From contig DAOWCY010000006.1 in the NCBI GenBank assembly GCA_030639305.1, positions 16,563 through 80,562 of the forward strand: a stretch of 64,000 nt of DNA. Direction: 5' to 3'. This DNA comes from Candidatus Aminicenantes bacterium. Its GTDB lineage: Bacteria > Acidobacteriota > Aminicenantia > UBA2199. Below are positions 1-64,000 of this stretch, piece by piece (positions within the stretch are counted from its first letter, which is position 1; every line of letters starts with the position of its first letter). The translations under genes and the position numbers were made by a program. Below the pieces are notes generated by a model. It was not told the origin of the DNA, did no database searches, and was given only the letters and a program-made list of their open reading frames with translations.

Positions 1-988
1 CTATTTCCCTGGATATTTTAGTCAAAATATTGCCTCTAATAAATTCTTTACTGAGGTTGATGGCGTTCTTGACGGCGTTCTTACTGGACCTGCCGTGGCC
101 GATGATAACGATGCCGTTTACACCTAATAGTAATGCACCGCCATATTCGGTATAGTCGAGTTTCTTCTTGAGCCTTCGTAAAGAACTTTTCAAGAAGAAA
201 AAACCGACCCTGGCCAGCAGGTCGGACATGGTTTCCCGCTTCAACATAGAGTGCATGGCGGAGATAACGCCTTCGGAAACCTTTATCATTATATTGCCGG
301 TAAATCCGTCGGTAACGATCAAATCGGTTTCACCGGCATAGACATCCTTGCCTTCCACATTGCCGACAAAATTTATATCTAAGGATTTTAACAAGTTGTG
401 GGTCACTTTAGTTAATTCGTTACCTTTTACATCTTCTTCACCCACGCTCATCAAGCCGATACGGGGCCTCTTTATGCCGTGCATAGCCTCTAAATATACT
501 TTCCCCATTAAAGCGAATTGAACCAGGTTCTTCGGTGTCGAATCTACGTTTGCCCCCACGTCCACCAGCAGGGCATTGCTTTTAAGCGTGGGTATCATAA
601 CCGCTAAGGCCGGCCTGTCGATACTCTTCAACATGCCCAACACCGTTTTGGCAATGGCCATGACAGCGCCGGTATTACCGGCAGAAACCATGGCCTGGGC
701 TTTTTTTTGTTTAACCAGGTCTAAGGCTTTTTTTATCGACGTCCTCTCTCTTTTGCGCCAGTAGGAAAAGAATTGTTCCCGCATGGAAACAGCTTCCAGT
801 GCATTAACGATTTCGATTTTTTCCGCACCTAAAGAATTGTTTTTCCTTAATTCTTTTTTTATTTCTTTCTCTTTTCCTACTAAAGTCAGGCCGATATCTT
901 TATGATAATCTCTTAGATAGTCGATTGCTCCCTCGATAATCACTCCCGGGCCGGTATCGCCGCCCATGGCATCGATTGCAATCTTCAT
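1..988 (-). CDS. plsX: Phosphate acyltransferase PlsX. Partial: C-terminus runs off the window start. Start at ATG 988, alternative 997.
   Basis: Minus-strand translation begins MDNMKIAIDAMGGDTGPGVIIEGAIDYL and continues with typical PlsX sequence. It sits immediately downstream of rpmF in the conserved yceD-rpmF-plsX order. The +strand ORF 576..764 is antisense noise. Confidence 0.85.
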   Translation of the reverse strand, partial: MKIAIDAMGGDTGPGVIIEGAIDYLRDYHKDIGLTLVGKEKEIKKELRKNNSLGAEKIEIVNALEAVSMREQFFSYWRKRERTSIKKALDLVKQKKAQAMVSAGNTGAVMAIAKTVLGMLKSIDRPALAVMIPTLKSNALLVDVGANVDSTPKNLVQFALMGKVYLEAMHGIKRPRIGLMSVGEEDVKGNELTKVTHNLLKSLDINFVGNVEGKDVYAGETDLIVTDGFTGNIMIKVSEGVISAMHSMLKRETMSDLLARVGFFFLKSSLRRLKKKLDYTEYGGALLLGVNGIVIIGHGRSSKNAVKNAINLSKEFIRGNILTKISREI

Positions 989-1001
989 ATTATCCATATA
1001 A

Positions 1002-1184
1002 TTATTCTTCTTCGCCCTTTACAACCTGGCGGCCGTCGTAATAACCGCAATTCGTACACGCTCTGTGGGGAAGTTTAGCCTCGTTACACTGGGGACAACG
1101 TGATTGTCCCTCAACTTTTAGAGCTTGATGCGACCTTCTTTTATGTGACCTCTGATGCGAATGTCTTCTCTTTGGCAGTGCCAT
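1002..1184 (-). CDS. rpmF: 50S ribosomal protein L32
   Basis: 60 aa, MALPKRRHSHQRSHKRRSHQALK..., with a CPQC...CTNC zinc ribbon. Conserved position between yceD and plsX. Confidence 0.9.
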   Translation of the reverse strand: MALPKRRHSHQRSHKRRSHQALKVEGQSRCPQCNEAKLPHRACTNCGYYDGRQVVKGEEE

Positions 1185-1187
1185 TTT

Positions 1188-1694
1188 TCACCTCGTTATA
1201 TTGTTGAATAGAAAATTCATGCTATTTAATGAATTTTCACATTTACACTGATGATAGTTTAAATTTATCCCGCAATTGGGACAAATCCCTTTACAGTCCG
1301 GGCTGCACATCGGGTTAAAGGGAATAAAAAGATTTACCTGTTCCATCAGTATCTTAGATAAATCTATCTTGTCGCCTTCATAAAATATATATTCCATTTC
1401 ATCAGGATTAAGGGCTTTGTTCAGGTCCACCAAATCACCGGGAAATAAAATAATATCGAACTTAGAATTTATTTTCATCTCGAATTGTTCTAAGCAGTAC
1501 ACGCAGAGCAGGGAGACGGAAGTTATGATCCGTCCTTTGGCTTTGACCTGGCTGCCTTCACGTTTAAGAAAGATGTTATAAGCGATATCGCCAAGGAAAA
1601 AACTGCCGTCTTCGATCAGCATATTTTCATCTAACTCTACGCTGTCATCGAGCAAAAGCCCTTTTCCGCTTATCTTGTTTATATCAACGAGCAT
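1188..1694 (-). CDS. yceD: YceD/DUF177 family protein (large ribosomal RNA accumulation protein)
   Basis: 168 aa with a C-terminal Cys cluster (CSPDCKGICPNCGINLN...CKC) typical of DUF177. Canonical position upstream of rpmF-plsX. Confidence 0.75.
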   Translation of the reverse strand: MLVDINKISGKGLLLDDSVELDENMLIEDGSFFLGDIAYNIFLKREGSQVKAKGRIITSVSLLCVYCLEQFEMKINSKFDIILFPGDLVDLNKALNPDEMEYIFYEGDKIDLSKILMEQVNLFIPFNPMCSPDCKGICPNCGINLNYHQCKCENSLNSMNFLFNNITR

Positions 1695-1871
1695 GCGACA
1701 TTCCTCACAAATTTAAACTTGTTATCCTCTGATTTTTAAGTTAATTCATCAAATTACAGACTCTTTTTTAACATATTTAACGGCTAAAGTCAAGATGCGG
1801 CGAAAAATAAGTCGGTCTCGAATGTCGAATGTTAAGACATAACGCTGCTAATGTATTGTTGAATTCCAAAA

Positions 1872-3068
1872 CTAACCTCTATCCATATCACTTTTAAAAA
1901 CGATCTTAAAAACCGTCCCTTTGCTCCTGTCTAAAGAGATGCTGCCGTTTATCTTTTTGCACAGCAGCCTGACCAACTGCATTCCTAAAGCCTCGGATTT
2001 GCGGAAATCTAAATAGTCGGGGAAACCTTTGCCATTGTCACCTATAGTTAATACATAGGTGTTGTTCTTAGAAATAAAGTCGATGACAATTTCCCCTTTT
2101 TTCCCCGGCGGAAAAGCAAATTTCAAGGAGTTCGAGACCAGCTCATTGATAATCAGCCCGCAGGGGATGGCGGTATTGATTTCTAAGAATACATTGCTAA
2201 CATTCTTCTTGAGATTAATATCATCGGGACTGACGGCATAAGTGGTAAATAAATCGGGCAAAAGACTGTCTACATATTCGGAAAAATCAATACTGGAAAA
2301 ATCCCTGGAATTGTATAATTTCTCATGGATCAGGGCCATGGAGCGGATGCGGTTCCAGCTTTCCCGGAAAGCTTTTTTTGCTTTTTCGTCTTTTATTTGC
2401 AGTTCCTGGATGCTGAGCATGCTGGATATGATTTGCATATTGTCGTTAACGCGGTGGTGAATCTCTTTGAGCAGGAGCTCTTTTTCGCGCAGCGATGCTT
2501 TGGTATGCTCTTCCGCCCGTTTGCGTTCGACGATTTCCCGCTGCAGGTCGAAATTGGCTTCCGCCAATTTGGCGGTGCGTTCCCTGACCATCTCTTCTAA
2601 ATGGTCGCGGTGCCGCCGCAGTTCTTCTTCTATCCGGCGGCGCTCGGCCAACTCGCGCTGCAGTTCGTGCAGCAGCCGTTTGTTTTCTATTACCAAATGC
2701 TGCTTCTCTAAGCTCTCCTCGATAGTGGATAGTACTTCATCTATATCTAAGGGTTTGGTGATGTAAGAAGAAGCTCCTTCATTCATGGCCTGTACCGCGG
2801 TCTCTAAAGAAGCGTGACCGGTTACCATGATAATCACTATGTCGGGAAACATTTGTTTTAACAGCGGTATCAGTTCGATTCCCTCCATGTCGGGCAGTTT
2901 GATGTCCAACAGCGCCACATTAAAAAACCGTTCGTGAACTTTGCTGATGGCTTCCCGCCCTGTTTCCACCGCGATGGTTTCATAACCTTTCTTTTTAAAT
3001 ATTAACGATAGACTTCTGCGTGTGCTTTCGGAGTCGTCAACAATCAGGATACTCTCTTTCTCAGCCAT
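1872..3068 (-). CDS. Hybrid response regulator / histidine kinase: N-terminal REC, coiled coil, HisKA_2-like H-box and HATPase_c
   Basis: REC motifs ILIVDDSE...[11 protein letters not shown]...KPLD. A long charged coiled coil. H-box [17 protein letters not shown]. ATPase boxes [13 protein letters not shown] and GDNGKGFP. Start moved to MAEKES (ATG 3068), 2 nt after the stop of the upstream gene; the track start at 3101 overlaps that gene. Confidence 0.8.
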
Positions 3069-3819
3069 CTTTCTTTTCCTTTTTTCTTTCCAATATCTCA
3101 TTGGTGAGATTTAGCATTTCCTTCATGTTCAAGGGTTTGTAGAGACAGGCGTAGGCATTGTTATACAGGGCCGTTTCCACTAACTCGGCCATCTCCTGCC
3201 TGTAGCCAGTCATCATCACGGCCACTGCCCGGGGATTGACTTTTTTGATGGCCAAATAGGTCTCCAGGCCGTTTAAAGTGGGCAGCTTCATGTCGATGAA
3301 AATGATGTCGTAGGTTTCCTGTCCTGCTGTCTCTATGGCTTCTTCACCGGTGTGGGCGATACCTACCCGGAAACCCTTCTTGATCAAAATGTTTTTCAGG
3401 GTGGTGCAGGTACTGGGGTCGTCGTCAACAACCAGTATCAGCGCCCCTTCATTGTTCTGCCGGGCGGTTTCCACCAATTCCAGGATCTTTTCGATGTCTA
3501 TGGGTTTATAGATGATACCGAAGGCGCCCTCTTCTAAGGCCTGCTGCACTAAGTCTTCCACTGCGTAGGCTGTCATCATCATTACTTTGGTGTCCGGGCG
3601 GATCTTTTTGATTCTTTTGTAAGCTTCTACCCCGTTCATCAGGGGCATTTTGATATCCATGAAAATGATATCGAAAGGCTGCTTCTCTACCATTTCTATG
3701 GCTTGAGGCCCGTTCTCGGCAATGGAGACGGTGTAACCTTTGCGCTGCATGATAAAAGCCATGGTTTTACACTGGCTGACATTATCGTCCACTATCAAGA
3801 TATTTGCACTATCCGACAT
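3061..3819 (-). CDS. Response regulator with two tandem receiver (REC) domains and no output domain
   Basis: 252 aa with two complete REC domains (ILIVDDN...[14 protein letters not shown]...KPID and ILVVDDD...[14 protein letters not shown]...KPLN). Its start lies 2 nt from the upstream kinase stop, and 2 nt separate its stop from the downstream gene's start. Confidence 0.8.
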
Positions 3820-3820
3820 T

Positions 3821-5209
3821 TTATCCCTCCTGTAAACCGGTGGGCAGTTTTACCGTAAAGGTCGTGCCTACACCGGTCTCACTTTTTACTTCGATACTAC
3901 CTCCGTGCCCCTCTACAAAGGTTTTCGTGATGGCCATACCCAGGCCGATGCCTTTGGCTTTGCCGGTGAAGAGGGGTTCGAAGATTCTCTTCAGGTGTTC
4001 CTCGGGTATGCCCACTCCTGTGTCCGCAAAAGAGAGAGCCACCCAACCCGGGGCAGTAACCCGGTACTCGATTTGTAGACGTCCTCCTTCGGCCATGGCC
4101 TGGAAGGCGTTTTGTATGATATTGTCGAAAACCCTGGCCAGTTGGTCCGGATCAGCCATGACCAAAGGCAGAGCTTCGTCTAAGCGATTCTCTACTTCGA
4201 TGTTTTCCGCTTTTTTGACACGGTTGAGCGTTTCCCGGATGATGCGACCGAGCTCGATTTTGCGCTTGAGCGGGGGTTTGGCCCGGGCAAAATCCAATAA
4301 ACTGCTGATGATGCGCTCGGAACCATCGACTTCCTTTTCTAAGATAGTTAGCGTCTCCTTTATTTCGGGATCGGGATTCTCCAAAACCATGTTTAAGAAG
4401 TAAACGGAATTCTTTATGGCGCCTAAAGGGTTGCGCAGTTCGTGCCCCACACCGCCGGCCAATTGGCCGATCACGGCCAACCGCTCCTGGCGCATTTGTC
4501 TTTCCTCTTCCAACTGTTTGCGCTCGGTGATATCGTGGATTACACAGACGATTCCCTCTACCTGGCCGCCTTCTCCCTGCATTACCGAACCGGAAAAAGA
4601 GACCGGTATTTTGCGGCCATCTTTGGCTGCGCATATGGATTCCACACCGTTAATGACACCGGTTTTCAACAATTTATCGAAGCCTAATTCTGTGAAGGCC
4701 GGCGGGTCGAAAATTTCGCTTATATGCAGGCCTAACAGTTCGGCTTCCTTGTAGCCCAGCATGTGTGACGCAGCGAGATTCACTTTTTTGATTTTGGCCT
4801 GCGGGGTTAGCACAGTCAGGGTTTCGGACATGGATTGGATGATCTTGTCTAAGAAATCTACGGATACAGTGGAGGAGTGCAGCTCTTCGCCCAAAGCGTT
4901 CATGCCCGAAGCGATGGCGTCGAAGGTATCGCCTTTATCGCTGACAGGCACCCTTTTGCTGTAATCTAAGGTGGCGATGGCCATGATGACTGCCATGATC
5001 TCATCGAGCCTTTTTTCCGCTTCGGTCATGGAAATGAGTCGGTAGGTGAGTTCCTCGGCCAGCATGTTCAGCCCGATAATGATGCCGTCCAAATCATCGT
5101 CTTTCCCCGAGGGCATCTCCGTTTTGCTGAGATCGCCGGCGGCCAATCTCGTAATAAATTCGAGAATCCTGCCGATGCGATTATTGACAGGTGTTGTTTT
5201 TTTTGTCAT
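3821..5209 (-). CDS. Sensor histidine kinase: HAMP-like N-terminus, PAS, HisKA, HATPase_c
   Basis: H-box GHELRNPLGAIKNSVYFL. N/G boxes NIIQNAFQAM and DTGVGIPEEHLKRIFEPLFTGKAKGIGLGMAITK. A PAS-like core lies upstream. There is no evident TM segment, so it is probably cytoplasmic. Confidence 0.85.
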   Translation of the reverse strand: MTKKTTPVNNRIGRILEFITRLAAGDLSKTEMPSGKDDDLDGIIIGLNMLAEELTYRLISMTEAEKRLDEIMAVIMAIATLDYSKRVPVSDKGDTFDAIASGMNALGEELHSSTVSVDFLDKIIQSMSETLTVLTPQAKIKKVNLAASHMLGYKEAELLGLHISEIFDPPAFTELGFDKLLKTGVINGVESICAAKDGRKIPVSFSGSVMQGEGGQVEGIVCVIHDITERKQLEEERQMRQERLAVIGQLAGGVGHELRNPLGAIKNSVYFLNMVLENPDPEIKETLTILEKEVDGSERIISSLLDFARAKPPLKRKIELGRIIRETLNRVKKAENIEVENRLDEALPLVMADPDQLARVFDNIIQNAFQAMAEGGRLQIEYRVTAPGWVALSFADTGVGIPEEHLKRIFEPLFTGKAKGIGLGMAITKTFVEGHGGSIEVKSETGVGTTFTVKLPTGLQEG

Positions 5210-5284
5210 TTTTGAAATCCTCCCCGTTTTTTATTTGTCTCTTTTTTTGAAATTCTTTTCTTCAAGTTTACTCCTTTTATATAT

Positions 5285-5683
5285 CTAAGAATCGTCCTTT
5301 TCCGCGAAACCTTTCAACCAGGCTAAGGCTTTCTCTTCATCGGTAAAAAGTTTGGCATGATAGGCCGGTTTGCCTAATTTTATAAAAAGATTTCCGGTCA
5401 CTTTCGCCAAAGGGGAGACAGCGATTATGGCTGCGGCTTTCAGCAGCTTCGCTGCTTCTTCCGATGCGCCGTAATCCCGCGTTTTTTTGTCCGATGTTTT
5501 GATGCCTGCGATATCGAATAGCACCCGATTCTGATCATGGCCGCTTAACTGTTTATAAGACCTGGTAAGCTCCCGGATTTGTTCGATATTGATCCTTGTG
5601 TGGGGGGTGATCGATACCCGGATGATACCGTCTTCCCCTATCCAAAGTTTTGCGAAATCAAATTCGATTACTTTTTTCTTCAT
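5285..5683 (-). CDS. STAS/SpoIIAA-like domain protein, paralog 1 of 4 (the most divergent)
   Basis: 132 aa. Shares the ...SP(V/L)xKVxGNxF(L/I)xLxKP...KLFT(S/D)EEKAxxWL C-terminal signature with the three downstream paralogs. Family assignment is from recollection of the SpoIIAA-like STAS family. Confidence 0.55.
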   Translation of the reverse strand: MKKKVIEFDFAKLWIGEDGIIRVSITPHTRINIEQIRELTRSYKQLSGHDQNRVLFDIAGIKTSDKKTRDYGASEEAAKLLKAAAIIAVSPLAKVTGNLFIKLGKPAYHAKLFTDEEKALAWLKGFAEKDDS

Positions 5684-5704
5684 TTTTACACCTACTTATG
5701 TACT

Positions 5705-6103
5705 TTAAGACTCCTTTTTGTCGATAAATCCCCGCAGCCAGGATAATGCTTTTTCCTTCGAAGTGAACAACTTCGTGGGAAAGGGCGTCTTATTAATTCC
5801 TAAGAAAAAATTCCCGATCACCCTGCTTACCGGCGAACCGATTAAAAAAGCTTGAGCTAAAGCAGCTTTTAGGGCTTTCTCACTGGAAACATATGATCTC
5901 GCTTCCCGGGTTATATATTTCACTTCTCTTATATCCACAAGGACGGGAGATATTTTACCGCCAATAACATTATACACGGCTGCAGCGTTTTCTTTCATTT
6001 CGGCAAGCGCTATTTCAGCGTTAGGCGAATGCTCCACACAGCAGATATTTTCTTCGTTCAACCAAACCTTAGCAGTTTTTGTTTCGATTACTTCGCTCTT
6101 CAT
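5705..6103 (-). CDS. STAS/SpoIIAA-like domain protein, paralog 2
   Basis: 132 aa, MKSEVIETKTAKVWL...GSPVSRVIGNFFLGINKTPFPTKLFTSKEKALSWLRGF. Roughly 50–60% identical to paralogs 3 and 4. Confidence 0.6.
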   Translation of the reverse strand: MKSEVIETKTAKVWLNEENICCVEHSPNAEIALAEMKENAAAVYNVIGGKISPVLVDIREVKYITREARSYVSSEKALKAALAQAFLIGSPVSRVIGNFFLGINKTPFPTKLFTSKEKALSWLRGFIDKKES

Positions 6104-6128
6104 TCTCTCACATCCTTAATACAAACCA

Positions 6129-6530
6129 TTAGTTTTCCTCCTGCTCCAGGAATGTTTTTAACCATTCTACCGCTTTTTCCTCCGAAGTGAACAACTTAAT
6201 AGGATGGGTCGGGGGTTTATTTAATCCTAAGAAAAAATTCCCGACCACCTTGCTTACCGGCGAACCGGTTAAAAGGGCAGCGGCAGCAGTGACTTTTTCC
6301 ATTTCCCGGCCTGAAGGATATAATCTCGCCTCCCGGGTCATATATTTAACTTTTCTTATATCGATAAAGATAAGAGCTTTTTTGCCGCCAACGACGTTAT
6401 ACGTGGCAGCAACATTTTTTTTCATGTCATCGAGCGTTATTTCAACATCAGGCAATAGCTCCACATGACAGATATTGTCTCTACTCAACCAAATCTTAGT
6501 AGTGCTTGTCTCTGTCACTTCGTTCTTCAT
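6129..6530 (-). CDS. STAS/SpoIIAA-like domain protein, paralog 3
   Basis: 133 aa, MKNEVTETSTTKIWL...GSPVSKVVGNFFLGLNKPPTHPIKLFTSEEKAVEWLKTF. Confidence 0.6.
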   Translation of the reverse strand: MKNEVTETSTTKIWLSRDNICHVELLPDVEITLDDMKKNVAATYNVVGGKKALIFIDIRKVKYMTREARLYPSGREMEKVTAAAALLTGSPVSKVVGNFFLGLNKPPTHPIKLFTSEEKAVEWLKTFLEQEEN

Positions 6531-6555
6531 TCTCTCTCCTCCTTAATACAAACCA

Positions 6556-6951
6556 TTAGTTCTCCTCCTGCTCCAGGAACGATTTTAACCACGCGGTCGC
6601 TTTTTCTTCCGAATTAAACATCCTGGAAGGGAACCGGGGCTTGTTGATGGCCATGAAAAAATTCCCGATCACCTTGCTTACCGGCGAAGTCACCAGGAGA
6701 GCCAGGACTGTGTGAATCTTTTCCGCCTCCTCGCCGGATAAATGCCTCCTGGCGTCCCGGTCTATGGACTTAATAGTCCTGATATCGGTCAGCACCGGGG
6801 TTTTTTTGCCCCCGGTAAGTTTGGCATGGATTTTGAGATGTTCCCTGGCTAATCCGAGATCCATTTCGGCGTTGGGGTGGGTCTCGGAATGAAAAATACC
6901 GTCTTCCAACCACAGTTTGGCTCCTTTTGTTTCGATTACTTCGCTCTTCAT
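6556..6951 (-). CDS. STAS/SpoIIAA-like domain protein, paralog 4. The track start at 6975 adds MPKEEEKE; MKSEV at 6951 matches the paralogs and follows a GAGGAGG Shine-Dalgarno.
   Basis: MKSEVIETKGAKLWL...TSPVSKVIGNFFMAINKPRFPSRMFNSEEKATAWLKSF. Confidence 0.6.
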   Translation of the reverse strand: MKSEVIETKGAKLWLEDGIFHSETHPNAEMDLGLAREHLKIHAKLTGGKKTPVLTDIRTIKSIDRDARRHLSGEEAEKIHTVLALLVTSPVSKVIGNFFMAINKPRFPSRMFNSEEKATAWLKSFLEQEEN

Positions 6952-7185
6952 TTCTTTTTCCTCCTCTTTCGGCATAAATGCCGGACCGCATAAGAGAGCC
7001 GCTTAAGACTCTACATGGCACTCCTACCTCTACTGTTGGGTGAAAATCCTGTTCCGGTGTAACGATAATTTAGCGTTTTGGAGTGTACGACTCTATTTTA
7101 AAAGAAATCTTTCAAGAATTCAATATGTTTGTTGATTTTTTTTTCATAAACCGGTTTTTCTATCGCTTTTCCCCAAATTTGAATC

Positions 7186-7214
7186 TTGCATTTTTGAAAA
7201 AAATAAGGGATAAT
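7186..7214 (+). promoter_or_regulatory. Sigma70-like promoter: TTGCAT, 17 nt spacer, GATAAT. A GGAGG Shine-Dalgarno follows 6 nt before ATG 7231.
   Basis: Read directly: cTTGCATttttgaaaaaaataaggGATAATattagcGGAGGttattATG. Confidence 0.5.
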
Positions 7215-7230
7215 ATTAGCGGAGGTTATT

Positions 7231-8046
7231 ATGGAGTGTCCATATTGTCATAAAATTGCTCCGGACACTAATTATAAGTGTCCACACTGCCGCCAGGTTA
7301 TAAAAGATGGCCTCGATCCCCTCAGCCGGTACGAAAAACAAAAACAGGCTGAAAAAAACGATCATCCGCCAACCACAGGGTCACGACCTACAGGGAAACC
7401 CACGGCGGTGAAAACATACTATTTCGTTTTAGCTGCTGTTATTGTCGGTCTGGCTTTGATCGGTTTTTACATGTTACAGCAGAGTCAGGCGCCCAAAACC
7501 GGTAAAAGCAGCGATTCTTCCAGCTACTCACAGCAGTCCCAAAGCGGCGATGATTCTTATGGGAGCGGCACAGAGAGCGGGGAAACCGGCAGGAACTCCG
7601 GGGACAGCGAAGAACCGGAATGGTATGAACCGGAAGAACAACCCGGCGACAAGCCTGTAAGCTATGGATCGAAACCAAGTCGATCATATGAAGAACCGCC
7701 CCGGGTCGCTTATGAACCCGGACAGGAAGTAGAGATCGAAGACCTAATGCAAAGCGGTAAAATCAACATCTTTGATTTTTACAGTGAATTTTGTCCTCCA
7801 TGCCGGCGAATTTCTCCCAAGCTTGAACAGTTAGACCGGCGCAGGGACGACGTCGTGGTGATAAAGATCGATATCAACCGGGAAAATACCCGCGGCATCG
7901 ATTGGAAATCGCCGCTGGCCCGGCAGTATAATCTTTCCAGTATTCCCCATTTTATTATCTACGATGCCGAAGGCCGGCGCACCCACGAAGGCAACTCCGC
8001 TGCTACGCAGGTTATGCAAATGCTCAACAAGGAAGGGATTCGTTGA
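7231..8046 (+). CDS. Membrane-anchored thioredoxin-like protein: N-terminal zinc ribbon, one TM helix, Ser/Gly/Glu-rich linker, C-terminal thioredoxin fold with CPPC
   Basis: CPYCHK...CPHC zinc ribbon. Hydrophobic YYFVLAAVIVGLALIGFYML. Low-complexity SSDSSSYSQQSQSGDDSYGSGTESGETG. Thioredoxin-like FDFYSEFCPPCRRISPKL...IPHFIIYD. Confidence 0.6.
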   Translation: MECPYCHKIAPDTNYKCPHCRQVIKDGLDPLSRYEKQKQAEKNDHPPTTGSRPTGKPTAVKTYYFVLAAVIVGLALIGFYMLQQSQAPKTGKSSDSSSYSQQSQSGDDSYGSGTESGETGRNSGDSEEPEWYEPEEQPGDKPVSYGSKPSRSYEEPPRVAYEPGQEVEIEDLMQSGKINIFDFYSEFCPPCRRISPKLEQLDRRRDDVVVIKIDINRENTRGIDWKSPLARQYNLSSIPHFIIYDAEGRRTHEGNSAATQVMQMLNKEGIR

Positions 8047-8845
8047 TCCCATCCCAGGCATGGTTGATCACCCGGGTGGCTTCATCGAGCTGATGAGGGC
8101 TTTGCAGGGCGCCGGTGATATAAGTTTTGGCTTGCGATACCGCTTCTCTTAAACCCAATCCGCACGCCAACCGGGCAGTAATGGCAGCGGCAAAAGTACA
8201 TCCCGAACCGTGGTTGTTTACACCTTTTACTAAACCTGTTGAAAAAATCGCCGTGCCCCGGTTATCGCAGAGCACATCACAAGCGCTGCCTGGGAAATGA
8301 CCACCCTTCAACAGCACCGGGATTTTAAATTTTTTATATAATTCCACTGCCGCCTTTTCCAGCCCGGCTGGCGTTGTTATATCTATATTTATGTCACCCA
8401 GGATTTCAGCCTCCGCTATATTGGGGGTTACCAAAACAGATAGGGGAAAAAGTTCACGCTCGAGCAAAACAACAGCTTCTTCCCGGAGCAGTGTTCGACC
8501 CGATGTAGAAGCCAGCACCGGGTCGATAACTAACGGCAGGCCGGGGTACCGTTTGAGAATCCCGGCGGCGGTTTCGATAATTTCAGCGGAAAAAAGCATC
8601 CCGGTTTTGATCGCTTTAATTGGGAAACTTCCAAGCACCGCGATTAATTGTTTTTCTACTATTTCGGGGTCTATAGGCTGAACAGCAGTGACTTCCCGGA
8701 AATCCTGGGCGGTGACGGCGGTGATGACCGCAGTGCCGTAAACTCCTAAAGCAAAGAAAGTTTTCAGGTCCGCGTAGACCCCCGCACCCGCACCCGGATC
8801 AGAACCGGCAATCGTTAACGCTGCTATATTTTCTACCATCTTCAT
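8024..8845 (-). CDS. thiD: Hydroxymethylpyrimidine/phosphomethylpyrimidine kinase
   Basis: LTIAGSDPGAGAGVYADLKTF and ...NHGSGCTFAAAITARLA are ThiD hallmarks. The track N-terminal extension (MAPGRAAGGKNL...) is a translation of the repeat element at 8897-9015, so the start is set at MKMVEN (8845). Confidence 0.85.
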   Translation of the reverse strand: MKMVENIAALTIAGSDPGAGAGVYADLKTFFALGVYGTAVITAVTAQDFREVTAVQPIDPEIVEKQLIAVLGSFPIKAIKTGMLFSAEIIETAAGILKRYPGLPLVIDPVLASTSGRTLLREEAVVLLERELFPLSVLVTPNIAEAEILGDINIDITTPAGLEKAAVELYKKFKIPVLLKGGHFPGSACDVLCDNRGTAIFSTGLVKGVNNHGSGCTFAAAITARLACGLGLREAVSQAKTYITGALQSPHQLDEATRVINHAWDGINESLPC

Positions 8846-8896
8846 TTGCGCCTCAATCCCCATTATAGGAGAGCTTCCCCGGTTTGTCAAATTCTT

Positions 8897-9015
8897 ACCT
8901 CCGGCGGCCCTGCCGGGGGCCAAACTTTTGTAAAAGTTTGATCAAAACTTTTGATTAGCGATACGCTTTTCTGCTTTGAGGAACGTTCTTCGTTTGCACC
9001 GCGTCCCGGGGCCTA
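8897..9015. repeat. Intergenic modular repeat element, orientation 1 (GCCTCCGGCGGCCCTGCCGGGGGCCAAACTTTTG.AAAAGTTTGATCAAAACTTTTG...)
   Basis: Matches the family seen about 20 times in this window. Contains the GATC-centred palindrome AAAGTTTGATCAAAACTTT. Confidence 0.8.
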
Positions 9016-9113
9016 CAATTGACCGGTGGTAATAGCTGTATAGACTATATTAAAAACTACCCGCCCATCTTATACCGACCGGCAGCCCCTTATAGGCTCC
9101 CCGCACCGCGGGG

Positions 9114-9926
9114 TTAATAAAAGATAATGCCGACCTCCGCGCCGATGCGGGCTTGCAAGAGAGAGGCGGCAGAACCCCGGTTGACGGCGATCTCTAAGTT
9201 CCGGTGGCTGCCGATCAACATAAACGGCCCCGATCCGGCCAGGGCATAAGTTTTAAAAAAACCCTCGATCTCCCGGCCGTTAACTTCTACTTTAAAACCC
9301 CCCGCCCCCGCCTCCTCGAGAGCAGTATAAAGAAAATCTTCGCTCACATTAGTCATAATATTACCGAATTTGTCGATATAAGCCACCCGGGCGCTGATGG
9401 AGTTTTGAGTTTTTGTGGGCAAATAGGCGGCATCTACGATAAAATCACAGTAGGGGGAAGCGATTTCCTCCAGGGCGATGCCTGCCCCTAAGTAAGCTGC
9501 CGCAGGCGCCATCTTGTCCCGGGCTTCGAAAGTAGAATTACCGCGGATCAAAAAATATTTTTCCTTATCTAAGATAGAGACCGTTGTGTTTTCTTTTTGT
9601 AAGATAGGCGTCAGTACGCCGTTATCCGGGCCGATAAAATATCGCTCTTCGTGCCTGGCCAGGAGTATGCCGCGCCCAGTGCCCACACCCGGGTCCACCA
9701 CTACCAAAAAAATCGTCCCGGTGGGGAAAAAGGGGTAGGTTTTTTCTACTACGAAAGAGGCGGCTATAGTGCTGTATGAAGGGATTTCGTTGGTTATGTC
9801 GATGACTTCCATATGGGGATTTATTTGTTTGATTACCCCTTTCAGGACGCCGCTGAAGAAATCCTGATTGCCGAAATCGGTGATTAGCCCGCAGTAGGAT
9901 TTATTTGTTTTCCCGGTTTGCTTCAT
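9114..9926 (-). CDS. SAM hydroxide adenosyltransferase family protein (DUF62; fluorinase/chlorinase-like SAM hydrolase fold)
   Basis: N-terminal GLITDFGNQDFFSGVLKGVI matches the DUF62 LTTDFG..D.YVG.MKGVI signature. Length is 270 aa. Confidence 0.7.
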   Translation of the reverse strand: MKQTGKTNKSYCGLITDFGNQDFFSGVLKGVIKQINPHMEVIDITNEIPSYSTIAASFVVEKTYPFFPTGTIFLVVVDPGVGTGRGILLARHEERYFIGPDNGVLTPILQKENTTVSILDKEKYFLIRGNSTFEARDKMAPAAAYLGAGIALEEIASPYCDFIVDAAYLPTKTQNSISARVAYIDKFGNIMTNVSEDFLYTALEEAGAGGFKVEVNGREIEGFFKTYALAGSGPFMLIGSHRNLEIAVNRGSAASLLQARIGAEVGIIFY

Positions 9927-9951
9927 TTTTTGCTCCTTAGTTTAGAGTCGA

Positions 9952-10519
9952 TTATAAAATTTTTTCTAAGATTTTATAAACTTCGGTTGAGGTTCCTTTG
10001 AGTTTCCCCGACTTCTTGTTCTCTTCATCGAGCTTTTTGGCATTCTCTATCGCCTTGTTTAAATTCTTTTTTAACATTTCGTAGAAATTTTTCTTTTTTT
10101 GATAGTTTTGTGATTTTTGATAATCGGGGATATATTTCTTTAGTTCATGGGTGATGAGGCCGGCGCAGTTATTAAATTCTTTGGCTGTAAATTTATAATG
10201 CAGTAAGAACCATATCTCGAAGCAGGGAGTTGAGATAATAAATTCGATTTTAGGCCCTTGTTTTAAATCGCCTTGCTTTAATGCATCACCGTCTACAATA
10301 CAGAATGCCATGTCATAGTCCCGTTCTTTCTGTTTCTTTTTTGCATATTTCCGACGGCGTTGACCTTTTGGGATTGTATATGTCTATTTTTATATTTGAC
10401 AGCCTTTCCTTTCTTTTTAAATTCTCAAAGTAAATTTTTTCACATGAGCCTTCGCATACAACCAGGAAAGTACTCTTTAAAGGGCGATATTTCTTTCTTC
10501 TCTTAAAATCTTTACTCAC
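9952..10519 (-). pseudogene. RloB-like (AbiLii-like, TOPRIM-related) protein split by a 1-nt frameshift near 10311-10315
   Basis: Upstream piece (10313..10519) has LVVCEGSCEKIYF, an RloB-type CEGxxTExxYF N-terminus. Downstream piece (9952..10311) continues in another frame. Reading that frame upstream gives ERDYDMAFCIVDGD, which contains the family acidic motif, so the two ORFs were one gene. Confidence 0.55.
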
Positions 10520-11813
10520 TTAAAATATTCCCCAATACAGGCAGAGCACCGTAAGCACCGTTTAGATAACCGTTCTTAATGGATTTGTCTTTGCGCGGTT
10601 TCGGTTTAAAATCGGTAAGAGAGAATAACTCGGTGCTGCCGTCTTCTTTTTTTTCGGTAAACCAGATTTCGTCCCGGCGCAGCAACCTGTCTTCCAGCAG
10701 TTGGACATTATGGCTGGTAAATATAATTTGGGCTTCCGTTGAATTTTTAAAAAATTCCGCGAGCAATTTTTTTTGCAGGTCGAAATGGAGCGAGTCTTCG
10801 AGTTCATCGACAATTAAAACACCACCTTGCTCGATTATATCGAGCAGGGGGCCTGCCAATTCGAATATCCTGACGGTACCCTTGGATTCATTCATGAAGT
10901 CGATGTTTGCCGTGACTTCATTATTATCGGAAATCGCACTGTGGATCATTTCTATGTCGAAAATCTTGCCTTCTTCTACTTCTTTTTTTACTTCATCCGG
11001 AAATTTATCGAAATCGGTGAATTGTTCTTTTTTCAGTTTTTCAACTTTAACATCATTTATTCCTAAATCGGCTGATTTTAAGAGAGAAACGACTTTCTTT
11101 TTTTGATTATCGCTTTCTTCGATAAAATTCAAAGTGAATACAGTCAATCCCCTTGTCCCCTGAGCGATTCCCGGTCTCAAGAATCCCAAAAACCAGGAAA
11201 AAACTCTTTCAAGAATAGGGTGAGCAAATTGGGCGCCCACCGTTAAATATAAAGAATCCCGCCTGGTTAAGGACTCTATTTTTTTCTTTTCTCCTTTAAA
11301 ATTATTGCCGAATTTGTGGGTGTACCGGGGTTTTTTTTCTTCGGAAGCGGATAGCTCGAGGTTCTTTTCCTCAACTATCTTTCGCTCAAACAGGAGCACT
11401 TTTTTTTTACCAGGGTAAAAATAGAGCCACTCTTCTATTACTTTTTCCCTGTCTATCTTGAAACCATAAATATATTTTTTTTTCTTTAGGATAAAAGCGG
11501 CTTCAAAAAATCCCGGTTCATCCTGGGTCTTTCGATCTAACTTAAATGGCTCATGACCGGTTTTTTTTCTCATTTTTTCCCCGGAAGTAGACTCGATTAT
11601 AAAATTTCTCATGAAAAAAAGCGCCTGGAGTAAATTCGATTTGCCGGAAGCATTGGCGCCGAAAATAGCAGCAGACTTCAGGAGTTTTAGATTTACTCCA
11701 GTCGGTTCTATACAGTGGGTCTGCTCCATCTCTGTATCCTTGTCGGCAATCATACTCAACTGCTGCCTGCCTTTAAAAGACAAGAAATTCTCGACCTCGA
11801 ATCGAATCAACAT
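10512..11813 (-). CDS. AAA_21-type ABC/SMC-like ATPase (RloA/AbiLi-like)
   Basis: MLIRFEVENFLSFKG...FGANASGKSNLLQAL Walker A. C-terminal VLIVDELEDSLHFDLQKKLL...IIFTSHN Walker B/D-loop. Overlaps the RloB-like ORF start by 8 nt. Start set at ATG 11813 (MLIRFEV). Confidence 0.7.
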   Translation of the reverse strand: MLIRFEVENFLSFKGRQQLSMIADKDTEMEQTHCIEPTGVNLKLLKSAAIFGANASGKSNLLQALFFMRNFIIESTSGEKMRKKTGHEPFKLDRKTQDEPGFFEAAFILKKKKYIYGFKIDREKVIEEWLYFYPGKKKVLLFERKIVEEKNLELSASEEKKPRYTHKFGNNFKGEKKKIESLTRRDSLYLTVGAQFAHPILERVFSWFLGFLRPGIAQGTRGLTVFTLNFIEESDNQKKKVVSLLKSADLGINDVKVEKLKKEQFTDFDKFPDEVKKEVEEGKIFDIEMIHSAISDNNEVTANIDFMNESKGTVRIFELAGPLLDIIEQGGVLIVDELEDSLHFDLQKKLLAEFFKNSTEAQIIFTSHNVQLLEDRLLRRDEIWFTEKKEDGSTELFSLTDFKPKPRKDKSIKNGYLNGAYGALPVLGNILSE

Positions 11814-12033
11814 GATTCCTCCTTTTTTTATGGTATTATACACCATTTTTTGTGATTTTTCCACAAAAACAACCGTTTTTTTTGAGATTCGGGGCATTTT
11901 TTTTATTTCGTTGTCTTCATTTTTTTAATTCTTCGATATTCGATATTCGGAGTTCGCTGTTCGATATTCTACCCGGTGTTCACTTTTTACAGCCTCTTTT
12001 TTTACCGGGAAACAGGAATTTTTTCGATAACTC

Positions 12034-12062
12034 TTGACAAAGAGGGAATAATTTCTTATATT
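12034..12062 (+). promoter_or_regulatory. Sigma70-like promoter: TTGACA, 17 nt spacer, TATATT. An AGGAGG Shine-Dalgarno follows 8 nt before ATG 12090.
   Basis: cTTGACAaagagggaataatttctTATATTgtatactattaaccAGGAGGaaaaattATG. Confidence 0.5.
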
Positions 12063-12089
12063 GTATACTATTAACCAGGAGGAAAAATT

Positions 12090-14174
12090 ATGAAAAGTTT
12101 TTCAAGTGAACACTTAAGAAATATCGCTTTAATAGGACACGGCTCTACCGGGAAAACAAGCCTCGTTTCCGCTGTCCTTTTCAATACCCAGATGATCAAC
12201 AGGCTGGCTAAAGTTGAGCAGGGTAATACAGTTACCGACTACGACGAAGATGAAATCGAAAAAAAAATATCTATCCAGGCCGCTGTCGCCTTTGCCCACA
12301 AAGATAAATACAAAATCAATATGATAGACACACCGGGTTTTGCTAATTTTATCTGGGAAGCAAGGGTCGGTTTGAGGGCGGTTGAGACCGGGGTCATGCT
12401 GGTCAGCGCCACCGAAGGCGTGGAAGTGCAGACGGAAAAGATTTTCGAATACGCCGAAGAATTAAATAAATCGATGATCTTTGTGATTAATAAAATGACC
12501 AAAGAGTTTGCCGATTTCGACAAAGCCTTCGATTCCATCGTCGAGTCTTTCGGGAAGAACGCCGTGCCGGTGCAATACCCAATAGGCAGCGGAGCCGATT
12601 TTACCGGCGTCATCGACGTGATCGAGATGAAAGCTTATAAGTACAGCGGCGATGAAAAAGGCGATTTCGAAGAGACGGAGATTCCCGCTGACTTAAAAGA
12701 CACCCTGCAAGCAAAACGGGAAGAGTTGATCGAAAAAATTGCCGAAAATGATGAAGCATTAATGGAAAAATATTTCGAGGATGGCGATTTGAGTCTCGAA
12801 GATATCGCTGTCGGGCTAAAAGCGGGTATATTGAACAGGAATATTTTCCCGGTACTGGTTACCGACGCCCTGACCAATATCGGGGTCAACCACTTCGTTG
12901 ATTTTGTCACAAAGTATACTCCCTCTATAATCGACGTGGGAGAAACAGCGGCAGTAGAAGGAACCGTGAAACCGGACCAGGCAGCGCCTTTTTCGTCATT
13001 TGTCTTTAAGACCATCTCGGATCCTTATACCGGCAAAATATCGTTAATAAAAGTGCTCTCCGGTGTGTTTAAACCGGATAGTTCTTATGTGAATGTCAAT
13101 AAAGAGGCCAGCGAGAGAGTTGGCGGACTATTTTTCCTGCAGGGTAAAGAGCAGGCTTCGGGAGGAGACGTCCACCCCGGCGATATCGTAGCTGTGGCCA
13201 AATTAAAAGAGACCCAGACCGGCGATACTTTAACCGTTAAAGGCAATGATGTCCGTTTCCCGGAGATAAAATTCCCCATCCCCTCCATCTCTTTTGCAAT
13301 CGAACCCAAGACCCGTGAAGATGAGAACAAAATATCCGTGGCTTTCCAGAAAATTTGCGAAGAGGACCCCACGATTAAATCTTTAAGGGATCCCCAGACC
13401 AAAGAGCTGGTAATTTCCGGCAATGGTCAACTGCATGTGGAACTTGTGGTAAACAAGTTGAAAAAGAGGTACGGCGTAGAGGTAGAAATGAAACCGCCGC
13501 GTATTCCTTATCTGGAAACTATCAGCGGCAAAGCCGACGTCAATATAAAACATAAAAAACAGAGCGGCGGTCGCGGTCAATATGGCCATGTCATGATCAA
13601 GATGGATCCCCAGCCCAGGGGTTCCGGTTTCGTATTCGAGGATACCATTTTTGGCGGTTCTATCCCAAAGAACTATATTCCCGCTGTGGAAAAGGGGATC
13701 AGGGAAGTCATACACAGCGGCATTTTGGCCGGATACCAGGTGGTGGATTTCAAAGTTAATCTTTATGACGGCAGTTATCATGATGTCGATTCTTCCGATA
13801 TGGCTTTTAAGATTGCCGCTTCCAAAGCTTTTAAGCAAGGCATGAAAGAAGCCAAACCCACTTTATTGGAACCCATCGTAAAAGTAGAAGTTGTCACTCC
13901 CGAGGAATTTATGGGTGATATAAACGGTAATCTCAGCGGCCGGCGGGGTAAGATTCAGGGTATGTCGTCGAAAGGCAAGAATACTATAATCAACGCCATG
14001 GTGCCTATGGTAGAGATGTTGGATTTTAATCCCAACCTTATTTCCATCACCGGCGGCAGGGGTTCTTACTTCATGGAATTCGATCATTATGAAGAGGTCC
14101 CGGCCCATCTGCAGACCAGGATAATCGCGGATGCCAGGAAAGAAGGTCGCGTCAGGGAAGTTGAAGAAGAGTGA
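12090..14174 (+). CDS. Elongation factor G family GTPase (EF-G paralog with variant P-loop)
   Basis: 694 aa with EF-G domain order and motifs (DTPGFANF, INKMTKEF, ...). The G1 box is GHGSTGKTS rather than the canonical AHIDAGKTT, which suggests an EF-G2-type paralog. Confidence 0.8.
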   Translation: MKSFSSEHLRNIALIGHGSTGKTSLVSAVLFNTQMINRLAKVEQGNTVTDYDEDEIEKKISIQAAVAFAHKDKYKINMIDTPGFANFIWEARVGLRAVETGVMLVSATEGVEVQTEKIFEYAEELNKSMIFVINKMTKEFADFDKAFDSIVESFGKNAVPVQYPIGSGADFTGVIDVIEMKAYKYSGDEKGDFEETEIPADLKDTLQAKREELIEKIAENDEALMEKYFEDGDLSLEDIAVGLKAGILNRNIFPVLVTDALTNIGVNHFVDFVTKYTPSIIDVGETAAVEGTVKPDQAAPFSSFVFKTISDPYTGKISLIKVLSGVFKPDSSYVNVNKEASERVGGLFFLQGKEQASGGDVHPGDIVAVAKLKETQTGDTLTVKGNDVRFPEIKFPIPSISFAIEPKTREDENKISVAFQKICEEDPTIKSLRDPQTKELVISGNGQLHVELVVNKLKKRYGVEVEMKPPRIPYLETISGKADVNIKHKKQSGGRGQYGHVMIKMDPQPRGSGFVFEDTIFGGSIPKNYIPAVEKGIREVIHSGILAGYQVVDFKVNLYDGSYHDVDSSDMAFKIAASKAFKQGMKEAKPTLLEPIVKVEVVTPEEFMGDINGNLSGRRGKIQGMSSKGKNTIINAMVPMVEMLDFNPNLISITGGRGSYFMEFDHYEEVPAHLQTRIIADARKEGRVREVEEE

Positions 14175-14400
14175 TCTTTTTTACCACGAAGGACACGAAG
14201 GGCACGAAGCGGGATTGTGTCCGCAATTGGCGAAGAGTTTTTTGTAACGATGAACCGGGGCTTACCTGGCGCCGCAGGGAACGCTTTTGATTCTAAATTA
14301 TAAAAAGTTTTGATTAAACTTTTTCAAAGGTGCGGTGTGCCGCGGCCCCCAACTTCAATTTAATGGGGGCATCACCCGGCAGGGTCGCCGAAGGCAAGTA
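14170..14400. repeat. Intergenic modular repeat element, orientation 2 (...AAAAGTTTTGATTAAACTTTTTCAAAG...CCCGGCAGGGTCGCCGAAGGCAAG)
   Basis: Same family. Its 3' module creates the false N-terminal extension ...ASPGRVAEGK of ORF 14330. Confidence 0.75.
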
Positions 14401-14404
14401 TTAT

Positions 14405-15376
14405 ATGAAATTAAAATATAAAGAAGTAGCAGAAGGAATCTATGAAATAGAGACCCATTATTTAAACAGGGAGAAATTCGCCTGTTGTTACCTGATCGAG
14501 GATGGCGGTGAAGCCGCCGTAATCGAGACCAACACCAACAACGCCGTATCTCATATACTCCGCACTATCGACAATGTCGGCTTAGACAGGAAACAGGTAA
14601 AATATGTGATCGTCACCCACATCCACTTAGATCATGCCGGTGGCAGCGGTGAGTTGATGAGACACCTGCCTGGAGCCCGGTTCGTGGTTCACCCCAGGGG
14701 CAAACGTCATATGATAAACCCTGAGAAACTGATCGCCAGCGTCAAGCAGGTTTATGGCGAAGAGAAGTACCGCGAATATTACGGCGAAATCGTTCCGGTG
14801 GAGAAAAAACGGGTGCACACGGCGGTGGACGGCGAAATACTCCGCTTAGGCGGCAGGGAACTGCTGTTAGTGGAAACACCGGGCCATGCCAAGCACCACA
14901 TCGTTATCTTCGATAAAAAGACCGGGTCTCTTTTCAGCGGGGATGCTTTCGGTATCGGTTATCCCCGTTATGAACCGGGCAAACCGGGATTGATTTTCCC
15001 CTCTACTTCTCCTACCCAATTCGATCCCGAAGCAGCGCTCGAGACGCTGCGGAAAATTGTCGAGCTAAAACCGGCCCGCGTCCTGCGAACCCATACCGGG
15101 GCCATAGAAAGTGTCGCAGCCAATGCGCAGCGTTTGCAAGAGTGGATAGAGTTTTCGGTAAGTATTGCTGAAAAGAGATATGGCGAAGGATACCGGGACG
15201 ACGAATTAACCGGGAAGTTAACCGGCGACATCTGGGCGAAATTTGAAAAGACCTTAAAAGATGAGCTAAACCGCGGTTTAGATGAAGAGGAGCGGGAGTT
15301 TCTAAGCATCGACGCCGAACTGAATGCCCAGGGATTGGCCCATTACGTGACAAAGCTCAAAGCCGAAGACCAATGA
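14405..15376 (+). CDS. MBL-fold metallo-hydrolase
   Basis: HIHLDHAGG (HxHxDH) and downstream His/Asp ligands. Start set at MKLKYKE (14405); the upstream part is repeat-derived. Confidence 0.7.
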   Translation: MKLKYKEVAEGIYEIETHYLNREKFACCYLIEDGGEAAVIETNTNNAVSHILRTIDNVGLDRKQVKYVIVTHIHLDHAGGSGELMRHLPGARFVVHPRGKRHMINPEKLIASVKQVYGEEKYREYYGEIVPVEKKRVHTAVDGEILRLGGRELLLVETPGHAKHHIVIFDKKTGSLFSGDAFGIGYPRYEPGKPGLIFPSTSPTQFDPEAALETLRKIVELKPARVLRTHTGAIESVAANAQRLQEWIEFSVSIAEKRYGEGYRDDELTGKLTGDIWAKFEKTLKDELNRGLDEEEREFLSIDAELNAQGLAHYVTKLKAEDQ

Positions 15377-16050
15377 CCCGGACGATTTTATCAGCCGTTA
15401 ACATCAGCAAGAGTTTCCAGCAGCCCGACAAAAGCAAATTAGAGGTTTTACAGGACCTATCTCTCGACGTAGCGGAAGGCACTGTTATTGCCGTAACCGG
15501 CGCATCCGGTTCCGGGAAAAGCACCCTGCTTCATCTTCTCGGCGCTTTAGATGCTCCCGACCGGGGTGAAATATTATTCGACGGGGAAAGCATCCTGGGT
15601 TTCAAAGGAAAAAAAAGGGCTGCTTATCGCAATCGTTCCATCGGTTTCGTGTTTCAATTTCATTATTTGATGCCTGAATTGACAGTGTTGGAGAATGTTT
15701 CTTTTCCCGCCTTAATAAAAAATTTCAACAAAGAAGATGCCTATGAGCGAGCCGGTAAGCTCCTAAAAGATGTCGATCTGGGGGATAGAAAAGACAACAT
15801 GCCTTTTCATTTATCCGGCGGTGAGAGGCAGCGGGTTGCCATAGCCCGCAGTTTGATTAATTCTCCGCGGCTGTTGTTTGCCGACGAACCCACCGGCAAT
15901 TTGGACTGGAAAACCGGCCAGAAGGTATTCGGCGTATTCAGGGAGTTGATAAAGGAACGTAATTTAACCGCCGTTTTGGTGACTCACAACGAGCAGTTGG
16001 CCGATTTAGTAGACAGCAAGTACCATCTCCACGAAGGCAAACTAAGTTAA
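15373..16050 (+). CDS. ABC transporter ATP-binding protein (LolD/MacB-type)
   Basis: [15 protein letters not shown] Walker [16 protein letters not shown] signature. [12 protein letters not shown] Walker B. 4-nt overlap with the upstream gene. Confidence 0.85.
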
Positions 16051-16330
16051 CCTCACGGCGCACCCAGCCTATAAGCCGCTTCGCGGCAGGAGCCAACGAT
16101 GGCTGTTTATTGTGTAGAAAAACGTATCGCTCATAAAAAGTTTTGCCCCGTGCGCACGGGGAGGCGTTGAGCGGCTTCGCCGCAGGAGCCAACGATGGCC
16201 GTATATTGTGTAGAAAAGCGTATCGCTCATCAAAAGTTTTTGGAAGTCCAGAAACCTTTTTTCAAAAAAGTTTTTGGTCGCCGAAGGCAAAGCCCCCGGC
16301 AGGGTCGCCGAAGGCAAAGTAATTTCATAG
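16040..16330. repeat. Composite repeat block with an internal tandem duplication (two copies of about 100 bp containing GCCGCTTCGCGGCAGGAGCCAACGATGGC...TGTGTAGAAAA.CGTATCGCTCAT.AAAAGTTTT) plus hairpin module CCCCGTGCGCACGGGG and the terminal GGCAGGGTCGCCGAAGGCAAAG module
   Basis: Direct reading: the two copies at about 16070-16145 and 16170-16245 are nearly identical. ORFs 15938..16192, 16069..16317, 16195..16437 and 16230..16415 are translations of this repeat. Confidence 0.75.
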
Positions 16331-16408
16331 TAGTAGAGAGAGTTGGCAAAAAAGATAATCCTGTGATAAAATATAGTTTAATAGAGAAATTTAACAGGAG
16401 GTACGAAA

Positions 16409-16642
16409 ATGTCATTAACAGTGGATCAGATATATAATGAAGCGATTCAACTTCCTGATGAATCGAAGGTATTTTTGACTGAACGTCTTGTCGAATATTT
16501 GGAAACCAATATAGACCCTAACCTGGAACTCTTACATATAGAAACCGCAAAAAGGCGCAGGGATGACATTCGCTCAGGGCGGGTTCAACCGGTAGAGGGA
16601 AAAGAAGCGTTGGCCCATGTGCGGCGTGTAGTAAAGGGATGA
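16409..16642 (+). CDS. Putative addiction-module antitoxin (TIGR02574-like)
   Basis: 77 aa. A 4-nt ATGA overlap with the downstream ParE/RelE-like toxin. ...AIQLPDESKVFLTERLVEYLE...RRRDDIRSG pattern. Confidence 0.55.
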   Translation: MSLTVDQIYNEAIQLPDESKVFLTERLVEYLETNIDPNLELLHIETAKRRRDDIRSGRVQPVEGKEALAHVRRVVKG

Positions 16643-16938
16643 GATATATTTTTCACCCGGAAGCGCTCCGGGAATATGAGGAAACTGCTTTATATTATGG
16701 CGAAGTATCTGCTGCATTAGCTGAGGCTTTTATTAAATCCATGGAAAAGGGTATCGAGCAAATACTTGATTTCCCCGGAGCATGGCAGTTAGTTGAAGAA
16801 GATGTTCGCCGCCACCTGCTGCACCGTTTCCCTTTTGGGATATACTATACTATCGAAGAAGATTATATTATGATAGTGGCAGTAACGCACATGAGCCGCA
16901 ATCCAGGGTATTGGAAAAATCGTCTAAAAGCAAGATAA
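16639..16938 (+). CDS. Type II toxin-antitoxin system RelE/ParE family toxin
   Basis: 99 aa. ...FPGAWQLVEEDVRRHLLHRFPFGIYYTIEEDYIMIVAVTHMSRNP is typical of ParE/RelE plasmid-stabilization toxins. Confidence 0.65.
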   Translation: MRYIFHPEALREYEETALYYGEVSAALAEAFIKSMEKGIEQILDFPGAWQLVEEDVRRHLLHRFPFGIYYTIEEDYIMIVAVTHMSRNPGYWKNRLKAR

Positions 16939-16980
16939 GATAAAACAATTTAAACGTATAATATAGATATTCAAATGAGT

Positions 16981-17856
16981 CTATCCTGCCGCTTCGTCGT
17001 CGATTTCGGCTAAGATTTGCTCTAAATAATTAAGCCGCTTGCGGTCTCCTTTCTCCTGCCAGCGGTCCCCCGCCCGCAGCAATTCTTCGCGGATGATTCC
17101 CAACCCCCTTTCCAAATCAGCGCCGCTCAAATAACGCTTGCAAAAACGAACCCGGTTGCGTTGGAAATAAAAAGTCGTATAAAGCGGTTTTTTATGACAG
17201 GTTTGTCCTACACCGTGGGCTATTTTGGCTTCGTAACAGCGGGCCTGGGGGATATTTTCCCGGTGGGCGCGGAAACTCAGGTCTACATCTTCCCAGTAGG
17301 TAAAGTAAGATTCGTCCGTGCCGCCCAGGGCCTTAAAAGCATCCCGGTGAATCCACAAAGCGGTGCCGGGAATATAGTCTTTGCCCGGTTCCAACAGCAC
17401 AGGTAAATCCCGCTTTCGGTAGTGGTGAAGAGTGCAGCCTGTGGGGTCGAAATAACCGCCGCTGGAATCTATCTCAGCGGGCCGGGAAAGATAGGTAATA
17501 CAGGGCGCGATGATCCCGGCCCCGGTCTGCCGGGCGGTTTGCCGGCAGTTTTCCAGGGCAGAAGGATAAACCACAGTATCGTTGGTACAAAACAAAACAG
17601 AAGATACACCATCGGCAAAGACCGGTTCTAAAGCTTTGTTGAAACCGCCGGAAAAACCGCGGTTTTGTTCAGTCCGGTAATGCTGTACCCGGGGAAAGGC
17701 TTTTTGCAATTCCGCAAAAACTTCCGGTTTAGAACCGTTATCGAAACAAAACACCTGTTCCGCCGGGTACCCGGCCTGCAATATCGAAGTTACGCAGCTT
17801 TTAGTGAGACGGCTTTTGTTATAGTAGAGTACCACCAGAGCATCTTTCGGTTTCAA
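16981..17856 (-). CDS. Glycosyltransferase family 2
   Basis: VVLYYNKSRLTKSCVTSIL...CFDNGS...(GT-A fold DxD-type motifs). 291 aa. Confidence 0.7.
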   Translation of the reverse strand: MKPKDALVVLYYNKSRLTKSCVTSILQAGYPAEQVFCFDNGSKPEVFAELQKAFPRVQHYRTEQNRGFSGGFNKALEPVFADGVSSVLFCTNDTVVYPSALENCRQTARQTGAGIIAPCITYLSRPAEIDSSGGYFDPTGCTLHHYRKRDLPVLLEPGKDYIPGTALWIHRDAFKALGGTDESYFTYWEDVDLSFRAHRENIPQARCYEAKIAHGVGQTCHKKPLYTTFYFQRNRVRFCKRYLSGADLERGLGIIREELLRAGDRWQEKGDRKRLNYLEQILAEIDDEAAG

Positions 17857-18079
17857 ATCGGCCTCCTAAGGTCCCGTTCAACCGGGTTGGTCTATTATAC
17901 CATGAATCGCTCCCCTGTACTACTCATGGGGAAGTAACAATCCAGTTTTGGAAAAACCGGATTGTTACAGCCTTCAGCTTTCGGCCTTCAGCAAACGGGC
18001 ATTCGAGAACTCAAAGGGGTACGGAGCAGTCCGGCTGAATGCCGAATGCTGAAAGTTGCTATCGGCTGTTTTCTAATTT

Positions 18080-18475
18080 TTACTTTTGTCTTTTTTTGTC
18101 TTTGTCGGCGCTGTTTTTTAACTCTTTATATTTACCGGGAGATGCGCCGAAATATTCTCTGAAAACCCGGATAAAATAATCATAACAATAGTATCCGGTT
18201 TTTTCCGCTATCTCTCTTATCGATAAACCGGGTTCCTCTTGTAATAAAAAAGCAGCCTGGTTGATTTTTATCCTGAATATATATTCTTCGATGGTTATTT
18301 TTTTTTCTTTTTTGAAACTCCGCCATAATCGTGTTCGGCTAAGGCCTAATTCGCCGGCAATACTTTCAACCGAGAGAGTCTCCAGTTCTTCAAATTGTAG
18401 TGTTAATACATATTCTACGACAAGGTCGGATTCGGTTAAATTTTTTTCACTTAAATATATACCCATGGTGGCCAC
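18080..18475 (-). CDS. AraC-family helix-turn-helix transcriptional regulator (HTH domain only, 131 aa)
   Basis: ...LSIREIAEKTGYYCYDYFIRVFREYFGASPGKY AraC HTH_18 signature. Confidence 0.7.
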   Translation of the reverse strand: MATMGIYLSEKNLTESDLVVEYVLTLQFEELETLSVESIAGELGLSRTRLWRSFKKEKKITIEEYIFRIKINQAAFLLQEEPGLSIREIAEKTGYYCYDYFIRVFREYFGASPGKYKELKNSADKDKKRQK

Positions 18476-19134
18476 ATGTTTGTGTTAAAAAATAACGAAT
18501 TGGTTTCTTTTAGCCATTCTCAGGATTCATCTATCATAGTAACATTAATTGGATATAGAGAGCAACCATGAAAATTGTTACAATATATGCCCGGCGTTAA
18601 CCTTAGATACGGAAAGACTGTCTATAACAAGGTCTTCGTGGTTTGAGGGAGAGGTGCTGCCGCCTAAAATTCACCTTTTCTCAAAACCGGGGGAAAATTT
18701 TCAAGGCTGAAAAACCGCATCAGAAGAGGGTCTTGGGGAAAAATGCCCTTAACCCCGGATTGTAACAATTTTCATGGTTCCCGGCAGATATGGCTCCCGG
18801 TAATGGAATAATGGTATATTATTTCCCAGGCATAGGAAATCGAGCAAAAAGTGGGCGGCGCCCACAACCTATGAGGGGCTGGTCAATTAACATTTAAACA
18901 ATTAGCATTTAGCATGTTAAATCCGACAAAGGCTGGTGTTGTCGGATGCTAAATTTTCAATGTTAATTGCTAATTTTACAATGTTCCGCACCTTTCCGCG
19001 AACATCCCGAACATTTACTTTAAAACGCTTGACAAAGGATACTATTTCTGATATAAAGTTTTCCTGGACCTGTTAGTCCGTATCGGTAGCTAAGAACAAC
19101 GAAAACTACAGCAGCTAATCACCACAGCGAATTC

Positions 19135-19275
19135 TCACCCGGATACCGGGAAAAACAAAGCCCGCGGCGCGGGCACCCTATAAGCAGAACCGCGGGGGGA
19201 CGGCGTCCCCAGCCTATAAGCCGCTGCGCGGCAAAAACAGCAGCGGCGGGGAATCCAAAACCCGAAGTGTGATAA
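19135..19275. repeat. Repeat element of the hairpin sub-family (GCCCGCGGCGCGGGC...GGGACGGCGTCCCC...AGCCTATAAGCCGCTGCGCGGCAAAAACAGCAGCGGCGGGGAATCCAAAACCCG)
   Basis: The same module occurs in reverse orientation at 45880-45960 and inside CDS 22863..24470 (about 23522-23583). Confidence 0.7.
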
Positions 19276-19307
19276 AAAAAAACAAACTTTAAAATAGGAG
19301 GAAAAAT

Positions 19308-20177
19308 ATGACATCAACAAAAAAACTCTCTCACGGGAAAACTTTAAGTTTATTACTGGTGTTTTCCTTAGTATTAAGTGTTAGCCTCTCGGCCACTCCA
19401 CCACCGGTGCCGAAATTCGCTGTGGTGGTAGTAGGCGCCAATCAAGCCGACCCGGAAAGTATGCATATCGCTTTCGGGAATACCGGCGACCGGGTGTACA
19501 GCACCCTGAAAACAAAAGGCTTTACGGACGCCAACATTCTCTATTTAAGCTGGGATTTCGGCCCTAACCCGAATGTGGACGGTCTCTCCACGAAAGCCAA
19601 TATCTCCTGGGGTTTGCAAACCTGGCTGCGTAACAACCTCAACAACGGCCTGATGGACGAAACCGTGGTGATCTATTTTATCGATCACGGCGGTGTGAAT
19701 GTGGGCGGTTATTTTTTCGTACCCTTTGATAACCCCACCAATTTCGTTTATGATTGGGAACTCAGCAATTGGGTCAACATAGGGCTGTCCGAATGGGTTA
19801 TCACCACGAATTACAATGTTTGCAACATCGTTATCGAAACCTGTTTCAGCGGCAACCTCATCGGTTGGACCCCCACCGGCCTCAGCGGTCCGAACCGGAT
19901 CGTAGTTACCGCTACGGATACTATGCTGCAAGCCTATTCCTGGTGGATGCCGCCCCAGATATGGTATGACCAGCGCCCGGCAGATTCCAACGGGGAGGCG
20001 ATTTTTTCTTACTACTTCTTGAAGATGATCGGTGCCGGCAGAGATGTGCAGATGGCTTTTAACCGGTCTTTTATCCAGACGGTTAATGAAGTCCTTCGCC
20101 TGGCTTTACTCTCCGGGGGCAATGAGCAGCAGAATCCCATGATCGACAATCAATGTCCAGGTCAACTTTTCTGGTAG
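19308..20177 (+). CDS. Secreted clan-CD cysteine peptidase, legumain (C13)-like
   Basis: Signal peptide KTLSLLLVFSLVLSVSLSA. His-Gly and Cys catalytic dyad context (...VVIYFIDHGG... and ...IVIETCFSGNLIG) resembles the legumain HG / EACxSG arrangement. Confidence 0.5.
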   Translation: MTSTKKLSHGKTLSLLLVFSLVLSVSLSATPPPVPKFAVVVVGANQADPESMHIAFGNTGDRVYSTLKTKGFTDANILYLSWDFGPNPNVDGLSTKANISWGLQTWLRNNLNNGLMDETVVIYFIDHGGVNVGGYFFVPFDNPTNFVYDWELSNWVNIGLSEWVITTNYNVCNIVIETCFSGNLIGWTPTGLSGPNRIVVTATDTMLQAYSWWMPPQIWYDQRPADSNGEAIFSYYFLKMIGAGRDVQMAFNRSFIQTVNEVLRLALLSGGNEQQNPMIDNQCPGQLFW

Positions 20178-20329
20178 AGAATTAGCTATCCCGTTTTTCA
20201 ACAAGCAGCCCGGGAGTTGTTTTAATTCCCGGGCTGCCTGTTCTCCAACGTAACTATTCACCCGGTTGTTTATCGATTTGGGATATGGTATAGTGTTGCC
20301 TTCGACTTCGTCGTAAGAGGTAATCTATC

Positions 20330-20893
20330 ATGTCTAAAAAAAACAACGAAAATTCTCGATATACGGAAAAGAAGAGCCGCGGCGGTAGATATGTCGGCCT
20401 CAAAATATTTTCCGGTATCGTTTCGGTGGCCCTGATCGCAGCCACTATCCACATCCAGGGCGTAAAAAACGTTCATAAAAAAGAACTGGTAAAAATCAGT
20501 TTACAATTCCAGGATTTGAATGAACAGGTTTCCCAAATCGAAAATACCAAAAAGAAAAGAAGCGATTTTTTCAAAAACAAATTCCTGATCGACTATCCGC
20601 CGCGTTATTCTTTTGCAGTTTCCGATTTTACCCGGCGCTTAAGTTTGACCGCCCCAGGCGGCATGAAGTTCGACTCCATGGAGATAAGACCCGGGCCGCG
20701 GAATTTTACTTTTTCTCTCAGCGGCAGGGTAAAACCCGCCGAAAGTGGAAAAATGAACCGGCTGTTTTTCGAGTTTTACCGCGAATTAGAGAGTTTCGAC
20801 AACCTGATGCATGTTGTACCTTCTAAGAAAGAGGTCGATGCAGCGGGCCGGGGTTTGTTTTTTAGCATAGACGGGGAGGTGGAAGTAGAATGA
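20330..20893 (+). CDS. Membrane-anchored hypothetical protein (possible PilN/GspL-like assembly component)
   Basis: One N-terminal TM (LKIFSGIVSVALIAATIHI) followed by a coiled-coil segment. 4-nt overlap with the next gene. Family assignment is weak. Confidence 0.35.
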   Translation: MSKKNNENSRYTEKKSRGGRYVGLKIFSGIVSVALIAATIHIQGVKNVHKKELVKISLQFQDLNEQVSQIENTKKKRSDFFKNKFLIDYPPRYSFAVSDFTRRLSLTAPGGMKFDSMEIRPGPRNFTFSLSGRVKPAESGKMNRLFFEFYRELESFDNLMHVVPSKKEVDAAGRGLFFSIDGEVEVE

Positions 20894-21654
20894 AGAAAGG
20901 ACGCTTAATGGTTGGGATAAGCGGTATTTTATTAATTATCGCAGTAGTGTTTGTTTATTTATCGTTCTATTTTTTTCCCACTGTAGAAGACATCAACAAG
21001 TATAGACGGGAAGCAAAAGATATAAAAGCGCGGCTAGCTGATTTCGGGCAAGTGGAGAGAAATTTTTCTTTTCCCGACGAAAAAGAGGAAGATTATTTTG
21101 AAAAAGCGGGAAAGGAATTTAAAAATAAAATCCCCAAAATAAGGGGCAAAGGTGATTTAGCCCGGCTGCTGGACCCGGTTTCCGGTTATTTGCGGGAACT
21201 GGCCGGGGCAGATGGCATCGCAGCTCTTGTTATCGAGCCGGGCAGCGAAGAGGCTGGGAAAGAAGCAGCGGGTTTTTTAAAATACCGGGTTATGCTGCTG
21301 CGTTTTACCGGGGAATTAGGAAAAGGGCTTAATTTTATCAACCACATTCCCTGGGGTAAATATTACATAGGCGTGGATAAAATCACCCTATCCGGGAGCG
21401 GGGAGCTGCCCGGCTTCGGGGTTAAACTCAGGGTCTATTATTTCGCTACCGGAGGAGCTTCCGCGCAAACGGACGCAGCCCGGGATACTGCAAAAACCGG
21501 CGAAGGGGGTTTAGAGATCGATTTCGATTCGGAAATCTTATTGGAGCGGGTGTATTATAATGTACCCGAACGTTACATAAAAAGAGAACTGCCCACCGCC
21601 CCACTCGCGCCCCGTACGCAGGGGCAGCGTGTGAGCGCTTTTGATTTTAAATAA
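20890..21654 (+). CDS. Membrane-anchored hypothetical protein (possible PilO/GspM-like). The last 20 residues are encoded by a repeat element.
   Basis: N-terminal TM (MVGISGILLIIAVVFVYLSFYFF) then a coiled coil. The C-terminal ...PTAPLAPRTQGQRVSAFDFK is a translation of repeat module GGGGCAGCGTGTGAGCGCTTTTGATTTTAAA (21596-21655). Confidence 0.35.
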   Translation: MKKGRLMVGISGILLIIAVVFVYLSFYFFPTVEDINKYRREAKDIKARLADFGQVERNFSFPDEKEEDYFEKAGKEFKNKIPKIRGKGDLARLLDPVSGYLRELAGADGIAALVIEPGSEEAGKEAAGFLKYRVMLLRFTGELGKGLNFINHIPWGKYYIGVDKITLSGSGELPGFGVKLRVYYFATGGASAQTDAARDTAKTGEGGLEIDFDSEILLERVYYNVPERYIKRELPTAPLAPRTQGQRVSAFDFK

Positions 21655-21720
21655 ACAAAAGTTTTGATCAAACTTTTTCAAAAGTTTGGCCCCCGGCAGG
21701 GCCGCCCAATCCTGTGTCTT
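21596..21720. repeat. Modular repeat element (orientation 2) overlapping the 3' ends of two convergent genes
   Basis: ...CAGGGGCAGCGTGTGAGCGCTTTTGATTTTAAATAAACAAAAGTTTTGATCAAACTTTTTCAAAAGTTTGGCCCCCGGCAGGGCCGCC. Confidence 0.8.
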
Positions 21721-21865
21721 TAGCGATTTCCTGACATTTTTGCAGGGCTTCCCTGGCATATTCTATGCCTAATTTCTCTTTTAATTCGGAGAATGAAATC
21801 TTTGCTTTTTTAAATCCATGCTTAACAAAATCAACCTCGTTAATAGAAACGCTTAAAGTCCTCAT
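21668..21865 (-). CDS. Small hypothetical protein, possibly ribbon-helix-helix-like. The C-terminal 14 aa are repeat-derived.
   Basis: MRTLSVSINEVDFVKHGFKKAKISFSELKEKLGIEYAREALQKCQEIAKDTG, then GLGGPAGGQTFEKV from the repeat. Confidence 0.25.
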   Translation of the reverse strand: MRTLSVSINEVDFVKHGFKKAKISFSELKEKLGIEYAREALQKCQEIAKDTGLGGPAGGQTFEKV

Positions 21866-21994
21866 AAATTTTTCCTCGTTATAAATATATAGTATAAATC
21901 GCCGCAAAAATCAACCCCGGCAAAAAAAATCATGCCTTTACTCCTTGCCGGAGGCCCCGCGGCGCGGGGAGAGGAAATTCCTGAACGCAGCCAA

Positions 21995-22786
21995 CTAAAT
22001 TTCGATGATTTTGCCGGTTCCTAAAGTGACGAAATTTTCCCCGAAGGCCGCTTTGATCGCTGCGATGGCCTTATCACCGGTACAGTGAGTAGCACCGATT
22101 TTTTTTATGCCTAACTCTTTGAAACGCTCGATAATTTTTTCTAATTCCACCGCGGATTTTCTCATCAGGTGAAAACCCCCGAAAACAAAGTAAACCTCTT
22201 TGTTTTTAAACATCTTTTTGGCCTGTTCTACTATTTCGACGATTCCCGGGTGGGCGCAGCCGGTCAAGACGATTAGTCCTTTGGGACTGTCTATAACCAG
22301 GGACTGTTCTTTTATTTTATCTCCCATTTCCCCGGTCAGGAATACATGTTTGCAAATTTCTTTGGGCTTTGCTTCACGAAAAGCCGCAGCCCCGGTTTTT
22401 TCGATTTTTTTTATATATTTGTCCGGGGTGGAAGCCGGCATGTAGACCGGGACATCGTTCTTCACCTTCAGCGCTTCGAAAAGTCCGCCGGTGTGGTCAT
22501 AGTGATTGTGTGAGATGGCGATGATTTCCATTTTTTGTAGGTTGACGCCCAATTTTTGTAGGTTGTGGAGTAGAATCGGGGGTTTGGTGCCCGTATCGAA
22601 TAGGATGGTTTTTTCCGTACCTTCGATCAAACAGGCGAAACCCCAATCTGCTTTGGTTCCTTCGCTAAACACATAGTTATCGTAGAGGATGGTTATTGTG
22701 AGGGAAGGGGCGTCCCCGGCGTTAAGCATCCCCCCTGAAGCAAAAACAAAAGACACACCCATTACTAAAGAAACTAAATTTTTCAT
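21995..22786 (-). CDS. Secreted MBL-fold metallo-hydrolase
   Basis: Signal peptide MKNLVSLVMGVSFVFASGGMLNA. ISHNHYDHTGG motif. Confidence 0.65.
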   Translation of the reverse strand: MKNLVSLVMGVSFVFASGGMLNAGDAPSLTITILYDNYVFSEGTKADWGFACLIEGTEKTILFDTGTKPPILLHNLQKLGVNLQKMEIIAISHNHYDHTGGLFEALKVKNDVPVYMPASTPDKYIKKIEKTGAAAFREAKPKEICKHVFLTGEMGDKIKEQSLVIDSPKGLIVLTGCAHPGIVEIVEQAKKMFKNKEVYFVFGGFHLMRKSAVELEKIIERFKELGIKKIGATHCTGDKAIAAIKAAFGENFVTLGTGKIIEI

Positions 22787-22862
22787 TGAATACCTCCGAA
22801 ATTAAATATCCTTATATTATTATACTATTTGTCGGCGTATTTGGTTTTCTCTCTCTTTTTCA

Positions 22863-24470
22863 TTGAAATCCGGCTGTTTTTTGTATAAAATAAACAATGG
22901 TAAAAAAAACGATATGAATAAATTGCAAAACGAAATCCCAGGCAGCCGGGCAAAACTATATATGTACCTCTATATTATTATTACCTGCCTGCTCTGTTTC
23001 GGGGCAACCGTTTTCCTGCCCTTAGATCCGGGCTATAAAAGACTGCTGGAACAACCGACTAAAATCCTGTTGAAAACTCCGATGGCGGCGCTCTTTTTTA
23101 CTTTTTGTTTTGTGATGCTGTTCTTTTTGCAATTCAAACTGACTGAAACTATTAATAAGAAAAAAGCCGTCCTGATCTTAATTATCGTGGGAATTATTTA
23201 TTTTGTTTCCATGCCTTTTTTCTCATCGGATATTTTCCTGTATACTTTCAAAGGAAAAATACAAGCCGAACTTTCTCTTAATCCTTACGAATTCGTGAAA
23301 TATTTCGATACCCCTTACCAATACCTGTCGCCCTGGGTTTTCGTGCCCCTGGCCTACGGCCCTTTGACCAATTTGGTTTTTAAAACTTTTTATTTCCAGG
23401 GCCTTTCGCCGGTGGCAAATATGTATGTCCTGAAAGCTGTTTTCCTGCTCTTTTATGCAGGCACCGTCCTAATGGTCTACAAATATCTACAGCGGGAAAA
23501 CAAGCCCAGCACCCAGCGGGTGCACCCTATGAGCCGCGGCGCGGCAAAAACAATAGACGACGGGGAATCCAAAACCCGCAGTTTGCTAAACAAGCAGAGC
23601 CTAAACGACGAAACGGGGAAAAATTTCGTGTTTTTTGCTCTTTCACCGCTGCTCCTCATCGAAGGTCTCCTCTGCGCCCACTTAGATGTGATGCCGCTTT
23701 TTTATTTTATTCTTTCGCTTATTTTTTTACAGAGTGGAGCTTCAGAAATCATCAAAAACGTGCCTCCGGCGGCCAAAAACCTTTTTGAAAAAAGGTTTCC
23801 GGACTTCCAAAAACTTCTGTTGAGCCGCTTCGCGGCAAATGTTTTTTTTCCGCTCAGTTTTTTCTGCCTGGGGATGGCCGCCGCATTCAAAGTAAACTAT
23901 GCCATTTTTATGCTTCCCTTCCTGATCGAAAGCATGAGAAAAAATAAATGGCACTTCCTGCACGGCGCTTTTTTTGTCCTGCCGGTGGCTGCTTCCATGA
24001 TATTCTATCCCGATATTAACAAATATATCGGCTCTATTAAATACGTGGCCTCGCTGACCGGCGTCTCCTGTATAAAACTTTTCGATAAAATCAAACCGCT
24101 GCAGTACCTGTTTCTTGTTTTAATCGCAGCGGCATTCGTTTACTTTCTTTATCTCTACCTCAAAAAAAGAATCGACGTTTTTCGATTCTCTTTTATTTTT
24201 TTTATGATCTTCCTGTTTTTTAACAAAATTTTCCAACCCTGGCATATTTTCCCCATCTACGGGCTGCTCCTATTCCTAAAACCGCGAAAATTCGATTATT
24301 TCGGTTTGCTGTCCATGACAGGGATATATTCGGTGTATTTTATTTTTTACCAGTGGAATGAGATGCAGAACTTTATCGCATCTGTAATAATCCTGTGCGC
24401 AATCGGTTATACGGTTATTTCAGAATTAATCGCCGTCAAAAAAACAGCAGGGAGGCAGAGTGCAAGATAA
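22863..24470 (+). CDS. Polytopic membrane protein (GT-C / DUF2029-like glycosyltransferase candidate) with two in-frame repeat-element-derived segments
   Basis: More than 12 hydrophobic helices. Residues ...VHPMSRGAAKTIDDGESKTRSLL... (about 23522-23583) and ...PPAAKNLFEKRFPDFQKLLLSRFAAN... (about 23762-23843) are translations of repeat modules also seen at 19160-19270 and 16230-16270 (revcomp). The ORF stays open across both. Confidence 0.45.
   Translation: MKSGCFLYKINNGKKNDMNKLQNEIPGSRAKLYMYLYIIITCLLCFGATVFLPLDPGYKRLLEQPTKILLKTPMAALFFTFCFVMLFFLQFKLTETINKKKAVLILIIVGIIYFVSMPFFSSDIFLYTFKGKIQAELSLNPYEFVKYFDTPYQYLSPWVFVPLAYGPLTNLVFKTFYFQGLSPVANMYVLKAVFLLFYAGTVLMVYKYLQRENKPSTQRVHPMSRGAAKTIDDGESKTRSLLNKQSLNDETGKNFVFFALSPLLLIEGLLCAHLDVMPLFYFILSLIFLQSGASEIIKNVPPAAKNLFEKRFPDFQKLLLSRFAANVFFPLSFFCLGMAAAFKVNYAIFMLPFLIESMRKNKWHFLHGAFFVLPVAASMIFYPDINKYIGSIKYVASLTGVSCIKLFDKIKPLQYLFLVLIAAAFVYFLYLYLKKRIDVFRFSFIFFMIFLFFNKIFQPWHIFPIYGLLLFLKPRKFDYFGLLSMTGIYSVYFIFYQWNEMQNFIASVIILCAIGYTVISELIAVKKTAGRQSAR
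23522..23583. repeat. Repeat module inserted in-frame inside CDS 22863..24470
   Basis: CACCCTATGAGCCGCGGCGCGGCAAAAACAATAGACGACGGGGAATCCAAAACCCGCAGT versus 19215-19265. Confidence 0.65.
23762..23843. repeat. Second repeat module inserted in-frame inside CDS 22863..24470
   Basis: GCCTCCGGCGGCCAAAAACCTTTTTGAAAAAAGGTTTCCGGACTTCCAAAAACTTCTGTTGAGCCGCTTCGCGGCA. Confidence 0.65.
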
Positions 24471-25281
24471 ATCGAAAGAAAAAGCCTTTTTCGACCGTTT
24501 TTCCGCTGTCAAAGAGTACGATGTGTTTACGCCCTACGGCTATAGATCGATCATCGAAGATTATCTAAAGTTAATCGGCAGCCGAGTTGCTAAAAAGGGT
24601 ACACCTGGGGAAACTAAACAAAAGTTTTTTGGGGGGTCCAGGGGGGCGATTTTTCAAAAAAGCCCCCCTGGTCGCCGAAGGCAAGAAAAGATAATCGACT
24701 TAGGCTGCGGCACCGGGAATTTTACTCGCAGGTTCGCCGCATCTTACGAAGCCCGTTTTTTCGGCCTCGATATTTCGCAAAAATCGGCGGCCCTGGCTGC
24801 CCGGTTGGACCCGGGGATAAACTACTGCGCCGGGGATATCGAACATTGTTGTTTTAAAAAGGAAAACTTCGACATAGTGCTTTTTTCCGGCGTACTGCAT
24901 CATTTCGAGGATTACGAAACCTGCCTGCGGGAAGGTTTCCGTTTATTAAAAAAAGGCGGCTGTATGCTCTCTTATGACCCCAATATTAAGAATCCCGCTA
25001 TGTGGCTCTACCGCCACCCGGCCTCTCCTTTTTTCTCGAAAAAAGGCAAAACCGACAACGAACAACTGCTCTCGGTTTCCCAATTAGCGTTATCTTTGCA
25101 AAAAACAGGCTTTACGAATATAGACGTCCACGGCATCGGCGGCGTCACTTTCAAGTATGTAGAATCGCGTGTAGGGCGGCTTTTACTGCCTTTTTACAAC
25201 CTTTTCGAAGCGCTGTTGGGACTCATTCCCCCGGCCAAAAAATACGGTTCTTTTGTTATCGCCTATGGAGAGAAAGCATGA
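24460..25281 (+). CDS. Class I SAM-dependent methyltransferase with a repeat-derived in-frame insertion just before motif I
   Basis: Motif I IIDLGCGTGNFT; acidic/post-I motifs follow. Residues KGTPGETKQKFFGGSRGAIFQKSPPGRRRQEK (about 24618-24695) are translated from the repeat module AAAAGTTTTTTGGGGGGTCCAGGGGGGCGATTTTTCAAAAAAGCCCCCCTGGTCGCCGAAGGCAAG (compare 46690-46765). Confidence 0.7.
   Translation: MQDKSKEKAFFDRFSAVKEYDVFTPYGYRSIIEDYLKLIGSRVAKKGTPGETKQKFFGGSRGAIFQKSPPGRRRQEKIIDLGCGTGNFTRRFAASYEARFFGLDISQKSAALAARLDPGINYCAGDIEHCCFKKENFDIVLFSGVLHHFEDYETCLREGFRLLKKGGCMLSYDPNIKNPAMWLYRHPASPFFSKKGKTDNEQLLSVSQLALSLQKTGFTNIDVHGIGGVTFKYVESRVGRLLLPFYNLFEALLGLIPPAKKYGSFVIAYGEKA
24618..24695. repeat. 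Repeat module inserted in-frame in the methyltransferase gene
   Basis: See the CDS 24460..25281 evidence. Confidence 0.65.
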
Positions 25282-26669
25282 AAATAGTCCTGATAGTTCC
25301 CCCCAGCCACACTCATTATGTGGTCCAGCCCCTGGGTCTAGGTTACTTAGCCACTGCTCTGCGCAGGGCCGGGTTCGACGATGTTTCGATTTTAGACAGC
25401 TTAAAGGAAAACCTCGATTTCGACAGCCTGCAGGAACGGCTTTTACAGATGCAGCCCGCGGTTGTTGGTTTTCAAGCCTATTCTTATGACTTTTCGCTGG
25501 TTGCCCGCAGCATTAGCGCCATAAAAAAGAAACTCCCCGATACCCTGACTGTATTGGGCGGACCGCATGTATCGGCCACCGGCGCTCTTGCCATGGAAGA
25601 ACTGCCCGCTTTAGATTTTGCTTTTGGGGGCGAAGGGGAAACCGGGCTGCCCCTATTAATGAAACGAATTCTGCAGGACGAAGAAATTCCCTACCGGGAA
25701 ATTCCCGGGCTCATTTACCGGGAAAGCGGCAAGGTACAGCAGGTGCCGCGAGCTGTGATCGAGGAGATAGACTCATTGGGTTTCCCCGCCTGGGATTTGA
25801 TGGTTCCCGGGGAGTATCCCGACAGTCCCCAGGGCGGGTTTTACAAGCAGTTTCCCATAGCTTCTATATCTACAACCCGCGGCTGTCCTTATTTGTGCAC
25901 TTTTTGTGGCAGCGCAGTCAACATGGGCAGGAAGCTGCGTTTCCGGGATATTTCCAGGGTACTTGAAGAGATTCGATTATTATATAACGATTACGGGGTA
26001 CGTGAATTTCATATTATCGACGACATGTTTAACGCCAAAAAGGAGCGGGTAGTGGAGTTTTGCGAAGGTATCCGCAAGTACAAGTTGGACATTAATTACA
26101 CCTTTCCCAATGGGCTGCGGCTCAACCTATTGGATTTAGAGATGCTGCGAATGATGAAAGAAACCGGCGCATATTCGTTTAATGTCGGCATCGAAAGCGG
26201 TTCGCAGCGTATTTTAGACAAGATGAAAAAGAACCTCACCTTACAGTTGATCGAAGAGAAAGTCGATTTGATCGTAGAAGCCGGTTTAGAACCCTGCGGA
26301 TTTTTTATAATCGGGTTCCCCGGCGAAACCGAGGAGGACATAAAAGCTACTATTAAATTTGCCAAAAAGTTAAAATTAAAGCGTGCTCATTTCAGTAATT
26401 TTCTGCCGCTGCCCGGTACGGAGGCCACCCGGGAGTTGTTGGCAAGCAAAGAGATATCGAAACTTTCCTGGGAGGAAATGTTTTATTCGAAGGTGCCTTA
26501 TGCGCCCAGGGGAATATCTAAGAAAAGGTTAAAAGCCTTACAGCGGCGGGCGTATCTTGAATTTCATTTACGGCCCTCGATATTGTTTAAGGTGGTTCGT
26601 GACATAAAGAGTCTCAATCATTTGAAGTTAACTTTGAAAAGGATAAAAGACTACCTCTTCAAACGATAA
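25278..26669 (+). CDS. B12-binding-domain radical SAM protein
   Basis: Start MKIVLIVPP (ATGA overlap with the methyltransferase stop). The N-terminal Rossmann-like B12-binding region has ...VVGFQAYSYDF. The radical SAM CxxxCxxC is TTRGCPYLCTFCGS. The track start at 25002 is an out-of-context upstream extension overlapping the methyltransferase gene. Confidence 0.8.
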   Translation: MKIVLIVPPSHTHYVVQPLGLGYLATALRRAGFDDVSILDSLKENLDFDSLQERLLQMQPAVVGFQAYSYDFSLVARSISAIKKKLPDTLTVLGGPHVSATGALAMEELPALDFAFGGEGETGLPLLMKRILQDEEIPYREIPGLIYRESGKVQQVPRAVIEEIDSLGFPAWDLMVPGEYPDSPQGGFYKQFPIASISTTRGCPYLCTFCGSAVNMGRKLRFRDISRVLEEIRLLYNDYGVREFHIIDDMFNAKKERVVEFCEGIRKYKLDINYTFPNGLRLNLLDLEMLRMMKETGAYSFNVGIESGSQRILDKMKKNLTLQLIEEKVDLIVEAGLEPCGFFIIGFPGETEEDIKATIKFAKKLKLKRAHFSNFLPLPGTEATRELLASKEISKLSWEEMFYSKVPYAPRGISKKRLKALQRRAYLEFHLRPSILFKVVRDIKSLNHLKLTLKRIKDYLFKR

Positions 26670-26800
26670 GCCCCACATGCGTGGGGGAGCGTTGAGCCGC
26701 TTCGCGGCAGAGCAGCGTTTTTGATTCTAAATTATAAAAAGTTTTGATCAAACTTTTTCAAAAGTTTGGCCCCCGGCAGGGTCGCCGAAGGCAAAGAAAT
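26670..26800. repeat. Full-length modular repeat element (orientation 2), reference copy
   Basis: CCCCACATGCGTGGGGG-AGCGTTGAGCCGCTTCGCGGCAGAGCAGCGTTTTTGATTCTAAATTATAAAAAGTTTTGATCAAACTTTTTCAAAAGTTTGGCCCCCGGCAGGGTCGCCGAAGGCAAAG. Confidence 0.85.
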
Positions 26801-26815
26801 TAAAAGAAAATAAAA

Positions 26816-28174
26816 ATGACTAAAACAAAAAAAATTGCCATTTGTGGAGCCGGCATCATGGGGCTTACGGCCGCCCATGAATTATTAAGGAAGGGCTTCG
26901 ACGTTACTATATTTGAGAAAGACGACCGGGTAGGTGGTATGTCTGCTTCTTTTGATTTCGACGGTTTAAAGATCGAGCGGTACTATCATTTTTTTTGTAA
27001 GCCGGACGCCCCGGTTTTTGAGATGTTGGCGGAGTTCGGTCTTTCCGGGCGATTAAAGTGGGTAGAAACCAAAATGGGTTTTTTTTACCGGGGCGAGCTT
27101 TTTAAATGGGGCAACCCTATTGCTCTTTTACTGTTCCCGCACTTAGGTTTTTTGTCGAAAATTCGTTTCGGCTTACAGGTATTTCTTTCTATCAGGCGGA
27201 AGAACTGGGATAAGTTAGACAGGGTAAGCGCCCTTCGTTGGATTAAAGATTTTACCGGTGAGAAAACCTACGAAGTATTGTGGGAAAGTTTGTTGGATTT
27301 GAAATTTCACCGGTATAAAGACCGATTGTCTGCTGCCTGGGTAGGGCGGCGGTTGAAGCGGGTCGGTTTATCGAGAAAAAATATTTTGACTGAAGAGTTG
27401 GCTTATTTGGAAGGAGGTGTGGAAGTGCTGCTCGATGCCCTAACAGCGCGGATAAAAGAACTGGGCGGCAGGATTTTTTTGAATGCCGAAGTCACCCGGA
27501 TCAGCCGCGGAAAAGAAACCCTCAGTCTAGCTGTAGATGACCGGGAGTTGTCTTTCGATAAGGTTCTTTCTACCATGCCGCTGCCTTATATTCCCCGAAT
27601 GGTTCCCGGGCTGCCCGGCGGGGTGCTGGAGAAGTATAAGCAGTTGGAGAATATCGGCGTCGTTTGTGTGATCTTGAAGTTGACCGGGTCTTTGACGGAG
27701 AATTTCTGGTTAAATATAAGTGACCCGGAGATCGCGCTGCCCGGCATCATCGAATTTTCCAATATTCGTCCTTTGCCTGACAAAGTGGTTTATTTTCCTT
27801 TTTATTTACCCCGCGACCACGGGAATTTTTCCAAATCCGACGATTATTTTCTCGCGGAAGTTAAAGCTTACTGTAAAAAGATCAACCCTAATTTTGAAGA
27901 GAATTGGGTTTTGGCTGCCGGGGTTCACCGTTATGAATATGCCCAGCCCGTGTGTCCGCCCGGATTTTTGGGAATGCTGCCGCCCATCGAAACCGGGTTA
28001 GAGGGTTTTTACGCGGTAGATACTTCTTATTATTATCCTGAAGACCGGTCTATTTCCGAGAGCATCCTGATGGGCAAAGGGGCGGCGAATCTTCTTTTAG
28101 GAGACAAAAAATTGCAGCAAGAGGGGCAAAAAAAATACGTTACACTAATGCGTTTAAAAACCGCGAAGCGCTGA
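26816..28174 (+). CDS. NAD(P)/FAD-dependent oxidoreductase (amine oxidase / phytoene-desaturase-like fold)
   Basis: N-terminal dinucleotide-binding IAICGAGIMGLTAAHELLRKGFDVTIFEKDDRVGG (GxGxxG...E...GG). Confidence 0.7.
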   Translation: MTKTKKIAICGAGIMGLTAAHELLRKGFDVTIFEKDDRVGGMSASFDFDGLKIERYYHFFCKPDAPVFEMLAEFGLSGRLKWVETKMGFFYRGELFKWGNPIALLLFPHLGFLSKIRFGLQVFLSIRRKNWDKLDRVSALRWIKDFTGEKTYEVLWESLLDLKFHRYKDRLSAAWVGRRLKRVGLSRKNILTEELAYLEGGVEVLLDALTARIKELGGRIFLNAEVTRISRGKETLSLAVDDRELSFDKVLSTMPLPYIPRMVPGLPGGVLEKYKQLENIGVVCVILKLTGSLTENFWLNISDPEIALPGIIEFSNIRPLPDKVVYFPFYLPRDHGNFSKSDDYFLAEVKAYCKKINPNFEENWVLAAGVHRYEYAQPVCPPGFLGMLPPIETGLEGFYAVDTSYYYPEDRSISESILMGKGAANLLLGDKKLQQEGQKKYVTLMRLKTAKR

Positions 28175-29321
28175 TCACCCGGATTTCATCACTCATGAAA
28201 TCGACATCCTCTTCCATCACGACCTGGAATAAAAACGGGATATCCATTCGATCCGAAAAATATTTCAAATGTTTGGAGACATTTTTCCCCGACCGTTTTA
28301 CTTCTACGGCAAACCAGGGTTTTTCGCCCACAGTGATAATAAAATCGATTTCCCTGCCTTCCCTGTCCCTGAGAAAATAAACTTTGGTGTTGTATCCTTC
28401 GGTATCGGTCAAAAAATGACAAAACTTCAACAGGTGAGAAGCCACGATATTTTCAAGTTTTGCTCCTATATTGTCTTCGATTTGGGACCAGTCCCAGAGG
28501 AATAGTTTCGGCATTTTTTTTAGTGATTTTACCGGGCTGCGGGAAAATGGGTAAACCCGGAAATGGTAATAGAAATTTTCGAGGATTTCCAACCAGCGCT
28601 GTATGGTTTTATGGGAGACAGACAAATCCTCCGTCAGAGAATTCACGGACAGTAGTGACGCCACCTTACCGGGCAGGTTGTCTGCCAGTACCTGGAGGCT
28701 CGACAATTCGCTAATAGTTTCTAAGTCGTTAATATCTTCCCGGGTAATACGTTCCAGGCGCATATGGTGCCATCTTCTCAGGGTCCGTTCGTTTTGTTTC
28801 AACAGCGGCTCAGGAAATCCGCCAAATTTTAGCAGGAGATTAAAAAATTCTATCCCGCTTTTAGCAGTAGGTGGAATCTCCAGTTCCTTCATGACCTGGA
28901 TTTTTTTTTTTGAATTCATAAGTTCAGCGAGCGAAAAAGGATGCAGCCTGTAATAATAATCTCTACCCATCAAAGAGTCTCCGCCTTTGCGGAAAACATT
29001 TAGCCGGGCGCTGCCGGTAACCAATAGCTTAAACCGGTCTTTTTTTTTATCGAAAATACCTTTGATGAAGTTTTTCCAGTGTTTGTATTTGTGAATTTCG
29101 TCGAGAATGATCAATTGGCTGTCCGGGCTGAAGCGAAGATCTAATATTTTTTTCCTGTCTTCGCCGAAGTCCCAGTTCAGATAGGTAATATTAGAGAATT
29201 TTTTCCCGACGATATCCCGGGCCAGGGTGGTTTTTCCCACTTGCCGGGGACCGCTCATCAGTACCATTTTTTCTTCCAGGTCTTCGAACACATAATTGAA
29301 AAGGTATCTATTTTCTATCAT
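28140..29321 (-). CDS. AAA-family ATPase with C-terminal DUF4143 (archaeal-ATPase-like, PF13173-type)
   Basis: Walker A MSGPRQVGKTTLARDI. Walker B LIILDEIH. C-terminal region with ...HLLKF...EGREIDFII, as in DUF4143. Confidence 0.7.
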   Translation of the reverse strand: MIENRYLFNYVFEDLEEKMVLMSGPRQVGKTTLARDIVGKKFSNITYLNWDFGEDRKKILDLRFSPDSQLIILDEIHKYKHWKNFIKGIFDKKKDRFKLLVTGSARLNVFRKGGDSLMGRDYYYRLHPFSLAELMNSKKKIQVMKELEIPPTAKSGIEFFNLLLKFGGFPEPLLKQNERTLRRWHHMRLERITREDINDLETISELSSLQVLADNLPGKVASLLSVNSLTEDLSVSHKTIQRWLEILENFYYHFRVYPFSRSPVKSLKKMPKLFLWDWSQIEDNIGAKLENIVASHLLKFCHFLTDTEGYNTKVYFLRDREGREIDFIITVGEKPWFAVEVKRSGKNVSKHLKYFSDRMDIPFLFQVVMEEDVDFMSDEIRVISASRFLNALV

Positions 29322-29499
29322 ATTTGCTCCTTAAAAAAAACACGAACAAATTATACCACACTCCAAAAAAATGGCAAACTTTTTGGAGTCCTCTCCAAAA
29401 AAGTCGTGTTTTGGGGGATTTTTTTTGAACTGTTGGCAGGGTGATTTTTTTCTCCTTTTGCCGGTCGCTGCAGCCCTTGAGAAAAATATTTGTTTATTG

Positions 29500-29528
29500 T
29501 TGATAAATTTGGCAAATGTGATTATAAT
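29500..29528 (+). promoter_or_regulatory. Sigma70-like promoter: TTGATA, 17 nt spacer, TATAAT, upstream of the STAND NTPase gene
   Basis: gTTGATAaatttggcaaatgtgatTATAATagattataacgaattgccgcagtaaaggccGGAGGTGatcttttATG. Confidence 0.5.
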
Positions 29529-29572
29529 AGATTATAACGAATTGCCGCAGTAAAGGCCGGAGGTGATCTTTT

Positions 29573-32338
29573 ATGAAGAAAAAAGTATTTGTAGGCCGCG
29601 AGAATGAGCTGGAACAATTTAGACAGGCCATGCGCAAGCTGCTGGAAGAGCAGCAGAAAGAAGAGAACTGGGGCAATACTTTCCTGGTTTGCGGAGTGGG
29701 CGGGATGGGCAAAACCACCCTGTGCGAAAAATTTAAAGAAATTACGGGAAACGAATTCCCCGGTGTGGGGATCATCAGTATAGATTGGGACTTGTGCAAA
29801 AGCCGGGGTTCTACTTTTACGCCCGAAGAGTTGTTGGACACGGTTGCGCGTGAGTTTAAAGGGTCTTTTCCTAAAGAGATGAAGCCCTACCTAAATGCCA
29901 AAAAAGACATCCGCAAAGTACAGGAACAGGTCGAAAAACTGCTGGAACAAAAGCGGCAGGCTTTAGGCCCGGTTTCCGAACTGGCCGGTGAAGCAGCGGC
30001 AGTTACAAGCGGCATTCCAATTTTAGGCACGGTGGTTAAGACAAGTTTGGGATTGATCGGAAAAGCCTTGAGCAAATCAAATGTGAAGTTTTTGAAAGAG
30101 AGAGCCGGGGTGAGCGAAGAGAAGCTGCTGCTCTACACCGACCCGCATATCGCCCTGGCTCGCCACCTGCGGGATTGTATCCACGCTGTTACGGGCAATA
30201 AAAAGAAAAACAAAATACTGCTGCTTTTCGATACTTGCGAATTAATCGTTTACGTGGAACAATGGTTTACCGACCATTTCCTGATACCGCTAATGAATGG
30301 GAACCGTGATGTCGCACTGGTTTTTTCAGGGCGCTATTATCCTTATGCCCAGCGCACGGTAGTGATAGACGGCAGGGCCATCGACATTCGCGGCATGGCC
30401 GACCGCATGTCTTTTCCGCCGCAGGTGATCGACATGAAGCTGTTCAGCCGCCCCGATATAGAAAAATACCTGCGGGAATCGGGCTGTGACGGCGGCGAAG
30501 ACAAGGTGGCCGACTTTGTGCAGTCATATTCCCGCGGAGTGCCTTTTGCGGTTGACCTGCTGACAAATGCTTTGCAGAGAATCGGCCCGGATTGCATCTT
30601 GCAAGATTTTGCCGGGGCGGATTTTGAAAAACAATTAAAAGAAGCCGAATCCAATGAAGAAGTGATTCGCTGCGTATCGCGGCGTTTCCTGAAATACTGC
30701 CTGGATGAAAGGGGGAACAGTTTAGACCGGCAGCGGATTTTTAGCATCGCGGTTTTGGGCGATACCGGCCCGGAGATTTTAAGAGAGGTCTGGCAGGTAG
30801 GGAATAGCGGTGCAGTCCTGGAAGAACTGCAAGCCAAATACGCGCTTTTTACCGGCAGAGGCAAGCTGCACGATGTGGTGAAAGATTTCCTGGTGGATCA
30901 TATATTGGAAGATGACAGCCTGCGTTTGGAGACTGCCGCGCCTTTTGCTCAAAAAGCGCTGCCCCTGTACGAGAAAAAGTATGCAGCGGAATGTGAAGAG
31001 GAACCGGTGTGGGCAGAGCGGTTCCGCGAAGATATCTGGAAAGAGGCGCTGCTGCATTTGATGAACGTTAAGACCTGGATCGACCCCAATGAAGCGGTTG
31101 ATTTTTTTATCCGGCGCGGCATCGAGTTGTTTCTTTTTAGTCCTGCCTTAGTGCGGCAGATGAAGGGGCTTTTGGACAGGTTTTTAAAATTGGAAAATGT
31201 GGTGCGGCGCAGGAAACGGCGCAAAATAAACGCCCTGATTGAGGCTTTGGATGCTTTTAGTTGGACTATATGGTCCGATAAAAAGCGAGAAGGATTAACC
31301 CAAGTGCTTTCTTTTTGCCGGGAGGCCTTAGATGACTGGGAGTTGGACCCGGTTCATCAGGCAGTTATCCAGCTTCTCAAAGGCCGCACTGAGTACCTGC
31401 AAAAGAATTACGACGCCGCTTTAAAAACCCTGTTAGAACAGGTAGACGATACCCGGTTCGACAAAAGTTTGAAAGACAGGTTAGCCGAAGCCTTAGATGA
31501 AGTGGGGACAAAATTCTGTTTAGATGAGAGCAATAGTTTTTTCTTTTCCGGGAAAGCGTTACAGGCTTTCGAGAAGGTGGTGCAATTGAACGACAAAAAA
31601 TCATCCTATTTGTACCACCTGGGTGCGATGATCTATTTAAGCGGCAATCCCCAAGAAGCCCTGTCTTATTACTTGAAAGCGATAGAATTAGACCCAAAGA
31701 ATAAATATATGATAAATGGTTTAGGCATTGTTTACCGGCAATTAGCCGATTACGACAAAGCCATCGAAATGTATGAAAAAGCGATAGCCCTGGATGCAAA
31801 ATATGCTTCGCCTTACAATGGCTTAGGTGCGGTTTATCAGACCTTTGGAGAATACGATAAAGCCATCGCGATGTATGAAAAAGCGATAGACCTGGATGAA
31901 AAATATATTCCCCCAATCAATGGCCTGGGATACCTGTATCTTTGCCGGGGGCATTACCGGGAGGCCATTCCCTACCTGCTAAAAAGTATAGAAATCGAAC
32001 CGCATATTGTTACCTACGTGAATTTAGGCATTGCCTATTATAGTCTGGATGAAGTAAAAAAGGGCAAAGATTGTTTTGAAAAAGGGCTGTCCTGTAAGCA
32101 TAAGGGCGAGAATCTTTACGATCGCTTGAACGAAGTAACCGCACTTTTAGGTTCAGAAAAAAAAGATGAAGCGTTAAGTCTGCTGGGAAAGATCGCCGAG
32201 AAACCTCTGCCGGGAGGTCTTTTGAAAGACTTTTTTACAGATTGGAATATCCTCGCCTCCGCGCCCCACCCGCCCCCGGGCAGCGCCGATTTTATTACAC
32301 AAGCGCGGCACATGTTGAAATATGAGGAAAAGGATTAA
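29573..32338 (+). CDS. STAND-class P-loop NTPase (NB-ARC-like) with C-terminal TPR repeat array
   Basis: Walker A LVCGVGGMGKTTLCEKF. Walker B KILLLFDTCE. C-terminal tandem TPRs (AIELDPKNKYMINGLGIVYRQLADYDKAIEMYEKAIALDAKYASPYNGLGAVYQTFGEYDKAIAMYEKAIDLDEKY...). No recognisable N-terminal effector domain. Confidence 0.7.
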   Translation: MKKKVFVGRENELEQFRQAMRKLLEEQQKEENWGNTFLVCGVGGMGKTTLCEKFKEITGNEFPGVGIISIDWDLCKSRGSTFTPEELLDTVAREFKGSFPKEMKPYLNAKKDIRKVQEQVEKLLEQKRQALGPVSELAGEAAAVTSGIPILGTVVKTSLGLIGKALSKSNVKFLKERAGVSEEKLLLYTDPHIALARHLRDCIHAVTGNKKKNKILLLFDTCELIVYVEQWFTDHFLIPLMNGNRDVALVFSGRYYPYAQRTVVIDGRAIDIRGMADRMSFPPQVIDMKLFSRPDIEKYLRESGCDGGEDKVADFVQSYSRGVPFAVDLLTNALQRIGPDCILQDFAGADFEKQLKEAESNEEVIRCVSRRFLKYCLDERGNSLDRQRIFSIAVLGDTGPEILREVWQVGNSGAVLEELQAKYALFTGRGKLHDVVKDFLVDHILEDDSLRLETAAPFAQKALPLYEKKYAAECEEEPVWAERFREDIWKEALLHLMNVKTWIDPNEAVDFFIRRGIELFLFSPALVRQMKGLLDRFLKLENVVRRRKRRKINALIEALDAFSWTIWSDKKREGLTQVLSFCREALDDWELDPVHQAVIQLLKGRTEYLQKNYDAALKTLLEQVDDTRFDKSLKDRLAEALDEVGTKFCLDESNSFFFSGKALQAFEKVVQLNDKKSSYLYHLGAMIYLSGNPQEALSYYLKAIELDPKNKYMINGLGIVYRQLADYDKAIEMYEKAIALDAKYASPYNGLGAVYQTFGEYDKAIAMYEKAIDLDEKYIPPINGLGYLYLCRGHYREAIPYLLKSIEIEPHIVTYVNLGIAYYSLDEVKKGKDCFEKGLSCKHKGENLYDRLNEVTALLGSEKKDEALSLLGKIAEKPLPGGLLKDFFTDWNILASAPHPPPGSADFITQARHMLKYEEKD

Positions 32339-32436
32339 TTTTTATTTTTTTGTTGAAATCGCAACCTTTTTCTAATAAAATATAGTTGAGAGCAAGACGA
32401 AACTTGTTCTCGAAAGATAGATTACGGAGTCAAACT

Positions 32437-32709
32437 ATGGCTACATTAAACGAAACACTAAGAACGCTGCCGGAAAACGCCAAGCAGGAGGTGATCGATT
32501 TCGCGGAATTTATAGCGCAAAAGTACCGGAAAAAACAAATAAAAACCGCTGCTTCCACCAAAAGGGTATTAAGATTTGCCGGGGTCTGGAAAGACATGAA
32601 AGAAAAGGATTATCAAGGCTTAATAGATGATGTCTACGCCAGACGGGAAAAAGCCTTCTCACAAAGACGTAACACATTTCTCAAGAATCAAAGAAATCGA
32701 AATTTTTAA
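32437..32709 (+). CDS. DUF2281-like small protein (putative antitoxin-type)
   Basis: MATLNETLRTLPENAKQEVIDFAEFIAQKY... resembles the DUF2281 LPeevkqEVlDFveFL motif. Start set at 32437 after a GGAG Shine-Dalgarno; the track start at 32386 is less likely. Confidence 0.4.
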   Translation: MATLNETLRTLPENAKQEVIDFAEFIAQKYRKKQIKTAASTKRVLRFAGVWKDMKEKDYQGLIDDVYARREKAFSQRRNTFLKNQRNRNF

Positions 32710-32740
32710 CTGGAGTCTTTAATATTTAAGGAGAAATTAA

Positions 32741-32947
32741 ATGACCGGTAGAATGCAAGGTCGAAAAATAACCGTGGAATTCGATGTAGGCGAATATAAT
32801 CCCGATATCATAGATTTTCTTACCCTATTGGACATCACGTCAAAAAGTAAAGCAGGCGACCGGGACATAAAAAATCTATCGGATGAGATCGGTAAAAACT
32901 GGTGGGCAGAGAATAAAGAAAAACTGTTAAATGAAAGCCATCATTGA
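32741..32947 (+). CDS. Hypothetical small protein (68 aa)
   Basis: ORF follows the DUF2281-like gene with a GGAG Shine-Dalgarno (aaGGAGaaattaaATG). No recognisable motif. Confidence 0.25.
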   Translation: MTGRMQGRKITVEFDVGEYNPDIIDFLTLLDITSKSKAGDRDIKNLSDEIGKNWWAENKEKLLNESHH

Positions 32948-33404
32948 AAATGAGGAAAAGGGGCCAGGCTAATTTTTTCCTGACTCCAATTTTTTTTCGC
33001 AGGACTGACGAACCCTGATCGTACAGGAAAAGGTTGCCTAATCGTAAAGTTTTGCCATTTCCCGGCAAAAAATTTTTTTTCAAGCCTGGAAACTGTTTGT
33101 TATAGAGCGCTTACAGGGCAAAACAATATAAACGATTATTGATTGACCGGCCAAAATTCCCCTCTTCGAGAGGGGTGGCGCTGAGGGGCTTTTTTGCTTT
33201 TTGCCCCGAAGCGACGGGGTGTGTTAGCTCGGTGAATAGCACGTTCGACAATCTTATAATTTTTTCCCAAAGACGTAAAACATGAAAAAGTATTAATGCT
33301 GTAACCGGAAAAGAAAAATCACAATTTTAAGCTCAATATCATCTAAAAATTGAGCGTTTTCTTCTAAATACTGCGTGATGGTTCCAAATATTGGAAGATA
33401 AAGC

Positions 33405-33680
33405 GCTCTTGCCTCCGGCGGCCCCTGCCGGGGAGGCCAAACTTTTAAAAAAGTTTGATCAAAACTTTTTATAATTTAAAATCAAAAGCGCTCACACGCT
33501 GCCTCTTGCGGCGAAGCCGCTTATACCCTGCCCACGTGGTGGGGTGCCTCCGGCGGCCCTGCCGGGGGCCAAACTTTTGAAAAAGTTTGATCAAAACTTT
33601 TGTTTATTTAGAAGCAAAAGCGCTCACACGCTGCGAAGCGGCTTATCGCCTCCCCGTGCGCACGGGGTTAAAATCCAAAG
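33405..33680. repeat. Two tandem copies of the modular repeat element (orientation 1)
   Basis: GCCTCCGGCGGCCC.TGCCGGGG.GGCCAAACTTTT.AAAAAGTTTGATCAAAACTTTT...AAAAGCGCTCACACGCTGC...GCGAAGC(C/G)GCTTAT appears twice in a row, ending in the CCCCGTGCGCACGGGG hairpin. Confidence 0.8.
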
Positions 33681-33689
33681 CGCCCCTTA

Positions 33690-36600
33690 CTACCTCTTAA
33701 ATTTCCAGCGGAAACGCGTCCGCAAACCGCTGTCCTCAAACTGCATCGAAACCCCAAGAAAAGTAAATCCGGCTAATAATCCAAATTCCCGGTCACCCTC
33801 CCTATACGCGGGCTGCCTCTGCTTGAAAACCGTGCCGTAAACAGAACTCCCGATATGGAAGTTTTCCCATACAAAATGACCTTCACCGGGATGCCTGGGC
33901 GTGAAACCGAATAACTGCGCGTGCTTCGCCGCCGCTCCCTCTATAGACGCGCTGCCACTAAGCACAATAGGAAATAAATGACCGGCGCCTTCAAAAGCTT
34001 CAAACAATTTACCGTCCTGGTGGGCTTCAAATAACCCGGGCAATTGCAGTTCACAAGCATCAGGATAAGCCCGCAGAGAAAATCCCTGTAAACTGCCCTG
34101 ATCCACGGCGGTAATCTTCTCCCGGTGCGACCAGGGTATATTCCGTATGAGCAAAAAGCGGTCCTGTAACTCGACGCCGAATCGAAGCTTGATAATCCCG
34201 GCTATGCCAAAAGAAAAAACCCACTGGTCGCGGTTTTCCACCTGGTGCACCCGCACCTGTAATTCGCGCCAGCGATCGCGCTGCCTGAGCGCAGGCACGG
34301 ACCTCTTCAAAAAACTGAGGGTGCGCCCCGGGTCCCGGGTCTCTATAATCAAGGTGCAGGGCCGGGTGAGCACCGAAAGCAAAACCGGCAGCGAAAGCAT
34401 CCCGCTGGCTGACGACCCGCCGAAATTAGCATCGAATATCCCCAACAAGTCGCCACTGCCTAAAGCGATGACCGGGTCGGCGTCATGTACGGTTAGATGC
34501 AGCCCGGGCCCGAAATCCTCGAATATGGCGGGGTGTATAGGCAAATATCGCGATAATAAACTGTAACCGTCTTTGACAATGCCCCGCCAGGCTTCCTCGC
34601 CAAGATTGAGCGAAAGCATAAGCACCGGGTCCCGGGACAAGCGCGGGATATTTAACGGTTCATTGTCCGTTTTGCTTTTTAATGCGCCTTTTAAAGAGTT
34701 ATAAATAGTGTTATCCACCAGCGGCAGGATAAAAATTTCCGCTTCCAAAAAACCGTCCTCAGCTTCATCTAAACGCAGCGCTATAGGATCGAAATACTCC
34801 CGCCAATAACTGGAATACTGATCTACATAACCTTTGTAAGCCTTTTTTTCCTTTTCCGAGACGCGCTGCACCGGAGCTTGCGAGATGGGCTTCATATGAG
34901 CCAGGGTGCCGTAGGTTTTGGAGTGCAAGATGTGATCCTTATCGAAATAATATTCCCCGCCCGGGCTGCCGTCCCGCGCAGATACCGCTGCTTCGCCCTT
35001 TACAGTTGGGGCTGGACGCGCCGCCGCCCTCCTGGAAATATAGCCGTAATCTATCAGGCTTTCGATGGAAAAGGGGGATCCTCTGCCGTCCAATTGGGCC
35101 AGCAGGGAGCGGGAAGTGAGGTATTCCATGTAGGCCCGGGCCCGGATGCGCCGCAGTTGGCCGATCTTAACCGCGGGCCCCACTAACCGGCGAATAAAAG
35201 GATCGGAAAAATAAACGTAACCCCAGGTGGATTTTTTAAGCGGCAGCTTGCTTAACATGTAACGAAATTCATCGCTAAGCCCTAAACTGCCTTTACCGCC
35301 GCTGTTCTTTAACTGTAAAATTTTCGCCACTTCATTTTTATTAGTGCCGATTAGCAGCAGGTCGTCCCAAAAAGACCAGTAGACGTTGGCACCGTTCTTT
35401 GATCGGAAAGCGGTTATGCGTTTTTCGGCCAGCTCTTTTTTACCCAGCAGTTGCAGCAGGGATTTTATCGCGCCGGGTTTGCTCAAACGCGCGGCCACAG
35501 TGACGTCGGTGCCGTCGATAAAAAAAAGATCGGGAAAAATCAGGGCGCACTCTTTAATGATCCCGGCTTCTAATAATGTGCGCAGCAGCTTGCGGTCGAA
35601 TCCTAAACGGGCGGGGTATTTCTTGTCTAATTCGTAATCCACGCCATTGCCGGTAAAGGCGGTGCCCATGCGGTGCAAAAAACCGCAGCCCTGGTCCAAA
35701 AAAGCAAGAATGTCGCGGGGATTGGCTATGTAAACGAAAAAACGGTTTTGGGGCGTCACATCGGCCAGGGGCAGCGTGCCGCTTTTGCCACTGCTTTTTT
35801 TTAACATTTCCCGGAAAGGGTGGGATTCGACTTGTACGCCTGCTATAGATTCCACGTCGATGACGTAGTCCGCGGGCCGCTCCCCCGCGGCGTTTGCCCC
35901 GCCTGCCAGCACCTGCATTTGCAGGGTTTCCCGCACCGCGGCCCGGCCTCCCAATATATCGAAAACCGAGAGACTTTTCCCCCGCCTGTCCCAGCGCTCC
36001 CACGAGAAAAAGAAATCATCGTCGTCTCCTTCTTTTAGGGCTGTCAACCAGGTGGTCAACAGCGGCGATTGAGAAAGCCCGGCATAGGGTAACCAGGTGG
36101 CGAAACGCTGCTTATCAATGTCGATATGTTCACCTTCTTTTGCCTGGACGGCTCTGCGCATATCCCATTTTATTTCCATGGTATCGCCGGAATAGGCATT
36201 CTCCACAGTGAGCAGCAGCGGTTTTCCCGGTTTTGCTTTACATACCGCGGTCAGGGTATAGGAGTGCTTATCCGGTTCTATTACCGGCATCTCTTTTTTT
36301 TTCGGGATAACCGGATGAATGGTCTGTTTATATTTTTTAAGCAGCTTTTTGTCTACCGGCAGGCGCTGGCAGGAGCCGCCGGTATCGAGCACCCAATGTT
36401 TGCCGTCATCCACGTAGGGCCGCAGTTCGAAGGCTAATGTCTCTTTATCTTTTGCCCGGACGAATCTGTCTTTTTCCTGGAAACGGAAATTTGCCCGGGG
36501 AACCAGGAAGATAAAAGGCCCTTTTATATCCTGCCCGGCAGGGGAATCATAAGGCGACCGGGCAAGATTTTTTTGCAGGTATTTATATCTTTTTTCTTCA

Positions 36601-37022
36601 ATAATATCTTGGATGGATGAAGGCCCTGTATTACCGTGTTTCCCGGCGTATTCGGCGCAGGGCCAATAAAGGCGCTGCAAAAAGTGGCGTCCTTTCGTTA
36701 TTTGTTTTTTTTCCGTGATGGCTTTTAAACGTCCGCCCTGCCGGTCATTGTGCAGCGGCGTCGTGGGCTGCAGGTACAGTTCCGTGATATTTTTTTTAGC
36801 TGCGCCGCCGGAATCGACGATCTGCCAATATCCCTGCACCGGGAGCTGCACTTCGCCCCGGTATTTAGTATAGAACGAACCGGGCTGCCGGAAAAAAAGG
36901 CTTTTTTTTACACTCAGCGGGGCCAGTTTATTCAGCGCCCCGTAAGTTAGGACAAAAAATAATCCCAAAACCGCCGCCCACTTGACATATGATGAAATGT
37001 TTTTTATTTTTTTCTTTTCCAT
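33690..37022 (-). CDS. Large secreted hypothetical protein (1110 aa)
   Basis: N-terminal signal/anchor VKWAAVLGLFFVLTYGALN. A long uninterrupted ORF with no motif I can assign. The antisense ORFs 34147.., 34878.., 35386.., 35554.., 35820.., 35894.. and 36126.. are shadows of it. Confidence 0.5.
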   Translation of the reverse strand: MEKKKIKNISSYVKWAAVLGLFFVLTYGALNKLAPLSVKKSLFFRQPGSFYTKYRGEVQLPVQGYWQIVDSGGAAKKNITELYLQPTTPLHNDRQGGRLKAITEKKQITKGRHFLQRLYWPCAEYAGKHGNTGPSSIQDIIEEKRYKYLQKNLARSPYDSPAGQDIKGPFIFLVPRANFRFQEKDRFVRAKDKETLAFELRPYVDDGKHWVLDTGGSCQRLPVDKKLLKKYKQTIHPVIPKKKEMPVIEPDKHSYTLTAVCKAKPGKPLLLTVENAYSGDTMEIKWDMRRAVQAKEGEHIDIDKQRFATWLPYAGLSQSPLLTTWLTALKEGDDDDFFFSWERWDRRGKSLSVFDILGGRAAVRETLQMQVLAGGANAAGERPADYVIDVESIAGVQVESHPFREMLKKSSGKSGTLPLADVTPQNRFFVYIANPRDILAFLDQGCGFLHRMGTAFTGNGVDYELDKKYPARLGFDRKLLRTLLEAGIIKECALIFPDLFFIDGTDVTVAARLSKPGAIKSLLQLLGKKELAEKRITAFRSKNGANVYWSFWDDLLLIGTNKNEVAKILQLKNSGGKGSLGLSDEFRYMLSKLPLKKSTWGYVYFSDPFIRRLVGPAVKIGQLRRIRARAYMEYLTSRSLLAQLDGRGSPFSIESLIDYGYISRRAAARPAPTVKGEAAVSARDGSPGGEYYFDKDHILHSKTYGTLAHMKPISQAPVQRVSEKEKKAYKGYVDQYSSYWREYFDPIALRLDEAEDGFLEAEIFILPLVDNTIYNSLKGALKSKTDNEPLNIPRLSRDPVLMLSLNLGEEAWRGIVKDGYSLLSRYLPIHPAIFEDFGPGLHLTVHDADPVIALGSGDLLGIFDANFGGSSASGMLSLPVLLSVLTRPCTLIIETRDPGRTLSFLKRSVPALRQRDRWRELQVRVHQVENRDQWVFSFGIAGIIKLRFGVELQDRFLLIRNIPWSHREKITAVDQGSLQGFSLRAYPDACELQLPGLFEAHQDGKLFEAFEGAGHLFPIVLSGSASIEGAAAKHAQLFGFTPRHPGEGHFVWENFHIGSSVYGTVFKQRQPAYREGDREFGLLAGFTFLGVSMQFEDSGLRTRFRWKFKR

Positions 37023-37039
37023 GATCCTATTTTAAAAAA

Positions 37040-37320
37040 AAATAAAAGAAATTGCAAGCCTCCGGCAGGGGGGCAGCGCGCCCAACATCTTAGCCTCCGG
37101 CGGCCCTGCCGGGGGCCAAACTTTTGAAAAAGTTTGATCAAAACTTCTTATGATTTAGAATCAAAAGCGCTCACACGCTGCTTCTTGCGGCGAAGCCGCT
37201 TATTGCCTCCCCACGCAGTGGGGCTTTTGAAAAAGTTTGATCAAAACTTCTTATGATTTAGAATCAAAAGCGCCTCTTGCGGCGAAGCGGCTTATTGCCT
37301 CCCCGTGCGCACGGGGTTAG
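37040..37320. repeat. About 1.5–2 tandem copies of the modular repeat element (orientation 1)
   Basis: GCCTCCGGCGGCCCTGCCGGGGGCCAAACTTTTGAAAAAGTTTGATCAAAACTTCTTATGATTTAGAATCAAAAGCGCTCACACGCTGC..., then a second partial copy ending CCCCGTGCGCACGGGG. Confidence 0.8.
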
Positions 37321-38561
37321 TGAGGTTTTATCACTAAAATGATTTCGTCTACTTTCCGCTTTCCCATCTGCCTGACAATTAGCTGATAGTCTTTGATTTT
37401 TATCTTTGTTCTTACCCTGGGGAATTTCCCGAAGAAATAGATAAACATGCCGGACATTATAGTGTACTCTTTTTTGACAGGCAGTTCGATGCCTAACCGG
37501 GCATTCACTTCTTCCACCGGGACACTTCCTTTTATAAAATACGTATGCTTGTCTACTTTTTTTATGGGCTGTTGGGCAATATTAAGCCCGCCGAATATTT
37601 CTTTAAAAATATCGTTCAACGTCAGGATACCGATGGTTGTGCCGTATTCATCGAGAACCACGGCAATGTTTACATCATACTTTTTGAATTCTTTTAATAC
37701 GTAATTTAAAGAAGAAAACTCGGATACGAAAACCGGTTTGTCGGCAATTTCTTTTAGGTTTAAATCTTTGAATTCTTTGTCCAATAAAAGAGCGGCGATA
37801 TCCCTCGTGTGGATGATGCCCGTAATGTTATCGAGAGTGCCTTTGTATATAGGAATCTTATAAACGCCCTTTTCGCGGATGATTTTTTTCAAACCGGCAA
37901 TGTCTGAATTTTCCTCCAGGGCGATTATATTAGGCCGCGGTTTCATCAGGCTTTTAATATCTTTCTCCGCCGTATCTATAAGCTCATGTAACATGCGCAG
38001 GGTCTCCGGGATATAGTGAAAAAGTTTCGTCTCCGAGGATAAAAGATGTTTGATCTCCTCGATATTAAGTTCTTTTTTATCGCCGGCCGACCCCTTCTTT
38101 CTAAAGAGTAAATTGGAAAGAGCCGAGAGAACTTTAACAAAAGGAAAAAATAGGTAGGTGAAAAACTTAATCGGGTAAGCATAAATAAAGGACATCTTTT
38201 CACTGTGCCTGAAGGCATAGGATTTGGGGATAACTTCGGCAAATATCAAAATGATAATAGTTGTGGCCAATGTGGTAGCCAGTAAAGCCAACTGCTCACT
38301 GCCTGCGAAAATCTTTGCGAACAGGATGGCCGATATGGAGGCTGCCGCAATATTTACCAGGTTATTCCCGATCAGGATAGTTGAAAAGAATTCGTCCGGT
38401 TCCGCCAATAATTTATTTAGGAATATGGCCTTCTTATTTTTCTTGTTTGCTTTGAGGTTCAGCTTAATCTTGTTTAAGGACAGCAGCGAAGTCTCGGCGG
38501 AAGAAAAGAAAGCGCTGAATAGGATTAAAACAAAAAAAATGATTAGATATAACACTAACAT
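37317..38561 (-). CDS. CNNM/DUF21 transmembrane domain, CBS pair and CorC_HlyC domain protein (hemolysin-family / Mg-Co efflux CorC-type)
   Basis: N-terminal four-TM DUF21 (MLVLYLIIFFVLILFSAFFSSAETSL...). Tandem CBS domains. C-terminal transporter-associated domain. Start set at MLVLY (38561). Confidence 0.8.
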   Translation of the reverse strand: MLVLYLIIFFVLILFSAFFSSAETSLLSLNKIKLNLKANKKNKKAIFLNKLLAEPDEFFSTILIGNNLVNIAAASISAILFAKIFAGSEQLALLATTLATTIIILIFAEVIPKSYAFRHSEKMSFIYAYPIKFFTYLFFPFVKVLSALSNLLFRKKGSAGDKKELNIEEIKHLLSSETKLFHYIPETLRMLHELIDTAEKDIKSLMKPRPNIIALEENSDIAGLKKIIREKGVYKIPIYKGTLDNITGIIHTRDIAALLLDKEFKDLNLKEIADKPVFVSEFSSLNYVLKEFKKYDVNIAVVLDEYGTTIGILTLNDIFKEIFGGLNIAQQPIKKVDKHTYFIKGSVPVEEVNARLGIELPVKKEYTIMSGMFIYFFGKFPRVRTKIKIKDYQLIVRQMGKRKVDEIILVIKPH

Positions 38562-38611
38562 CTTAACCGCTCCCCGCACCGCACAGCCGCGGAGCAAAAC
38601 AAAAAAAACGC

Positions 38612-39277
38612 TTATTTATGATAAATTTGATATACCACTTTATACAAAGAGGCGCCGATACAATCATTGACTAATTGAACGCCCTTTATTCCCTTAGCAA
38701 GTTTCAGTATCCTGGGGGAATAGTTTACGATACCTTTAATCCCTAATTCTACCAGTTTGTCGAGTATTTCCTGGGCCACGCTCTCCGGTACGGTTAACAG
38801 GGCTATCTTTACATGTGTGTTTTCCTTTACATATTCTTCAAGACGCTCGATGTGGTAGATAGGCGTTTTCCTCCCTTTTATATCGACTATTGTGCCTACC
38901 AGGTCCGGTTTTACATCGAAGAGCGCCGTCACATGGATGTTCCTGATTTTGAATAACTTGTACTCGGAAAGGGCCCGCCCCAATCTACCTGCTCCTACAA
39001 CAATGACTTCCGCGCCTCGATCTACCGATAAAACCCTCCTTAAAGCACGGAAAAGTTTTTCTACATGGTAACCTTTTTTTTGCTTGCCGATGGAGATGCC
39101 GAGATAGAAAAAATCCTGTCTGACCTGGTTGCATGACACCCCGGTTATCTCTTCCAACTTTTTGGAAGAGATAAAGGAATCCTGGGGCAGGTCTAATTTT
39201 AGCAGCGCTTCATAGTAGAATGATACCCTGGTTATCACTCTCAAGCTCATCTTCTTCTCTTGTTTGTCGTTTTTCAT
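38612..39277 (-). CDS. rex: Redox-sensing transcriptional repressor Rex
   Basis: N-terminal winged-helix (...RVSFYYEALLK...GVSCNQVRQDFFYLG). Rossmann NADH-binding VIVVGAGRLGRALSEY. Start set at MKNDKQ (39277); the alternative is 39331. Confidence 0.75.
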   Translation of the reverse strand: MKNDKQEKKMSLRVITRVSFYYEALLKLDLPQDSFISSKKLEEITGVSCNQVRQDFFYLGISIGKQKKGYHVEKLFRALRRVLSVDRGAEVIVVGAGRLGRALSEYKLFKIRNIHVTALFDVKPDLVGTIVDIKGRKTPIYHIERLEEYVKENTHVKIALLTVPESVAQEILDKLVELGIKGIVNYSPRILKLAKGIKGVQLVNDCIGASLYKVVYQIYHK

Positions 39278-39569
39278 GTACGCCTCGAAAATATCGTTTA
39301 CTTTTAAACTATATATTACTTGAGAAATCATTCAATGTCAAGTTAAAATATGACCTTTTAGGTATTTTAAATAATACTTCGCCAGGGTTTGCTAAAAAAA
39401 CAAGCTTTTTGGTCGATCCGGTCGGGTATGCGGCTTCCAGGTCCCTCATAGGGTGCGAACGCCGTCCGCTTTTAAAAAAATTAAAAAAAATTGATTTTTT
39501 GCTTGACTTTTGTTTTTTGTTAATGGTAAAATTACGGTGCAACTAAAATTAATCTTCACGGAGGAAGAT

Positions 39570-39785
39570 ATGGAAAAATTAAACAGTATTGAAGTAACAC
39601 CGAATGTGGAATTTAGTCTGAAAATTTTGGGCGATTCCCTGGAAAGCATCCCGGAAGGCGAAAAAAGAGAGAATGCGAAAAAGGCGCTGGGTTATTTGCA
39701 AACGGTTGCTGCGGGCGAAAATCCTAAAGCGGTTAAAAGGTGTTTTGTGCCCAAATTATTTTACCCGAACGATTCGGTAGGATAA
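39570..39785 (+). CDS. Small hypothetical protein (71 aa), candidate precursor peptide for the downstream radical SAM pair
   Basis: GGAGGAagatATG start. MEKLNSIEVTPNVEFSLKILGDSLESIPEGEKRENAKKALGYLQTVAAGENPKAVKRCFVPKLFYPNDSVG. Acidic, helical leader-like N-terminal part and a C-terminal tail (CFVPKLFYPNDSVG) that could serve as a core. Assignment is inferential. Confidence 0.35.
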   Translation: MEKLNSIEVTPNVEFSLKILGDSLESIPEGEKRENAKKALGYLQTVAAGENPKAVKRCFVPKLFYPNDSVG

Positions 39786-39892
39786 ATTTAGCACTTCATT
39801 TGCGCTTTAAAAACCTGTGCAGATATGGCGCTGCATTTAAAGAAAGTAGAGGTATATCGTAATTTGAGGAGGCGAATGAAAGAGGTGAAAAA

Positions 39893-41269
39893 GTGAAATT
39901 TTTATTGATCCAGCCGCCATTATCGGATGCCGGTTATAATGAGTTTAATTTCTCCCCAGGCCATCTGTTCACCCTTTTTTCTTACTTAAAGCACAATAAT
40001 CCCGGCTTACAGGTGGATGTACTGGATTGGCCGCGCGCCCATGTCGAAGAGCCGGAAACGACAGCAGAGCGCGGCGATTTGCTGTTTTCCAATAGATTAA
40101 AAAAACAATTGAAAAAATATGCCCCGGATGTCATCGGTATTTCCTGTTACACCAGTATGCATTATATCATTACACAGTTGGTGGCGCTCATCTACAAGGA
40201 AGAAAACCCGGATGGAATCGTGATTGTCGGCGGTTTTCATCCCACTTTTGTACCTGACGATTTTACCGCCCCGGCAGCCCCTTACGATTATATCATACAG
40301 GGTGAAGGCGAAGTAGCCCTGTCCAGGTTGTTAAAGCAGCCGCTTCGTCCCCGGCAGCGGGCAAAAGTGGTGCCGGGAATTCCCTTAGACTTAGAAACAG
40401 AAGTATTAATGTGGGATGATTATCCTTATTTCGATAAGGGGGCAAAAGTGACCCTATTTTTTAGCCGCGGTTGTCCTTTCGAGTGCAATTTCTGCGTAGA
40501 ACCGAACCGGCTGCGAAATCCCGGTGCGCGCTACCGGGTTTATTCCTCGACCAAAGCCCGCCGCACTATCGAGACCCTAATTAAAAGATTAACCCCGGAG
40601 GGTATTTTCTTTGGGGAAGCTGCCTTCGGTTTGAATCCCCAATGGCGCCGGCAATTTTTAAAAGACCTGGCGGAAGTGGCGCCGGGTATCCTTTTTTGGG
40701 GGGAAACCCGGGTGGACACGTTCTCTAAAGAGGATGTAGATTTACTGAAACCGCTTCGTTTCCGGTTAGACTTAGGACTCGACGCCATTGTGCCGGATAA
40801 TATCCTCAGGCAGAATAAATCACGTAACCCCGAGGAATATATCCGCCGTTTTACCGCATTGGACGACTATATGAACGAGCAGGAATTGCCTCATTCAATT
40901 TTTATACTGCACAATTTTCCCGGCGAGACGCCGCGCACCTATGCGCAGACAAAACAAAGACTGTTGGACATTGCCGGGAAACGCAGCTATAATTATTCTT
41001 GTTTCGGGCCGCAGCCCTATTGTTTATATCCCGGCTCGTCGGCCTACCGCGATATGAAACACTATGAGGAAAAATACGGCAGCCGGTTTCCTAATGACGG
41101 TTGGTGGCGGGAGATCAGCGATGACCGCAATGCCCTTGCCAGGGCGATCGTTGCCGGTAAGGAAATGGAAGGCAAGGATATCGACTTTTTGGCGGAGGCC
41201 AAACAATTAATGGATAAAATTATCCCGGATAAGAAATTGCTCCATTGGCCTTTCCGATGGGGTTCGTGA
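39893..41269 (+). CDS. B12-binding-domain radical SAM protein (class B radical SAM methyltransferase-like)
   Basis: GTG start after a GAGGTG Shine-Dalgarno. N-terminal B12-binding-like Rossmann region (...DVIGISCYTSMHY...IVIVGGFHPT). Radical SAM FFSRGCPFECNFCVEP (CxxxCxxC). Confidence 0.75.
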   Translation: MKFLLIQPPLSDAGYNEFNFSPGHLFTLFSYLKHNNPGLQVDVLDWPRAHVEEPETTAERGDLLFSNRLKKQLKKYAPDVIGISCYTSMHYIITQLVALIYKEENPDGIVIVGGFHPTFVPDDFTAPAAPYDYIIQGEGEVALSRLLKQPLRPRQRAKVVPGIPLDLETEVLMWDDYPYFDKGAKVTLFFSRGCPFECNFCVEPNRLRNPGARYRVYSSTKARRTIETLIKRLTPEGIFFGEAAFGLNPQWRRQFLKDLAEVAPGILFWGETRVDTFSKEDVDLLKPLRFRLDLGLDAIVPDNILRQNKSRNPEEYIRRFTALDDYMNEQELPHSIFILHNFPGETPRTYAQTKQRLLDIAGKRSYNYSCFGPQPYCLYPGSSAYRDMKHYEEKYGSRFPNDGWWREISDDRNALARAIVAGKEMEGKDIDFLAEAKQLMDKIIPDKKLLHWPFRWGS

Positions 41270-41272
41270 GAA

Positions 41273-42352
41273 ATGGCCGCGCTTATTTCGGATATGAAAC
41301 TACCTGCTCTCCTGTTAATGGTAACCGATGATTGCAATTTCGGGTGTAAATACTGTTACCAGACCAAAGGGAATCGATATATGAGCTGGGAGACGGCAAA
41401 AAAAACACTGGATTTTTTCCTGCCCCGGTTGGGAAAAAATTATCGTCTCGCTTTTTTGGGAGGCGAACCTTTTCTCGCTTTCGACTTGATAAAAGAGGCA
41501 GTCGCTTATTTAAAAATAAAAAATAAAGAACTGTCTAAGACCGTGCATTATGCGGCCAATAGCAACGGCAGCCTGTTAGATGACGCTGTACTCGATTTTT
41601 TGCAGCAAAATAATTTTACGCTGGCCGTCAGTTTCGATGCGTTTAAACAGGATTGGGGACGAAAAAAAAATAGTTTTAACCTGGTCCAGGCTGCTGTTAA
41701 AAAGGCGCTGGCCCGGCCCGGCATTCGCCTGGAAATCGCCAGTACATTTACTCCCGGCACTGTGGCCGGTTTGTGTGAATCTTTAGAATATATCATCGGT
41801 TTAGGAGTGCCGAAAGCGTCGTTTTCCTTAGATATGACCGTGGCATGGGACCGGGCGTCCTTAGACCGGTTGGCCCGGGAACTTGCCTCTCTAAGAAAGT
41901 TCCTCTTAAAGAATTATCCCGACGGCAAAAAAACACCGGTGCGTTTTTTTAGTGAAGGAGAGTGGAGCGGCATCTGGCAGTGTGCCGCGGGTCTTACCCA
42001 ATTACTGGTTACACCCACCGGGCAAATATGGGGCTGTCCTCTTTTTTACGAATTCTTTAAAGGAAAAGAGTCGAGCCCGGCTTACGGGGAGTATTGTTTC
42101 GGCGGACTACCGGATTTCGTAAACACTTACCGCCGGGTGCCGGCAAATTACGCCCGTTTCAGGATGGACAATTTTCACCGGTCAAATTCTCCCTGTTTTT
42201 TGTGTCCTTTAGTAGAAAAATGCATCATCTGCCCGGTCAGCAGGCCGGAGGGGGATGCCCCCCGTCTTTTGGTGGCCTCTTATTTATGTGAAATGAGTAA
42301 AATCCTCATCGCCGAGAAAGAAAAATTCGCCCGTGGCACGGGCACCCTATAA
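41273..42352 (+). CDS. Radical SAM protein with C-terminal SPASM/twitch Cys-rich domain (peptide-modifying maturase-like)
   Basis: CNFGCKYC radical SAM cluster motif. C-terminal auxiliary-cluster cysteines ...CAAG...GQIWGCP...CFLCPLVEKCIICP. Confidence 0.75.
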   Translation: MAALISDMKLPALLLMVTDDCNFGCKYCYQTKGNRYMSWETAKKTLDFFLPRLGKNYRLAFLGGEPFLAFDLIKEAVAYLKIKNKELSKTVHYAANSNGSLLDDAVLDFLQQNNFTLAVSFDAFKQDWGRKKNSFNLVQAAVKKALARPGIRLEIASTFTPGTVAGLCESLEYIIGLGVPKASFSLDMTVAWDRASLDRLARELASLRKFLLKNYPDGKKTPVRFFSEGEWSGIWQCAAGLTQLLVTPTGQIWGCPLFYEFFKGKESSPAYGEYCFGGLPDFVNTYRRVPANYARFRMDNFHRSNSPCFLCPLVEKCIICPVSRPEGDAPRLLVASYLCEMSKILIAEKEKFARGTGTL

Positions 42353-42458
42353 GGGGCTGCCTATCGAGATATGATAGCCGGGTAGTTTCTACTATTGGTT
42401 ATACAGTACAATTACAACCGGTCATTTGTAAGCCCCGGGGCGCGGCATTGAAGATCGA

Positions 42459-45400
42459 TCATTGATTATTGTTCAGGCGCTGTAGTTGTGTGTGGGCGTC
42501 TTCTATTTCGATTTGGCCGGGGTCTGCTTTTTCCCACAAACGGAGGAATTCTTTATAATTTTCCAGCGCCTCTTTTTCCCGGCCTAATTCTTGATAGATT
42601 TTCCCCAGGTAATAGAAACTCTTAACATAGACGTCCCCGAAATAGAACCGCCCTAAAGTTAAAGCCGTTATCTTATCGAATTGCCGGCCGGCCTTTTCCC
42701 AGGAACCCTTTTTATAATATGTGAGAGCCAGTTCAAACAAGCACATAGCCTGCTGGTTTGAAAAAAAACTCTCCTTATACTCATGAGGGCCGTATGACAG
42801 CGCCTTTTTCAAATAGGAAACCGCCCGGTCGAAGTTTTTGTTTTCTCTTTCGAGCCTACTTTTAGCAAGATAATAATACCTGTAATCTTTTTTGAAGGGG
42901 CTTTTTTTGCAGTTGCCTTCTAATTCTTTGATCGTTTTTCCGGCTTCCCGGTTTTGCCCTAATTTAAGATACGCCAGGGCTTCGTAGAAAAGTTTTCTGC
43001 CCAGGAAGTAAACGGGCCAAGGCGTTTCATCTAACTTTATATAATTTTTTATGGCCGCCAGCGCCCGGTGCGGTTTACCCAACCTTAAATAGAGATGAAC
43101 CAATTCGTATGCAGTGAGCAGTTTATCTTCTTTGTCTTTCATCCCGGCAAAATTTTCTTTTAGGAGCTTAATGGATTCAGCAAACCTGCCCTGGTGCAGG
43201 TACAGGAGTCTCAGGTTTCTAATTCTATCGGAATAATATCTTTCATCTTTTTCGTCCCGCGGCATATTTTTAAATTCTTGTTCGGCTTTTTCTAAATCTC
43301 CGCGGTATAGATAAATTTTCCCTTTATTGAATTTGAAAATCGCAAGTTTGTTATCTTCCGCGGCGATCTTTTCATTCACTTCCCAGGCCAGGAGGAAAGC
43401 TTTTTTGATAAGATGTATGTCGAATACTAAACCGTACAGCATCGGCCTTATTTTCCCCGGGAAGTTACGGTGGTAATTTTTCTCCACTGCCACTGCTTTA
43501 TCGTACCTCCCTTCCGCCATGTAAGTCCAGGTAAGGAATATATAGGGCATCTGTTCATCGTTGATCCCGTCTGCTGCCCGTTCTAAATATGGAAGCGCAC
43601 GCCGCCAATCTTGCAGTAACGTAAGCAGCCCTCCAAAGTGGGTGTTGGCTTCATAATTACCGGGATATATTTTTAGAAGTTTTTTAAAAGACGAGACCGC
43701 TTTTTTAAAGGTTTCTTCAGCGTTGCTGAAAAAACCTGCTTCCAGCAGTAATCTTTTTTTTGCAGATAAATGCTGCCTGTACTGCATGGCTTTATCGTAA
43801 TATTTTTTCTTTTGGTCCTCTTTTTGCAGTACAGCATATGCCAGGGCTATCTCTTTATAAACTAAGGCATAACCGGGATCCAATTCAATGGCTTCCTTGA
43901 ACAAAAGAATACTTTCTTCATATTTTTCTTCGTTGAATTTCAGTTTGCCCGCACTGTATCGTTCTAATGCCTCGCGAGAAGAAGTGGTAATGGTTTCGAT
44001 GTTTTCGTCCACATCCGCTTCAAGTTTATCATGGGGGATATTGAAGGCTGCTTTGATATCCGGGGTCAAACTGTCTACAATGGAAAATATCGCTTCCTCC
44101 TCCTTCATGTCTTCTGTGAAAGTAGAGAGATTTTCCCCACTCCGCGGATTCAGAATTCTTACGGTGACTCGCATCTTGCCCCCGGAAGTCATATAGCTGC
44201 CGATTAAAAAGTAATCGATATTTTCTTCCGAAGTAATTTTTTTATATACTTCAGTGGTGTAGGGGCTGCCTATTTTATGTTTTATTTTACCGAATATGTC
44301 GAGCAGGCGGTTCTCCGGCAGCACCCAAAAAAATTTGGATTGTTCCAGGTCTGTTGTCAATAGGTGAAAAAAAGTAAACTCCAGGTTGTTTTGGAGTGGT
44401 TGTCCGGTTAGTTCCGTGAAAGGCAGCACTGCCACCCGTATCTTTTTTGGGGGAAAGATTTCTTCTTCTTTTAAAAGTTCCGCTAACTTGAATGCCCCAA
44501 ATAAAGCCAATAGAATAAATATAAATATGGCAGTTAGGCGGGGCAGCCGGTTCTGTTTAAACCGCTGCAGGAAAGGGCCTTTAAAGATGGCGCTGGAATC
44601 CATATCCACCAGCAGGTCTGTAATACATTGGTAGCGGTACTTTCTTTTTTTCTCCAGGCATTTTTTCACGATATTTTTAAGGTAAGTGGGAATTTTTTTC
44701 CCCGGTTTATCAGGGAAAACCGGTTTGGCTCTTAAATGTTTATGCAGGTAGCCGAGATCTGTTTCGGACACAAAGGGATGCTCTCCGGTTATCATTTCGA
44801 ATATGATGATGCCCAACATATAGATGTCCACACGGTTGTCTACTTTCTCTCCCAACCACTGCTCCGGAGCGATATAGCGGGGGGTGCCGACCAACGCCCC
44901 GGAATGAGTGATACCTGTGCTGTCAGCCGATTTTGCCAGGCCGAAATCGGTGATATATACATTGTTTCCCTTATCGATCATAATATTGTTGGGGTTTAAA
45001 TCGCGGTGTACTATTCCCTTCTTATGAGCCGCCAGCAGCCCCATACAGATTTGTTTTAAGATAGCTTTTGTTTTCTCGATAGGCAGCGGGCCTGATTCGG
45101 CCAGCATATCTTTTAGACTTATTCCTTCGATATACTGCATGGAGATAAACTTCACTTCCCCCACTTCGCCGAAATCATAGATGCGCACCACATTTTCGTG
45201 GGCGATTTCCCTGGCCAGCCGTATCTCCTCTTTAAACCGGCTTATCATCCGCTGGTCCGTAAGGAATTCAGGCTTGATGGTTTTTAATGCCGCGGTGGTA
45301 TTTAAAACTTTGTCTTCGGCTTTGTAGACTATCCCCATGCCGCCTCTGCCGAGTTCCTCGATTATCTTATAGCGGCTGCCGAAATCATCGCCCGGGGAAA

Positions 45401-45539
45401 ATATAAAGGGGTTGTCTTCGCTAAAGTCTTTAGTAGTTTCCGCCGGGTGGTTAGCTTTTTTGTCCCGCAGGGAACTGCCGCACTTATGGCAGTAAAAATT
45501 ATCGGCAGGGACTTCGGTTTTACATTTCGGACAATTCAT
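42459..45539 (-). CDS. Serine/threonine protein kinase with N-terminal zinc ribbon, single TM and a long C-terminal TPR-repeat region
   Basis: CPKCKTEV...CHKCG zinc ribbon. Kinase subdomains GRGGMGIVYKA, HRDLNPNNIMI, DFGLAK, GTPRYIAPE. Hydrophobic LTAIFIFILLALFGAF. Many TPR-like helices follow. Confidence 0.8.
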   Translation of the reverse strand: MNCPKCKTEVPADNFYCHKCGSSLRDKKANHPAETTKDFSEDNPFIFSPGDDFGSRYKIIEELGRGGMGIVYKAEDKVLNTTAALKTIKPEFLTDQRMISRFKEEIRLAREIAHENVVRIYDFGEVGEVKFISMQYIEGISLKDMLAESGPLPIEKTKAILKQICMGLLAAHKKGIVHRDLNPNNIMIDKGNNVYITDFGLAKSADSTGITHSGALVGTPRYIAPEQWLGEKVDNRVDIYMLGIIIFEMITGEHPFVSETDLGYLHKHLRAKPVFPDKPGKKIPTYLKNIVKKCLEKKRKYRYQCITDLLVDMDSSAIFKGPFLQRFKQNRLPRLTAIFIFILLALFGAFKLAELLKEEEIFPPKKIRVAVLPFTELTGQPLQNNLEFTFFHLLTTDLEQSKFFWVLPENRLLDIFGKIKHKIGSPYTTEVYKKITSEENIDYFLIGSYMTSGGKMRVTVRILNPRSGENLSTFTEDMKEEEAIFSIVDSLTPDIKAAFNIPHDKLEADVDENIETITTSSREALERYSAGKLKFNEEKYEESILLFKEAIELDPGYALVYKEIALAYAVLQKEDQKKKYYDKAMQYRQHLSAKKRLLLEAGFFSNAEETFKKAVSSFKKLLKIYPGNYEANTHFGGLLTLLQDWRRALPYLERAADGINDEQMPYIFLTWTYMAEGRYDKAVAVEKNYHRNFPGKIRPMLYGLVFDIHLIKKAFLLAWEVNEKIAAEDNKLAIFKFNKGKIYLYRGDLEKAEQEFKNMPRDEKDERYYSDRIRNLRLLYLHQGRFAESIKLLKENFAGMKDKEDKLLTAYELVHLYLRLGKPHRALAAIKNYIKLDETPWPVYFLGRKLFYEALAYLKLGQNREAGKTIKELEGNCKKSPFKKDYRYYYLAKSRLERENKNFDRAVSYLKKALSYGPHEYKESFFSNQQAMCLFELALTYYKKGSWEKAGRQFDKITALTLGRFYFGDVYVKSFYYLGKIYQELGREKEALENYKEFLRLWEKADPGQIEIEDAHTQLQRLNNNQ

Positions 45540-45659
45540 GTTTAGTTATAAGCTCGGTGTGCTGAAGAATTTTTCAACATCTATAACATTATATCATAGT
45601 GCAGCCGTTGGTTGCAAATAAAAAAATCGTAACTATTCAGTTCTGTAAAAAATTAAAAC

Positions 45660-45745
45660 AGACTTGCCTCCGGCGGCCCTGCCGGGGGCCAAATTTTTGA
45701 AAAAGTTTGAACAAAACTTTTGTTTAAAAAAGCGAAAAACCCCCT
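45660..45745. repeat. Partial modular repeat element (orientation 1)
   Basis: GCCTCCGGCGGCCCTGCCGGGGGCCAAATTTTTGAAAAAGTTTGAACAAAACTTTTG. Confidence 0.75.
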
Positions 45746-45869
45746 ATAAAAGCTTTGAATTTTTCTTTTTCCAAAACTGAACACTTACAAAAAATCGTAA
45801 CGATTCAATTTTGGAGAAATCGATATCTACGCAGTTCATATTCCGCTCACGTCCCTATCTCCAAAGTTT

Positions 45870-46080
45870 TTTTTTTCACACTGCGAGTATTGGATTCCCC
45901 GGCTGCTGCTGTTTTTGCCGCGGAGCGGTTTATAGGGTGCCCGCGCCGCGGGCTTTTACAGGATAATAATATAATGGTATAATGTTTTTTCAAGAGCGGA
46001 CGGCGTCCGCAGCTTATGAGGGGCCTGGGCGGGCGGCGTCCGCACCCCCGTGCCACGGGCCTGCTCGCCGAAGTTAGGAG
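45870..46080. repeat. Hairpin sub-family repeat block (reverse orientation of the 19135-19275 type). Contains GGTGCCCGCGCCGCGGGC and AGCGGACGGCGTCCGC hairpins.
   Basis: GGATTCCCCGGCTGCTGCTGTTTTTGCCGCGGAGCGGTTTATAGGGTGCCCGCGCCGCGGGC..., matching the revcomp of 19200-19265. ORFs 45755..45982 and 45847..46056 are translations of it. Confidence 0.7.
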
Positions 46081-46089
46081 AAGTAAATT

Positions 46090-46626
46090 ATGAAATTTAT
46101 CGAATTAGTAAAAAAAAGAGAAAGCACCCGCGGTTATTCATCCCGGCCCGTGCCCCGGGAGATCATCGACCAATGTTTAGAAGCAGCCCGGTTAGCGCCC
46201 TCCGCCTGTAATTCGCAGCCCTGGTCTTTTATTGTTTTAGACGATGAAGAGACGAAGAATCGAGTAGTAGAAAAGTCCCTGACCGGTATTTACCGCATGA
46301 ATAATTTTGTCAAAGAAGCCCCCGTACTTATCGTTGTTGTCACTGAACGCTCAACATATATTGCCCGGATGGGCGGCATGTTAAGACATGTAAAGTACAA
46401 CCTGATAGATATCGGCATCGCCTGCGATCACCTGACGCTGCAGGCCGAAGATTTGGGATTGGGCACCTGCTGGCTCGGATGGTTCGATGAGAAAGCAGTC
46501 AAAAAAGTACTCAACCTACCTCAAAAAACCAGGATCGACGTCATGATTTCTTTAGGTTATCCTGAGGAAGGCGAGGTGAGAAAGAAGCTGCGCAAACCAT
46601 TGGACAAAGTAAGAAAGTACTATTAG
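46090..46626 (+). CDS. Nitroreductase family protein
   Basis: RESTRGYSSRPVPREIIDQCLEAARLAPSACNSQPWSFIVL, the typical NfsB/NfnB-like N-terminus. Confidence 0.75.
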   Translation: MKFIELVKKRESTRGYSSRPVPREIIDQCLEAARLAPSACNSQPWSFIVLDDEETKNRVVEKSLTGIYRMNNFVKEAPVLIVVVTERSTYIARMGGMLRHVKYNLIDIGIACDHLTLQAEDLGLGTCWLGWFDEKAVKKVLNLPQKTRIDVMISLGYPEEGEVRKKLRKPLDKVRKYY

Positions 46627-46765
46627 GCCCACCACGTGGGCAGGGTATAAGCTGCTTCGCAGCAGGGGCAGCGGGTGAGCGCTTTTGATTTTCACTCATA
46701 AAAAGTTTTTTGGGGGTCCAGGGGGCAATTTTACAAAAACGCCCCCTGGCCGCCGGAGGCAAGGC
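46625..46765. repeat. Modular repeat element (orientation 2, GGGGGTCCAGGGGGC variant)
   Basis: CCCACCACGTGGG hairpin ...GCTGCTTCGCAGCAGGGGCAGCGGGTGAGCGCTTTTGATTTTCACTCATAAAAAGTTTTTTGGGGGTCCAGGGGGCAATTTTACAAAAACGCCCCCTGGCCGCCGGAGGCAAGGC. Confidence 0.8.
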
Positions 46766-46810
46766 TCGATTTTCTCTTGAGGGCCGCCGTTATTCATGAT
46801 ATAATAATTT

Positions 46811-48517
46811 GTGGGAAAAATAAAAGAATTAGAAGCTGAAGTATTCCGTAAGATCGCTGCCGGGGAGGTAGTGGAACGTCCCCTCTCCGCGGTCAAGGAA
46901 TTGGTGGAAAATTCCATAGACGCCGGGGCCGGTGAGATCAAAGTCGAAGTCCGCGACGGCGGCAAAAGATTTATCAAAGTTACCGACAACGGCGACGGCT
47001 TCGAACCCGACGATATCGAAAAAGCCTTCAAAAGACACTCTACTTCGAAATTAAACCGGTTAGAGGATTTTAACAGTCTCGACACCCTGGGGTTCCGTGG
47101 TGAAGCGCTGCCCTCGATTTTGGAAGTCTCGAAAATCCTCTTGAAGACTTCTTCTAATACTGAAGGAAAGGGCACCTTTTGTACTTTTGAGGAGGGCAAA
47201 TTAGTCGAACGGGAGGAAATCGCTTTTAATAAAGGCGCAGCCATCGAAATCCAGGACCTTTTTTATAATTTCCCCGTCAGGAAAAAATTTTTAAAAAGCG
47301 AAAGGAGCGAATTAAACCAGGTTATCGCTTTTCTCGAGCAGACTGCCCTGTCTAACTTTCACATCGCCTTTTCTTTGAGCAATAATGACCGGCTAATCTT
47401 TTTTTACAATAAAGCCGCCACTTTGAAAGAGAGAATCTACCAGGTATTCGGCAAAGAATTTCTCGACGGTCTGCAGGAAGTGAATTTCGAGTATGGTCAA
47501 TATAAACTAAACGGTTTTATCTCGAAGATCAATACCGGCGTCGCAGTCAAGAAGTACCAGCATTTTTTTGTCAACAAACGGCCTATCCGGGAGAGAACCC
47601 TCTTCGCCGCCCTAAACAACACCTTCCGGCGTTTCCTCGAAAAGAGCAAGAATCCCGTCGGCATATTGTCTTTAGAAGTACCGCCCCGGGAGATCGACGT
47701 GAACGTCCACCCCATGAAATTAGAGATCAAATTCGAGGATTCCAGCGCCATCTATCAATTAGTAAAACGGGGTATAGAGAGTACTTTCGGCAGCAGCGGC
47801 GGCGCAGCCGCGGACAGGTCTTTAGATTTTCTTTACCGGGATAAGAGCAGCCCGGAACAGCCCCCCGACGCTTTCACCGCCTCCCCCGGTCAAACCGCCC
47901 CCGGACCTGGATTCGCCCAGGCGCAGTTATTCAGCGGTGAGATAGCTCACATCGAGGAAGGGTTTTACCTGATCGGGCAGTACCTGAACTCTTACATCCT
48001 GGTAGAGAAAGAAGGCGCACTGTTGGTCGTTGACCAGCACAATGCCGACGAGCGGGTGAATTTCGATCACCTAAAAAAAGAGTACCGGGAGAACAAAGTG
48101 GTATCTATTACGCCTCTTTTCCCTATCATCATCGAGCTGACCCACTCGGAAGTATCCCGTTTAGATGAGCGCAAGCAGGAGATGCTCAGCAAAGTCGGTT
48201 TTGATTTACGGCCTTTGAGTGGAAATTCGTATGATGTGAAATCTTTTCCCCAGGTATTGGATGAGAGAAGCATTAAGGATGCTGTTTTGACTATATTGCA
48301 TTTGCAGCAAGGGGATGTAGATTTCGAGGACAAGGTTTTGGCTGAGGTTGCCTGCAAGAGTGCGATAAAGGTGAATCACCGGCTTTCCCCCGAGAAAATG
48401 AGGAGTATAGTCAAGGATTTATTTCGTTCTACTAATGCGTATTTTTGTCCTCACAAGCGGCCGATTATAGTGGAGTTTGGCCGGGAGCAGATCGAGAAGC
48501 TTCTCAAGCGCAAGTGA
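46811..48517 (+). CDS. mutL: DNA mismatch repair protein MutL
   Basis: N-terminal GHKL ATPase IAAGEVVERPLSAVKELVENSIDAGAGEIKVEV...DNGDG. C-terminal dimerization region. Confidence 0.85.
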   Translation: MGKIKELEAEVFRKIAAGEVVERPLSAVKELVENSIDAGAGEIKVEVRDGGKRFIKVTDNGDGFEPDDIEKAFKRHSTSKLNRLEDFNSLDTLGFRGEALPSILEVSKILLKTSSNTEGKGTFCTFEEGKLVEREEIAFNKGAAIEIQDLFYNFPVRKKFLKSERSELNQVIAFLEQTALSNFHIAFSLSNNDRLIFFYNKAATLKERIYQVFGKEFLDGLQEVNFEYGQYKLNGFISKINTGVAVKKYQHFFVNKRPIRERTLFAALNNTFRRFLEKSKNPVGILSLEVPPREIDVNVHPMKLEIKFEDSSAIYQLVKRGIESTFGSSGGAAADRSLDFLYRDKSSPEQPPDAFTASPGQTAPGPGFAQAQLFSGEIAHIEEGFYLIGQYLNSYILVEKEGALLVVDQHNADERVNFDHLKKEYRENKVVSITPLFPIIIELTHSEVSRLDERKQEMLSKVGFDLRPLSGNSYDVKSFPQVLDERSIKDAVLTILHLQQGDVDFEDKVLAEVACKSAIKVNHRLSPEKMRSIVKDLFRSTNAYFCPHKRPIIVEFGREQIEKLLKRK

Positions 48518-48665
48518 CCCCGTGCGCACGGGGAGGCGATAAGCGGCTTCGCCGCATGGGGCAGCGTGTGAGCGTTTTTGATTCTAACTCATAAAAAGTT
48601 TTGATCAAACTTTTTCAAAAGTTTGGCCCCCGGCAGGGCCGGCGGCGGCGGTGAATTCTGGATAA
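48515..48665. repeat. Full modular repeat element (orientation 2)
   Basis: CCCCGTGCGCACGGGGAGGCGATAAGCGGCTTCGCCGCATGGGGCAGCGTGTGAGCGTTTTTGATTCTAACTCATAAAAAGTTTTGATCAAACTTTTTCAAAAGTTTGGCCCCCGGCAGGGCCGGCGG. Confidence 0.85.
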
Positions 48666-48789
48666 AAAGCTGTCTTGATTTTTTTTGAGAAAAAGGTATA
48701 ATATAGGAATGGAATACTGCAACATGAATTGCCTGCAAGTCAGGAGAACAAGACCGGGGTTTTGCCGGGATTCCGGGAAATGCTGAACT

Positions 48790-49404
48790 ATGAATAAAAT
48801 CGGCTTAACAGGAGGAATTTGCGCGGGAAAAACTTTTGTACTCAACCTCCTTAAAGAACTGGGCTGTTACACCCTGAGAGCGGACGATATCGCTAAAAAT
48901 ATAATATTTTCCGGGAATTCTAAAATTTCGCAAGAGATTATAAAAGTTTTTGGCCCGGATATTTACGATGATAAGCAGGGCTTAAAAAAGGAAGAATTCA
49001 CGAAAATTTTATTCGAAGACGCGGAAAAACGAAATTTTATCAACAATATCGTTCATCCCCTGGTCACCGCTGAGAGAAATAAAATCTATGAAGATTTAAA
49101 CATCACCAAAGCCTTCCATTTTTTTATATATGAATCGGCGCTGTTGGTGGAAGCGGGGATTTATAAAGATTTCGACAAAATAATACTGGTCTATACCACC
49201 CATGAAGAGCAGTTGAAGCGGCTGATGGCCAGGGACGGTATAAAAAAAGAGGAAGCTGAAGCAAGGATAAAAGCCCAGTTTCCTATAAGTGAAAAGTTAA
49301 AGGTGGCGCACTATACGATAGATACCAGCGATACCTTTGAGAATGCAAAAGCGCAGACTTTAGAAACTTTTCACCTGATGAAAAAAGATTTTAAAGTGCC
49401 CTGA
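48790..49404 (+). CDS. coaE: Dephospho-CoA kinase
   Basis: MNKIGLTGGICAGKTFV P-loop at the N-terminus. About 200 aa. Confidence 0.8.
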   Translation: MNKIGLTGGICAGKTFVLNLLKELGCYTLRADDIAKNIIFSGNSKISQEIIKVFGPDIYDDKQGLKKEEFTKILFEDAEKRNFINNIVHPLVTAERNKIYEDLNITKAFHFFIYESALLVEAGIYKDFDKIILVYTTHEEQLKRLMARDGIKKEEAEARIKAQFPISEKLKVAHYTIDTSDTFENAKAQTLETFHLMKKDFKVP

Positions 49405-49536
49405 AATGAGCAGAAATTATATTAATCTATTGACATATTATAAGATTTTATTTAATATATTATTTTAAACATATGGGTTTTCTTAATAGCTCTTTCCAGC
49501 TTGACCGGATGGGAATGGCTGTAAAAGGAGGTAAAC

Positions 49537-52500
49537 ATGTTAGGCACAGTTATTTCGCACTACAAAATATTTGAGAAAATCGGCGAAGGTGGCATGGGAG
49601 TCGTTTACAAAGCCGAAGACACCAAGCTTAAACGCACAGTTGCCCTAAAATTCCTCCCCAAAGATTTGACCCGTAACCAGGAAGCCAGGGAACGGTTCCA
49701 GTTGGAAGCCCAGGCAGCCGCCTCATTAAACAACCCCAATATCGTCACCATCCACGAAATAGACGAATATGACGGCCGCGTATATATAGCCATGGAATAC
49801 GTTGAAGGCGACACCCTGAGAGACAGGATGCCCTACACCTGGGAACAGCGCGATACCCCCTTAGAAGATTTCGACGATTTTAAAACCAGGAAAATTTCCC
49901 CCGGCCCCGCAGCGGAACCCGAAGTTAAACCCATGGACATAAACGAGGTGCTCGACATCGCTATCCAGGTTTGCCGGGGGTTGAAAGCAACCCATAAGTT
50001 GGGAATTATCCACCGGGACATTAAACCCCAGAATATAATCCTCAATCCTGAAGGTGTAGTTAAAATATTGGATTTCGGTGTTGCCAAACTCACCCGGGGC
50101 ACCAATGTCACCAAAGAATTCGCCACTGTAGGCACTGTGCACTACATGTCACCCGATCAACTGACCGGCAAAGAGATAGATCAACGCACCGACATCTGGT
50201 CTTTGGGCGTGGTGCTTTATGAAATGCTGACCGCCAACTTACCTTTTAAACAGGACTCCATGCAGTCGATCATGTATTCTATCGTAAATGACAACCCGCT
50301 TCCCCCCTCGGAACTAAGCGACGACGTGCCCCGGCCTTTGGAAAGAATCATATTAAGGTGTTTACGAAAAGAGCAGGAAGATCGCTATCAATCGGTAGAG
50401 TTTCTCCTTAAAGACCTTAAAAAAATATTGGACGGCCTGCGCAAAGATTCCCAGGAATTGAAAATAAAGAAAAAAGCATCGCTCCGCAAAGAGAAGGAAC
50501 GCCGCACTGCCACGGTAATCTCCGCGGAAATCAGCGGGTACGGCGAAATGATGGAAACCTTAGACGCGGAAGAAGTGGCCACCACCATGAGTGATTATTC
50601 CGATATGTTCACTGCCGCCGCCGCAAAATATGAAGGCACTTTAGATAAAACATCAGGCAGTACGTTTACGGTTCTTTTCGGCGTCCCCCTGGCAGTGGAA
50701 AATGGGCCGGTAAAAGCAGTGCAGGCCGCGGTGGAGATGCGTCGTCAATTGGAGCAGTACCTGCGCAGGAGAAAACTCGAGGTTCCGCTAAACATTCGTA
50801 TCGGCGTCAACACAGGGGTGGTGATTGCCGGTGTGATGGGCAAGGACGAGGAAAAATATTCGGTGATCGGCGACGCCGTCAACCTGGCTAATCAATTGAA
50901 AGACGCAGCGCCGAAAGGAAAAATCTATATAGGCGCCCAAACCCAAAAAACTACCAAAAATAACTTCGAATATAAGGAACTCAAACCTATCACCCCAAAA
51001 GGTAAAAAACAGCCTATCACAGCCTATGAGTTTTTATCCGTAAAGTCGAAATCGGATCAGGCCCGCAAAGGCGCTGAACGAATGATCTTTGCCGGGATGG
51101 TGGGCCGGGATAGGGAATTAGACAAATTACAACTGCACCTGCTCAAGCTTGTCAACGGCGAAGGCTCTATTATCAACATTATCGGCGAAGCCGGTATCGG
51201 CAAGTCGCGCTTAATCGGCGAACTCCGTGCTAAAGATGCCTTTAAACGGGTGAAACTCCTGGAAGGCAGGGCATTGTCTATGGGCAAGAACCTCAGTTTT
51301 CACCCCCTGATCGCCATCATCAAAAATTGGGCGCAAATAACTGAGAAAGACACTGCCCAGGAAGCCTACAATAAGCTGGAGAAAACCGTCAAGGATGTCT
51401 ATCCCGAAGCTGTGGGTGAAATTTTCCCCTTTATCGCCACCCTGATGGGCATGAAACTAAGCGGCCAATACGCCGAACGGCTCGAAGGCATCGAAGGAGA
51501 CGCTTTAGAAAAACTGATGAAGAAGAATTTCCGCGAACTCATCATGAAAGCAGCCGAACAACAGCCGCTGGTTTTTTTGATCGAAGACCTGCACTGGGCG
51601 GACATAAGTTCTATCGAATTATTGGAATCCCTTTCCCGGCTGGTGAAAGAGAGTTCCATATTATTCATTAATATTTTCCGTCCCGGCTACGAAGAAACCG
51701 GGGAACGGCTGCTGCTCACCATTAAAGAGAGGTATCCCGGTCTTCATGCCGAAATTTACCTGAAATCTTTAGATGAAAGCGAAACCAAAAAACTCATCGT
51801 CGGTCTTCTAAAAGTGAAGGGCCTGCCGGCCAACATCCTGGGTCTTATCATCAAAAGAACCGGCGGAAATCCCTTTTTTATCGAAGAGATTATTCGTTCT
51901 TTTATCGACGACGGCATCGTGGAACTCAAAAACGGCCATTTTAAAGTGACCGACAAAATCGAAAATGTGGTAATCCCGGAAACCATAAACGATGTGTTGA
52001 TGGGACGCATAGATAAATTAGAGGATGATACGCGGTCGCTGCTGAAAGTTGCCGCCGTCATCGGCAGGAACTTTTTTTATAAAGTCTTAGCCCGGGTGGC
52101 CCTGAATATCGACGAAATAGACGAGCGCATCGAATTTTTAAAAGATACGGAACTCATCCGCGAACGCACCCGCATGGACGAACTGGAATACGTCTTTAAA
52201 AACACCCTGATCCAGGAAGCCGCCTATAGTTCTATCCTGATGAAAAAACGGAAAGAACTCCACGGCAAGGTAGCAACCGCTATAGAGGGAGCTTTTTCAG
52301 AAAAACTGCGTGAATTTTACGGTATGCTGGCGCTGCATTACAGTATGGCCGAAGACCTGGAAAAAGCGGAGAAATACCTCACCAAAGCCGGGGAAGAAGC
52401 ATTAAAAGCCGCTGCATCCAGCGAAGCGCTGCATTTTTACCGGGAAGCATTGAGTCTCTACCTCAAGCAGCATAAGGACGGCGGGGACCCCGACACCGTA

Positions 52501-53895
52501 GCTAACTTTGAAAAAAACATCGCCGCGGCTCTTTATAATAAAGGCGCTATGAAAGAATCCGTAGAGCACTGTAATAAAGCCCTGCGTTTATTGGGAGAGA
52601 AGTTACCCGCCAATAAGTTTGTCGAATCCGTCAAGCTTGCCCTCGATTTATTTAAACTGTTGAAAGGACTCTACTTTCCTCCCAAAAAACCCAAAATAAA
52701 CATGGTACCGCGAGTGAATGATATCATCGAATTGACCATTTTCCGGGGCACAGCCCAGGCAACTTTCGACAATTACCGGATGTTTATGAGTAACGTAGAG
52801 ACACTGGCCAGGCTGCACAAACTCGACCTATCCAAAATCCCCAAAGCACTGCCGTTGTATTTGCAAGCCAGTCTCTTATTTTCTTTTATGGGTTGGTTTA
52901 ATGTCGGTAAGAAGATACTCGACTACCACAAAGTCAAAAAATATGTAGGCACAGGGCACCCGCGGGCCATTTTCGACTATAGGTATGCGGACATAATGCA
53001 TGGTTTTTTATCCGGCGATTGGCGGGAAGAACTCGATCATGGCGATGAGGGCGTAGTCGATATTTGTTTAAAACAAGGCGACACCTTTTCCGCCCTGGTA
53101 TACTTGCTCTGGCGCGGAATCTTTATGGAGGAGAAAGGTAATTTCGAATCGGCGAAAAAGTGTTCCGATCAACTGCTGGAGATGAGCGAAGTGTACGAAA
53201 GCGATTATCCCACCGCCGTAGCCTATATTGTCTCTTCGCGGAGCAAGTTGAAACGCCGGCAGATATCCGACGCTTTAGCCGACACCGAATCCAGTTATTT
53301 TTATTCCGACAGCGTCGATCAGCACCTGATGTGTTTAAATTCTAAAGGGCTGAGAGCCAACGTGCAGATATTGTCAGGCGATATCGAAGGAGCTGAGAAA
53401 TCGTTAGAGGAAGCCGGTGAAATCGCCTCCCGCGAGAAGATGATTGTGGCCTGGCATATCAGCAGTTTTCGTTTAAGCAGTTTTTTGCTCGATCTGTATT
53501 ATTTAAAGAAAAATATAGAAATGGACGATAAACCCTATATCAAGAAATACAGTAAAGCCGCTGCCCGCACCGGCAATTTAGCTTTAAAAAATGTGGCCCA
53601 CTATGCTGCTAACCGCACGGAAGTATACCGCCAGATGGGGAATTATTCCTGGTTGTTGGGCAAGCAGGCCAAAGCCTTTTCCTGGTATACGAAGAGCGGC
53701 GCCGCGGGTGAGAAGATGGGCGCCCGTACCGAGCTTGCCCGCACTTACCGGGAGATCGGTAACCGGCTCCAGGAAGACGGTTGTAAGATCGGGCATTTGA
53801 ATAATCTCGACAGTGAACAATATTTAAAGAAAGCCCGTGCCATGTACGACGCCATCGGCCTTGTTTGGGAATTAGACAGTCACCCCGTGGTTTAG
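49537..53895 (+). CDS. Multidomain signalling protein: Ser/Thr protein kinase, class III adenylate/guanylate cyclase, AAA/STAND ATPase and TPR-like C-terminal region
   Basis: Kinase motifs GEGGMGVVYKA, HRDIKPQNIIL, DFGVAK. Cyclase homology domain (TATVISAEISGY...FTVLFGVP...IGVNTGVVIAGVMG...YSVIGDAVNLANQL). P-loop IIGEAGIGKSRLIGEL. Helical repeats downstream. Confidence 0.8.
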   Translation: MLGTVISHYKIFEKIGEGGMGVVYKAEDTKLKRTVALKFLPKDLTRNQEARERFQLEAQAAASLNNPNIVTIHEIDEYDGRVYIAMEYVEGDTLRDRMPYTWEQRDTPLEDFDDFKTRKISPGPAAEPEVKPMDINEVLDIAIQVCRGLKATHKLGIIHRDIKPQNIILNPEGVVKILDFGVAKLTRGTNVTKEFATVGTVHYMSPDQLTGKEIDQRTDIWSLGVVLYEMLTANLPFKQDSMQSIMYSIVNDNPLPPSELSDDVPRPLERIILRCLRKEQEDRYQSVEFLLKDLKKILDGLRKDSQELKIKKKASLRKEKERRTATVISAEISGYGEMMETLDAEEVATTMSDYSDMFTAAAAKYEGTLDKTSGSTFTVLFGVPLAVENGPVKAVQAAVEMRRQLEQYLRRRKLEVPLNIRIGVNTGVVIAGVMGKDEEKYSVIGDAVNLANQLKDAAPKGKIYIGAQTQKTTKNNFEYKELKPITPKGKKQPITAYEFLSVKSKSDQARKGAERMIFAGMVGRDRELDKLQLHLLKLVNGEGSIINIIGEAGIGKSRLIGELRAKDAFKRVKLLEGRALSMGKNLSFHPLIAIIKNWAQITEKDTAQEAYNKLEKTVKDVYPEAVGEIFPFIATLMGMKLSGQYAERLEGIEGDALEKLMKKNFRELIMKAAEQQPLVFLIEDLHWADISSIELLESLSRLVKESSILFINIFRPGYEETGERLLLTIKERYPGLHAEIYLKSLDESETKKLIVGLLKVKGLPANILGLIIKRTGGNPFFIEEIIRSFIDDGIVELKNGHFKVTDKIENVVIPETINDVLMGRIDKLEDDTRSLLKVAAVIGRNFFYKVLARVALNIDEIDERIEFLKDTELIRERTRMDELEYVFKNTLIQEAAYSSILMKKRKELHGKVATAIEGAFSEKLREFYGMLALHYSMAEDLEKAEKYLTKAGEEALKAAASSEALHFYREALSLYLKQHKDGGDPDTVANFEKNIAAALYNKGAMKESVEHCNKALRLLGEKLPANKFVESVKLALDLFKLLKGLYFPPKKPKINMVPRVNDIIELTIFRGTAQATFDNYRMFMSNVETLARLHKLDLSKIPKALPLYLQASLLFSFMGWFNVGKKILDYHKVKKYVGTGHPRAIFDYRYADIMHGFLSGDWREELDHGDEGVVDICLKQGDTFSALVYLLWRGIFMEEKGNFESAKKCSDQLLEMSEVYESDYPTAVAYIVSSRSKLKRRQISDALADTESSYFYSDSVDQHLMCLNSKGLRANVQILSGDIEGAEKSLEEAGEIASREKMIVAWHISSFRLSSFLLDLYYLKKNIEMDDKPYIKKYSKAAARTGNLALKNVAHYAANRTEVYRQMGNYSWLLGKQAKAFSWYTKSGAAGEKMGARTELARTYREIGNRLQEDGCKIGHLNNLDSEQYLKKARAMYDAIGLVWELDSHPVV

Positions 53896-53899
53896 ATAA

Positions 53900-54060
53900 G
53901 GTTGTTTTTTTTGGTCGATCCCCACTCGCGTGGGGAGGCTATGAGCGGCTTCGCCGCAAGAGGCAGCGTGTGAGCGCTTTTGATTTTAAATAATAAGAAG
54001 TTTTGATCAAACTTTTACAAAAGTTTGGCCCCCGGCAGGGCCGCCGGAGGCAAGGATGGG
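53900..54060. repeat. Full modular repeat element (orientation 2)
   Basis: CCCCACTCGCGTGGGGAGGCTATGAGCGGCTTCGCCGCAAGAGGCAGCGTGTGAGCGCTTTTGATTTTAAATAATAAGAAGTTTTGATCAAACTTTTACAAAAGTTTGGCCCCCGGCAGGGCCGCCGGAGGCAAGG. Confidence 0.85.
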
Positions 54061-54072
54061 GCTGAATGCTTA

Positions 54073-56001
54073 TTATACCCACAGCAGCAGTTCGGTTAGT
54101 TCTTTTTTTCCTAACTGCGCCTTCGGCCCCAAACGCACCTGCACTACCCCTTCTTTGTCTTCAGATACGATGCGGCGCAGTTCGGTGGTCACCACCCGCA
54201 TACGGTCATAAGTAGATAAATCAAAACTGCGCCGCCTATCGAAAGCACTCTTCCTATATCCCGGCGGCGGCGGCAGTTCTACCGCTTCGTTAATATTTCC
54301 GGCAAAATCTTCACGGCTGCTGATTTGCCCGCCTTCGAAGCAGAGCAGGATTCGCTTTTTTTCTTTGCCCACCGACTCCTGCCAAAAGAGTGTCGATTCG
54401 CTCAAAAGAGAAAACCAGCGCGAACGCCGCAGCAGGTGAGCGCCATGGCGGATAATGCCTTCCAGCATCGACGCTGCCGCTTCAGGCGTCCAAACTTTCT
54501 CTTCTTTTTCATCCTCCGCGGAGCTGCCGTTCTCATCTATTTCCGTGCTGTTTTTTCCCTCTTCTTCGAGCCCGGCTGCGGCCAGTTCTTTTAATTTGCG
54601 GCGGCTCAGTTCCTTGCCCAAAAGCAGCACCCTGTTAACAATATTCCCCGGAGGTATCATACTTGTCTGTCCCTGTTTAGCCTCATCAAATTGGCCTGTC
54701 CCCAAAAACTCATCATGCTCCCGGTAAAACAACTCGACCCCCTGCAAAAAAACCTCCAAACCGGGGGCATACTCTTCGGGAATCCCCAATAATTCAGCAC
54801 AAAAATTATTTTTTGCCTCCGGCGGCCTTGCCGGGGGCCAAACTTTTGAAAAAGTTTGAACAAAACTTTTATTTAATTTAGCCTGAAATTGGCCTGTCCC
54901 CTTTTCGAGCAACTCGATAATACCGGCCAGGGATTGCAGCGTTTGTACCGAAACTACCGGGCCAAGACGGTACACCTTATCCACTCCGGGAGCAGATTGT
55001 CGCAAATCCGAAGAAAAATAAAAAAGCCGCCGCTCCCCTTTCCGCAACGCTGCATTATAAGGCGGCGAGTGTTTTTTGATCTCATCAGATTCCAGCAAAG
55101 CAGCTTCTAAAGCCGATCCGGTCACCGTAATATCTAATTTATTGGCCTGGGTCAACATCTCTAAAGTGCGTTCAGAATGTTTGGCGCTCTTACGGAAATA
55201 ACTACCCACCCGCTGCTTCAAAGACGTTGCTTTGCCGATATAAAGCAGGTCGCCGTTGGAACGCAGCATCCGGTAAACACCGGGCAAGCCGGGCAAACCG
55301 CTTCGTTCCTTCGCCGCCATGGGGTAAACCCTTCCGGCGGAACCGGCCCCGGAAACAGCGGGTGGAGCTTCCAGCCATTCCCGCAGTTCCGGCAAGGTGC
55401 GGACGCCCCGCTGCTCTAAAAGTTTAACCGTTTCTTTCCAGGTGAAATTAGTGGCTTCGATGTGAGAGGCGCTGCGGCGCAGTTCAGGCACCGAATACCC
55501 CAAATAACCGGCTGCTGCCCGCAGACCTTTGCGAGGCAATTGAGGCAGCAGGCGTTTGATCACCCGGTGGGTACAAATAATCTCGAAAGGAAAAGGTTTT
55601 CCGGGCGACCATTTTTGATGCATTTCCCTGAGATAAGGTTCCTCGAAACGGGCAAAATGAATCACCGTAGGGCATAGTCCTCTTTTATTGGCTGCCGCTG
55701 TTCTTTTTACCGCCCGAAACAGTTTTTTCCAAGCTTTTTTGGGGGGCAGGCCGCGGGCCGCGTCCTCCGCAGAAATGCCGGTGATGCGTTTTACCGCGGT
55801 AGGGATGATTTCGTCATGCGGCAGTTTGATGAGATAAGAGGTGATTTTTTCGTTATTTTCCCGGCTTGAAGCCCGCACCCTGGCCCAGCCGATTTCCAGC
55901 AGACGCCCTTTTGCCGGGTTAGAACCGGTAGCCTGGCAGTCTACTATTAATACTTCCAGGCTGGATAACAGGTTTTCTTTTTTGAGATTCGATACTCGCA
56001 T
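54073..56001 (-). CDS. DnaQ-like 3'-5' exonuclease domain fused to a GIY-YIG (Cho/UvrC-like) nuclease domain. Carries an in-frame repeat-derived segment.
   Basis: N-terminal LEVLIVDCQATGSNPAKGRLLEIGW (DEDD exonuclease motif I). GIY-YIG GVYRMLRSNGDLLYIGKATSLKQRVGSYF. Residues ...LNKSFVQTFSKVWPPARPPEAKNNF... are the translation (revcomp) of repeat module 54815-54880. Confidence 0.65.
   Translation of the reverse strand: MRVSNLKKENLLSSLEVLIVDCQATGSNPAKGRLLEIGWARVRASSRENNEKITSYLIKLPHDEIIPTAVKRITGISAEDAARGLPPKKAWKKLFRAVKRTAAANKRGLCPTVIHFARFEEPYLREMHQKWSPGKPFPFEIICTHRVIKRLLPQLPRKGLRAAAGYLGYSVPELRRSASHIEATNFTWKETVKLLEQRGVRTLPELREWLEAPPAVSGAGSAGRVYPMAAKERSGLPGLPGVYRMLRSNGDLLYIGKATSLKQRVGSYFRKSAKHSERTLEMLTQANKLDITVTGSALEAALLESDEIKKHSPPYNAALRKGERRLFYFSSDLRQSAPGVDKVYRLGPVVSVQTLQSLAGIIELLEKGTGQFQAKLNKSFVQTFSKVWPPARPPEAKNNFCAELLGIPEEYAPGLEVFLQGVELFYREHDEFLGTGQFDEAKQGQTSMIPPGNIVNRVLLLGKELSRRKLKELAAAGLEEEGKNSTEIDENGSSAEDEKEEKVWTPEAAASMLEGIIRHGAHLLRRSRWFSLLSESTLFWQESVGKEKKRILLCFEGGQISSREDFAGNINEAVELPPPPGYRKSAFDRRRSFDLSTYDRMRVVTTELRRIVSEDKEGVVQVRLGPKAQLGKKELTELLLWV
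54815..54880. repeat. Repeat module (orientation 1) lying in-frame inside CDS 54073..56001
   Basis: GCCTCCGGCGGCCTTGCCGGGGGCCAAACTTTTGAAAAAGTTTGAACAAAACTTTT. Confidence 0.7.
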
Positions 56002-56018
56002 CTTTTGTTTTTATTAGT

Positions 56019-56342
56019 TTAGTCTACAATCTTCTCTAATTTATCAGGATTCTGCCGGACATCGAAAACAGTAGCTATAATGACTCTTCTACCTTTTACT
56101 CTATAAATAATTTTATAATTCCCTTCCACAAGATACCTGTATACATCAGGCTTATGTTCTAACAAAGGTTCCTGTTGCCCTATCTCAGTAAAACCTTCTT
56201 CAAGCAGTTCTACTTTATCTAAAATTTTATTAATAACGCGCAGTGCTGCATTTTTAGAAAATTGAGAGAGATATTCAAAAATGTTTCGTAAATCTTTTTT
56301 AGCCGGGTTTGTCCATTTAGTTTTTTTTATGCTTTTTTCCAC
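56019..56342 (-). CDS. Type II toxin-antitoxin system RelE/ParE family toxin
   Basis: 107 aa. ...YRYLVEGNYKIIYRVKGRRVIIATVFDVRQNP, the typical ParE C-terminus. Overlaps the upstream antitoxin ORF by 16 nt. Confidence 0.6.
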   Translation of the reverse strand: MEKSIKKTKWTNPAKKDLRNIFEYLSQFSKNAALRVINKILDKVELLEEGFTEIGQQEPLLEHKPDVYRYLVEGNYKIIYRVKGRRVIIATVFDVRQNPDKLEKIVD

Positions 56343-56620
56343 GTTCTAACTTCTTCTCTCAATTCCTCTTGTGTGATAAAATCACCCCTTTCTGCGGCAC
56401 GCTCAGATTCTTCTATCTTTTCATAAAAAGACTCGAGACTCATTGGTGGCAGTGACTCTTCCGGCTTTTTCTTACTTACGCTTTCTATTAAACCCTTAAT
56501 TCGCTGTAGTATAATTTCATCCTGTATTTTCAGCAGATGTTCGATTAACCAGAGTTTTTCGGCTCTTATATCCATTTTTTCACTCAATCCTATATTAGCA
56601 GATTTTTCTCTATTTTTCAA
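56327..56620 (-). CDS. Putative antitoxin partner of the ParE-like toxin
   Basis: 97 aa, directly upstream of and overlapping the toxin. Its C-terminal region (...MSLESFYEKIEESERAAERGDFITQEELREEV) has a degenerate paralogous copy at 60769-60880. Confidence 0.45.
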   Translation of the reverse strand: MKNREKSANIGLSEKMDIRAEKLWLIEHLLKIQDEIILQRIKGLIESVSKKKPEESLPPMSLESFYEKIEESERAAERGDFITQEELREEVRTWKKA

Positions 56621-56639
56621 ATAAAATTATAATTTTTGC

Positions 56640-56830
56640 CCCATGCCTTCGGCGACCCTGCCGGGGGGGGCGGCGCACCTATGGATTATTTTTTTCTTGC
56701 CTTCGGCGACCCTGCCGGGGGCCAAACTTTTGAAAAAGTTTGAACAAAACTTTTTATAATTTAAAAGCAAAAGCACCAGCCTGCCGCGAAGCGGCTTATT
56801 GCCTCCCCACGCGAGTGGGGCCACGCCGCG
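56640..56830. repeat. Modular repeat element, about 1.5 copies (orientation 1)
   Basis: GCCTTCGGCGACCCTGCCGGGGG appears twice, then CCAAACTTTTGAAAAAGTTTGAACAAAACTTTTTATAATTTAAAAGCAAAAGCACCAGCCTGCCGCGAAGCGGCTTATTGCCTCCCCACGCGAGTGGGG. Confidence 0.8.
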
Positions 56831-56833
56831 GGC

Positions 56834-57991
56834 CTACGGTTGGGGCGGCCTGGGGATAACAACCTTGAACTGCTCTCCCTCGATGTCATTGTAAAACTCG
56901 ATGTCGGGCTGCTCTTTCAGCGCTTTAATTATTCCCGAACCCAATCCCCGGTACGGCAGCATCTTACTGGCAAAAGATGCGATTAACGAATTCCTTATGG
57001 CTGAATTACCATACTTTATGTTTTCAACTGTTAGAGAATTGGGCAGCGCTCCGGGGCTTATTATTTCGATGCGATTATCGAAAATCAATAACCTTATGGA
57101 GGCAACCTTAAAGTAATCCCGGTGAATGAGTGCATTCTGTAATAACTCCTGGAGAGCAACTTTAGAAACTTCCAGGATGCCCAGGCTGTTGAAATCCTGC
57201 CCCTGCTGAGTTTTATGCAAATTTTTTAATAAAAAAGACATCACTTTTTCAAATTGACTGCCGATGTCACCTTCGATATCTTCACTGTCCCTGTATTCCG
57301 TATCAGCCAGGGAATTACCGAAAAAACTGACCGCTTTTATAATAAAAACACGTAAGAACCTCGCCGGTTCTTTGCCGAAAAGAAGCAGCCCGGCCAGGTT
57401 AAGATTGCCGTCCCTGGCTAAATGGAGATTTTCCAGTAATTTCTCCATGGGGATTTCCATCTCGTCAAGTGTTTTCTCATACACTTTCTTGAAATAATTG
57501 TTGAATTTTTCCCGGTCTAAATCGTTAATAGTTGCGCCTTCTACAGGCATATGATCCGCCAATAATTTCCTGCTTTGCTGGAACAAACGCTGCATCTCCT
57601 CCGGCGCGGTAACTTTGCGTTTATCCGAACCGTTTTTGACCCAGTAAATGCCGTCGTTATCGCAGTAAGGCTTATTGACGCCTTCCCGGACATACACAAC
57701 GATCAATTTTTCCCCTTCGATGGTAAAGTTTTCAGTGATTACATTGACGGCCGGCCTGATATTATTGGTAGTGGCATTGGCGATATATTGATTAATCCGG
57801 CCTATTTCCACGGCACTTAGACCTTTTATCCCCCCTCTATCTGTAACCCCGATAATAATTTTCCCGCCCCGGGAATTGGAAAAGGCTGCGATTTCCTCGC
57901 CCAACTTTTTTGCGCCGGTTATTGTCTCTTTAAACTGGTGCCTACTGTCTTCACCGTTGTCTATTATTTCAAGTAATTCTAATTCTTCCAT
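56834..57991 (-). CDS. AlbA_2 (Schlafen-like divergent AAA) plus HATPase_c_4 domain protein (often annotated as an ATP-dependent DNA-binding/transcriptional regulator)
   Basis: N-terminal ...EDSRHQFKETI...EIAAFSNSRGGKIIIGVTDRGGIKGL (AlbA_2 signature). C-terminal ...LQELLQNALIHRDY (HATPase_c_4-like). Its start overlaps the stop of the upstream PHP-ATPase gene by 13 nt. Confidence 0.65.
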   Translation of the reverse strand: MEELELLEIIDNGEDSRHQFKETITGAKKLGEEIAAFSNSRGGKIIIGVTDRGGIKGLSAVEIGRINQYIANATTNNIRPAVNVITENFTIEGEKLIVVYVREGVNKPYCDNDGIYWVKNGSDKRKVTAPEEMQRLFQQSRKLLADHMPVEGATINDLDREKFNNYFKKVYEKTLDEMEIPMEKLLENLHLARDGNLNLAGLLLFGKEPARFLRVFIIKAVSFFGNSLADTEYRDSEDIEGDIGSQFEKVMSFLLKNLHKTQQGQDFNSLGILEVSKVALQELLQNALIHRDYFKVASIRLLIFDNRIEIISPGALPNSLTVENIKYGNSAIRNSLIASFASKMLPYRGLGSGIIKALKEQPDIEFYNDIEGEQFKVVIPRPPQP

Positions 57992-60615
57992 AGTTCGTAT
58001 ATCCTTTTTCTTTTGTCAAATGCCTCTTCGCCGCCTTCCATTACGTTTACGATTTCATCTTGAATGGATTTCCTATCGATGCTGCCTGTTTTTAAGTGGA
58101 TGGAATTTTCCGAATAACTGCATTGTAGAACTTGCTCGCACTCACCCAGCACCGGGATGTTGGGGTTATGCGTGGCGAAAATAAATTGAGTTTGCTGTTT
58201 CAGCTTGGTCAATTCTTTGATAACGTCATTATAAAGAGACTGGTTGTCCAGGTCGTCTTCGGGCTGGTCGATTATAATAATCTCGTGGTCTTTCTTTGCC
58301 AGGATAAAAACAATAAATGCAGACGCCCGCTGACCTAAAGAATGCTTGCTTAATTCCTTTTGATTATAATATAGTTCTACTTTATCCGGTACCCGGAAAG
58401 TTAAAAAATGGTCGCGTATGTCTTCAATACGTTCCTTGAACCGGAGCAGCAAGCTGCCTTCCGTTCCGGTTAGTATTTTTTCCAAAGAGCTATCCTTTTT
58501 AAAAAGATCGTCGTAAATGTCAATGGGGTCCCGGTAAGATTCACAAATTTTTTTTATATGGTTCGCCGACAGGTAGGTGCCTTTAAAATTATTTTTAAAA
58601 AAGTTCTCGAAAGCCTCTTTGTCCTCTTTGAATTCGATTTTTATCTTAATCGATAAATCCTTCTCTTTCAATCGGTCGGTCTCTTCTTTTAATAACAGAA
58701 ATTCCTTGTGCCGGAGGTCTTTCAAGTCCTGAAGGGAATCCTGAAGCCATCTTTTTAATCGGCTGAGTTCTTGCGATTTTTTCTCCAACTGCGATAGAGT
58801 GGCCTTAACGATAGTCAGCCTGTTGTTGAAATTTATAAAATCGTCGGCATTCAATGTGGGCAAATCGATTTTTCGTCTGATTTGGGCAAATTCTTCCTGA
58901 AGTTCGGCATTTAACCGGTGAAATTCCTCTTTGATTTCTTTTAATTTCGTGAGATATTCTTTTCCCTGGTGGGCAAGGCTGTCGATCTCAATGAATTTTT
59001 TATGGAATGCACGCAAGCTTTTTTTTATCTTTTCAAACAGGCTTTCATTGCCGGGACTTTTGTATTCCAAGTAGTGATCGAAACTTCCTTTATGCTCATC
59101 TATAATCCCGGTTAGGTCGTCAACTATTGTTTGTAGAAAATCGATTATCTCTTCGAGTTTATCCCGATCCCGGTTAAAATCAACCTGCCGCTGCAGTTTC
59201 TCGTCAACTTTATGTTCCTTGAATTTTCTTAATTTTTCTTCAATATTACTTTTTTCTTCCAGCAATTCATCTCTCTTCTTTATTTTTTCTTTCAGGATAT
59301 TTATGCTGTTTAAGGTTCTTATAATATCTTGTTCTTTATCGAAAACCTGTTTCCTCACCTCTTTGACTTCATTTTTATCTCCGAAAAACTTTTCGATCAA
59401 ATCCCCGGCAAACCCTTTGCCGCCGATTTCCGACAGGTCCTTCTGGCCGAAATATAGAACATCGACAAGCCCACCGGCTATCTTCATGGTGGGCACCCTA
59501 TTCTCACCGCGAAATATTTGCGGTTTCTCTTTGTGAATTTTTTCAATCCTATATTTTTCTCCATGTCGATCGACGATATTAACTACTATTTTTCCACCGC
59601 TGCCGAGTAGGTTGTTTACTAAATCATCTTTATACTCTTTGTCTTTCGATTGTTTGTCAAATTTGTAGTCCAGGGCGCACCGTATCGCTTCCAGCAGAGT
59701 CGATTTACCGCTGCCCCTTATGCCGATCAAGTTGTTCATATCGGGATTCAAATGAACGGTCTGCCCGTCTAACATCCCGCCGACAAATGAAATATCTTTT
59801 ATGTAACCGTTTTTACGCTTCGGAAAAGATTTCTTAATTCTCGTGGAATTGGCCAGCAGGGCATATTTGACGGCTTCGAAATTAAAATCTCCAATTTTTA
59901 TATAGGTGACTGAATCTCTTTGCCCGATATCATCGAGCGTTTTGGGATCGGAGCCATCCAAAAAGGCAGGTAATTTGTCGCTTCCATAGATTTCGATAAT
60001 CTCTTCCTTTGATTTGTCACTCTCCAGCTTTTGGAAGCCGATTACATGGTCCTTAAACAGGGGTTCACTGTAGATACCTCTCTCCCTGATCCCCCTGGCG
60101 GTTTCCTTGAAGAACCCTTTATCCCGGTCCACATGAGCCAAAATGATAAAATAACCGGCACGGAATTCATTTAACCTTTTAATAGTTTGCATCAATTTCT
60201 CTTCTGTGTTTCCGTCAGGTTTAATCGGTTTTGTTCCGAATGTTCCATTAAGAAATTTTTCGATATTGTTGATGTTTTTCTTATCGTCTACCCACGCTTC
60301 ATAATCGAAAACAACTAAAGTATGAATCCCGTTTTTTCCGTCCCCCACGTTCAATTCTACACCGGGTAATAGGAAAACGTCTCTTTTCCAGGCTTTTTTT
60401 CTCAATTCTTTAAATTCATCGTGGTAAAAACGATTGTGATTGGTGATTACCCCGACATTGATTTTTTGTTCTTCCAGCTTATCTAAAAAACGATTAAAAA
60501 AATCATTGGGATTATCCTCAAATTTTATGCCCAAAGGATCTGAAACTGTATGTAGGTGAAAATCAGCCCTCAGCCATTTGCTGCCGGTCTCGAAAAATTT
60601 AATTGTATTTTTCAT
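57979..60615 (-). CDS. PHP-family phosphoesterase domain fused to a RecF/SMC-like ABC ATPase with a long coiled-coil insert
   Basis: N-terminal RADFHLHTVSD and ...ILAHVDRDKG (PHP metal-binding His motifs). Walker [15 protein letters not shown]. About 350 aa of coiled coil. C-terminal Walker B/D-loop IIIIDQPEDDLD and ATHNPNIP. Confidence 0.7.
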   Translation of the reverse strand: MKNTIKFFETGSKWLRADFHLHTVSDPLGIKFEDNPNDFFNRFLDKLEEQKINVGVITNHNRFYHDEFKELRKKAWKRDVFLLPGVELNVGDGKNGIHTLVVFDYEAWVDDKKNINNIEKFLNGTFGTKPIKPDGNTEEKLMQTIKRLNEFRAGYFIILAHVDRDKGFFKETARGIRERGIYSEPLFKDHVIGFQKLESDKSKEEIIEIYGSDKLPAFLDGSDPKTLDDIGQRDSVTYIKIGDFNFEAVKYALLANSTRIKKSFPKRKNGYIKDISFVGGMLDGQTVHLNPDMNNLIGIRGSGKSTLLEAIRCALDYKFDKQSKDKEYKDDLVNNLLGSGGKIVVNIVDRHGEKYRIEKIHKEKPQIFRGENRVPTMKIAGGLVDVLYFGQKDLSEIGGKGFAGDLIEKFFGDKNEVKEVRKQVFDKEQDIIRTLNSINILKEKIKKRDELLEEKSNIEEKLRKFKEHKVDEKLQRQVDFNRDRDKLEEIIDFLQTIVDDLTGIIDEHKGSFDHYLEYKSPGNESLFEKIKKSLRAFHKKFIEIDSLAHQGKEYLTKLKEIKEEFHRLNAELQEEFAQIRRKIDLPTLNADDFINFNNRLTIVKATLSQLEKKSQELSRLKRWLQDSLQDLKDLRHKEFLLLKEETDRLKEKDLSIKIKIEFKEDKEAFENFFKNNFKGTYLSANHIKKICESYRDPIDIYDDLFKKDSSLEKILTGTEGSLLLRFKERIEDIRDHFLTFRVPDKVELYYNQKELSKHSLGQRASAFIVFILAKKDHEIIIIDQPEDDLDNQSLYNDVIKELTKLKQQTQFIFATHNPNIPVLGECEQVLQCSYSENSIHLKTGSIDRKSIQDEIVNVMEGGEEAFDKRKRIYELWKN

Positions 60616-60744
60616 ATTATTAATATATATACCGAAATGACCTTAAAATCAATACTTTTTATTAATATTATCCGATTTTTTCTAAATCATTGAACGATCC
60701 GCCGTTATTCAGCGGGATTTTGTTTAATTTAAATCCTCTGCTTC

Positions 60745-60880
60745 TATTAATTCTCTTGTTTTCCACGTCTAAACTTTTTCTCGCAATTCCGCTTGTGTAA
60801 TAAAATCACCTCTTTCCAGGGCACACTCGGATTCTTCTATCCTTTCATAAAAGGATTCAAAGTTCATTGGCGGCATAGTA
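60745..60880 (-). pseudogene. Degenerate remnant of an antitoxin gene 3' end plus the first nucleotides of a parE-like gene. About 80% identical over roughly 115 bp to 56325-56445.
   Basis: Direct alignment of TTCCACGTCTAAACTTTTTCTCGCAATTCCGCTTGTGTAATAAAATCACCTCTTTCC...GATTCTTCTATCCTTTCATAAAAGGATTCAAAGTTCATTGG with 56334-56450. The translated remnant ...FESFYERIEESECALERGDFITQAELREKV parallels the 56327..56620 protein. Confidence 0.5.
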
Positions 60881-60908
60881 TATAAAGGTGCGGAATCAGG
60901 CTTCATTT

Positions 60909-61841
60909 TCATTTTATATTGTGAGTCAAAAACGTGGGCCAGGACTTCACATGCCATGGGAGTATCTTTATATTAGACACTTCATAGGCGTAGTAATTTA
61001 TGGGGGCGGTTGAAGCTTTTGATCTCACTAAAACCGCAAATCGAAACTCTTTGGAGGGGAATTCTTTTCTGAAGAAATTAAGGGCCATTTGGGGTCTTTC
61101 ACCGATGGGAGTTGCCCCCTCTACAAGGAGGATTTTTTTCTGATCCTGCTCAATTGTGATGGTTTTATCATATATATGTTCGCGGTTTTTTACTCCATTG
61201 TGCTCTACATCTAAAAAATTCCAATTAAATCCCCTAAATGGTTTTGCCCCCAAATACCCGGCAATTAGCCCACCTATAATGCCCCCGCTTCTACCGATCC
61301 CGATCACTAAATCAGGATTATATGTCTCTTCTTCCATTTGGGAGACAATTCTGCCTATCCCTTTCTCTACATCCGGCCAGGTGAATTCGGATCTGTCTTC
61401 ATCCATGTCGGTGCAATAAACTTCGGTATTTTGGAGCCATTCTTTTATATCTTTCTCAGAATTTTCCCTGTTGTTTTTACTAATATCTATGGTTAAAATA
61501 CCGGTGAGATCTGTTGATATCTTCGGCTTCCCATCCACACATATGATCGCCTTTTTAATTCCTAATCGACCGGCAAATAATCCATACTCAATAAGGACAT
61601 TATCGCGGGGTTGCTTCGTGCTTTCGCTGCGGTTCTCTATAAGATCATCCTCCGAAAAAATAAAAACAGCCGCATCTATATTTTTACTAATCTCAATTAG
61701 TCGGGGAAAAGTGTATTCTCCCGGTGAAAAGAGAGATTTTTTGTCCCACCTGAGAGGTTTGTGACCAGCGGCCTTGATGCTTTTTTCGACCCAGCTTAAC
61801 GCTTCTGAAGATTCGGTTGAACTGCCGATAAATACTATCAT
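60909..61841 (-). CDS. Fusion protein: N-terminal TIR-like nucleotide-binding domain (PF10137 / CAP12-type) and C-terminal type-I phosphoribosyltransferase (PRTase)-like domain
   Basis: N-terminus MIVFIGSSTESSEALSWVEKSIKAAGHKPLRWDK...AVFIFSEDDL...DNVLIEYGLFAGRLG matches the TIR-like 'predicted nucleotide-binding protein' pattern (IFIGSS...FVF.pDD...NVifElGlf.G.LG). C-terminus has DLVIGIGRSGGIIGG and KILLVEGATPIGE, resembling the PRTase PRPP-binding loop. Confidence 0.5.
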   Translation of the reverse strand: MIVFIGSSTESSEALSWVEKSIKAAGHKPLRWDKKSLFSPGEYTFPRLIEISKNIDAAVFIFSEDDLIENRSESTKQPRDNVLIEYGLFAGRLGIKKAIICVDGKPKISTDLTGILTIDISKNNRENSEKDIKEWLQNTEVYCTDMDEDRSEFTWPDVEKGIGRIVSQMEEETYNPDLVIGIGRSGGIIGGLIAGYLGAKPFRGFNWNFLDVEHNGVKNREHIYDKTITIEQDQKKILLVEGATPIGERPQMALNFFRKEFPSKEFRFAVLVRSKASTAPINYYAYEVSNIKILPWHVKSWPTFLTHNIK

Positions 61842-61853
61842 GTTACCTCCTTT

Positions 61854-62195
61854 TCAAAGATGCACGGTCAACTTCCCGGACGCATACTGATGCACCAATG
61901 AACCGATAATTGTTTGATAAGGAATACCGACTTCCGATGCTCTCATTCGCAGCCTTTCCAGGTCTTGCTCCGTTAACCTGATACTGATACGCTTTGTCTT
62001 CGGCGCAGTATTCCAGACCGCCTCTATTAATTCTCTTTTTTTCTTTTCTCCGTCATCTACAGGTATAAGCTCACCCCTTTCATAAGCTTCCAATATTTCT
62101 TTTTCTTCATCGGGATCATCTATCAGTCCTATTTTCCCGCTTTCTAAAGCGTCTATAATAGCTTTTTTATCCTTAAATTTTTTTTTATTTTCCAT
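61854..62195 (-). CDS. brnA: BrnA-type antitoxin (ribbon-helix-helix-containing)
   Basis: 113 aa. ...KTKRISIRLTEQDLERLRMRASEVGIPYQTIIGSLVHQYASGKL matches the BrnA C-terminal signature. Immediately downstream of and overlapping the BrnT-like gene. Confidence 0.55.
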   Translation of the reverse strand: MENKKKFKDKKAIIDALESGKIGLIDDPDEEKEILEAYERGELIPVDDGEKKKRELIEAVWNTAPKTKRISIRLTEQDLERLRMRASEVGIPYQTIIGSLVHQYASGKLTVHL

Positions 62196-62475
62196 TTTTG
62201 TCCTCCTTTTTTAGATATTTCTTTGTGGCCTTCCTGCTCCTAAAAATTGTTTTCAAAAAATATTTTTCTTCGGCTTCTATAAAAGGAACAAGATAAGCAC
62301 TACCTTTGATTTCCACTACCATTATCTCCTGGTGTGGGTACTTTTTTTCATTCGAGTGTTTATACCTATCTAATAATTTTCCTTCTTTCAATGCAGTGAT
62401 GATTTCTTCAGAAGAAATTTCTCTCTTTTTTTTTAGCAGCTCATTTTTTTCTGCATTCCACTTGTATCGTTTCAT
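62185..62475 (-). CDS. brnT: BrnT-type ribonuclease toxin (DUF497)
   Basis: 96 aa. MKRYKWNAEKNELLKKKREISSEEI...MVVEIKGSAYLVPFIEAEEKYFLKTIFRSRKATKKY resembles the DUF497/BrnT pattern (f.WD..Kn..N..KHG.sFeE......RiISARkAt..E...Y). Confidence 0.6.
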   Translation of the reverse strand: MKRYKWNAEKNELLKKKREISSEEIITALKEGKLLDRYKHSNEKKYPHQEIMVVEIKGSAYLVPFIEAEEKYFLKTIFRSRKATKKYLKKEDKNGK

Positions 62476-62519
62476 GCTAATATTATATCCAAAACAGGCA
62501 CAATGTCAATACTTTCGCA

Positions 62520-62670
62520 CCAAGTTTTGCTTGCCTCCGGGGTGCGACGCACCCAGCCTTTTTGCCTCCCCGTGCGTACGGGGGCCGCGGGCTTGCAAAA
62601 ATGATACACTTCCTTTATAATCGAAATTTAAAAAGCGGACGGCGTCCGCACCCTATTGGACGGCAAAACC
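62520..62670. repeat. Partial repeat elements (hairpin modules GGTGCGACGCACC, CCCCGTGCGTACGGGGG, AGCGGACGGCGTCCGC)
   Basis: TTGCCTCCGGGGTGCGACGCACCCAGCC...GCCTCCCCGTGCGTACGGGGGCCGCGGGC...AAAAAGCGGACGGCGTCCGCACCCTATTGG. Confidence 0.6.
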
Positions 62671-62741
62671 TGAGCCATGTATAGACGGTTTGTTTTGGCA
62701 TACTTTTAGGGATAAAAATCAACAGGAAAAGGAGACTTGAA

Positions 62742-63569
62742 ATGCGTGATTTTGCAGGAAAAAATGCTTTAATTACAGGCGGAGCCAGCGGCATCGGTTT
62801 GGCCGCGGCAAAAGAATTGATTCGCAGCGGTGCGAATGTAACGATTTTCGACTTGAACGGCGAGGCGTTGGGCAGCGCTGTAAAAGAACTGGAAGCTTTT
62901 GCCGGTGAAGTGAATGCGGACGTGCGCTGTGAAGGCGAAACCGGTGATGTTACCGATTTCGAAGCCCTTAAAAAAGTTGTAGACAGCATGGAGGAAAAAG
63001 GTAACCCGGTGGACCTTTTATTAACTTGCGCCGGGATAGCACATCCCACTGCGCTGGCGGAATTAGATCTCGACATCATCAAAAAAACGGTAGATATAGA
63101 TTTATTGGGCACTATTTATTCCTGTCGCGCCGTATTGCCCGGTATGATAAAAAGGGACGGCAGAGGTCACATTGCCTTAGTCAGTTCTTTGGCCGGGATT
63201 CTCGGTGTTTATGGGTATTCCGCTTATGGAGCCGCCAAGTTCGGCGTCCGCGGGTTAGGCGAGGTGCTGCTCCAGGAATTGAAACCCTACGATATTAACG
63301 TCACTATTTTGTTTCCCCCGGATACGGACACCCCGCAGTTTGAATATGAGAACCGGTTCAAACCCGAAGCCACGAAAGCCATCGCCGGGACGATTAAGCC
63401 GGTTTCCGCCGAATATGTGGCCCGCTGTTTAGTAAAGGGGATCCGGAAGAACCGTTTCCAGGTGATACCTACTTTTACCGGCAAAGTTACGAATATGGCG
63501 TCTAAACTTTTTGCGCCTATCTTGCGTTGGGCCCTAGTCGGTGTGGTAAAGAAAGCAGTTAGAAAATAG
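62742..63569 (+). CDS. SDR-family NAD(P)-dependent oxidoreductase
   Basis: ALITGGASGIGLAAAKEL (TGxxxGxG). Catalytic SSLAG...YSAYGAAK (YxxxK). Confidence 0.85.
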   Translation: MRDFAGKNALITGGASGIGLAAAKELIRSGANVTIFDLNGEALGSAVKELEAFAGEVNADVRCEGETGDVTDFEALKKVVDSMEEKGNPVDLLLTCAGIAHPTALAELDLDIIKKTVDIDLLGTIYSCRAVLPGMIKRDGRGHIALVSSLAGILGVYGYSAYGAAKFGVRGLGEVLLQELKPYDINVTILFPPDTDTPQFEYENRFKPEATKAIAGTIKPVSAEYVARCLVKGIRKNRFQVIPTFTGKVTNMASKLFAPILRWALVGVVKKAVRK

Positions 63570-63660
63570 GCCCGCGGTCCGAGCACCCTAATTAAAAGTT
63601 TTGATCAACCCCACTGCGTGGGGAGGCGTTTAGCTGTTTCGCAGCAGGGAGGTGTTTTTG
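63570..63660. repeat. Short repeat element (AAAAGTTTTGATCAA, CCCCACTGCGTGGGG hairpin, GCTGTTTCGCAGCAGGG)
   Basis: CCTAATTAAAAGTTTTGATCAACCCCACTGCGTGGGGAGGCGTTTAGCTGTTTCGCAGCAGGGAGG. Confidence 0.65.
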
Positions 63661-63860
63661 GTTTCTCATACGTACACCACGTTTTCCAGTATATTTTTCT
63701 TTATCGTACTCTTCAGGGCGTTGGGGGTTACCAGGTCTACCGCCGTTCCTAATTGGTCTGTCAAAAAAGATTTTAACCTGGAGAATTCAAATAGATTCAC
63801 CGGGCGCATCCTTGTTTTGGCACCAATGTTGCACTCTATAATACAGGTAAGAAAAACTAT

Positions 63861-64000
63861 TCTTCCTTTTTCATATATTTTTCTTTATATTCATCCACTG
63901 CCTCTGTGATTTCCGGCGGCGCGTTACGCACCCTGGAAAGATACAGGTAAGCCCTAAAACGCACCCGGTGCTCCTTATCGTTTATAAAGGGGATCAGCAG
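63861..64000 (-). CDS. Partial CDS (C-terminal 46 codons plus stop; the gene runs off the window end), possibly HEAT-like repeat protein
   Basis: Minus-strand frame reads ...LLIPFINDKEHRVRFRAYLYLSRVRNAPPEITEAVDEYKEKYMKKEE* with stop at 63861-63863. Not in the ORF track because it is truncated. Confidence 0.2.

Follow-up and report, generated by a model that had tools for sequence, protein, structure and literature searches.

Four tandem genes for STAS-fold DUF7793 proteins precede a HAMP-type histidine kinase in a Candidatus Aminicenantes bacterium and may encode its input subunits

The window analyzed here, that is, the whole stretch of 64,000 nt, belongs to a Candidatus Aminicenantes bacterium (GCA_030639305.1, contig DAOWCY010000006.1, positions 16,563–80,562 of the forward strand). 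On its minus strand we find four intact open reading frames encoding proteins of 131–133 residues, here called D, C, B and A in the order of transcription, and three phosphorelay genes that follow them. The features of the locus, listed in the direction of transcription, are:

7095..7123, minus strand: match to the sigma-70 promoter consensus (TTGAAT-17-TAAAAT), located 5′ of D in the divergent intergenic region; no more than a consensus match, tentative
6556..6951, minus strand: paralog D, 131 aa, which opens the array (PF25056, E 6.9e-33)
6531..6555, minus strand: D/C spacer, containing the Shine-Dalgarno sequence AAGGAGG; 23/25 identity to the C/B spacer
6129..6530, minus strand: paralog C, a chimera, 133 aa (PF25056, E 2.6e-30)
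6104..6128, minus strand: C/B spacer, a near-copy of the D/C spacer
5705..6103, minus strand: paralog B, 132 aa (PF25056, E 1.2e-29)
5285..5683, minus strand: paralog A, 132 aa, adjoining the kinase gene (PF25056, E 2.7e-27)
5210..5284, minus strand: A/HK1 spacer, 75 nt, with GGGAGG ahead of the ATG; partly conserved in a related locus (L079)
3821..5209, minus strand: HK1, a cytoplasmic histidine kinase with two HAMP-like repeats, PAS, HisKA and HATPase_c (Pfam)
3061..3819, minus strand: REC-REC double-receiver protein, starting 1 nt past the HK1 stop
1872..3101, minus strand: hybrid kinase (REC-HisKA_2-HATPase_c); the gene overlaps the end of the one for REC-REC and closes the putative operon

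The four paralogs, the di-HAMP-PAS kinase, the REC-REC protein and the REC-HisKA_2 kinase thus make up one putative minus-strand operon with the paralogs at its 5′ end. An earlier reading of the sequence alone (the sequence-only reading) had placed the array downstream of the phosphorelay; transcription runs from 6951 to 1872, so the array lies upstream of it. The longest open reading frame of gene D extends to 6975, but the ATG at 6951 has AGGAGG 8–9 nt upstream, and the public annotation also starts the gene there, giving 131 aa. For the REC-HisKA_2 kinase, the annotated start is 11 codons further in (398 aa). Each of the four paralogs has its own ribosome-binding site, and all four open reading frames are intact and identical across five independent assemblies. 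Promoter and terminator scans of the region returned matches not above shuffled expectation, and Rfam and tRNA scans of the 64-kb window found nothing.

All four proteins, each about 130 aa long, are stand-alone domains of DUF7793, a family that branches off within the STAS/SpoIIAA fold. They match PF25056 with 95.5, 103, 105.2 and 113.5 bits (gathering cut-off, 26 bits), in every case from position 1–2 to 112 of the 113 profile positions. These matches (E 1e-27 to 1e-33), together with an alignment containing 29 invariant columns, bear out the earlier claim of four mutually similar tandem genes; the C-terminal signature proposed for them is likewise real, as SP(V/L)..V.GN.F and KLF..EEKA..WL are among the invariant columns. 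Out of 16 family positions conserved at 80% or more, D and B keep 15, C keeps 14 and A keeps 13. The most conserved residues of the family include I19, D56, R68, S89, G96, N97, P108, F112, A118, W121 and L122. A solved homolog, 3BL4 (Arth_0117 of Arthrobacter sp. FB24), matches at E 1.8e-25 over 110 residues and shares with the four proteins the motifs SPV.RV..NFFLG.N and P.PTK.FTSE..AL.WL. It is a structural-genomics entry from an uncharacterized family, and DUF7793 is mentioned by no paper in the library searched.

The proteins had also been described as STAS/SpoIIAA-like, and here the fold and the sequence families have to be told apart. The AlphaFold2 (AF2) model of D (pLDDT 94.7) has a STAS fold, an α/β structure superposable on solved STAS domains, and its structural neighbors include SpoIIAA, RsbV, RsbS, RsbR and SiaC. 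At the level of profiles, however, none of the four proteins matched Pfam STAS (PF01740) or STAS_2 (PF13466) at E ≤ 1. The SpoIIAA-like profile (PF11964; gathering cut-off, 25 bits) is passed by A alone, with 30.7 bits, while C, B and D score 20.0, 15.3 and 14.5. The profile check that had been proposed for these three families therefore places all four proteins in DUF7793, with a SpoIIAA-like assignment reached only by A, the copy that NCBI names ‘STAS/SEC14 domain-containing protein’. No meaningful hit came from an NCBIfam scan of the four proteins, and hhalign did not align the family alignment with an approximate SpoIIAA sequence. The superposition of 3BL4 on the AF2 model is poor (TM 0.32–0.37) despite 31% identity.

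The kinase encoded next to A, HK1, begins with two HAMP-like repeats (residues 5–60, nt 5030–5197, and residues 61–116, nt 4862–5029), which are related to each other by a 55-residue ungapped internal alignment. The full protein matches Pfam HAMP with 27.7 bits (cut-off, 25 bits) as well as PAS_9, HisKA and HATPase_c; taken alone, repeat 2 scores 23.7 bits against the HAMP profile. A profile built from the HAMP-like N-termini matches the poly-HAMP structure 9TRK (E 8e-4) and Aer2 (E 0.15), and 8 of 20 partner kinase N-termini match Pfam HAMP (best E 7.3e-7), individual segments often falling below threshold. Judged by Pfam and by the solved HAMP arrays, the N-terminus of HK1 is a HAMP domain. 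The maximum Kyte-Doolittle hydropathy of HK1 over 19 residues is 1.20, there is no membrane segment, and the protein has one PAS domain and no other obvious sensor.

The association of DUF7793 with kinases that start with HAMP and lack a membrane segment extends well beyond this locus. Related loci were gathered by two conserved peptide motifs, which makes the sample biased, and 64 of them had enough flanking DNA. In 46 of the 64, the last DUF7793 gene is immediately followed by the gene for a HAMP-type kinase, meaning one with an N-terminus like the HAMP region of HK1, and within the closest subfamily this holds for 37 of 38 loci. A distant subgroup, to which the six-copy Saprospira array belongs, has a kinase neighbor in only 1 of 13 loci, indicating that kinase coupling is not universal in the family. 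Across the related loci, most DUF7793 and kinase genes are separated by −28 to +6 nt, a spacing suggestive of translational coupling. Within about 10–20 residues the partner kinases open with the HAMP-like sequence IL(D/E)V..YA.LDF...D.FDAIA.G.NMLGEEL; this N-terminus is constant, whereas the catalytic core varies among loci (HisKA or HisKA_2). The same pattern recurs in three more loci from other phyla, found in a Gammaproteobacteria MAG, an Anaerolineales MAG and a 3.5-Mb genome. Moreover, seven representatives are fused, with one or two DUF7793 domains followed by 12–35 residues and then by HAMP-(PAS)-HisKA-HATPase. The domain order of these natural fusions mirrors the gene order in the window. 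Literature searches on DUF7793, on DUF3478 and on STAS or SpoIIAA-like proteins together with sensor kinases did not turn up a description of the pairing.

Multiplicity is another recurrent feature of the family, for which a profile search returned 6,453 clusters at 50% identity. Single chains with two, three or four DUF7793 domains exist, and of the 23 proteins in the top 150 representatives that are at least 200 aa long, 15 have two domains or more. In the AF2 model of one two-domain fusion (P0007) the domains are well folded (pLDDT 86.6), and its pTM of 0.53 says nothing on domain packing. Gene arrays of 2–6 copies occur in Nannocystis, Saprospira and Anaerolineales; copy number shows no consistent relation to the number of HAMP repeats across loci. 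The two partners are on average charge-complementary, with a mean net charge of +1.8 for DUF7793 proteins and −5.3 for the kinase N-termini, which weakly favors a link between them.

Taken as a whole, this gene context leads us to propose, with a probability of about 0.55, that the DUF7793 proteins serve the soluble di-HAMP-PAS kinase as input or regulatory subunits that can dissociate from it. With the genes lying 5′ of the kinase gene, and the fused domain preceding HAMP in the chain, DUF7793 occupies the position of an input and not of an output. The DUF7793 proteins would dock on or next to the N-terminal HAMP four-helix bundle of HK1, a site taken by a transmembrane sensor in ordinary sensor kinases, and docking would bias the HAMP/PAS conformation, thereby affecting how the kinase autophosphorylates and passes phosphate to the two receiver proteins. 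Both the binding to HAMP and the direction of regulation we infer from gene context. The signal sensed might be a small ligand, or else the STAS-like domain might be modified, and the paralogs probably provide alternative or heteromeric inputs. The comparative evidence of kinase adjacency, fusions and further loci agrees with one of the two roles suggested in the sequence-only reading, that of sensory adaptors for the neighboring phosphorelay.

Could the four proteins instead be soluble and carry or bind some small hydrophobic molecule, a role proposed for the related DUF3478 proteins 2OOK and 2Q3L, and be co-transcribed with the kinase without controlling it directly? The NCBI family name, ‘STAS/SEC14 domain-containing’, points in this direction, as does the distant subgroup without kinase linkage. 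We nevertheless consider this unlikely, since within the kinase-linked subfamily a kinase gene is nearly always adjacent, stop and start codons overlap, and some members are covalently fused to HAMP kinases, all of which argues for a direct functional link. Ligand binding as such would be compatible with the proteins being input subunits, the ligand then being the signal.

The history of the array bears on whether every copy matters. The period of about 425 bp reported earlier is confirmed by repeat finders, which give 420–427 nt (TRF, period 427, 1.9 copies; a direct repeat of 300 nt at 79% identity was also found). The near-identity of the spacers holds for the D/C and C/B pair (6531–6555 against 6104–6128) but does not extend to the B/A spacer (5684–5704), which is unrelated to the other two. 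Indeed, high nucleotide identity is limited to about 90 nt around the D/C and C/B junctions. The reason that these two spacers are near-identical is that C is chimeric. It resembles B in the upstream spacer and over codons 1 to about 115, and D in its last ~70 nt and the downstream spacer; in a sliding window, identity is 70–86% between C and B over the 5′ part and then 82–93% between C and D at the 3′ end. Such a chimeric structure is the signature of unequal crossover. At the amino-acid level, A is 35–39% identical to B, C and D, which are 50–57% identical among themselves. For B and C (57%), dS is ~0.5–0.67 and dN/dS ~0.45–0.55, and dS is saturated for every other pair. Recent tandem duplication, concluded earlier from the spacers, is therefore ruled out for the array as a whole: by both amino-acid identity and dS the copies are old.

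Comparison with other genomes adds to this picture. D is the copy most like its relatives elsewhere, being 64–72% identical to three homologs (P0003–P0005) and to both copies of a related locus (L007). A is the most divergent copy, and its ortholog (P0018, 64% identical) occupies the same position in another locus (L079), where the order is [D/C-like]-A-kinase. In L007/L008, two copies lie ahead of the same three-gene phosphorelay in the same gene order, and in L009 the arrangement is DUF7793-PAS kinase-DUF7793-REC. The copy number among relatives thus ranges from 2 in L007 and at least 2 in L079 to 4 here. In our best reading the array arose through birth-and-death duplication, with A as an old, separately conserved kinase-proximal type and D as the conserved distal type. 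B and C are later arrivals, C being the product of a D-like gene recombining with a B-like one by unequal crossover.

An array that grows by unequal crossover, as the chimeric C attests, might also consist largely of redundant or decaying duplicates, with a single copy (D or A) mattering and the rest being drifting leftovers. The fairly relaxed B–C dN/dS of ~0.5, the variable copy number among relatives and the truncated copies of 84 and 90 aa in the five-copy Anaerolineales array are in keeping with this idea. It appears improbable, though, because each of the four open reading frames is intact, retains 13–15 of the 16 conserved positions and is preceded by its own ribosome-binding site, because a dS that is 0.5 or saturated without disruption indicates long-term maintenance, because A has orthologs in the same position, and because fusions with two to four domains imply that multiplicity has been selected in the family. 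On the strength of the intact frames, the conserved positions and the B–C dN/dS, all four copies look functional. An array of pseudogenes we rejected on the first two of these grounds, the frames being intact in all five assemblies.

The other role suggested in the sequence-only reading was that of partner-switch outputs. The four proteins would then be anti-sigma-antagonist-like outputs of the phosphorelay, with a serine kinase and a PP2C phosphatase setting their phosphorylation state and hence their partner. What invites this idea is the STAS fold, with SpoIIAA, RsbV, RsbS, RsbR and SiaC among the structural neighbors, and the presence of two large Ser/Thr kinases encoded elsewhere in the window. 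In addition, the N-cap column of helix 2 is T/S in 57% and D/E in 32% of the family, and in the array it is Asp in A and D and Thr in B and C, a pattern one might interpret as a phospho-site that is replaced in some copies by phosphomimetic residues; yet S, T and D are also the normal preference at a helix N-cap. In a weak HMMER alignment to RsbR (E 0.12), with a register uncertain by one residue, this column (column 64; T30/S27/D27/E5) stands opposite the Asp that precedes the phospho-Thr, and column 65 (R 75%, K 11%) stands opposite the phospho-Thr itself. The strand-4/helix-2 register of the models agrees with column 65 being at the phospho-site. As hhalign against SpoIIAA gave nothing, secondary structure and the weak RsbR alignment are the basis for the register. 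The position of the canonical phospho-Ser is thus most likely taken by a conserved Arg/Lys (86%), give or take one residue in register, so that the search for a conserved phosphorylatable residue had a mixed outcome: a T/S-rich column exists, but the likely equivalent of the phospho-Ser is basic.

The genes that partner switching would call for were not encountered either. An RsbW/SpoIIAB-type kinase, PP2C and sigma factor are absent from the 64 kb and from the Pfam-annotated neighbors of six other loci. Specifically, there is no stand-alone HATPase_c_2 protein in the 64 kb or in the annotated neighborhoods of L007, L009 and L081–L083, no PP2C or SpoIIE domain in the annotated genes of the window or of these loci, and no candidate sigma-factor target was seen in the 64-kb window. 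Given also the missing matches to Pfam STAS and STAS_2, the N-terminal position of the domain in kinase fusions and the upstream position of the genes, we regard a partner-switch role as very unlikely.

It is similarly hard to favor an anti-kinase or scaffold whose target is the catalytic core (DHp/CA) and not HAMP, in the manner of Sda or KipI on KinA or of the stressosome STAS scaffold that sequesters RsbT: small protein kinase inhibitors are well known, RsbR and RsbS are structural neighbors and the RsbR STAS domain gives the weak sequence match mentioned above, but the partner kinases combine two unrelated cores (HisKA and HisKA_2) with a common HAMP-like N-terminus, and it is HAMP that the domain abuts in the fusions.

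If the DUF7793 proteins are indeed input subunits, a broader and considerably more tentative idea follows the same lines. DUF7793 might define a widespread class of ‘split’ sensor kinases, not yet described, in which HAMP receives its input from a free STAS-fold protein in place of a membrane sensor; 2–6 paralogs, as arrays or multi-domain chains, might form a heteromeric complex that integrates several signals, in effect a mini-stressosome without the serine kinase. HAMP domains are usually seen as relays of a transmembrane signal, and there are many histidine kinases without a membrane sensor, the input to which is not known. For HAMP-first kinases, DUF7793 offers a concrete candidate for this input, one that can be tested. 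STAS domains are known for their roles in anti-sigma partner switching, stressosomes and transporter regulation, and their repertoire would, if the idea is true, extend past these. The four-copy array, with its one demonstrably chimeric member, would then show input diversification by unequal crossover. For genome annotation, members now called ‘STAS/SEC14 domain-containing’ or ‘hypothetical’ could be flagged as kinase-associated.

Comparison with known systems helps to delineate what may be distinctive here. With SpoIIAA/RsbV, the four proteins share no sequence relationship detectable through Pfam STAS; their partner by genomics is a histidine kinase, with no serine kinase, PP2C or sigma factor encoded nearby, and Arg/Lys most likely occupies the phospho-Ser position. 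In the stressosome, the STAS scaffold of RsbR paralogs and RsbS is built from several co-assembling paralogs. Here, neither an RsbT-type kinase nor an RsbX phosphatase is found in the operon or the window, the proteins consist of the STAS-like domain alone without a separate N-terminal sensor, and the partner is a HAMP histidine kinase. In Pseudomonas aeruginosa, the STAS-like DUF1987 protein SiaC activates the diguanylate cyclase SiaD and is switched via a phospho-Thr by the phosphatase SiaA and the kinase SiaB. The present locus has no SiaA/SiaB-like pair, and SiaC acts on a GGDEF cyclase, whereas the genomic partner here is a histidine kinase. As for DUF3478, we know of no reported kinase link. 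Only A reaches the cut-off of this family (PF11964; 2OOK, 2Q3L), B, C and D remaining below it. Its members are predicted carriers of hydrophobic compounds and have been called ‘metamorphic’. The logic is shared with the small proteins that control soluble histidine kinases, as in the pairs PII (GlnB)-NtrB, Sda-KinA and FixT-FixL. There, too, a separate small protein carries or relays a signal to a cytoplasmic kinase, but the folds are unrelated and these proteins act on the catalytic/DHp region, whereas the conserved partner element of the DUF7793 proteins is the N-terminal HAMP.

Four minus-strand ORFs, each with a product of 131-133 aa, were called in the interval 5285-6975, and they run in one direction with three phosphorelay genes, from 6951 down to 1872:

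6975 or 6951 to 6556, minus strand: D, ORF, 131 aa from 6951, first in transcription order
6530 to 6129, minus strand: C, ORF
6103 to 5705, minus strand: B, ORF
5683 to 5285, minus strand: A, ORF, next to the kinase gene
5209 to 3821, minus strand: HK1, a cytoplasmic HAMP-HAMP-PAS-HisKA-HATPase_c kinase
3819 to 3061, minus strand: REC-REC protein
3101 to 1872, minus strand: REC-HisKA_2-HATPase_c kinase

For D, the ATG at 6951 is preceded by AGGAGG 8-9 nt upstream, and the public annotation has the same start and a 131-aa product. That the four genes are genuine tandem paralogs, as the sequence-only reading had it, is confirmed by their protein alignment with 29 invariant columns, including SP(V/L)..V.GN.F and KLF..EEKA..WL, and by a tandem period of 420-427 nt reported by repeat finders. 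The identical four-gene array is present in five independent assemblies. The original observation is real once its polarity and age are corrected. As to polarity, transcription from 6951 to 1872 places the paralogs upstream of the phosphorelay genes and not, as had been claimed, downstream of them. A gap of 75 nt separates A from HK1, the REC-REC gene begins 1 nt past the HK1 stop, and the last kinase gene overlaps the REC-REC gene. HK1 (462 aa; HAMP, PAS_9, HisKA, HATPase_c) is without a membrane segment, and its residues 1-116 form two HAMP-like repeats, which align with each other over 55 residues without a gap. Divergent from the array, at 7231-8046 on the plus strand, lies a gene whose 271-aa product combines a CxxC...CxxC zinc-ribbon-like motif at the N-terminus, a membrane segment, a linker rich in Ser, Gly and Glu, and a thioredoxin domain at the C-terminus. 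A 1921-bp metagenome contig (L006) matches 4979-6240, a stretch with B, A and ~230 nt from the start of HK1, and departs at 4979 into the end of a 112-aa ORF and a TusA gene on the opposite strand. This reflects either chimeric assembly or a rearrangement inside the kinase gene of that strain.

All four proteins are full-length matches to Pfam DUF7793 (PF25056; E 1e-27 to 1e-33), and add new members to a family that is catalogued yet unstudied. The earlier assignment to STAS/SpoIIAA-like proteins holds at the level of the fold. None of the four matches Pfam STAS or STAS_2, and only A passes SpoIIAA-like PF11964. NCBIfam has no model for any of them. A profile search of 1.84 billion representatives gave 6,453 clusters at E <= 1e-3, mostly of 125-135 aa, for which source records offer nothing beyond the names 'hypothetical protein' and 'STAS/SEC14 domain-containing protein', and we found no mention of DUF7793 in the literature searched. 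The sole solved structure found by the family profile is 3BL4 from Arthrobacter sp. FB24 (E 1.8e-25), of unassigned function. The AlphaFold model of D is confident, with a pLDDT of 94.7 and a pTM of 0.88.

The genomic surroundings of the family were surveyed in a scan by motif, with each species represented by a single genome; it yielded 66 loci, mostly from Bacteroidota, Nannocystis and Gemmatimonadota, in which ORFs were called and searched with profiles built from the window's own domains. A kinase with an HK1-HAMP-like N-terminus directly follows the last DUF7793 gene in 46 of the 64 loci that have 600 nt or more of downstream sequence, and in 37 of the 38 loci most closely related to the window proteins; in the exception (L009) the kinase lies between two DUF7793 genes. 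The gene gaps are mostly -28 to +6 nt, and the partner kinases start almost at residue 1 with IL(D/E)V..YA.LDF...D.FDAIA.G.NMLGEEL. The profile of this N-terminal segment matches the poly-HAMP structures 9TRK (E 8e-4) and Aer2 (E 0.15), and Pfam HAMP is matched by 8 of 20 segments. The HAMP N-terminus is kept across loci; the catalytic core differs, being HisKA or HisKA_2. In a Longimicrobiales MAG (L047, 6392-8587) the reading frame of the kinase gene behind DUF7793 continues into HTH_21 and rve integrase domains; an insertion sequence has probably landed in that gene or become fused to it. Close relatives of the window organism have two copies before the same three-gene relay (L007, L008) or retain the order [D/C-like]-A-kinase (L079; A 64% and kinase N-terminus 85% identical to the window). 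Three further loci, picked from other phyla, show the same pattern: one copy overlapping a HAMP-PAS kinase in a Gammaproteobacteria MAG, five copies (two truncated) before a HAMP-containing hybrid kinase in an Anaerolineales MAG, and two copies before a di-HAMP-PAS-HisKA_2 kinase in a 3.5-Mb genome. A more distant DUF7793 subgroup lacks the kinase linkage (1 of 13 loci) and seems to have a different partner; to it belong the arrays of six and 4+2 copies in Saprospira grandis DSM 2844 (L063, 4315-6787, and L072), which have no kinase nearby.

Of the 150 top representatives, 23 reach or exceed 200 aa. In seven of these natural proteins, one DUF7793 domain or two precede HAMP-(PAS)-HisKA-HATPase, at a distance of 12-35 residues. 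This domain order is the same as the gene order in the window, which puts DUF7793 at the input end, adjoining HAMP. Another 11 consist of two to four DUF7793 domains in a chain, including P0008 (662 aa), with three domains and about 250 C-terminal residues without a Pfam match; the others include one REC-DUF7793, one 2xDUF7793-REC and two with a single DUF7793 and no other recognised domain. P0009 (578 aa) strings four domains along one polypeptide with Pro/Gln/Glu-rich linkers. The model of a natural two-domain fusion (pTM 0.53) gives no inter-domain packing. Of the two roles proposed earlier, that of sensory adaptors is supported by comparative genomics.

The other proposed role, that of partner-switch outputs, is not supported. 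No RsbW/SpoIIAB-type kinase, PP2C phosphatase or sigma factor was found in the 64-kb window, essentially all of which was annotated, or near six other loci whose flanking genes were annotated with Pfam. Among canonical STAS domains, that of RsbR alone gave a sequence alignment, a weak one (E 0.12); in it, family column 65, at the start of helix 2 (R 75%, K 11%), faces the phospho-Thr, and column 64 faces the Asp before it, in a register possibly off by one residue. The strand-4/helix-2 register of both AlphaFold models agrees with it. Hence, subject to a possible one-residue shift, the canonical phospho-acceptor has most likely been replaced by Arg/Lys. Column 64 is T in 30%, S in 27%, D in 27% and E in 5% of the family (Asp in A and D, Thr in B and C), and such an S/T/D pattern is usual for a helix N-cap residue. 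Two very large protein kinases of the Ser/Thr type are also encoded in the window, Pkinase-TPR (1026 aa; 42459-45539, minus strand) and Pkinase-guanylate cyclase-AAA_16-TPR (1452 aa; 49537-53895, plus strand).

The duplication was thought to be recent. The array is instead old, since dS is ~0.5-0.67 for B-C (dN/dS ~0.45-0.55) and saturated for every other pair; amino acid identity is 35-39% between A and the rest, 57% for B-C and 50% for both B-D and C-D. The notion of duplicated spacers applies to D|C (6531-6555) and C|B (6104-6128), identical at 23 of 25 positions, but not to B|A, which is unrelated. The likeness of the two spacers arises because C switches from B-like to D-like: in a sliding comparison it resembles B from the upstream spacer to about codon 115 (70-86% nucleotide identity), and D across its last ~70 nt and the following spacer (82-93%). 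Such a pattern is expected if a D-like and a B-like gene underwent unequal crossover, which turns D-B into D-C-B and duplicates the D 3' end and spacer. Some 90 nt around each of the two junctions are roughly 92% identical, better conserved than the gene bodies, which may reflect a constrained ribosome-binding region or else a conversion that came later. D is closest to homologs elsewhere (64-72% identity), A is an old, separately conserved, kinase-adjacent type, and B and C form the youngest pair, C being a chimera. No copy looks like a pseudogene, as each retains 13-15 of the 16 most conserved family positions. Copy number among relatives (2, at least 2, 4, and 5 with fragments) differs in a way that fits birth-and-death evolution by unequal crossover, and having several paralogs is a trait selected for in this family. 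The five tandem ORFs before the hybrid kinase in the Anaerolineales MAG (L082, 4219-6153) include an 84-aa N-terminal and a 90-aa C-terminal fragment, indicating decay of copies within such arrays.

Elsewhere in the window, 9952-11897 (minus strand) encodes an AAA_21 ATPase (461 aa) and then a RloB-like gene, seemingly split into ORFs of 68 aa (10313-10519) and 119 aa (9952-10311) in different frames, the latter matching RloB profile positions 69-195 only; this is likely a frameshifted gene or pseudogene of a RloA/RloB-type pair. A defence-island-like cluster at 56834-61841 (minus strand) includes an AAA_23/SMC-like ATPase (878 aa), a SLFN_AlbA_2/HATPase_c_4 protein (385 aa) and a CAP12-PCTIR TIR plus phosphoribosyltransferase protein (310 aa), with BrnT/CopG-like toxin-antitoxin genes in the matching contig L078. 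A 1110-aa ORF at 33690-37022 (minus strand; 1092 aa as annotated in the matching contig) has no Pfam domain on record.

In the most economical reading, A-D are dissociable input or regulatory subunits of a soluble di-HAMP-PAS kinase and would act at the position where a transmembrane sensor normally acts; that they bind HAMP we only infer. Candidate signals are a hydrophobic ligand, by likeness to the one proposed for DUF3478 (PMC2954197), and modification of residue 64. We found no description of a link between DUF7793 and HAMP-first kinases in the literature searched, and regard it as a lead of moderate interest that can be tested, not as a surprise. PII-NtrB is a known system working in a comparable way. 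Another is SiaC-SiaD, where four molecules of the STAS-like SiaC attach to the helical stalks of dimeric SiaD (PMC8457831).

Follow-up and report, generated by a model that had tools for sequence, protein, structure and literature searches.

The stretch of DNA considered here (the window) comprises 64,000 nucleotides from an uncultured deep-sea sediment Aminicenantes bacterium (Acidobacteriota), in which intergenic spacers and some genes hold small, selfish, hairpin-forming repeats. Altogether 27 instances, including hairpin-only and alternative-tail copies, were catalogued (Table 1), and these cover 3,135 nt, or 4.9% of the window; a first-pass annotation had recognized the family but put its extent at about 2.5 kb, or 4%. 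When the sequences were read, every coordinate listed in that annotation held a member, except that the element following the EF-G gene starts at about 14265 rather than 14170, positions 14175-14264 being unique sequence. Members are present in 16 of the 29 intergenic spacers of at least 60 nt, which is what the earlier phrase "most intergenic spacers" amounts to, and inside three genes, where the intragenic copies already mentioned number four (E6, E7, E25 and E20).

The motifs occur far more often in the window than expected: 13 matches against 0.01 for the GATC-centred motif, 8 against 0 for GGCCCCCGGCAGGGCCGCCGGAGGCAAG, and 35 against 5.5 for GCCGCCGGAGGC with up to two mismatches. A repeat search of the window returned one family with seven 123-nt copies and one with four of 132 nt, and confirmed, at 16074-16240, a tandem duplication previously placed at 16070-16245, and a profile built from 8 copies gave 20 placements in the window at E<0.01. 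The repeats extend along the whole 81-kb scaffold, and contigs of the same NCBI metagenome-assembled genome (MAG) break inside them. No Rfam family was found for these repeats.

Table 1. Members of the repeat family in the window
Copy	Position	Strand	Composition	Context
E1	8894..9113	-	hpA (CCCCGCGGTGCGGGG), ~100-nt type III module, then M4-M5	hpA 0 nt past stop of SAM_HAT gene (9114-9926); TTGACA-17-TATAAT promoter for next gene 2 nt beyond element
E2	14265..14402	+	M3, M4 (centre GATT), short insert, M5 (TCGCCGAAGGC variant)	EF-G to Lactamase_B spacer, 230 nt here vs 25-97 nt in syntenic relatives
E3	16051..16324	+	Two tandem hpA-hpB units (96-nt period, 92% identity), palindrome variant, two M5 tails	0 nt past ABC_tran stop; ABC_tran C-terminus same as in orthologues
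E4	19160..19275	+	Type II: two hpA hairpins, hpB, GGGGAATCCAAAACCCGAAGTGTG tail and A-run	Divergent spacer, sense relative to downstream gene at 19308; flanking direct repeat AAAAACAAA
E5	21597..21722	+	5′-degenerate, M3-M4-M5	ORF 20890-21654 enters and stops at internal TAA
Weak copy	21950..21990	-	hpA-like hairpin CCCCGCGCCGCGGGG and CCTCCGGCAAGG	27 nt past stop of gene 21995-22786
E6	23509..23590	+	Type II	Intragenic, in frame; part of 41-residue insert missing from homologues P0123 and P0125
E7	23757..23830	-	GCCTCCGGCGGCC and AAACCTTTTT/AAAAAGGTTT palindrome	Intragenic, antisense, in frame; missing from homologues; peptide recurs in unrelated 53-residue ORF P0149
E25	24612..24688	+	M5′ variant (GGGGGGTCCAGGGGGGC...GCCCCCCTGGTCGCCGAAGGCAAG)	Intragenic, N-terminal part of methyltransferase gene
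E8	26666..26801	+	Full hpA-hpB-M3-M4-M5	0 nt past stop at 26669; next start codon ~21 nt beyond GAAGGCAAAG end of M5
E9	33404..33544	-	Full composite	Second unit of head-to-tail pair
E10	33545..33672	-	Full composite	Convergent spacer, 22 nt past stop of gene 33690-37022
E11	37084..37224	-	Full composite	Second unit of head-to-tail pair
E12	37224..37319	-	hpA-hpB-M3-M4, without M5	0 nt past stop of CNNM/CBS gene (37317-38597)
hpA-only copy	39440..39470	-	GCGGACGGCGTTCGC ACCC TATGAG	Divergent spacer, sense to Rex-like gene
E13	42329..42450	+	hpA and type III module	Radical-SAM ORF 41273-42352 terminates at TAA within element's TATAAG
E14	45629..45745	-	M4 (centre GTTC), M5, downstream motif CTGAATAGTTAC (Z)	Directly upstream of promoter of gene 42459-45539
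E15	45870..45960	-	Type II: hpA, hpB, GGGGAATCCAATACTCGCAGTGTG tail and A-run	
E16	45985..46065	-	Cluster of hpA-type hairpins: GCCCGTGGCACGGG and GCGGACGCCGTCCGC	
E17	46627..46770	+	hpA-hpB-M3 and M5′ variant	0 nt past nitroreductase gene stop; mutL promoter next
E18	48513..48658	+	Full composite	0 nt past mutL stop; coaE promoter ~30 nt downstream
E19	53916..54072	+	Full composite and Z-like motif	Convergent spacer; hpA 24 nt past one gene's stop, M5 reverse complement 22 nt past other's; related contig L081 diverges exactly at element end (54054)
E20	54811..54885	-	M4-M5	Intragenic, in frame; encodes AKLNKSFVQTFSKVWPPARPP, missing from 12 homologues
E21	56641..56833	-	Full composite and extra M5 tail	0 nt past stop of gene 56834-57991
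E22	62545..62610	-	hpA (CCCCGTACGCACGGGG), second hairpin, CGGAGGCAAGC	Directly upstream of perfect TTGACA-16-TATAAT promoter of minus-strand toxin gene
E23	62634..62660	+	hpA only: GCGGACGGCGTCCGC ACCC TATTGG	Predicted 5′ UTR, sense, as it lies between promoter 62593-62621 and start codon 62742
E24	63570..63664	+	Truncated: degenerate hairpin, M4 fragment, hpA, hpB, M3 start	0 nt past stop of gene 62742-63569

Architecture of the repeats

The usual composite unit is about 130 nt long and consists of five parts in the order hpA, hpB, M3, M4 and M5, with alternative 3′ parts. The hpA module has a 6-bp G+C stem and continues as A-SSS-TATAAG, hpB reads GCSGC-TTC-GCSGC, and M3 is a small hairpin with a T-rich run behind it. 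M4 (AAAAGTTT-TGATC-AAACTTTT-TC-AAAAGTTTGG) folds into an 8-bp stem and a 5-nt loop, to which a third copy of the 8-mer is added, so that it is not perfectly palindromic, and M5 is GGCCCCCGGCAGGGCCGCCGGAGGCAAG. The "perfect" GATC palindrome of the first-pass annotation, AAAGTTTTGATCAAAACTTT, has no exact occurrence, every match carrying two or three mismatches. The modular description was sound but left several types unseparated, namely type II tails (at 19160, 23509 and 45870), the type III tail of about 100 nt (9000-9098 and 42344-42450) and the M5′ variant (46700-46765 and 24612-24688). Modules are found singly, in tandem and with alternative tails; M4-M5 is an independent unit of about 60 nt, and GCCGCCGGAGGC, a short quasi-palindrome, turns up repeatedly where modules meet.

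The stems of hpA and hpB retain perfect pairing through double changes. In a covariation test of the hairpins 97.6% of cells were paired and 7 of 11 pairs had changed on both sides; none of 500 shuffles reached the covariation score, and out-of-register pairing left only 33-61% paired. Changes in hpA are nearly all from one Watson-Crick pair to another, with a single one-sided change, so that a constraint at the level of DNA fits at least as well as one at the level of RNA.

Placement, insertion and distribution of the copies

Two positional rules, both new, emerge in the window. Elements in co-directional spacers lie in sense to the gene upstream without exception (8/8), and behind eight genes hpA begins 0 nt past the native stop codon, as it also does in two relatives (L103 and L104). 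This contact involves all three kinds of stop codon and leaves the native C-termini of the abutting genes unaltered, while consensus promoters of the next genes lie just downstream of the elements. These rules, together with the independence of the modules and the presence of one of them in another phylum and on plasmids, had gone unnoticed in the first-pass annotation.

Comparison with homologues and syntenic relatives shows directly that copies have entered DNA that was already there, some of them in frame within genes. By alignment, an RNase_T/GIY-YIG protein carries a 21-residue segment (63 nt), encoded by M4-M5, that is missing from 12 homologues, and a membrane protein carries two segments, one of 41 and one of about 29 residues, that its homologues lack. 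In relatives whose EF-G is 79-82% identical, EF-G, Lactamase_B and ABC_tran follow one another as in the window, but the spacers measure 25-97 nt and hold at most one repeat module each, against 230 and 358 nt in the window. About 170 kb of sequence from 19 loci of MutL relatives contained no copy of the family. The earlier proposal of small, modular, non-coding repeats inserting into the genome is therefore supported by both the in-frame inserts and the short, empty or nearly empty syntenic spacers. Turnover is seen in two Desulfolunaceae genomes, where the same spacer, with flanks 94-95% identical, holds the composite in opposite orientations. Among contigs of the window species from four samples, which are 99.9-100% identical except for one junction change, no insertion polymorphism was seen.

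Beyond this genome an exact 23-mer occurs in at least 73 stretches, from Desulfoluna limicola, D. spongiiphila, D. butyratoxydans, a Desulfolunaceae MAG, Desulforapulum and Acidobacteriota MAGs. The M4-M5 unit is present at near identity and in many copies in the chromosomes of Desulfoluna and Desulforapulum, sulfate reducers of another phylum; of the composite, only this 3′ module is shared with the genomes just listed. It shows no strand bias in Desulfobacterales (28 sense and 29 antisense, on crude ORF calls), so the orientation rule is not a property of the shared module. Copies along the whole scaffold, contig breaks and the presence of the 3′ module in many other genomes together establish that the family is dispersed and is not a local segmental duplication, the outcome that the first-pass annotation had named as refuting its reading. 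The M5 core (24-34 nt) is moreover a backbone feature of broad-host-range resistance plasmids, IncP-6 including Rms149, and 16 plasmids match over 30-34 nt at 97-100%; such plasmids may have carried the M5 module between phyla.

Origin and movement

It is moderately probable that the repeats form a new family of REP/BIME-like type, in which some copies have gone into genes in frame as RPEs do, and that they are moved in trans by an enzyme acting on DNA hairpins and have expanded in this lineage; the earlier label "REP/RPE-like" is apt. Copying would be carried out by an enzyme encoded elsewhere that recognizes DNA hairpins; the candidates are HUH-type nucleases, REP-associated tyrosine transposases among them, and relaxase- or Rep-like proteins. 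What speaks against this is that no such enzyme was found: in agreement with the first-pass annotation no transposase gene, and likewise no Y1/HUH gene, is present in the window or in the 8.8 kb beyond it, and none recurs beside 130 copies examined in 73 other loci. Copies that have been kept most likely persist as transcribed 3′-UTR hairpins that would be tolerated, or used as putative mRNA 3′-end or terminator structures. In E. coli, ribosomes stall at REPs that lie within 15 nt of a stop codon (PMC12306157), and by analogy the stop-touching copies may brake terminating ribosomes.

Classical MITEs, that is deletion derivatives of a DDE-transposase insertion sequence that move by cut-and-paste and possess terminal inverted repeats and target-site duplications, are an unlikely source. 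The size and copy number of the repeats are compatible with MITEs, E4 lies between 9-nt direct repeats, and two Desulforapulum loci (L027 5357-5505 and L041 2883-3033) hold a facing M4-M5 pair that makes a unit of about 145 bp with inverted ends of about 55 bp. However, no terminal inverted repeats were seen in the window composites, which have hpA at one end and M5 at the other, and no consistent target-site duplication was seen by eye around the window copies, so that "MITE", as the family had also been called, does not apply in the strict sense. Furthermore, lone modules insert, such as the 63-nt M4-M5 within a gene, inverted pairs 1-2.5 kb apart enclose ordinary genes and no transposase, and the copies lack an adjoining ORF family that recurs.

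Sense orientation, stop-codon contact, promoters immediately downstream, compensatory change that preserves the stems, the T-rich tail of M3 and the terminator-like score of the M5 reverse complement followed by CAAACTTTTT would all suit non-mobile regulatory or terminator elements of the host, selected as 3′-UTR structures and copied by ordinary duplication only. This is nevertheless rather improbable, as near-identical copies follow unrelated genes, three genes contain in-frame copies, relatives that keep the gene order are without or nearly without the family, copies also occur in 5′ UTRs and divergent spacers, and a module is found in another phylum and on plasmids.

A similarly low probability attaches to the proposal that M5 and M5′ are scattered chromosomal copies of a plasmid cis signal, a hairpin resembling a single-strand initiation site or transfer origin that a plasmid-type primase or relaxase recognizes. 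On the IncP-6 backbone M5 adjoins a hairpin-rich stretch, and the neighbouring sequence may be ssiA-like. The same plasmids have genes for a primase of the RepB family and for IncQ-type Mob proteins, and a 2.9-kb plasmid has at the same place GGGGAGTCCAGAGGGGCAAAGCCCCTTTGGGCAAGGCCGAAGGCC, which resembles the M5′ of the window. The ssi sites of IncQ are likewise hairpin signals, of 40 nt (PMC8567376). Yet the plasmid motif itself carries no functional annotation, a function in replication or transfer accounts poorly for hundreds of chromosomal copies, and the plasmid copy may be just another insertion.

The interplay with Dam-type GATC methylation or a GATC-specific nuclease suggested by the first-pass annotation is very improbable: the M4 loop contains GATC in 9 of 13 window copies, but the centre is GTTC in three and GATT in one, the Desulfobacterales version (TTTGTCAAAC) lacks GATC, plasmid versions either are without M4 or differ in its loop, GATC is slightly rarer in the window than expected (observed/expected 0.73), and the conserved core is M5, not GATC. 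Least credible is an artefact of assembly or binning, whether through chimeric joins or through a Desulfobacterales contig placed in the wrong bin. The MAG contigs breaking within repeats and the switch of partner by contig L081 exactly at an element end could be cited for it. Against it, independent assemblies from at least four samples yielded the sequence at 99.9-100% identity, among them an 81.6-kb scaffold, and the contig belongs with Aminicenantes by its EF-G and the syntenic genes around it. EF-G relatives with a name come from Aminicenantes or Acidobacteriota, leaving aside unclassified "bacterium" records and a single one from Omnitrophota, and none comes from Desulfobacterota. The shared module is also present in Desulfoluna limicola, an isolate with a complete genome.

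Comparison with known systems

The family, read as mobile in trans, resembles in general form the REP sequences and BIMEs (bacterial interspersed mosaic elements) of Enterobacteria and Pseudomonas, which are also short, G+C-rich extragenic hairpins of high copy number, joined with other short motifs into mosaics and without a transposase inside the element. REPs sit after genes, many of them a few bases from the stop codon (PMC12306157; PMC2817692), as do the window copies. The sequences, however, are unrelated, BIMEs alternate in orientation and REPINs are inverted doublets whereas the window units are head-to-tail and strand-specific, and REP/BIME elements have RAYT transposases while no RAYT gene was found for the window family. 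Window copies also lie inside genes, and in contrast to REP families, which are usually species-specific, one module is shared between phyla.

Rickettsia palindromic elements (RPEs) are small palindromes that insert in frame into genes, adding a peptide while the gene is kept (PMC10969869), and three in-frame insertions give the window family the same character. Sequences and host phylum are nonetheless unrelated, and RPEs are single units of about 100-150 bp, whereas the inserts here measure 63-123 nt and consist of one module each, and most copies lie between genes.

The BOX (boxA-boxB-boxC) and SPRITE repeats of Streptococcus pneumoniae consist of modular hairpin boxes in variable number and order, clustered and nested in spacers, with terminator-like modules (PMC10969869). 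Hairpin modules, variable order, clustering and terminator-like parts are shared by the window family with these repeats and with the neisserial intergenic mosaic elements (NIMEs). Within NIMEs, dRS3 is comparable to the GCCGCCGGAGGC found here at module borders. The sequences are again unrelated and those families are limited to one genus; to our knowledge, neither stop-codon contact nor strict sense orientation has been reported for them.

Similarity at the level of sequence is found instead in the backbone hairpin of IncP-6 (IncG) plasmids (Rms149 and pCOL-1-like KPC plasmids), where 24-34 nt are identical or nearly identical to M5 (GCCCCCGGCAGGGCCGCCGGAGGC), preceded in one subgroup by GATCAAAC...GTTTGG, as in M4. 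Each plasmid has a single copy at a fixed site, about 10 nt past the small ORF that closes the par-rep gene block, and its orientation is set by subgroup, the 24-nt hairpin being inverted in place so that both orientations occur at the one site.

Abundance and modular anatomy of the repeat family

The motifs listed as repeats in the first-pass annotation are real, and their counts in the window lie far above chance expectation, with 13 matches to the GATC-centred 20-mer against 0.01 expected, 8 to the 28-mer GGCCCCCGGCAGGGCCGCCGGAGGCAAG against 0, and 35 to the 12-mer GCCGCCGGAGGC (up to 2 mismatches) against 5.5. Repeat detection returned two families (7 x 123 nt, 4 x 132 nt) together with a tandem duplication (table below), and the self-BLAST suggested earlier, along with a profile built from 8 copies, gave 20 significant copies with defined strands. 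For the catalogue every spacer was read, and hairpin-only and alternative-tail copies were added with profile and anchor scans. It totals 27 instances that together span 3,135 nt (4.9% of the window); of the 29 spacers that measure 60 nt or more, 16 are occupied, and three genes hold intragenic copies.

Sequence identical to that of the window is found in ENA scaffold_119 (SAMN18200497) and in contigs of GCA_023135565.1, and the sample came from the Site-F cold seep, South China Sea (PMC9357000). The family extends beyond the window along the same 81.6-kb scaffold, and contigs of the NCBI version of this metagenome-assembled genome (MAG) terminate within its copies. The repeats explain both MAG fragments that end inside repeats and some of the proteins called 'partial', and they bring to light a repeat system in a candidate phylum whose record is mostly metagenomic. 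The EF-G protein is labelled 'Candidatus Aminicenantes bacterium' at NCBI. Named relatives of this protein at 68-82% identity belong to Aminicenantes/Acidobacteriota, besides unclassified 'bacterium' records and one Omnitrophota record, and include none from Desulfobacterota. Rfam 15 gave no matches at the gathering threshold and, with E allowed up to 5, chance-level ones only; neither viral contigs nor phage genomes matched the module, and literature searches on the motif strings, or on repeats in Desulfobacterium/Aminicenantes, returned nothing specific.

The commonest unit, hpA-hpB-M3-M4-M5, is about 130 nt long and is represented by seven full copies. Since alternative combinations exist, and since M4-M5 is inverted relative to hpA-hpB in one copy outside the window, the modules are separable units. 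The perfect GATC-centred palindrome described from the first reading is absent as written, the true sequence being that of M4 in the table, and a tie between the family and GATC is not borne out, the Desulfobacterales version of M4-M5 having no GATC. Two type II copies finish in an A-run of 9-10 bases. The roughly 100-nt module of type III, which reads GGGGCTGCC...GGGTAGTTT...TATACAG...ACCGGTCA.TTGTA.GCCCCGGG.CGCGG, has no Rfam match; 21 pairs with 1 compensatory change are predicted from its two copies, which are too few for covariation.

Modules, copies and other features of the window (window coordinates)
Feature	Position	Strand	Composition or context
hpA			6-bp G+C stem, 3-4 nt loop, then A-SSS-TATAAG
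hpB			GCSGC-TTC-GCSGC
M3			GGCAGCGTGTGAGCGCTTTTGATT
M4			AAAAGTTT-TGATC-AAACTTTT-TC-AAAAGTTTGG
M5			GGCCCCCGGCAGGGYCGCCGRAGGCAAG
M5' (variant of M5)	46700-46765, 24612-24688		hairpin CCAGGGGGC...GCCCCCTGG preceding constant YCGCCGRAGGCAAG
Type II copies	19160, 23509, 45870		hpA-hpB, then tail GGGGAATCCAAAACCCGMAGTGTG and A-run
Direct repeat at type II copy E4	19139-19147, 19276-19284		9 nt, AAAAACAAA
Type III copies	9000-9098, 42344-42450		hpA, then ~100-nt tail
Conserved ~100-nt module after hpA	8990-9098	-	behind SAM_HAT gene
Conserved ~100-nt module after hpA	42344-42455	+	behind radical-SAM gene
M4-M5 alone	54811, 45661		
hpA alone	39455, 62634		
Intragenic M4-M5	54811-54885	-	in RNase_T/GIY-YIG gene, encodes AKLNKSFVQTFSKVWPPARPP
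Membrane protein gene	22911-24470		two in-frame inserts
Antisense intragenic copy	23757-23830		encodes PPAAKNLFEKRFLDFQKLLLSRFAA
Tandem duplication	16074-16240		from repeat detection
Head-to-tail neighbouring units	33404-33672, 37084-37319, 16051-16240		
M5 copies with joint C>T and G>A	14384, 16277, 16304, 24671, 26781, 56645, 56699		GCCGCCGGAGGC to GTCGCCGAAGGC
DUF7793 paralogue array	5285-6975	-	four tandem paralogues
102-nt tandem repeat	31715-31918		75% identity, within 921-residue AAA_16/TPR gene
Defence and toxin-antitoxin clusters	9952-11813, 56019-62496		amid repeats

The hairpins are under constraint. Across 15 hpA-hpB copies 97.6% of cells are paired, and two-sided changes occur at all six hpA pairs and at one hpB pair. 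The covariation score was reached by 0 of 500 shuffles, and slid registers of the alignment gave 33-61% pairing. Nearly all changes replace one Watson-Crick pair with another, which fits a constraint at the DNA level (on both strands, or by templated quasi-palindrome correction) at least as well as one at the RNA level. M5 hardly varies in sequence (68 of 129 copies are identical) and forms a continuous 10-bp stem (including two G-U pairs) on the reverse strand only; this strand asymmetry shows no covariation signal, the sequence being too conserved for such a test. A C>T and a G>A change in M5 always go together (7 of 7 copies, whether in an M5 or an M5' setting), preserving a 7-bp palindrome YCGCCGR, and may reflect either subfamily descent or a paired constraint.

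Several other features share the window with the repeats. CTAG is nearly missing from the whole window: trinucleotide counts predict 79.5 occurrences and 4 are present, and this ratio of 0.05 is far lower than for any other 4-bp palindrome. The DUF7793 paralogues, of about 132 residues and weakly SpoIIAA-like, follow a 420-427-nt period and adjoin a PAS histidine kinase and two response regulators. The defence and toxin-antitoxin clusters include RloB with an AAA_21 ATPase, a ParE toxin preceded by a small gene without Pfam matches, SLFN_AlbA_2/HATPase_c_4, an 878-residue AAA_23 protein and, as judged by eye, a BrnT/BrnA-like pair.

Insertion of copies and contact with stop codons

Three lines of sequence comparison, involving proteins, syntenic relatives and distant relatives, show that the copies are insertions. 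The segment encoded by M4-M5 in the 642-residue RNase_T/GIY-YIG protein falls at a gap in twelve homologues of 584-602 residues, and the two inserts in the membrane protein, of 41 and about 29 residues, are both missing from homologues of 57% and 40% identity. These make three clean cases outside Rickettsia of repeats adding peptide segments to proteins; a fourth in-frame copy, in a methyltransferase gene (24460-25281), is a candidate for another. The peptide that the antisense intragenic copy encodes recurs in an unrelated 53-residue ORF from another assembly, and the module variant is therefore present in at least one other genome.

Relatives whose EF-G is 79-82% identical keep the gene order EF-G/Lactamase_B/ABC_tran, with spacers of 25-97 and 72-184 nt where the window has 230 and 358 nt, and hold at most one module each: one (L103) has hpA-hpB directly after the EF-G stop and another (L104) an M5-like hairpin directly after the ABC_tran stop. 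Nineteen loci of MutL relatives (53-63% identity, about 170 kb) contain no family members; they are distant, lack a common gene order and serve as a negative control only. Since relatives hold modules singly and distant ones none, the dense composite is a recent expansion in this lineage from such modules. A contig of another sample (L081) is 99.93% identical to window positions 46826-54054, carries different genes over its own positions 7231-8792 from the exact end of the full composite E19 (window 54054), and terminates in another, inverted copy; its junction reflects a rearrangement mediated by the repeat or else an assembly error.

The family stands out for its strict sense orientation and its contact with stop codons. 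All eight element-bearing spacers between co-directional genes carry the element in sense, for which the chance is about 1 in 256, and in divergent spacers every copy is directed toward the gene that it precedes. In eight window genes, among which all three stop codons are represented, hpA begins at the first base 3' of the stop codon, the same contact is seen in the two syntenic relatives, and in two further ORFs the stop codon lies inside the element. The C-terminus of the ABC_tran protein equals that of its orthologues, and the native stop has therefore been retained and is not element-derived. The reading in which the stop codon is part of the element was rejected, given that all three stops occur, that C-termini match those of orthologues and that copies away from gene ends have no stop. 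Consensus sigma-70 promoters of the next genes sit just 3' of the elements, which thus occupy 3' UTRs.

Selection acting on RNA or translation probably accounts for the contact. Strong hairpins may be tolerated only at positions where a terminating ribosome can unwind them; alternatively, a hairpin at the stop codon may be used as a brake or a 3'-end structure. A DNA-level mechanism would have to target three different stop codons, and we have none to propose. The nearest precedent is in E. coli: according to PMC12306157, about half of the REPs in an earlier study cited there lie no more than 15 nt from a stop codon, and ribosomes stall on them during termination. A loose terminator scan was passed by the reverse complement of M5 followed by CAAACTTTTT, which as sequence looks terminator-like in antisense, and by M3 followed by TTTTGATTTT. 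In sense, M3 has a T-rich tail, and hpA, hpB and M5 have no U-run after the hairpin. Through stop-codon contact and strict sense orientation, the insertion or retention of repeats can be linked in a testable way to the termination of translation; with Desulfoluna in culture and IncP-6 plasmids easily manipulated, experiments on this are feasible.

The 3' module in other chromosomes and in IncP-6 plasmids

An exact 23-mer across the M4/M5 junction occurs in at least 73 stretches of species-representative genomes. Hosts among the matches listed are Desulfoluna limicola (complete genome, at least 18 loci), D. spongiiphila and D. butyratoxydans, MAGs of Desulfolunaceae, Desulforapulum and Desulfobacteraceae, and, in single copies, MAGs of Acidobacteriota and Aminicenantes. 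What these genomes share with the window is the 3' module only, AACCTGTTTGTCAAACTTTTCAAAAGTTTGGCCCCCGGCAGGGCCGCCGGAGGC, often followed by GCTGAATAGTTAC, and in them it is joined to other local modules. By crude ORF calls the Desulfobacterales module shows no strand bias (28 against 29) and favours convergent over divergent spacers (26 against 7). One spacer shared by two Desulfolunaceae genomes with 94-95% identical flanks holds a composite of about 210 nt in opposite orientations.

The M5 core, 30-34 nt at 97-100% identity, is also found in 16 PLSDB plasmids, and it belongs to the backbone of IncP-6 plasmids, among them Rms149 and pCOL-1-like KPC plasmids. These plasmids encode a RepB-family primase and IncQ-type Mob proteins. 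The core sits some 10 nt past the small ORF that closes the par-rep block and adjoins a hairpin-rich stretch, and the adjoining plasmid sequence presumably resembles the IncQ ssiA site. In one IncP-6 subgroup GATCAAAC-GCGACC-GTTTGG precedes the core, as in M4, and a sequence like M5' occupies the corresponding site in a 2.9-kb plasmid. In the largest subgroup a 24-nt imperfect hairpin is exactly inverted in situ between identical flanks (GCCTCCGGCGGCCCTGCCGGGGGC in plasmid L110, GCCCCCGGCAGGGCCGCCAGAGGC in Rms149). This inversion site lies at L110 positions 1490-1525, compared with 5990-6035 of plasmid L108 and with Rms149, and the subgroup breakpoints coincide with the hairpin edges.

A non-coding module of about 60 nt is thus nearly unchanged in Aminicenantes and Desulfobacterota, with a 24-34-nt core in clinical IncP-6 resistance plasmids. 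Such sharing across phyla is unusual, small repeats being normally species-specific, and suggests a recognising enzyme in common and spread by plasmids. As the core is found in broad-host-range plasmids, these are a plausible vehicle by which the module may have been carried between phyla. A more specific proposal, which we consider improbable, is that M5 GCCCCCGGCAGGGCCGCCGGAGGC is a portable cis-acting DNA signal for a plasmid-type HUH enzyme or primase, hopping between phyla on IncP-6/IncQ-like plasmids, copied into chromosomes as single-stranded hairpin cassettes and captured 3' of stop codons in Aminicenantes. The same enzyme class would copy M5 plus neighbouring hairpin modules into chromosomes, and cassettes exactly 3' of stop codons would act in Aminicenantes as translation-coupled mRNA 3'-end elements. 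If true, this would be a hairpin-cassette mobility system separate from IS-derived MITEs and from species-specific REP/RAYT pairs.

Comparison with known repeat systems

The closest likeness is to REP/REPIN-RAYT systems: hpA is a short extragenic palindrome in high copy, about 20 in 64 kb, with stems kept by compensatory change. REPINs and BIMEs, however, are inverted doublets or alternate in orientation, whereas units here stand head-to-tail and all in sense. No RAYT (Y1 HUH transposase, PF01797) was found in the 73 kb of scaffold examined, and the first reading's remark that no transposase is nearby holds for the window and 8.8 kb beyond it. Rickettsia palindromic elements (RPEs) are similar in that they insert in frame into protein genes, as seen here in the RNase_T/GIY-YIG and membrane proteins; the host here belongs to Aminicenantes, and the likeness is one of behaviour only.

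Classification as a MITE, also put forward initially, does not hold in the strict sense, since the ends hpA and M5 have no inverted similarity in eight aligned copies inspected; two M4-M5 modules form an inverted pair in Desulforapulum only. No regular target duplication was seen by eye at the copy flanks, which are A/T-rich and of low complexity. The direct repeat at E4 may be due to chance because of this low complexity. An autonomous IS with the same ends was sought among clustered ORFs, and no recurrent ORF family lies beside 130 copies in 73 loci; the single recurrent ORF, of 1.2 kb, is RibBA and the rest are ordinary genes, as are those between inverted module pairs in a Pfam scan.

Integron attC sites and gene cassettes were rejected: the flanking genes are housekeeping genes (EF-G, MutL, CoaE) that occur on both strands with consensus promoters of their own, no integrase turned up, and by eye the core sites RYYYAAC/GTTRRRY are not at element ends. 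An IHF site in M4-M5 (WATCAANNNNTTR) is a partial match only. M4-M5 has no hexamers or GG/GC spacing fitting a sigma-70 or sigma-54 promoter, and a protein-coding role is discounted by a 1-nt length difference between window and Desulfobacterales versions, which shifts the frame, and by stops of the composite in all six frames (by eye).

Insertion of the copies, their modular build and the constraint on hairpin pairing are established by these comparisons; a mobilising enzyme, a role at the RNA level and the plasmid route are proposed on inference. The repeat is a new REP/BIME-like modular hairpin family with RPE-like in-frame insertions, distinguished by strict sense orientation, stop-codon contact and a module common to other phyla and plasmids.

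Follow-up and report, generated by a model that had tools for sequence, protein, structure and literature searches.

A chromosomal AbiL-type module in a Candidatus Aminicenantes population whose RloB effector gene was probably inactivated by an 8-bp deletion

In the window (the whole stretch of 64,000 nucleotides analysed here, from a Candidatus Aminicenantes bacterium), a gene encoding an AAA_21 ATPase is followed on the minus strand by an RloB-like gene with a broken reading frame. The locus raises the question of whether this break is real and, if so, whether it inactivates the RloB partner, switches it reversibly or is bypassed during translation. An earlier note on the same DNA described a 1-nt frameshift at about 10311-10315 and considered three explanations: a sequencing or assembly error in a homopolymer, real inactivation of a toxic nuclease partner, and a phase-variable or programmed slip. 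The locus is very probably a chromosomal AbiL-type (RloA/RloB-like) operon in a Candidatus Aminicenantes population, in which RloB was recently inactivated by an 8-bp deletion.

The ATPase gene (10512..11813, minus strand) is a 433-aa ORF that is apparently intact, as judged by profile matches and kept motifs. Its product matches Pfam AAA_21 over profile positions 2-304 of 304 (1.3e-36) and PADLOC AbiLi at 9.5e-92, and it is an AbiLi-type ABC ATPase with intact nucleotide-binding motifs. The Walker A motif GANASGKS (11637..11660, minus strand) was located in the sequence and its translation. When the protein was compared with a reference set of 16 homologs, 44 of 45 near-invariant residues were found to be kept, including Walker A, the signature S-x-G-T (S310/G312/T313), Walker B (D336/E337) and H368. 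With these residues in place the ATPase looks functional; an intact ATPase is also what is expected soon after a lesion in the adjoining gene. An AGGAGG Shine-Dalgarno sequence stands directly 5' of the ATG at 11813, and a scan for consensus promoters revealed a promoter-like site (TGGAAA-17-TATAAT; 11835..11863, minus strand; a consensus match only) 5' of the gene. The longer listed ORF from 11897 (461 aa) is a mechanical extension of the 433-aa ORF.

Directly downstream, on the same strand, lies a gene of the RloB/AbiLii family. Its GTG start overlaps the ATPase stop by 8 nt (GTGAGTAA; 10512..10519, minus strand), an overlap shared by the orthologs L009 and L013 and through which translation of RloB may be coupled to that of the ATPase. 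The N-terminal fragment (10313..10519, minus strand) encodes 68 aa from this GTG and carries VVCEGSCEKIYF; it matches positions 1-51 of the RloB profile (1.1e-5) and PADLOC AbiLii (2.2e-6). Alignment to intact orthologs shows that residues 1-61 are authentic, while the final seven residues and the stop are out-of-frame read-through. Within this fragment the CEGSCE motif (10439..10456, minus strand) contributes three residues to a predicted Toprim-like core, E23 being near-invariant and G24 and E27 invariant (alignments A1 and A3). The C-terminal frame runs stop to stop over 9952..10383 (minus strand) and its first ATG gives a 119-aa ORF (9952..10311). It carries ...ERDYDMAFCIVDGD..., its authentic sequence begins ..KYAKKKQKERDYD, and it matches Pfam RloB over profile positions 69-195 (2.4e-24) and PADLOC AbiLii (2.5e-15). 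The family-invariant acidic motif DGD (DxD; 10285..10293, minus strand) lies in this frame, with D76 and D78 invariant in alignment A1. The frames have 71 nt in common (10313..10383), and neither fragment has any further disabling mutation. Since RloB is divided into ORFs of 68 aa and 119 aa by the 8-bp deletion, the two AbiL components are not both present as complete ORFs and the locus is a degraded AbiL member rather than a complete system. Much of what the earlier note had read from the letters was thus borne out: the AAA_21 ATPase with its Walker A, its overlap with the start of an RloB-like gene bearing CEGxxxE, the return of the family's acidic motif in the second frame and, by both Pfam and the PADLOC search that the note had proposed (which returned AbiLi and AbiLii), the AbiLi/AbiLii arrangement itself.

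The nature of the break became clear from a closely related intact gene. A protein search with a provisional RloB reconstruction found P0001 (96% identical), encoded on a 915-nt ENA contig (L008) from the sister sample SAMN18200491. The DNA of L008 and of the window is 96.6% identical over 565 nt, with 11 mismatches and one gap of 8 nt. This gap coincides exactly with a perfect tandem: L008 reads ...GTCGG AAATATGC AAATATGC AAAAAAG... and the window has one AAATATGC. The single remaining unit (10343..10350, minus strand) is the deletion junction, as shown both by the DNA alignment with L008 and by re-insertion of a unit. Since either unit may be the one deleted, the junction can be placed only to within about 10343..10351. 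When the 8 nt were put back, an uninterrupted 191-aa ORF resulted, whose product matches RloB over all positions (1-195 of 195; 128 bits, 6.3e-37) and PADLOC AbiLii at 7.2e-26.

Loss of 8 bp has the same net effect on the frame as insertion of 1 nt. The stop codon at 10313..10315 lies about 30 nt downstream of the lesion and is merely its consequence; the break reported in the earlier note is therefore real, and its position and nature are different. A 1-nt indel in the A6 run, which is the only A-run near the lesion, was also considered. It was rejected because removal of one A leaves a three-residue gap relative to every homolog, and the L008 DNA gives a difference of 8 nt.

The intact, two-unit protein reads ..STPSEICKYAKKKQEERDYDMAFCIVDGD.., and more distant orthologs keep the same spacing (..KIIDYAKKKQKE.., ..EIIDYTRKKQKE.. 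and ..GLYKYTKRKQKE..). This spacing, found in P0001, P0003, P0004 and the L070 and L071 orthologs (..EICKYAKKKQ.., ..IIDYAKKKQ.., ..LYKYTKRKQ..), shows that two units are the ancestral state and that the window carries a deletion. The ortholog comparison proposed in the earlier note thus gave unbroken genes and, through L008, a redefined lesion. L008 is the only contig with an intact two-unit junction; it is 915 nt long and comes from a different strain. At the 3' end of RloB its sequence departs from that of the window, and the contig may itself be rearranged or chimeric.

As the window comes from a metagenome assembly, and the region is A-rich with short repeats, the organism might really have an uninterrupted RloB. 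However, six other assemblies (three of ENA biosamples, two from Logan and one NCBI MAG) carry the deleted allele without a single base difference, which makes an assembly error very unlikely. The source contigs were retrieved by exact-protein look-ups from the ENA assemblies of SAMN18200497, SAMN18200496 and SAMN18200494, from the NCBI MAG GCA_023135565.1 (Candidatus Aminicenantes bacterium) and from the Logan assemblies of SRR13892603 and SRR13892604, which were built directly from those runs. The Logan runs may share biosamples with the ENA assemblies, so that the support comes from no fewer than three biosamples and two assembly pipelines. L001, L002, L003, L005, L006 and L007 match the window at 100% identity for up to 9.3 kb, and L004 has one mismatch in 8.4 kb and is identical across the junction. 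JGI metagenomes, scanned for exact copies of the junction flank, gave 0 matches. The difference is a clean deletion of one 8-nt repeat unit and no homopolymer miscount. Further pairs of overlapping ORFs in the window were tested, and all proved to be distinct genes and none a split one; the assembly is therefore not frameshift-ridden in general. An artefact is scarcely credible, and the homopolymer error suggested in the earlier note is contradicted by both the six identical assemblies and the size of the deletion.

To assess the likely consequence for the protein, P0003, an intact ortholog, was modelled with AlphaFold2 (pLDDT 92.5, pTM 0.87). The modelled order is β1 (16-22, ..CEG), α1, β2 (43-48), α2 (55-69), β3 (73-79, ending DxD), β4 and a helical C-terminal part. 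The model has the conserved glutamate near β1 and the DxD after β3 that are expected of a Toprim/OLD-like fold; in alignments A1 and A3, all four residues concerned (G24, E27, D76 and D78) are invariant or nearly so. A Foldseek search gave no significant match. The deletion site falls in α2, so that E23, G24 and E27 are on the 68-aa fragment and D76 and D78 are on the other. With the CEG..E glutamate split from the DxD, the effector is most likely dead and the system inactive.

Orthologous loci show both how stable the module is and how often its effector decays. RloB is in a single frame in seven of them (L008, L009, L011, L012, L013, L070 and L071), and in all of these except L008 it has been found to start at the same overlapping GTG. 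In L013, the gene caller's 166-aa product had suggested a second, independent N-terminal lesion, which was rejected when six-frame translation gave an intact 199-aa ORF from that GTG. In the window the module's neighbours are an EF-G paralog, a SAM hydrolase-like gene and thiD. In L009 and L011 (JGI) and L013 (Logan) the module occupies this position too, beside the EF-G paralog. As in the window, it is divergent from this paralog, beyond which come a gene for a metallo-β-lactamase-fold protein and an ABC ATPase gene; the gene on the other side of the module differs. Their amino-acid identity to the window is 81-82% for EF-G, 69-73% for the ATPase and 63-66% for RloB. Synteny at this level of EF-G identity indicates that the AbiL-type module has stayed at one chromosomal position, across considerable divergence of Aminicenantes-like lineages. 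A scan of GTDB genomes with the ATPase found no close Aminicenantes relative; the closest relatives there (Clostridium and others) are 35-38% identical, the best being 38%.

A base-rate survey covered 121 related loci from GTDB genomes and metagenomes, classed with HMMs for both proteins. A full ATPase was accompanied by a full RloB in 74 loci, by an RloB split across frames in two (L081 and L115), by a truncated RloB in five and by no RloB downstream in eight; the remainder were not informative, having a partial ATPase or too little downstream sequence. RloB is also split in L054 and L057, where the ATPase match was classed as partial or split, giving about two to four frame-split RloB loci in the survey. 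In all, RloB is broken or absent beside a full ATPase in about 15 of about 89 informative loci (~1/6). Effector decay beside an intact ATPase is thus a recurrent minority state, of which the window is one more case. In the distant relative L054 the break is at an A9 run in the same Lys-rich α2 linker, where the ortholog L009 has an in-frame A9 run, and this linker is therefore indel-prone across the family.

Could the break be something other than a simple loss of function? The most probable alternative to inactivation as such is adaptive, namely that loss of a toxic nuclease was selected and that the orphan ATPase was kept, for example as a sensor for another effector or as a decoy. Such rewiring would fit an ATPase that retains all its catalytic motifs, a promoter-like site and a Shine-Dalgarno sequence, as well as the ~1/6 of informative loci that have a full ATPase beside a broken or absent RloB. 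It would also fit the report of a toxic AbiLii homolog that its own AbiLi failed to neutralise in E. coli (PMC3985639). However, an intact ATPase is equally expected soon after a neutral lesion, and the population lacks the sequence variation from which selection could be gauged. Furthermore, no alternative effector adjoins the gene, its neighbours being the EF-G paralog and the SAM hydrolase-like gene. We regard rewiring as unlikely. Of the three explanations in the earlier note, real inactivation is the only one to survive, whether it came about through selection against a toxic nuclease or through neutral decay.

Two further readings would leave RloB in use: the 8-bp repeat may switch a toxic Toprim effector on and off at the level of the population, or the split gene may still yield an active RloB, in two pieces or by slippage. 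Even taken jointly these are decidedly unlikely. If copy number of the 8-bp unit toggled RloB reversibly, one- and two-unit alleles would coexist in one environment, and both do occur in metagenomes of the same study; the Lys-rich linker with its A9 runs, broken in L054 and in frame in L009, could be taken in the same sense. Against this, the two alleles are on haplotypes 3.4% apart and not in one clone, and the other assemblies of the window haplotype all have one unit (6/6), with no within-clone variation of the tract at assembly level. An 8-mer present once or twice is not a hypermutable tract, the local A-run is A6 only, and after the deletion there is no repeat left to template re-expansion. 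Phase variation by itself is very improbable. The slippery homopolymer that the earlier note had suggested looking for is not at the frameshift site, where the difference is one versus two copies of the 8-mer with A6 nearby, and a phase-variable or programmed slip is unsupported given that the seven orthologous loci are in one frame.

Continued production of a functional RloB, which would keep the intact and syntenically conserved ATPase in use, is less probable still. It would require either +1 slippage, for example on AAA-AAA-G in the overlap, giving a protein three residues shorter in α2, or termination and reinitiation at TGAcATG, with the two resulting pieces coming together as a split Toprim domain. 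The 71-nt frame overlap contains the A6G stretch, and the N-fragment stop is separated by only 1 nt from the C-fragment ATG, so that both fragments could in principle be made; in addition, neither has acquired extra disabling mutations. The last point is, however, expected for a recent event, and the split is within a core β-α-β unit. The methionine encoded by the ATG is not conserved, being I or R in orthologs, and the only Shine-Dalgarno-like sequence upstream of it is a weak GGGA. No recognisable +1 stimulator was seen when the overlap was inspected by eye, and no ortholog is frameshifted here, leaving no conserved recoding signal. A conserved programmed ribosomal frameshift was accordingly excluded, as RloB is in a single frame in L008, L009, L011, L012, L013, L070 and L071. 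A prfB-like +1 shift at CUA-UGA-C was also rejected, because the conserved D-Y before DMAFC is encoded upstream of that stop, in the second frame, and because the orthologs are unbroken.

Recent inactivation by deletion therefore remains the preferred reading, and its steps may be set out as follows. In the intact state, gene 1 would encode the ABC-type AAA_21 ATPase and gene 2 a translationally coupled RloB of ~191 aa with a predicted Toprim/OLD-like nuclease fold. By analogy with PARIS and OLD-family systems, the ATPase might serve as infection sensor and scaffold, and RloB as the effector, a nuclease that arrests phage growth. A chance 8-bp tandem duplication (AAATATGC x2) in α2 of RloB would then have lost one of its units, most plausibly by replication slippage. 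The shifted frame would end 10 codons on, parting β1-α1-β2 (CEG..E) from β3 (DxD) and the helical C-terminal part. The deletion is presumably recent, because no other disabling mutation has accumulated and two units persist in a strain that is 96.6% identical; the ATPase gene would accordingly have been left intact. Judged from the assemblies, it appears to be fixed in the sampled population; a minority two-unit allele may be present within the same population. In practice it is probably one-way, because there is no repeat left to slip back.

For annotation, the locus is best called an AbiL-type module whose effector has become a pseudogene, and not a complete defence system. Public annotation of the MAG implies two separate 'RloB domain-containing' genes, which is inapt here. 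The case provides a clean example of defence-effector loss through an 8-bp tandem-repeat deletion, seen in several samples, with a sister strain that keeps the intact junction. Two modest additions are the module's stable position next to the EF-G paralog and the ~1/6 of related loci in which a full ATPase stands beside an RloB that is broken or missing. Importance beyond annotation is small, and neither addition opens a long-standing question.

Compared with known systems, the locus is an AbiL-type module of known kind with a recently pseudogenised effector. AbiL has been placed alongside PARIS, OLD and Gabija among the systems that combine an ABC ATPase with a TOPRIM protein (PMC11464382, PMC13064643). 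In OLD-family nucleases and Gabija GajA the ATPase and Toprim are fused, whereas in this locus each is a protein of its own; any likeness is at fold level only (10-13% identity). PARIS consists of the AriA ABC ATPase and the AriB Toprim nuclease. The effector here is, in contrast, RloB (PF13707) and not DUF4435/AriB, no DUF4435 or AriB match for it being found in Pfam or PADLOC, and the AbiLi match of the ATPase is far stronger than its AriA match. Whether AbiL and RloAB act in a PARIS-like manner remains to be determined according to reviews (PMC11464382, PMC13064643), one of which states that the trigger and target of AbiL are not known (PMC13064643). The RloA/RloB pair of Campylobacter jejuni (restriction-linked ORFs; Pfam PF13707 RloB) resembles the locus in that an AAA ATPase is paired with an RloB, whose domain matches over its full length when the missing 8 nt are put back. 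Here, however, no type I restriction-modification locus is linked to the pair, which has housekeeping neighbours (the EF-G paralog, the SAM hydrolase-like gene and thiD).

The closest likeness by PADLOC is to AbiL of Lactococcus lactis, which blocks Ceduovirus (c2-type) phage after transcription. AbiLii of Fusobacterium nucleatum was toxic when expressed in E. coli and was not neutralised by its AbiLi (PMC3985639). The prototype is on a lactococcal plasmid, whereas the locus described here is chromosomal, in an Aminicenantes MAG; its AbiLii gene is disrupted, leaving the system incomplete as encoded. Nevertheless, the order and orientation are the same as in the PADLOC model, with the AAA_21 ATPase followed by a small RloB-family protein, and the top PADLOC matches are AbiLi (9.5e-92) and, for the restored protein, AbiLii (7.2e-26).

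The AbiL-type module occupies the same position in three orthologous loci with an unbroken RloB gene (L009 and L011 from JGI, and L013 from Logan) as it does in the window (compared with 9952-14174). In all four, it is divergent from a cluster of genes encoding an EF-G paralog, a metallo-beta-lactamase-fold protein and an ABC ATPase. Identity of EF-G among lineages sharing this position is only about 81%, and the other flank of the module varies, with a SAM hydrolase-like gene in the window and Cu-oxidase_4 in L009. Either the synteny here is more stable than is usual for a defence module, or the site is an insertion hotspot.

The Lys-rich alpha2 linker of RloB, which holds the 8-bp deletion in the window, is also the site of a frameshift in a distant relative, Bacteroidales MAG JAOZQN010000151.1 (L054:3120-3230), where RloB is broken at an A9 run (GAAAAAAAAATTATGAT). 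The junction region of L009 has an A9 run at the equivalent place, which is in-frame. Indels may arise readily in this linker across RloB proteins in general; alternatively, it may be a stretch where MAG sequences are especially prone to sequencing error.

The sole contig with the intact 8-bp junction is that from the sister sample (L008; ENA SAMN18200491 scaffold_733252). Its 3' part (L008:566-915) diverges completely from the window from about 10057 downstream, with divergence starting about 110 nt ahead of the RloB stop. The encoded RloB protein (P0001) is 172 aa, covers only positions 1-164 of the 195 in Pfam RloB and is without the conserved C-terminal helix (AIENAKKL...YKILEKIL); an unrelated ORF (MMRFFSTAGPIIREDHYF...) follows the gene. 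Either RloB has undergone a second, independent truncation in the sister strain or this short contig is chimeric.

A candidate second defence locus lies about 46 kb from the module. It encodes an 887-aa SMC_N/AAA_21-type ATPase (57979-60642, minus strand), which matches the PADLOC Ppl model (1.1e-35), and a 393-aa Schlafen AlbA_2 and HATPase_c_4 protein (56834-58015, minus strand), whose gene overlaps the end of that for the ATPase. Elsewhere in the window, an ORF at 16567-16938 (plus strand) matches the ParE toxin family (PF05016, 4.8e-10). The minus strand at 5285-7002 carries a tandem array of four paralogous ORFs, each about 131-148 aa long; the one profiled (6556-7002) is DUF7793 (8.4e-33), an assignment given to three of the four in gene calls of two contigs matching the window haplotype (L001 and L004).

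Interspersed in the 64 kb window are at least 11 copies of a repeat of about 55 nt, AAAGTTTTGATCAAACTTTT[A/T]CAAAAGTTTGGCCCCCGGCAGGGCCGCCGGAGG, in both orientations and with 90-100% identity (8898-8953, 21656-21706, 26737-26787, 33407-33469, 33547-33602, 37094-37146, 45667-45722, 48594-48641, 53998-54050, 54816-54870 and 56694-56754). One copy is a short way downstream of the SAM hydrolase-like gene adjoining the module. Two segments of the repeat look able to form hairpins, and the repeat as a whole is REP/MITE-like.
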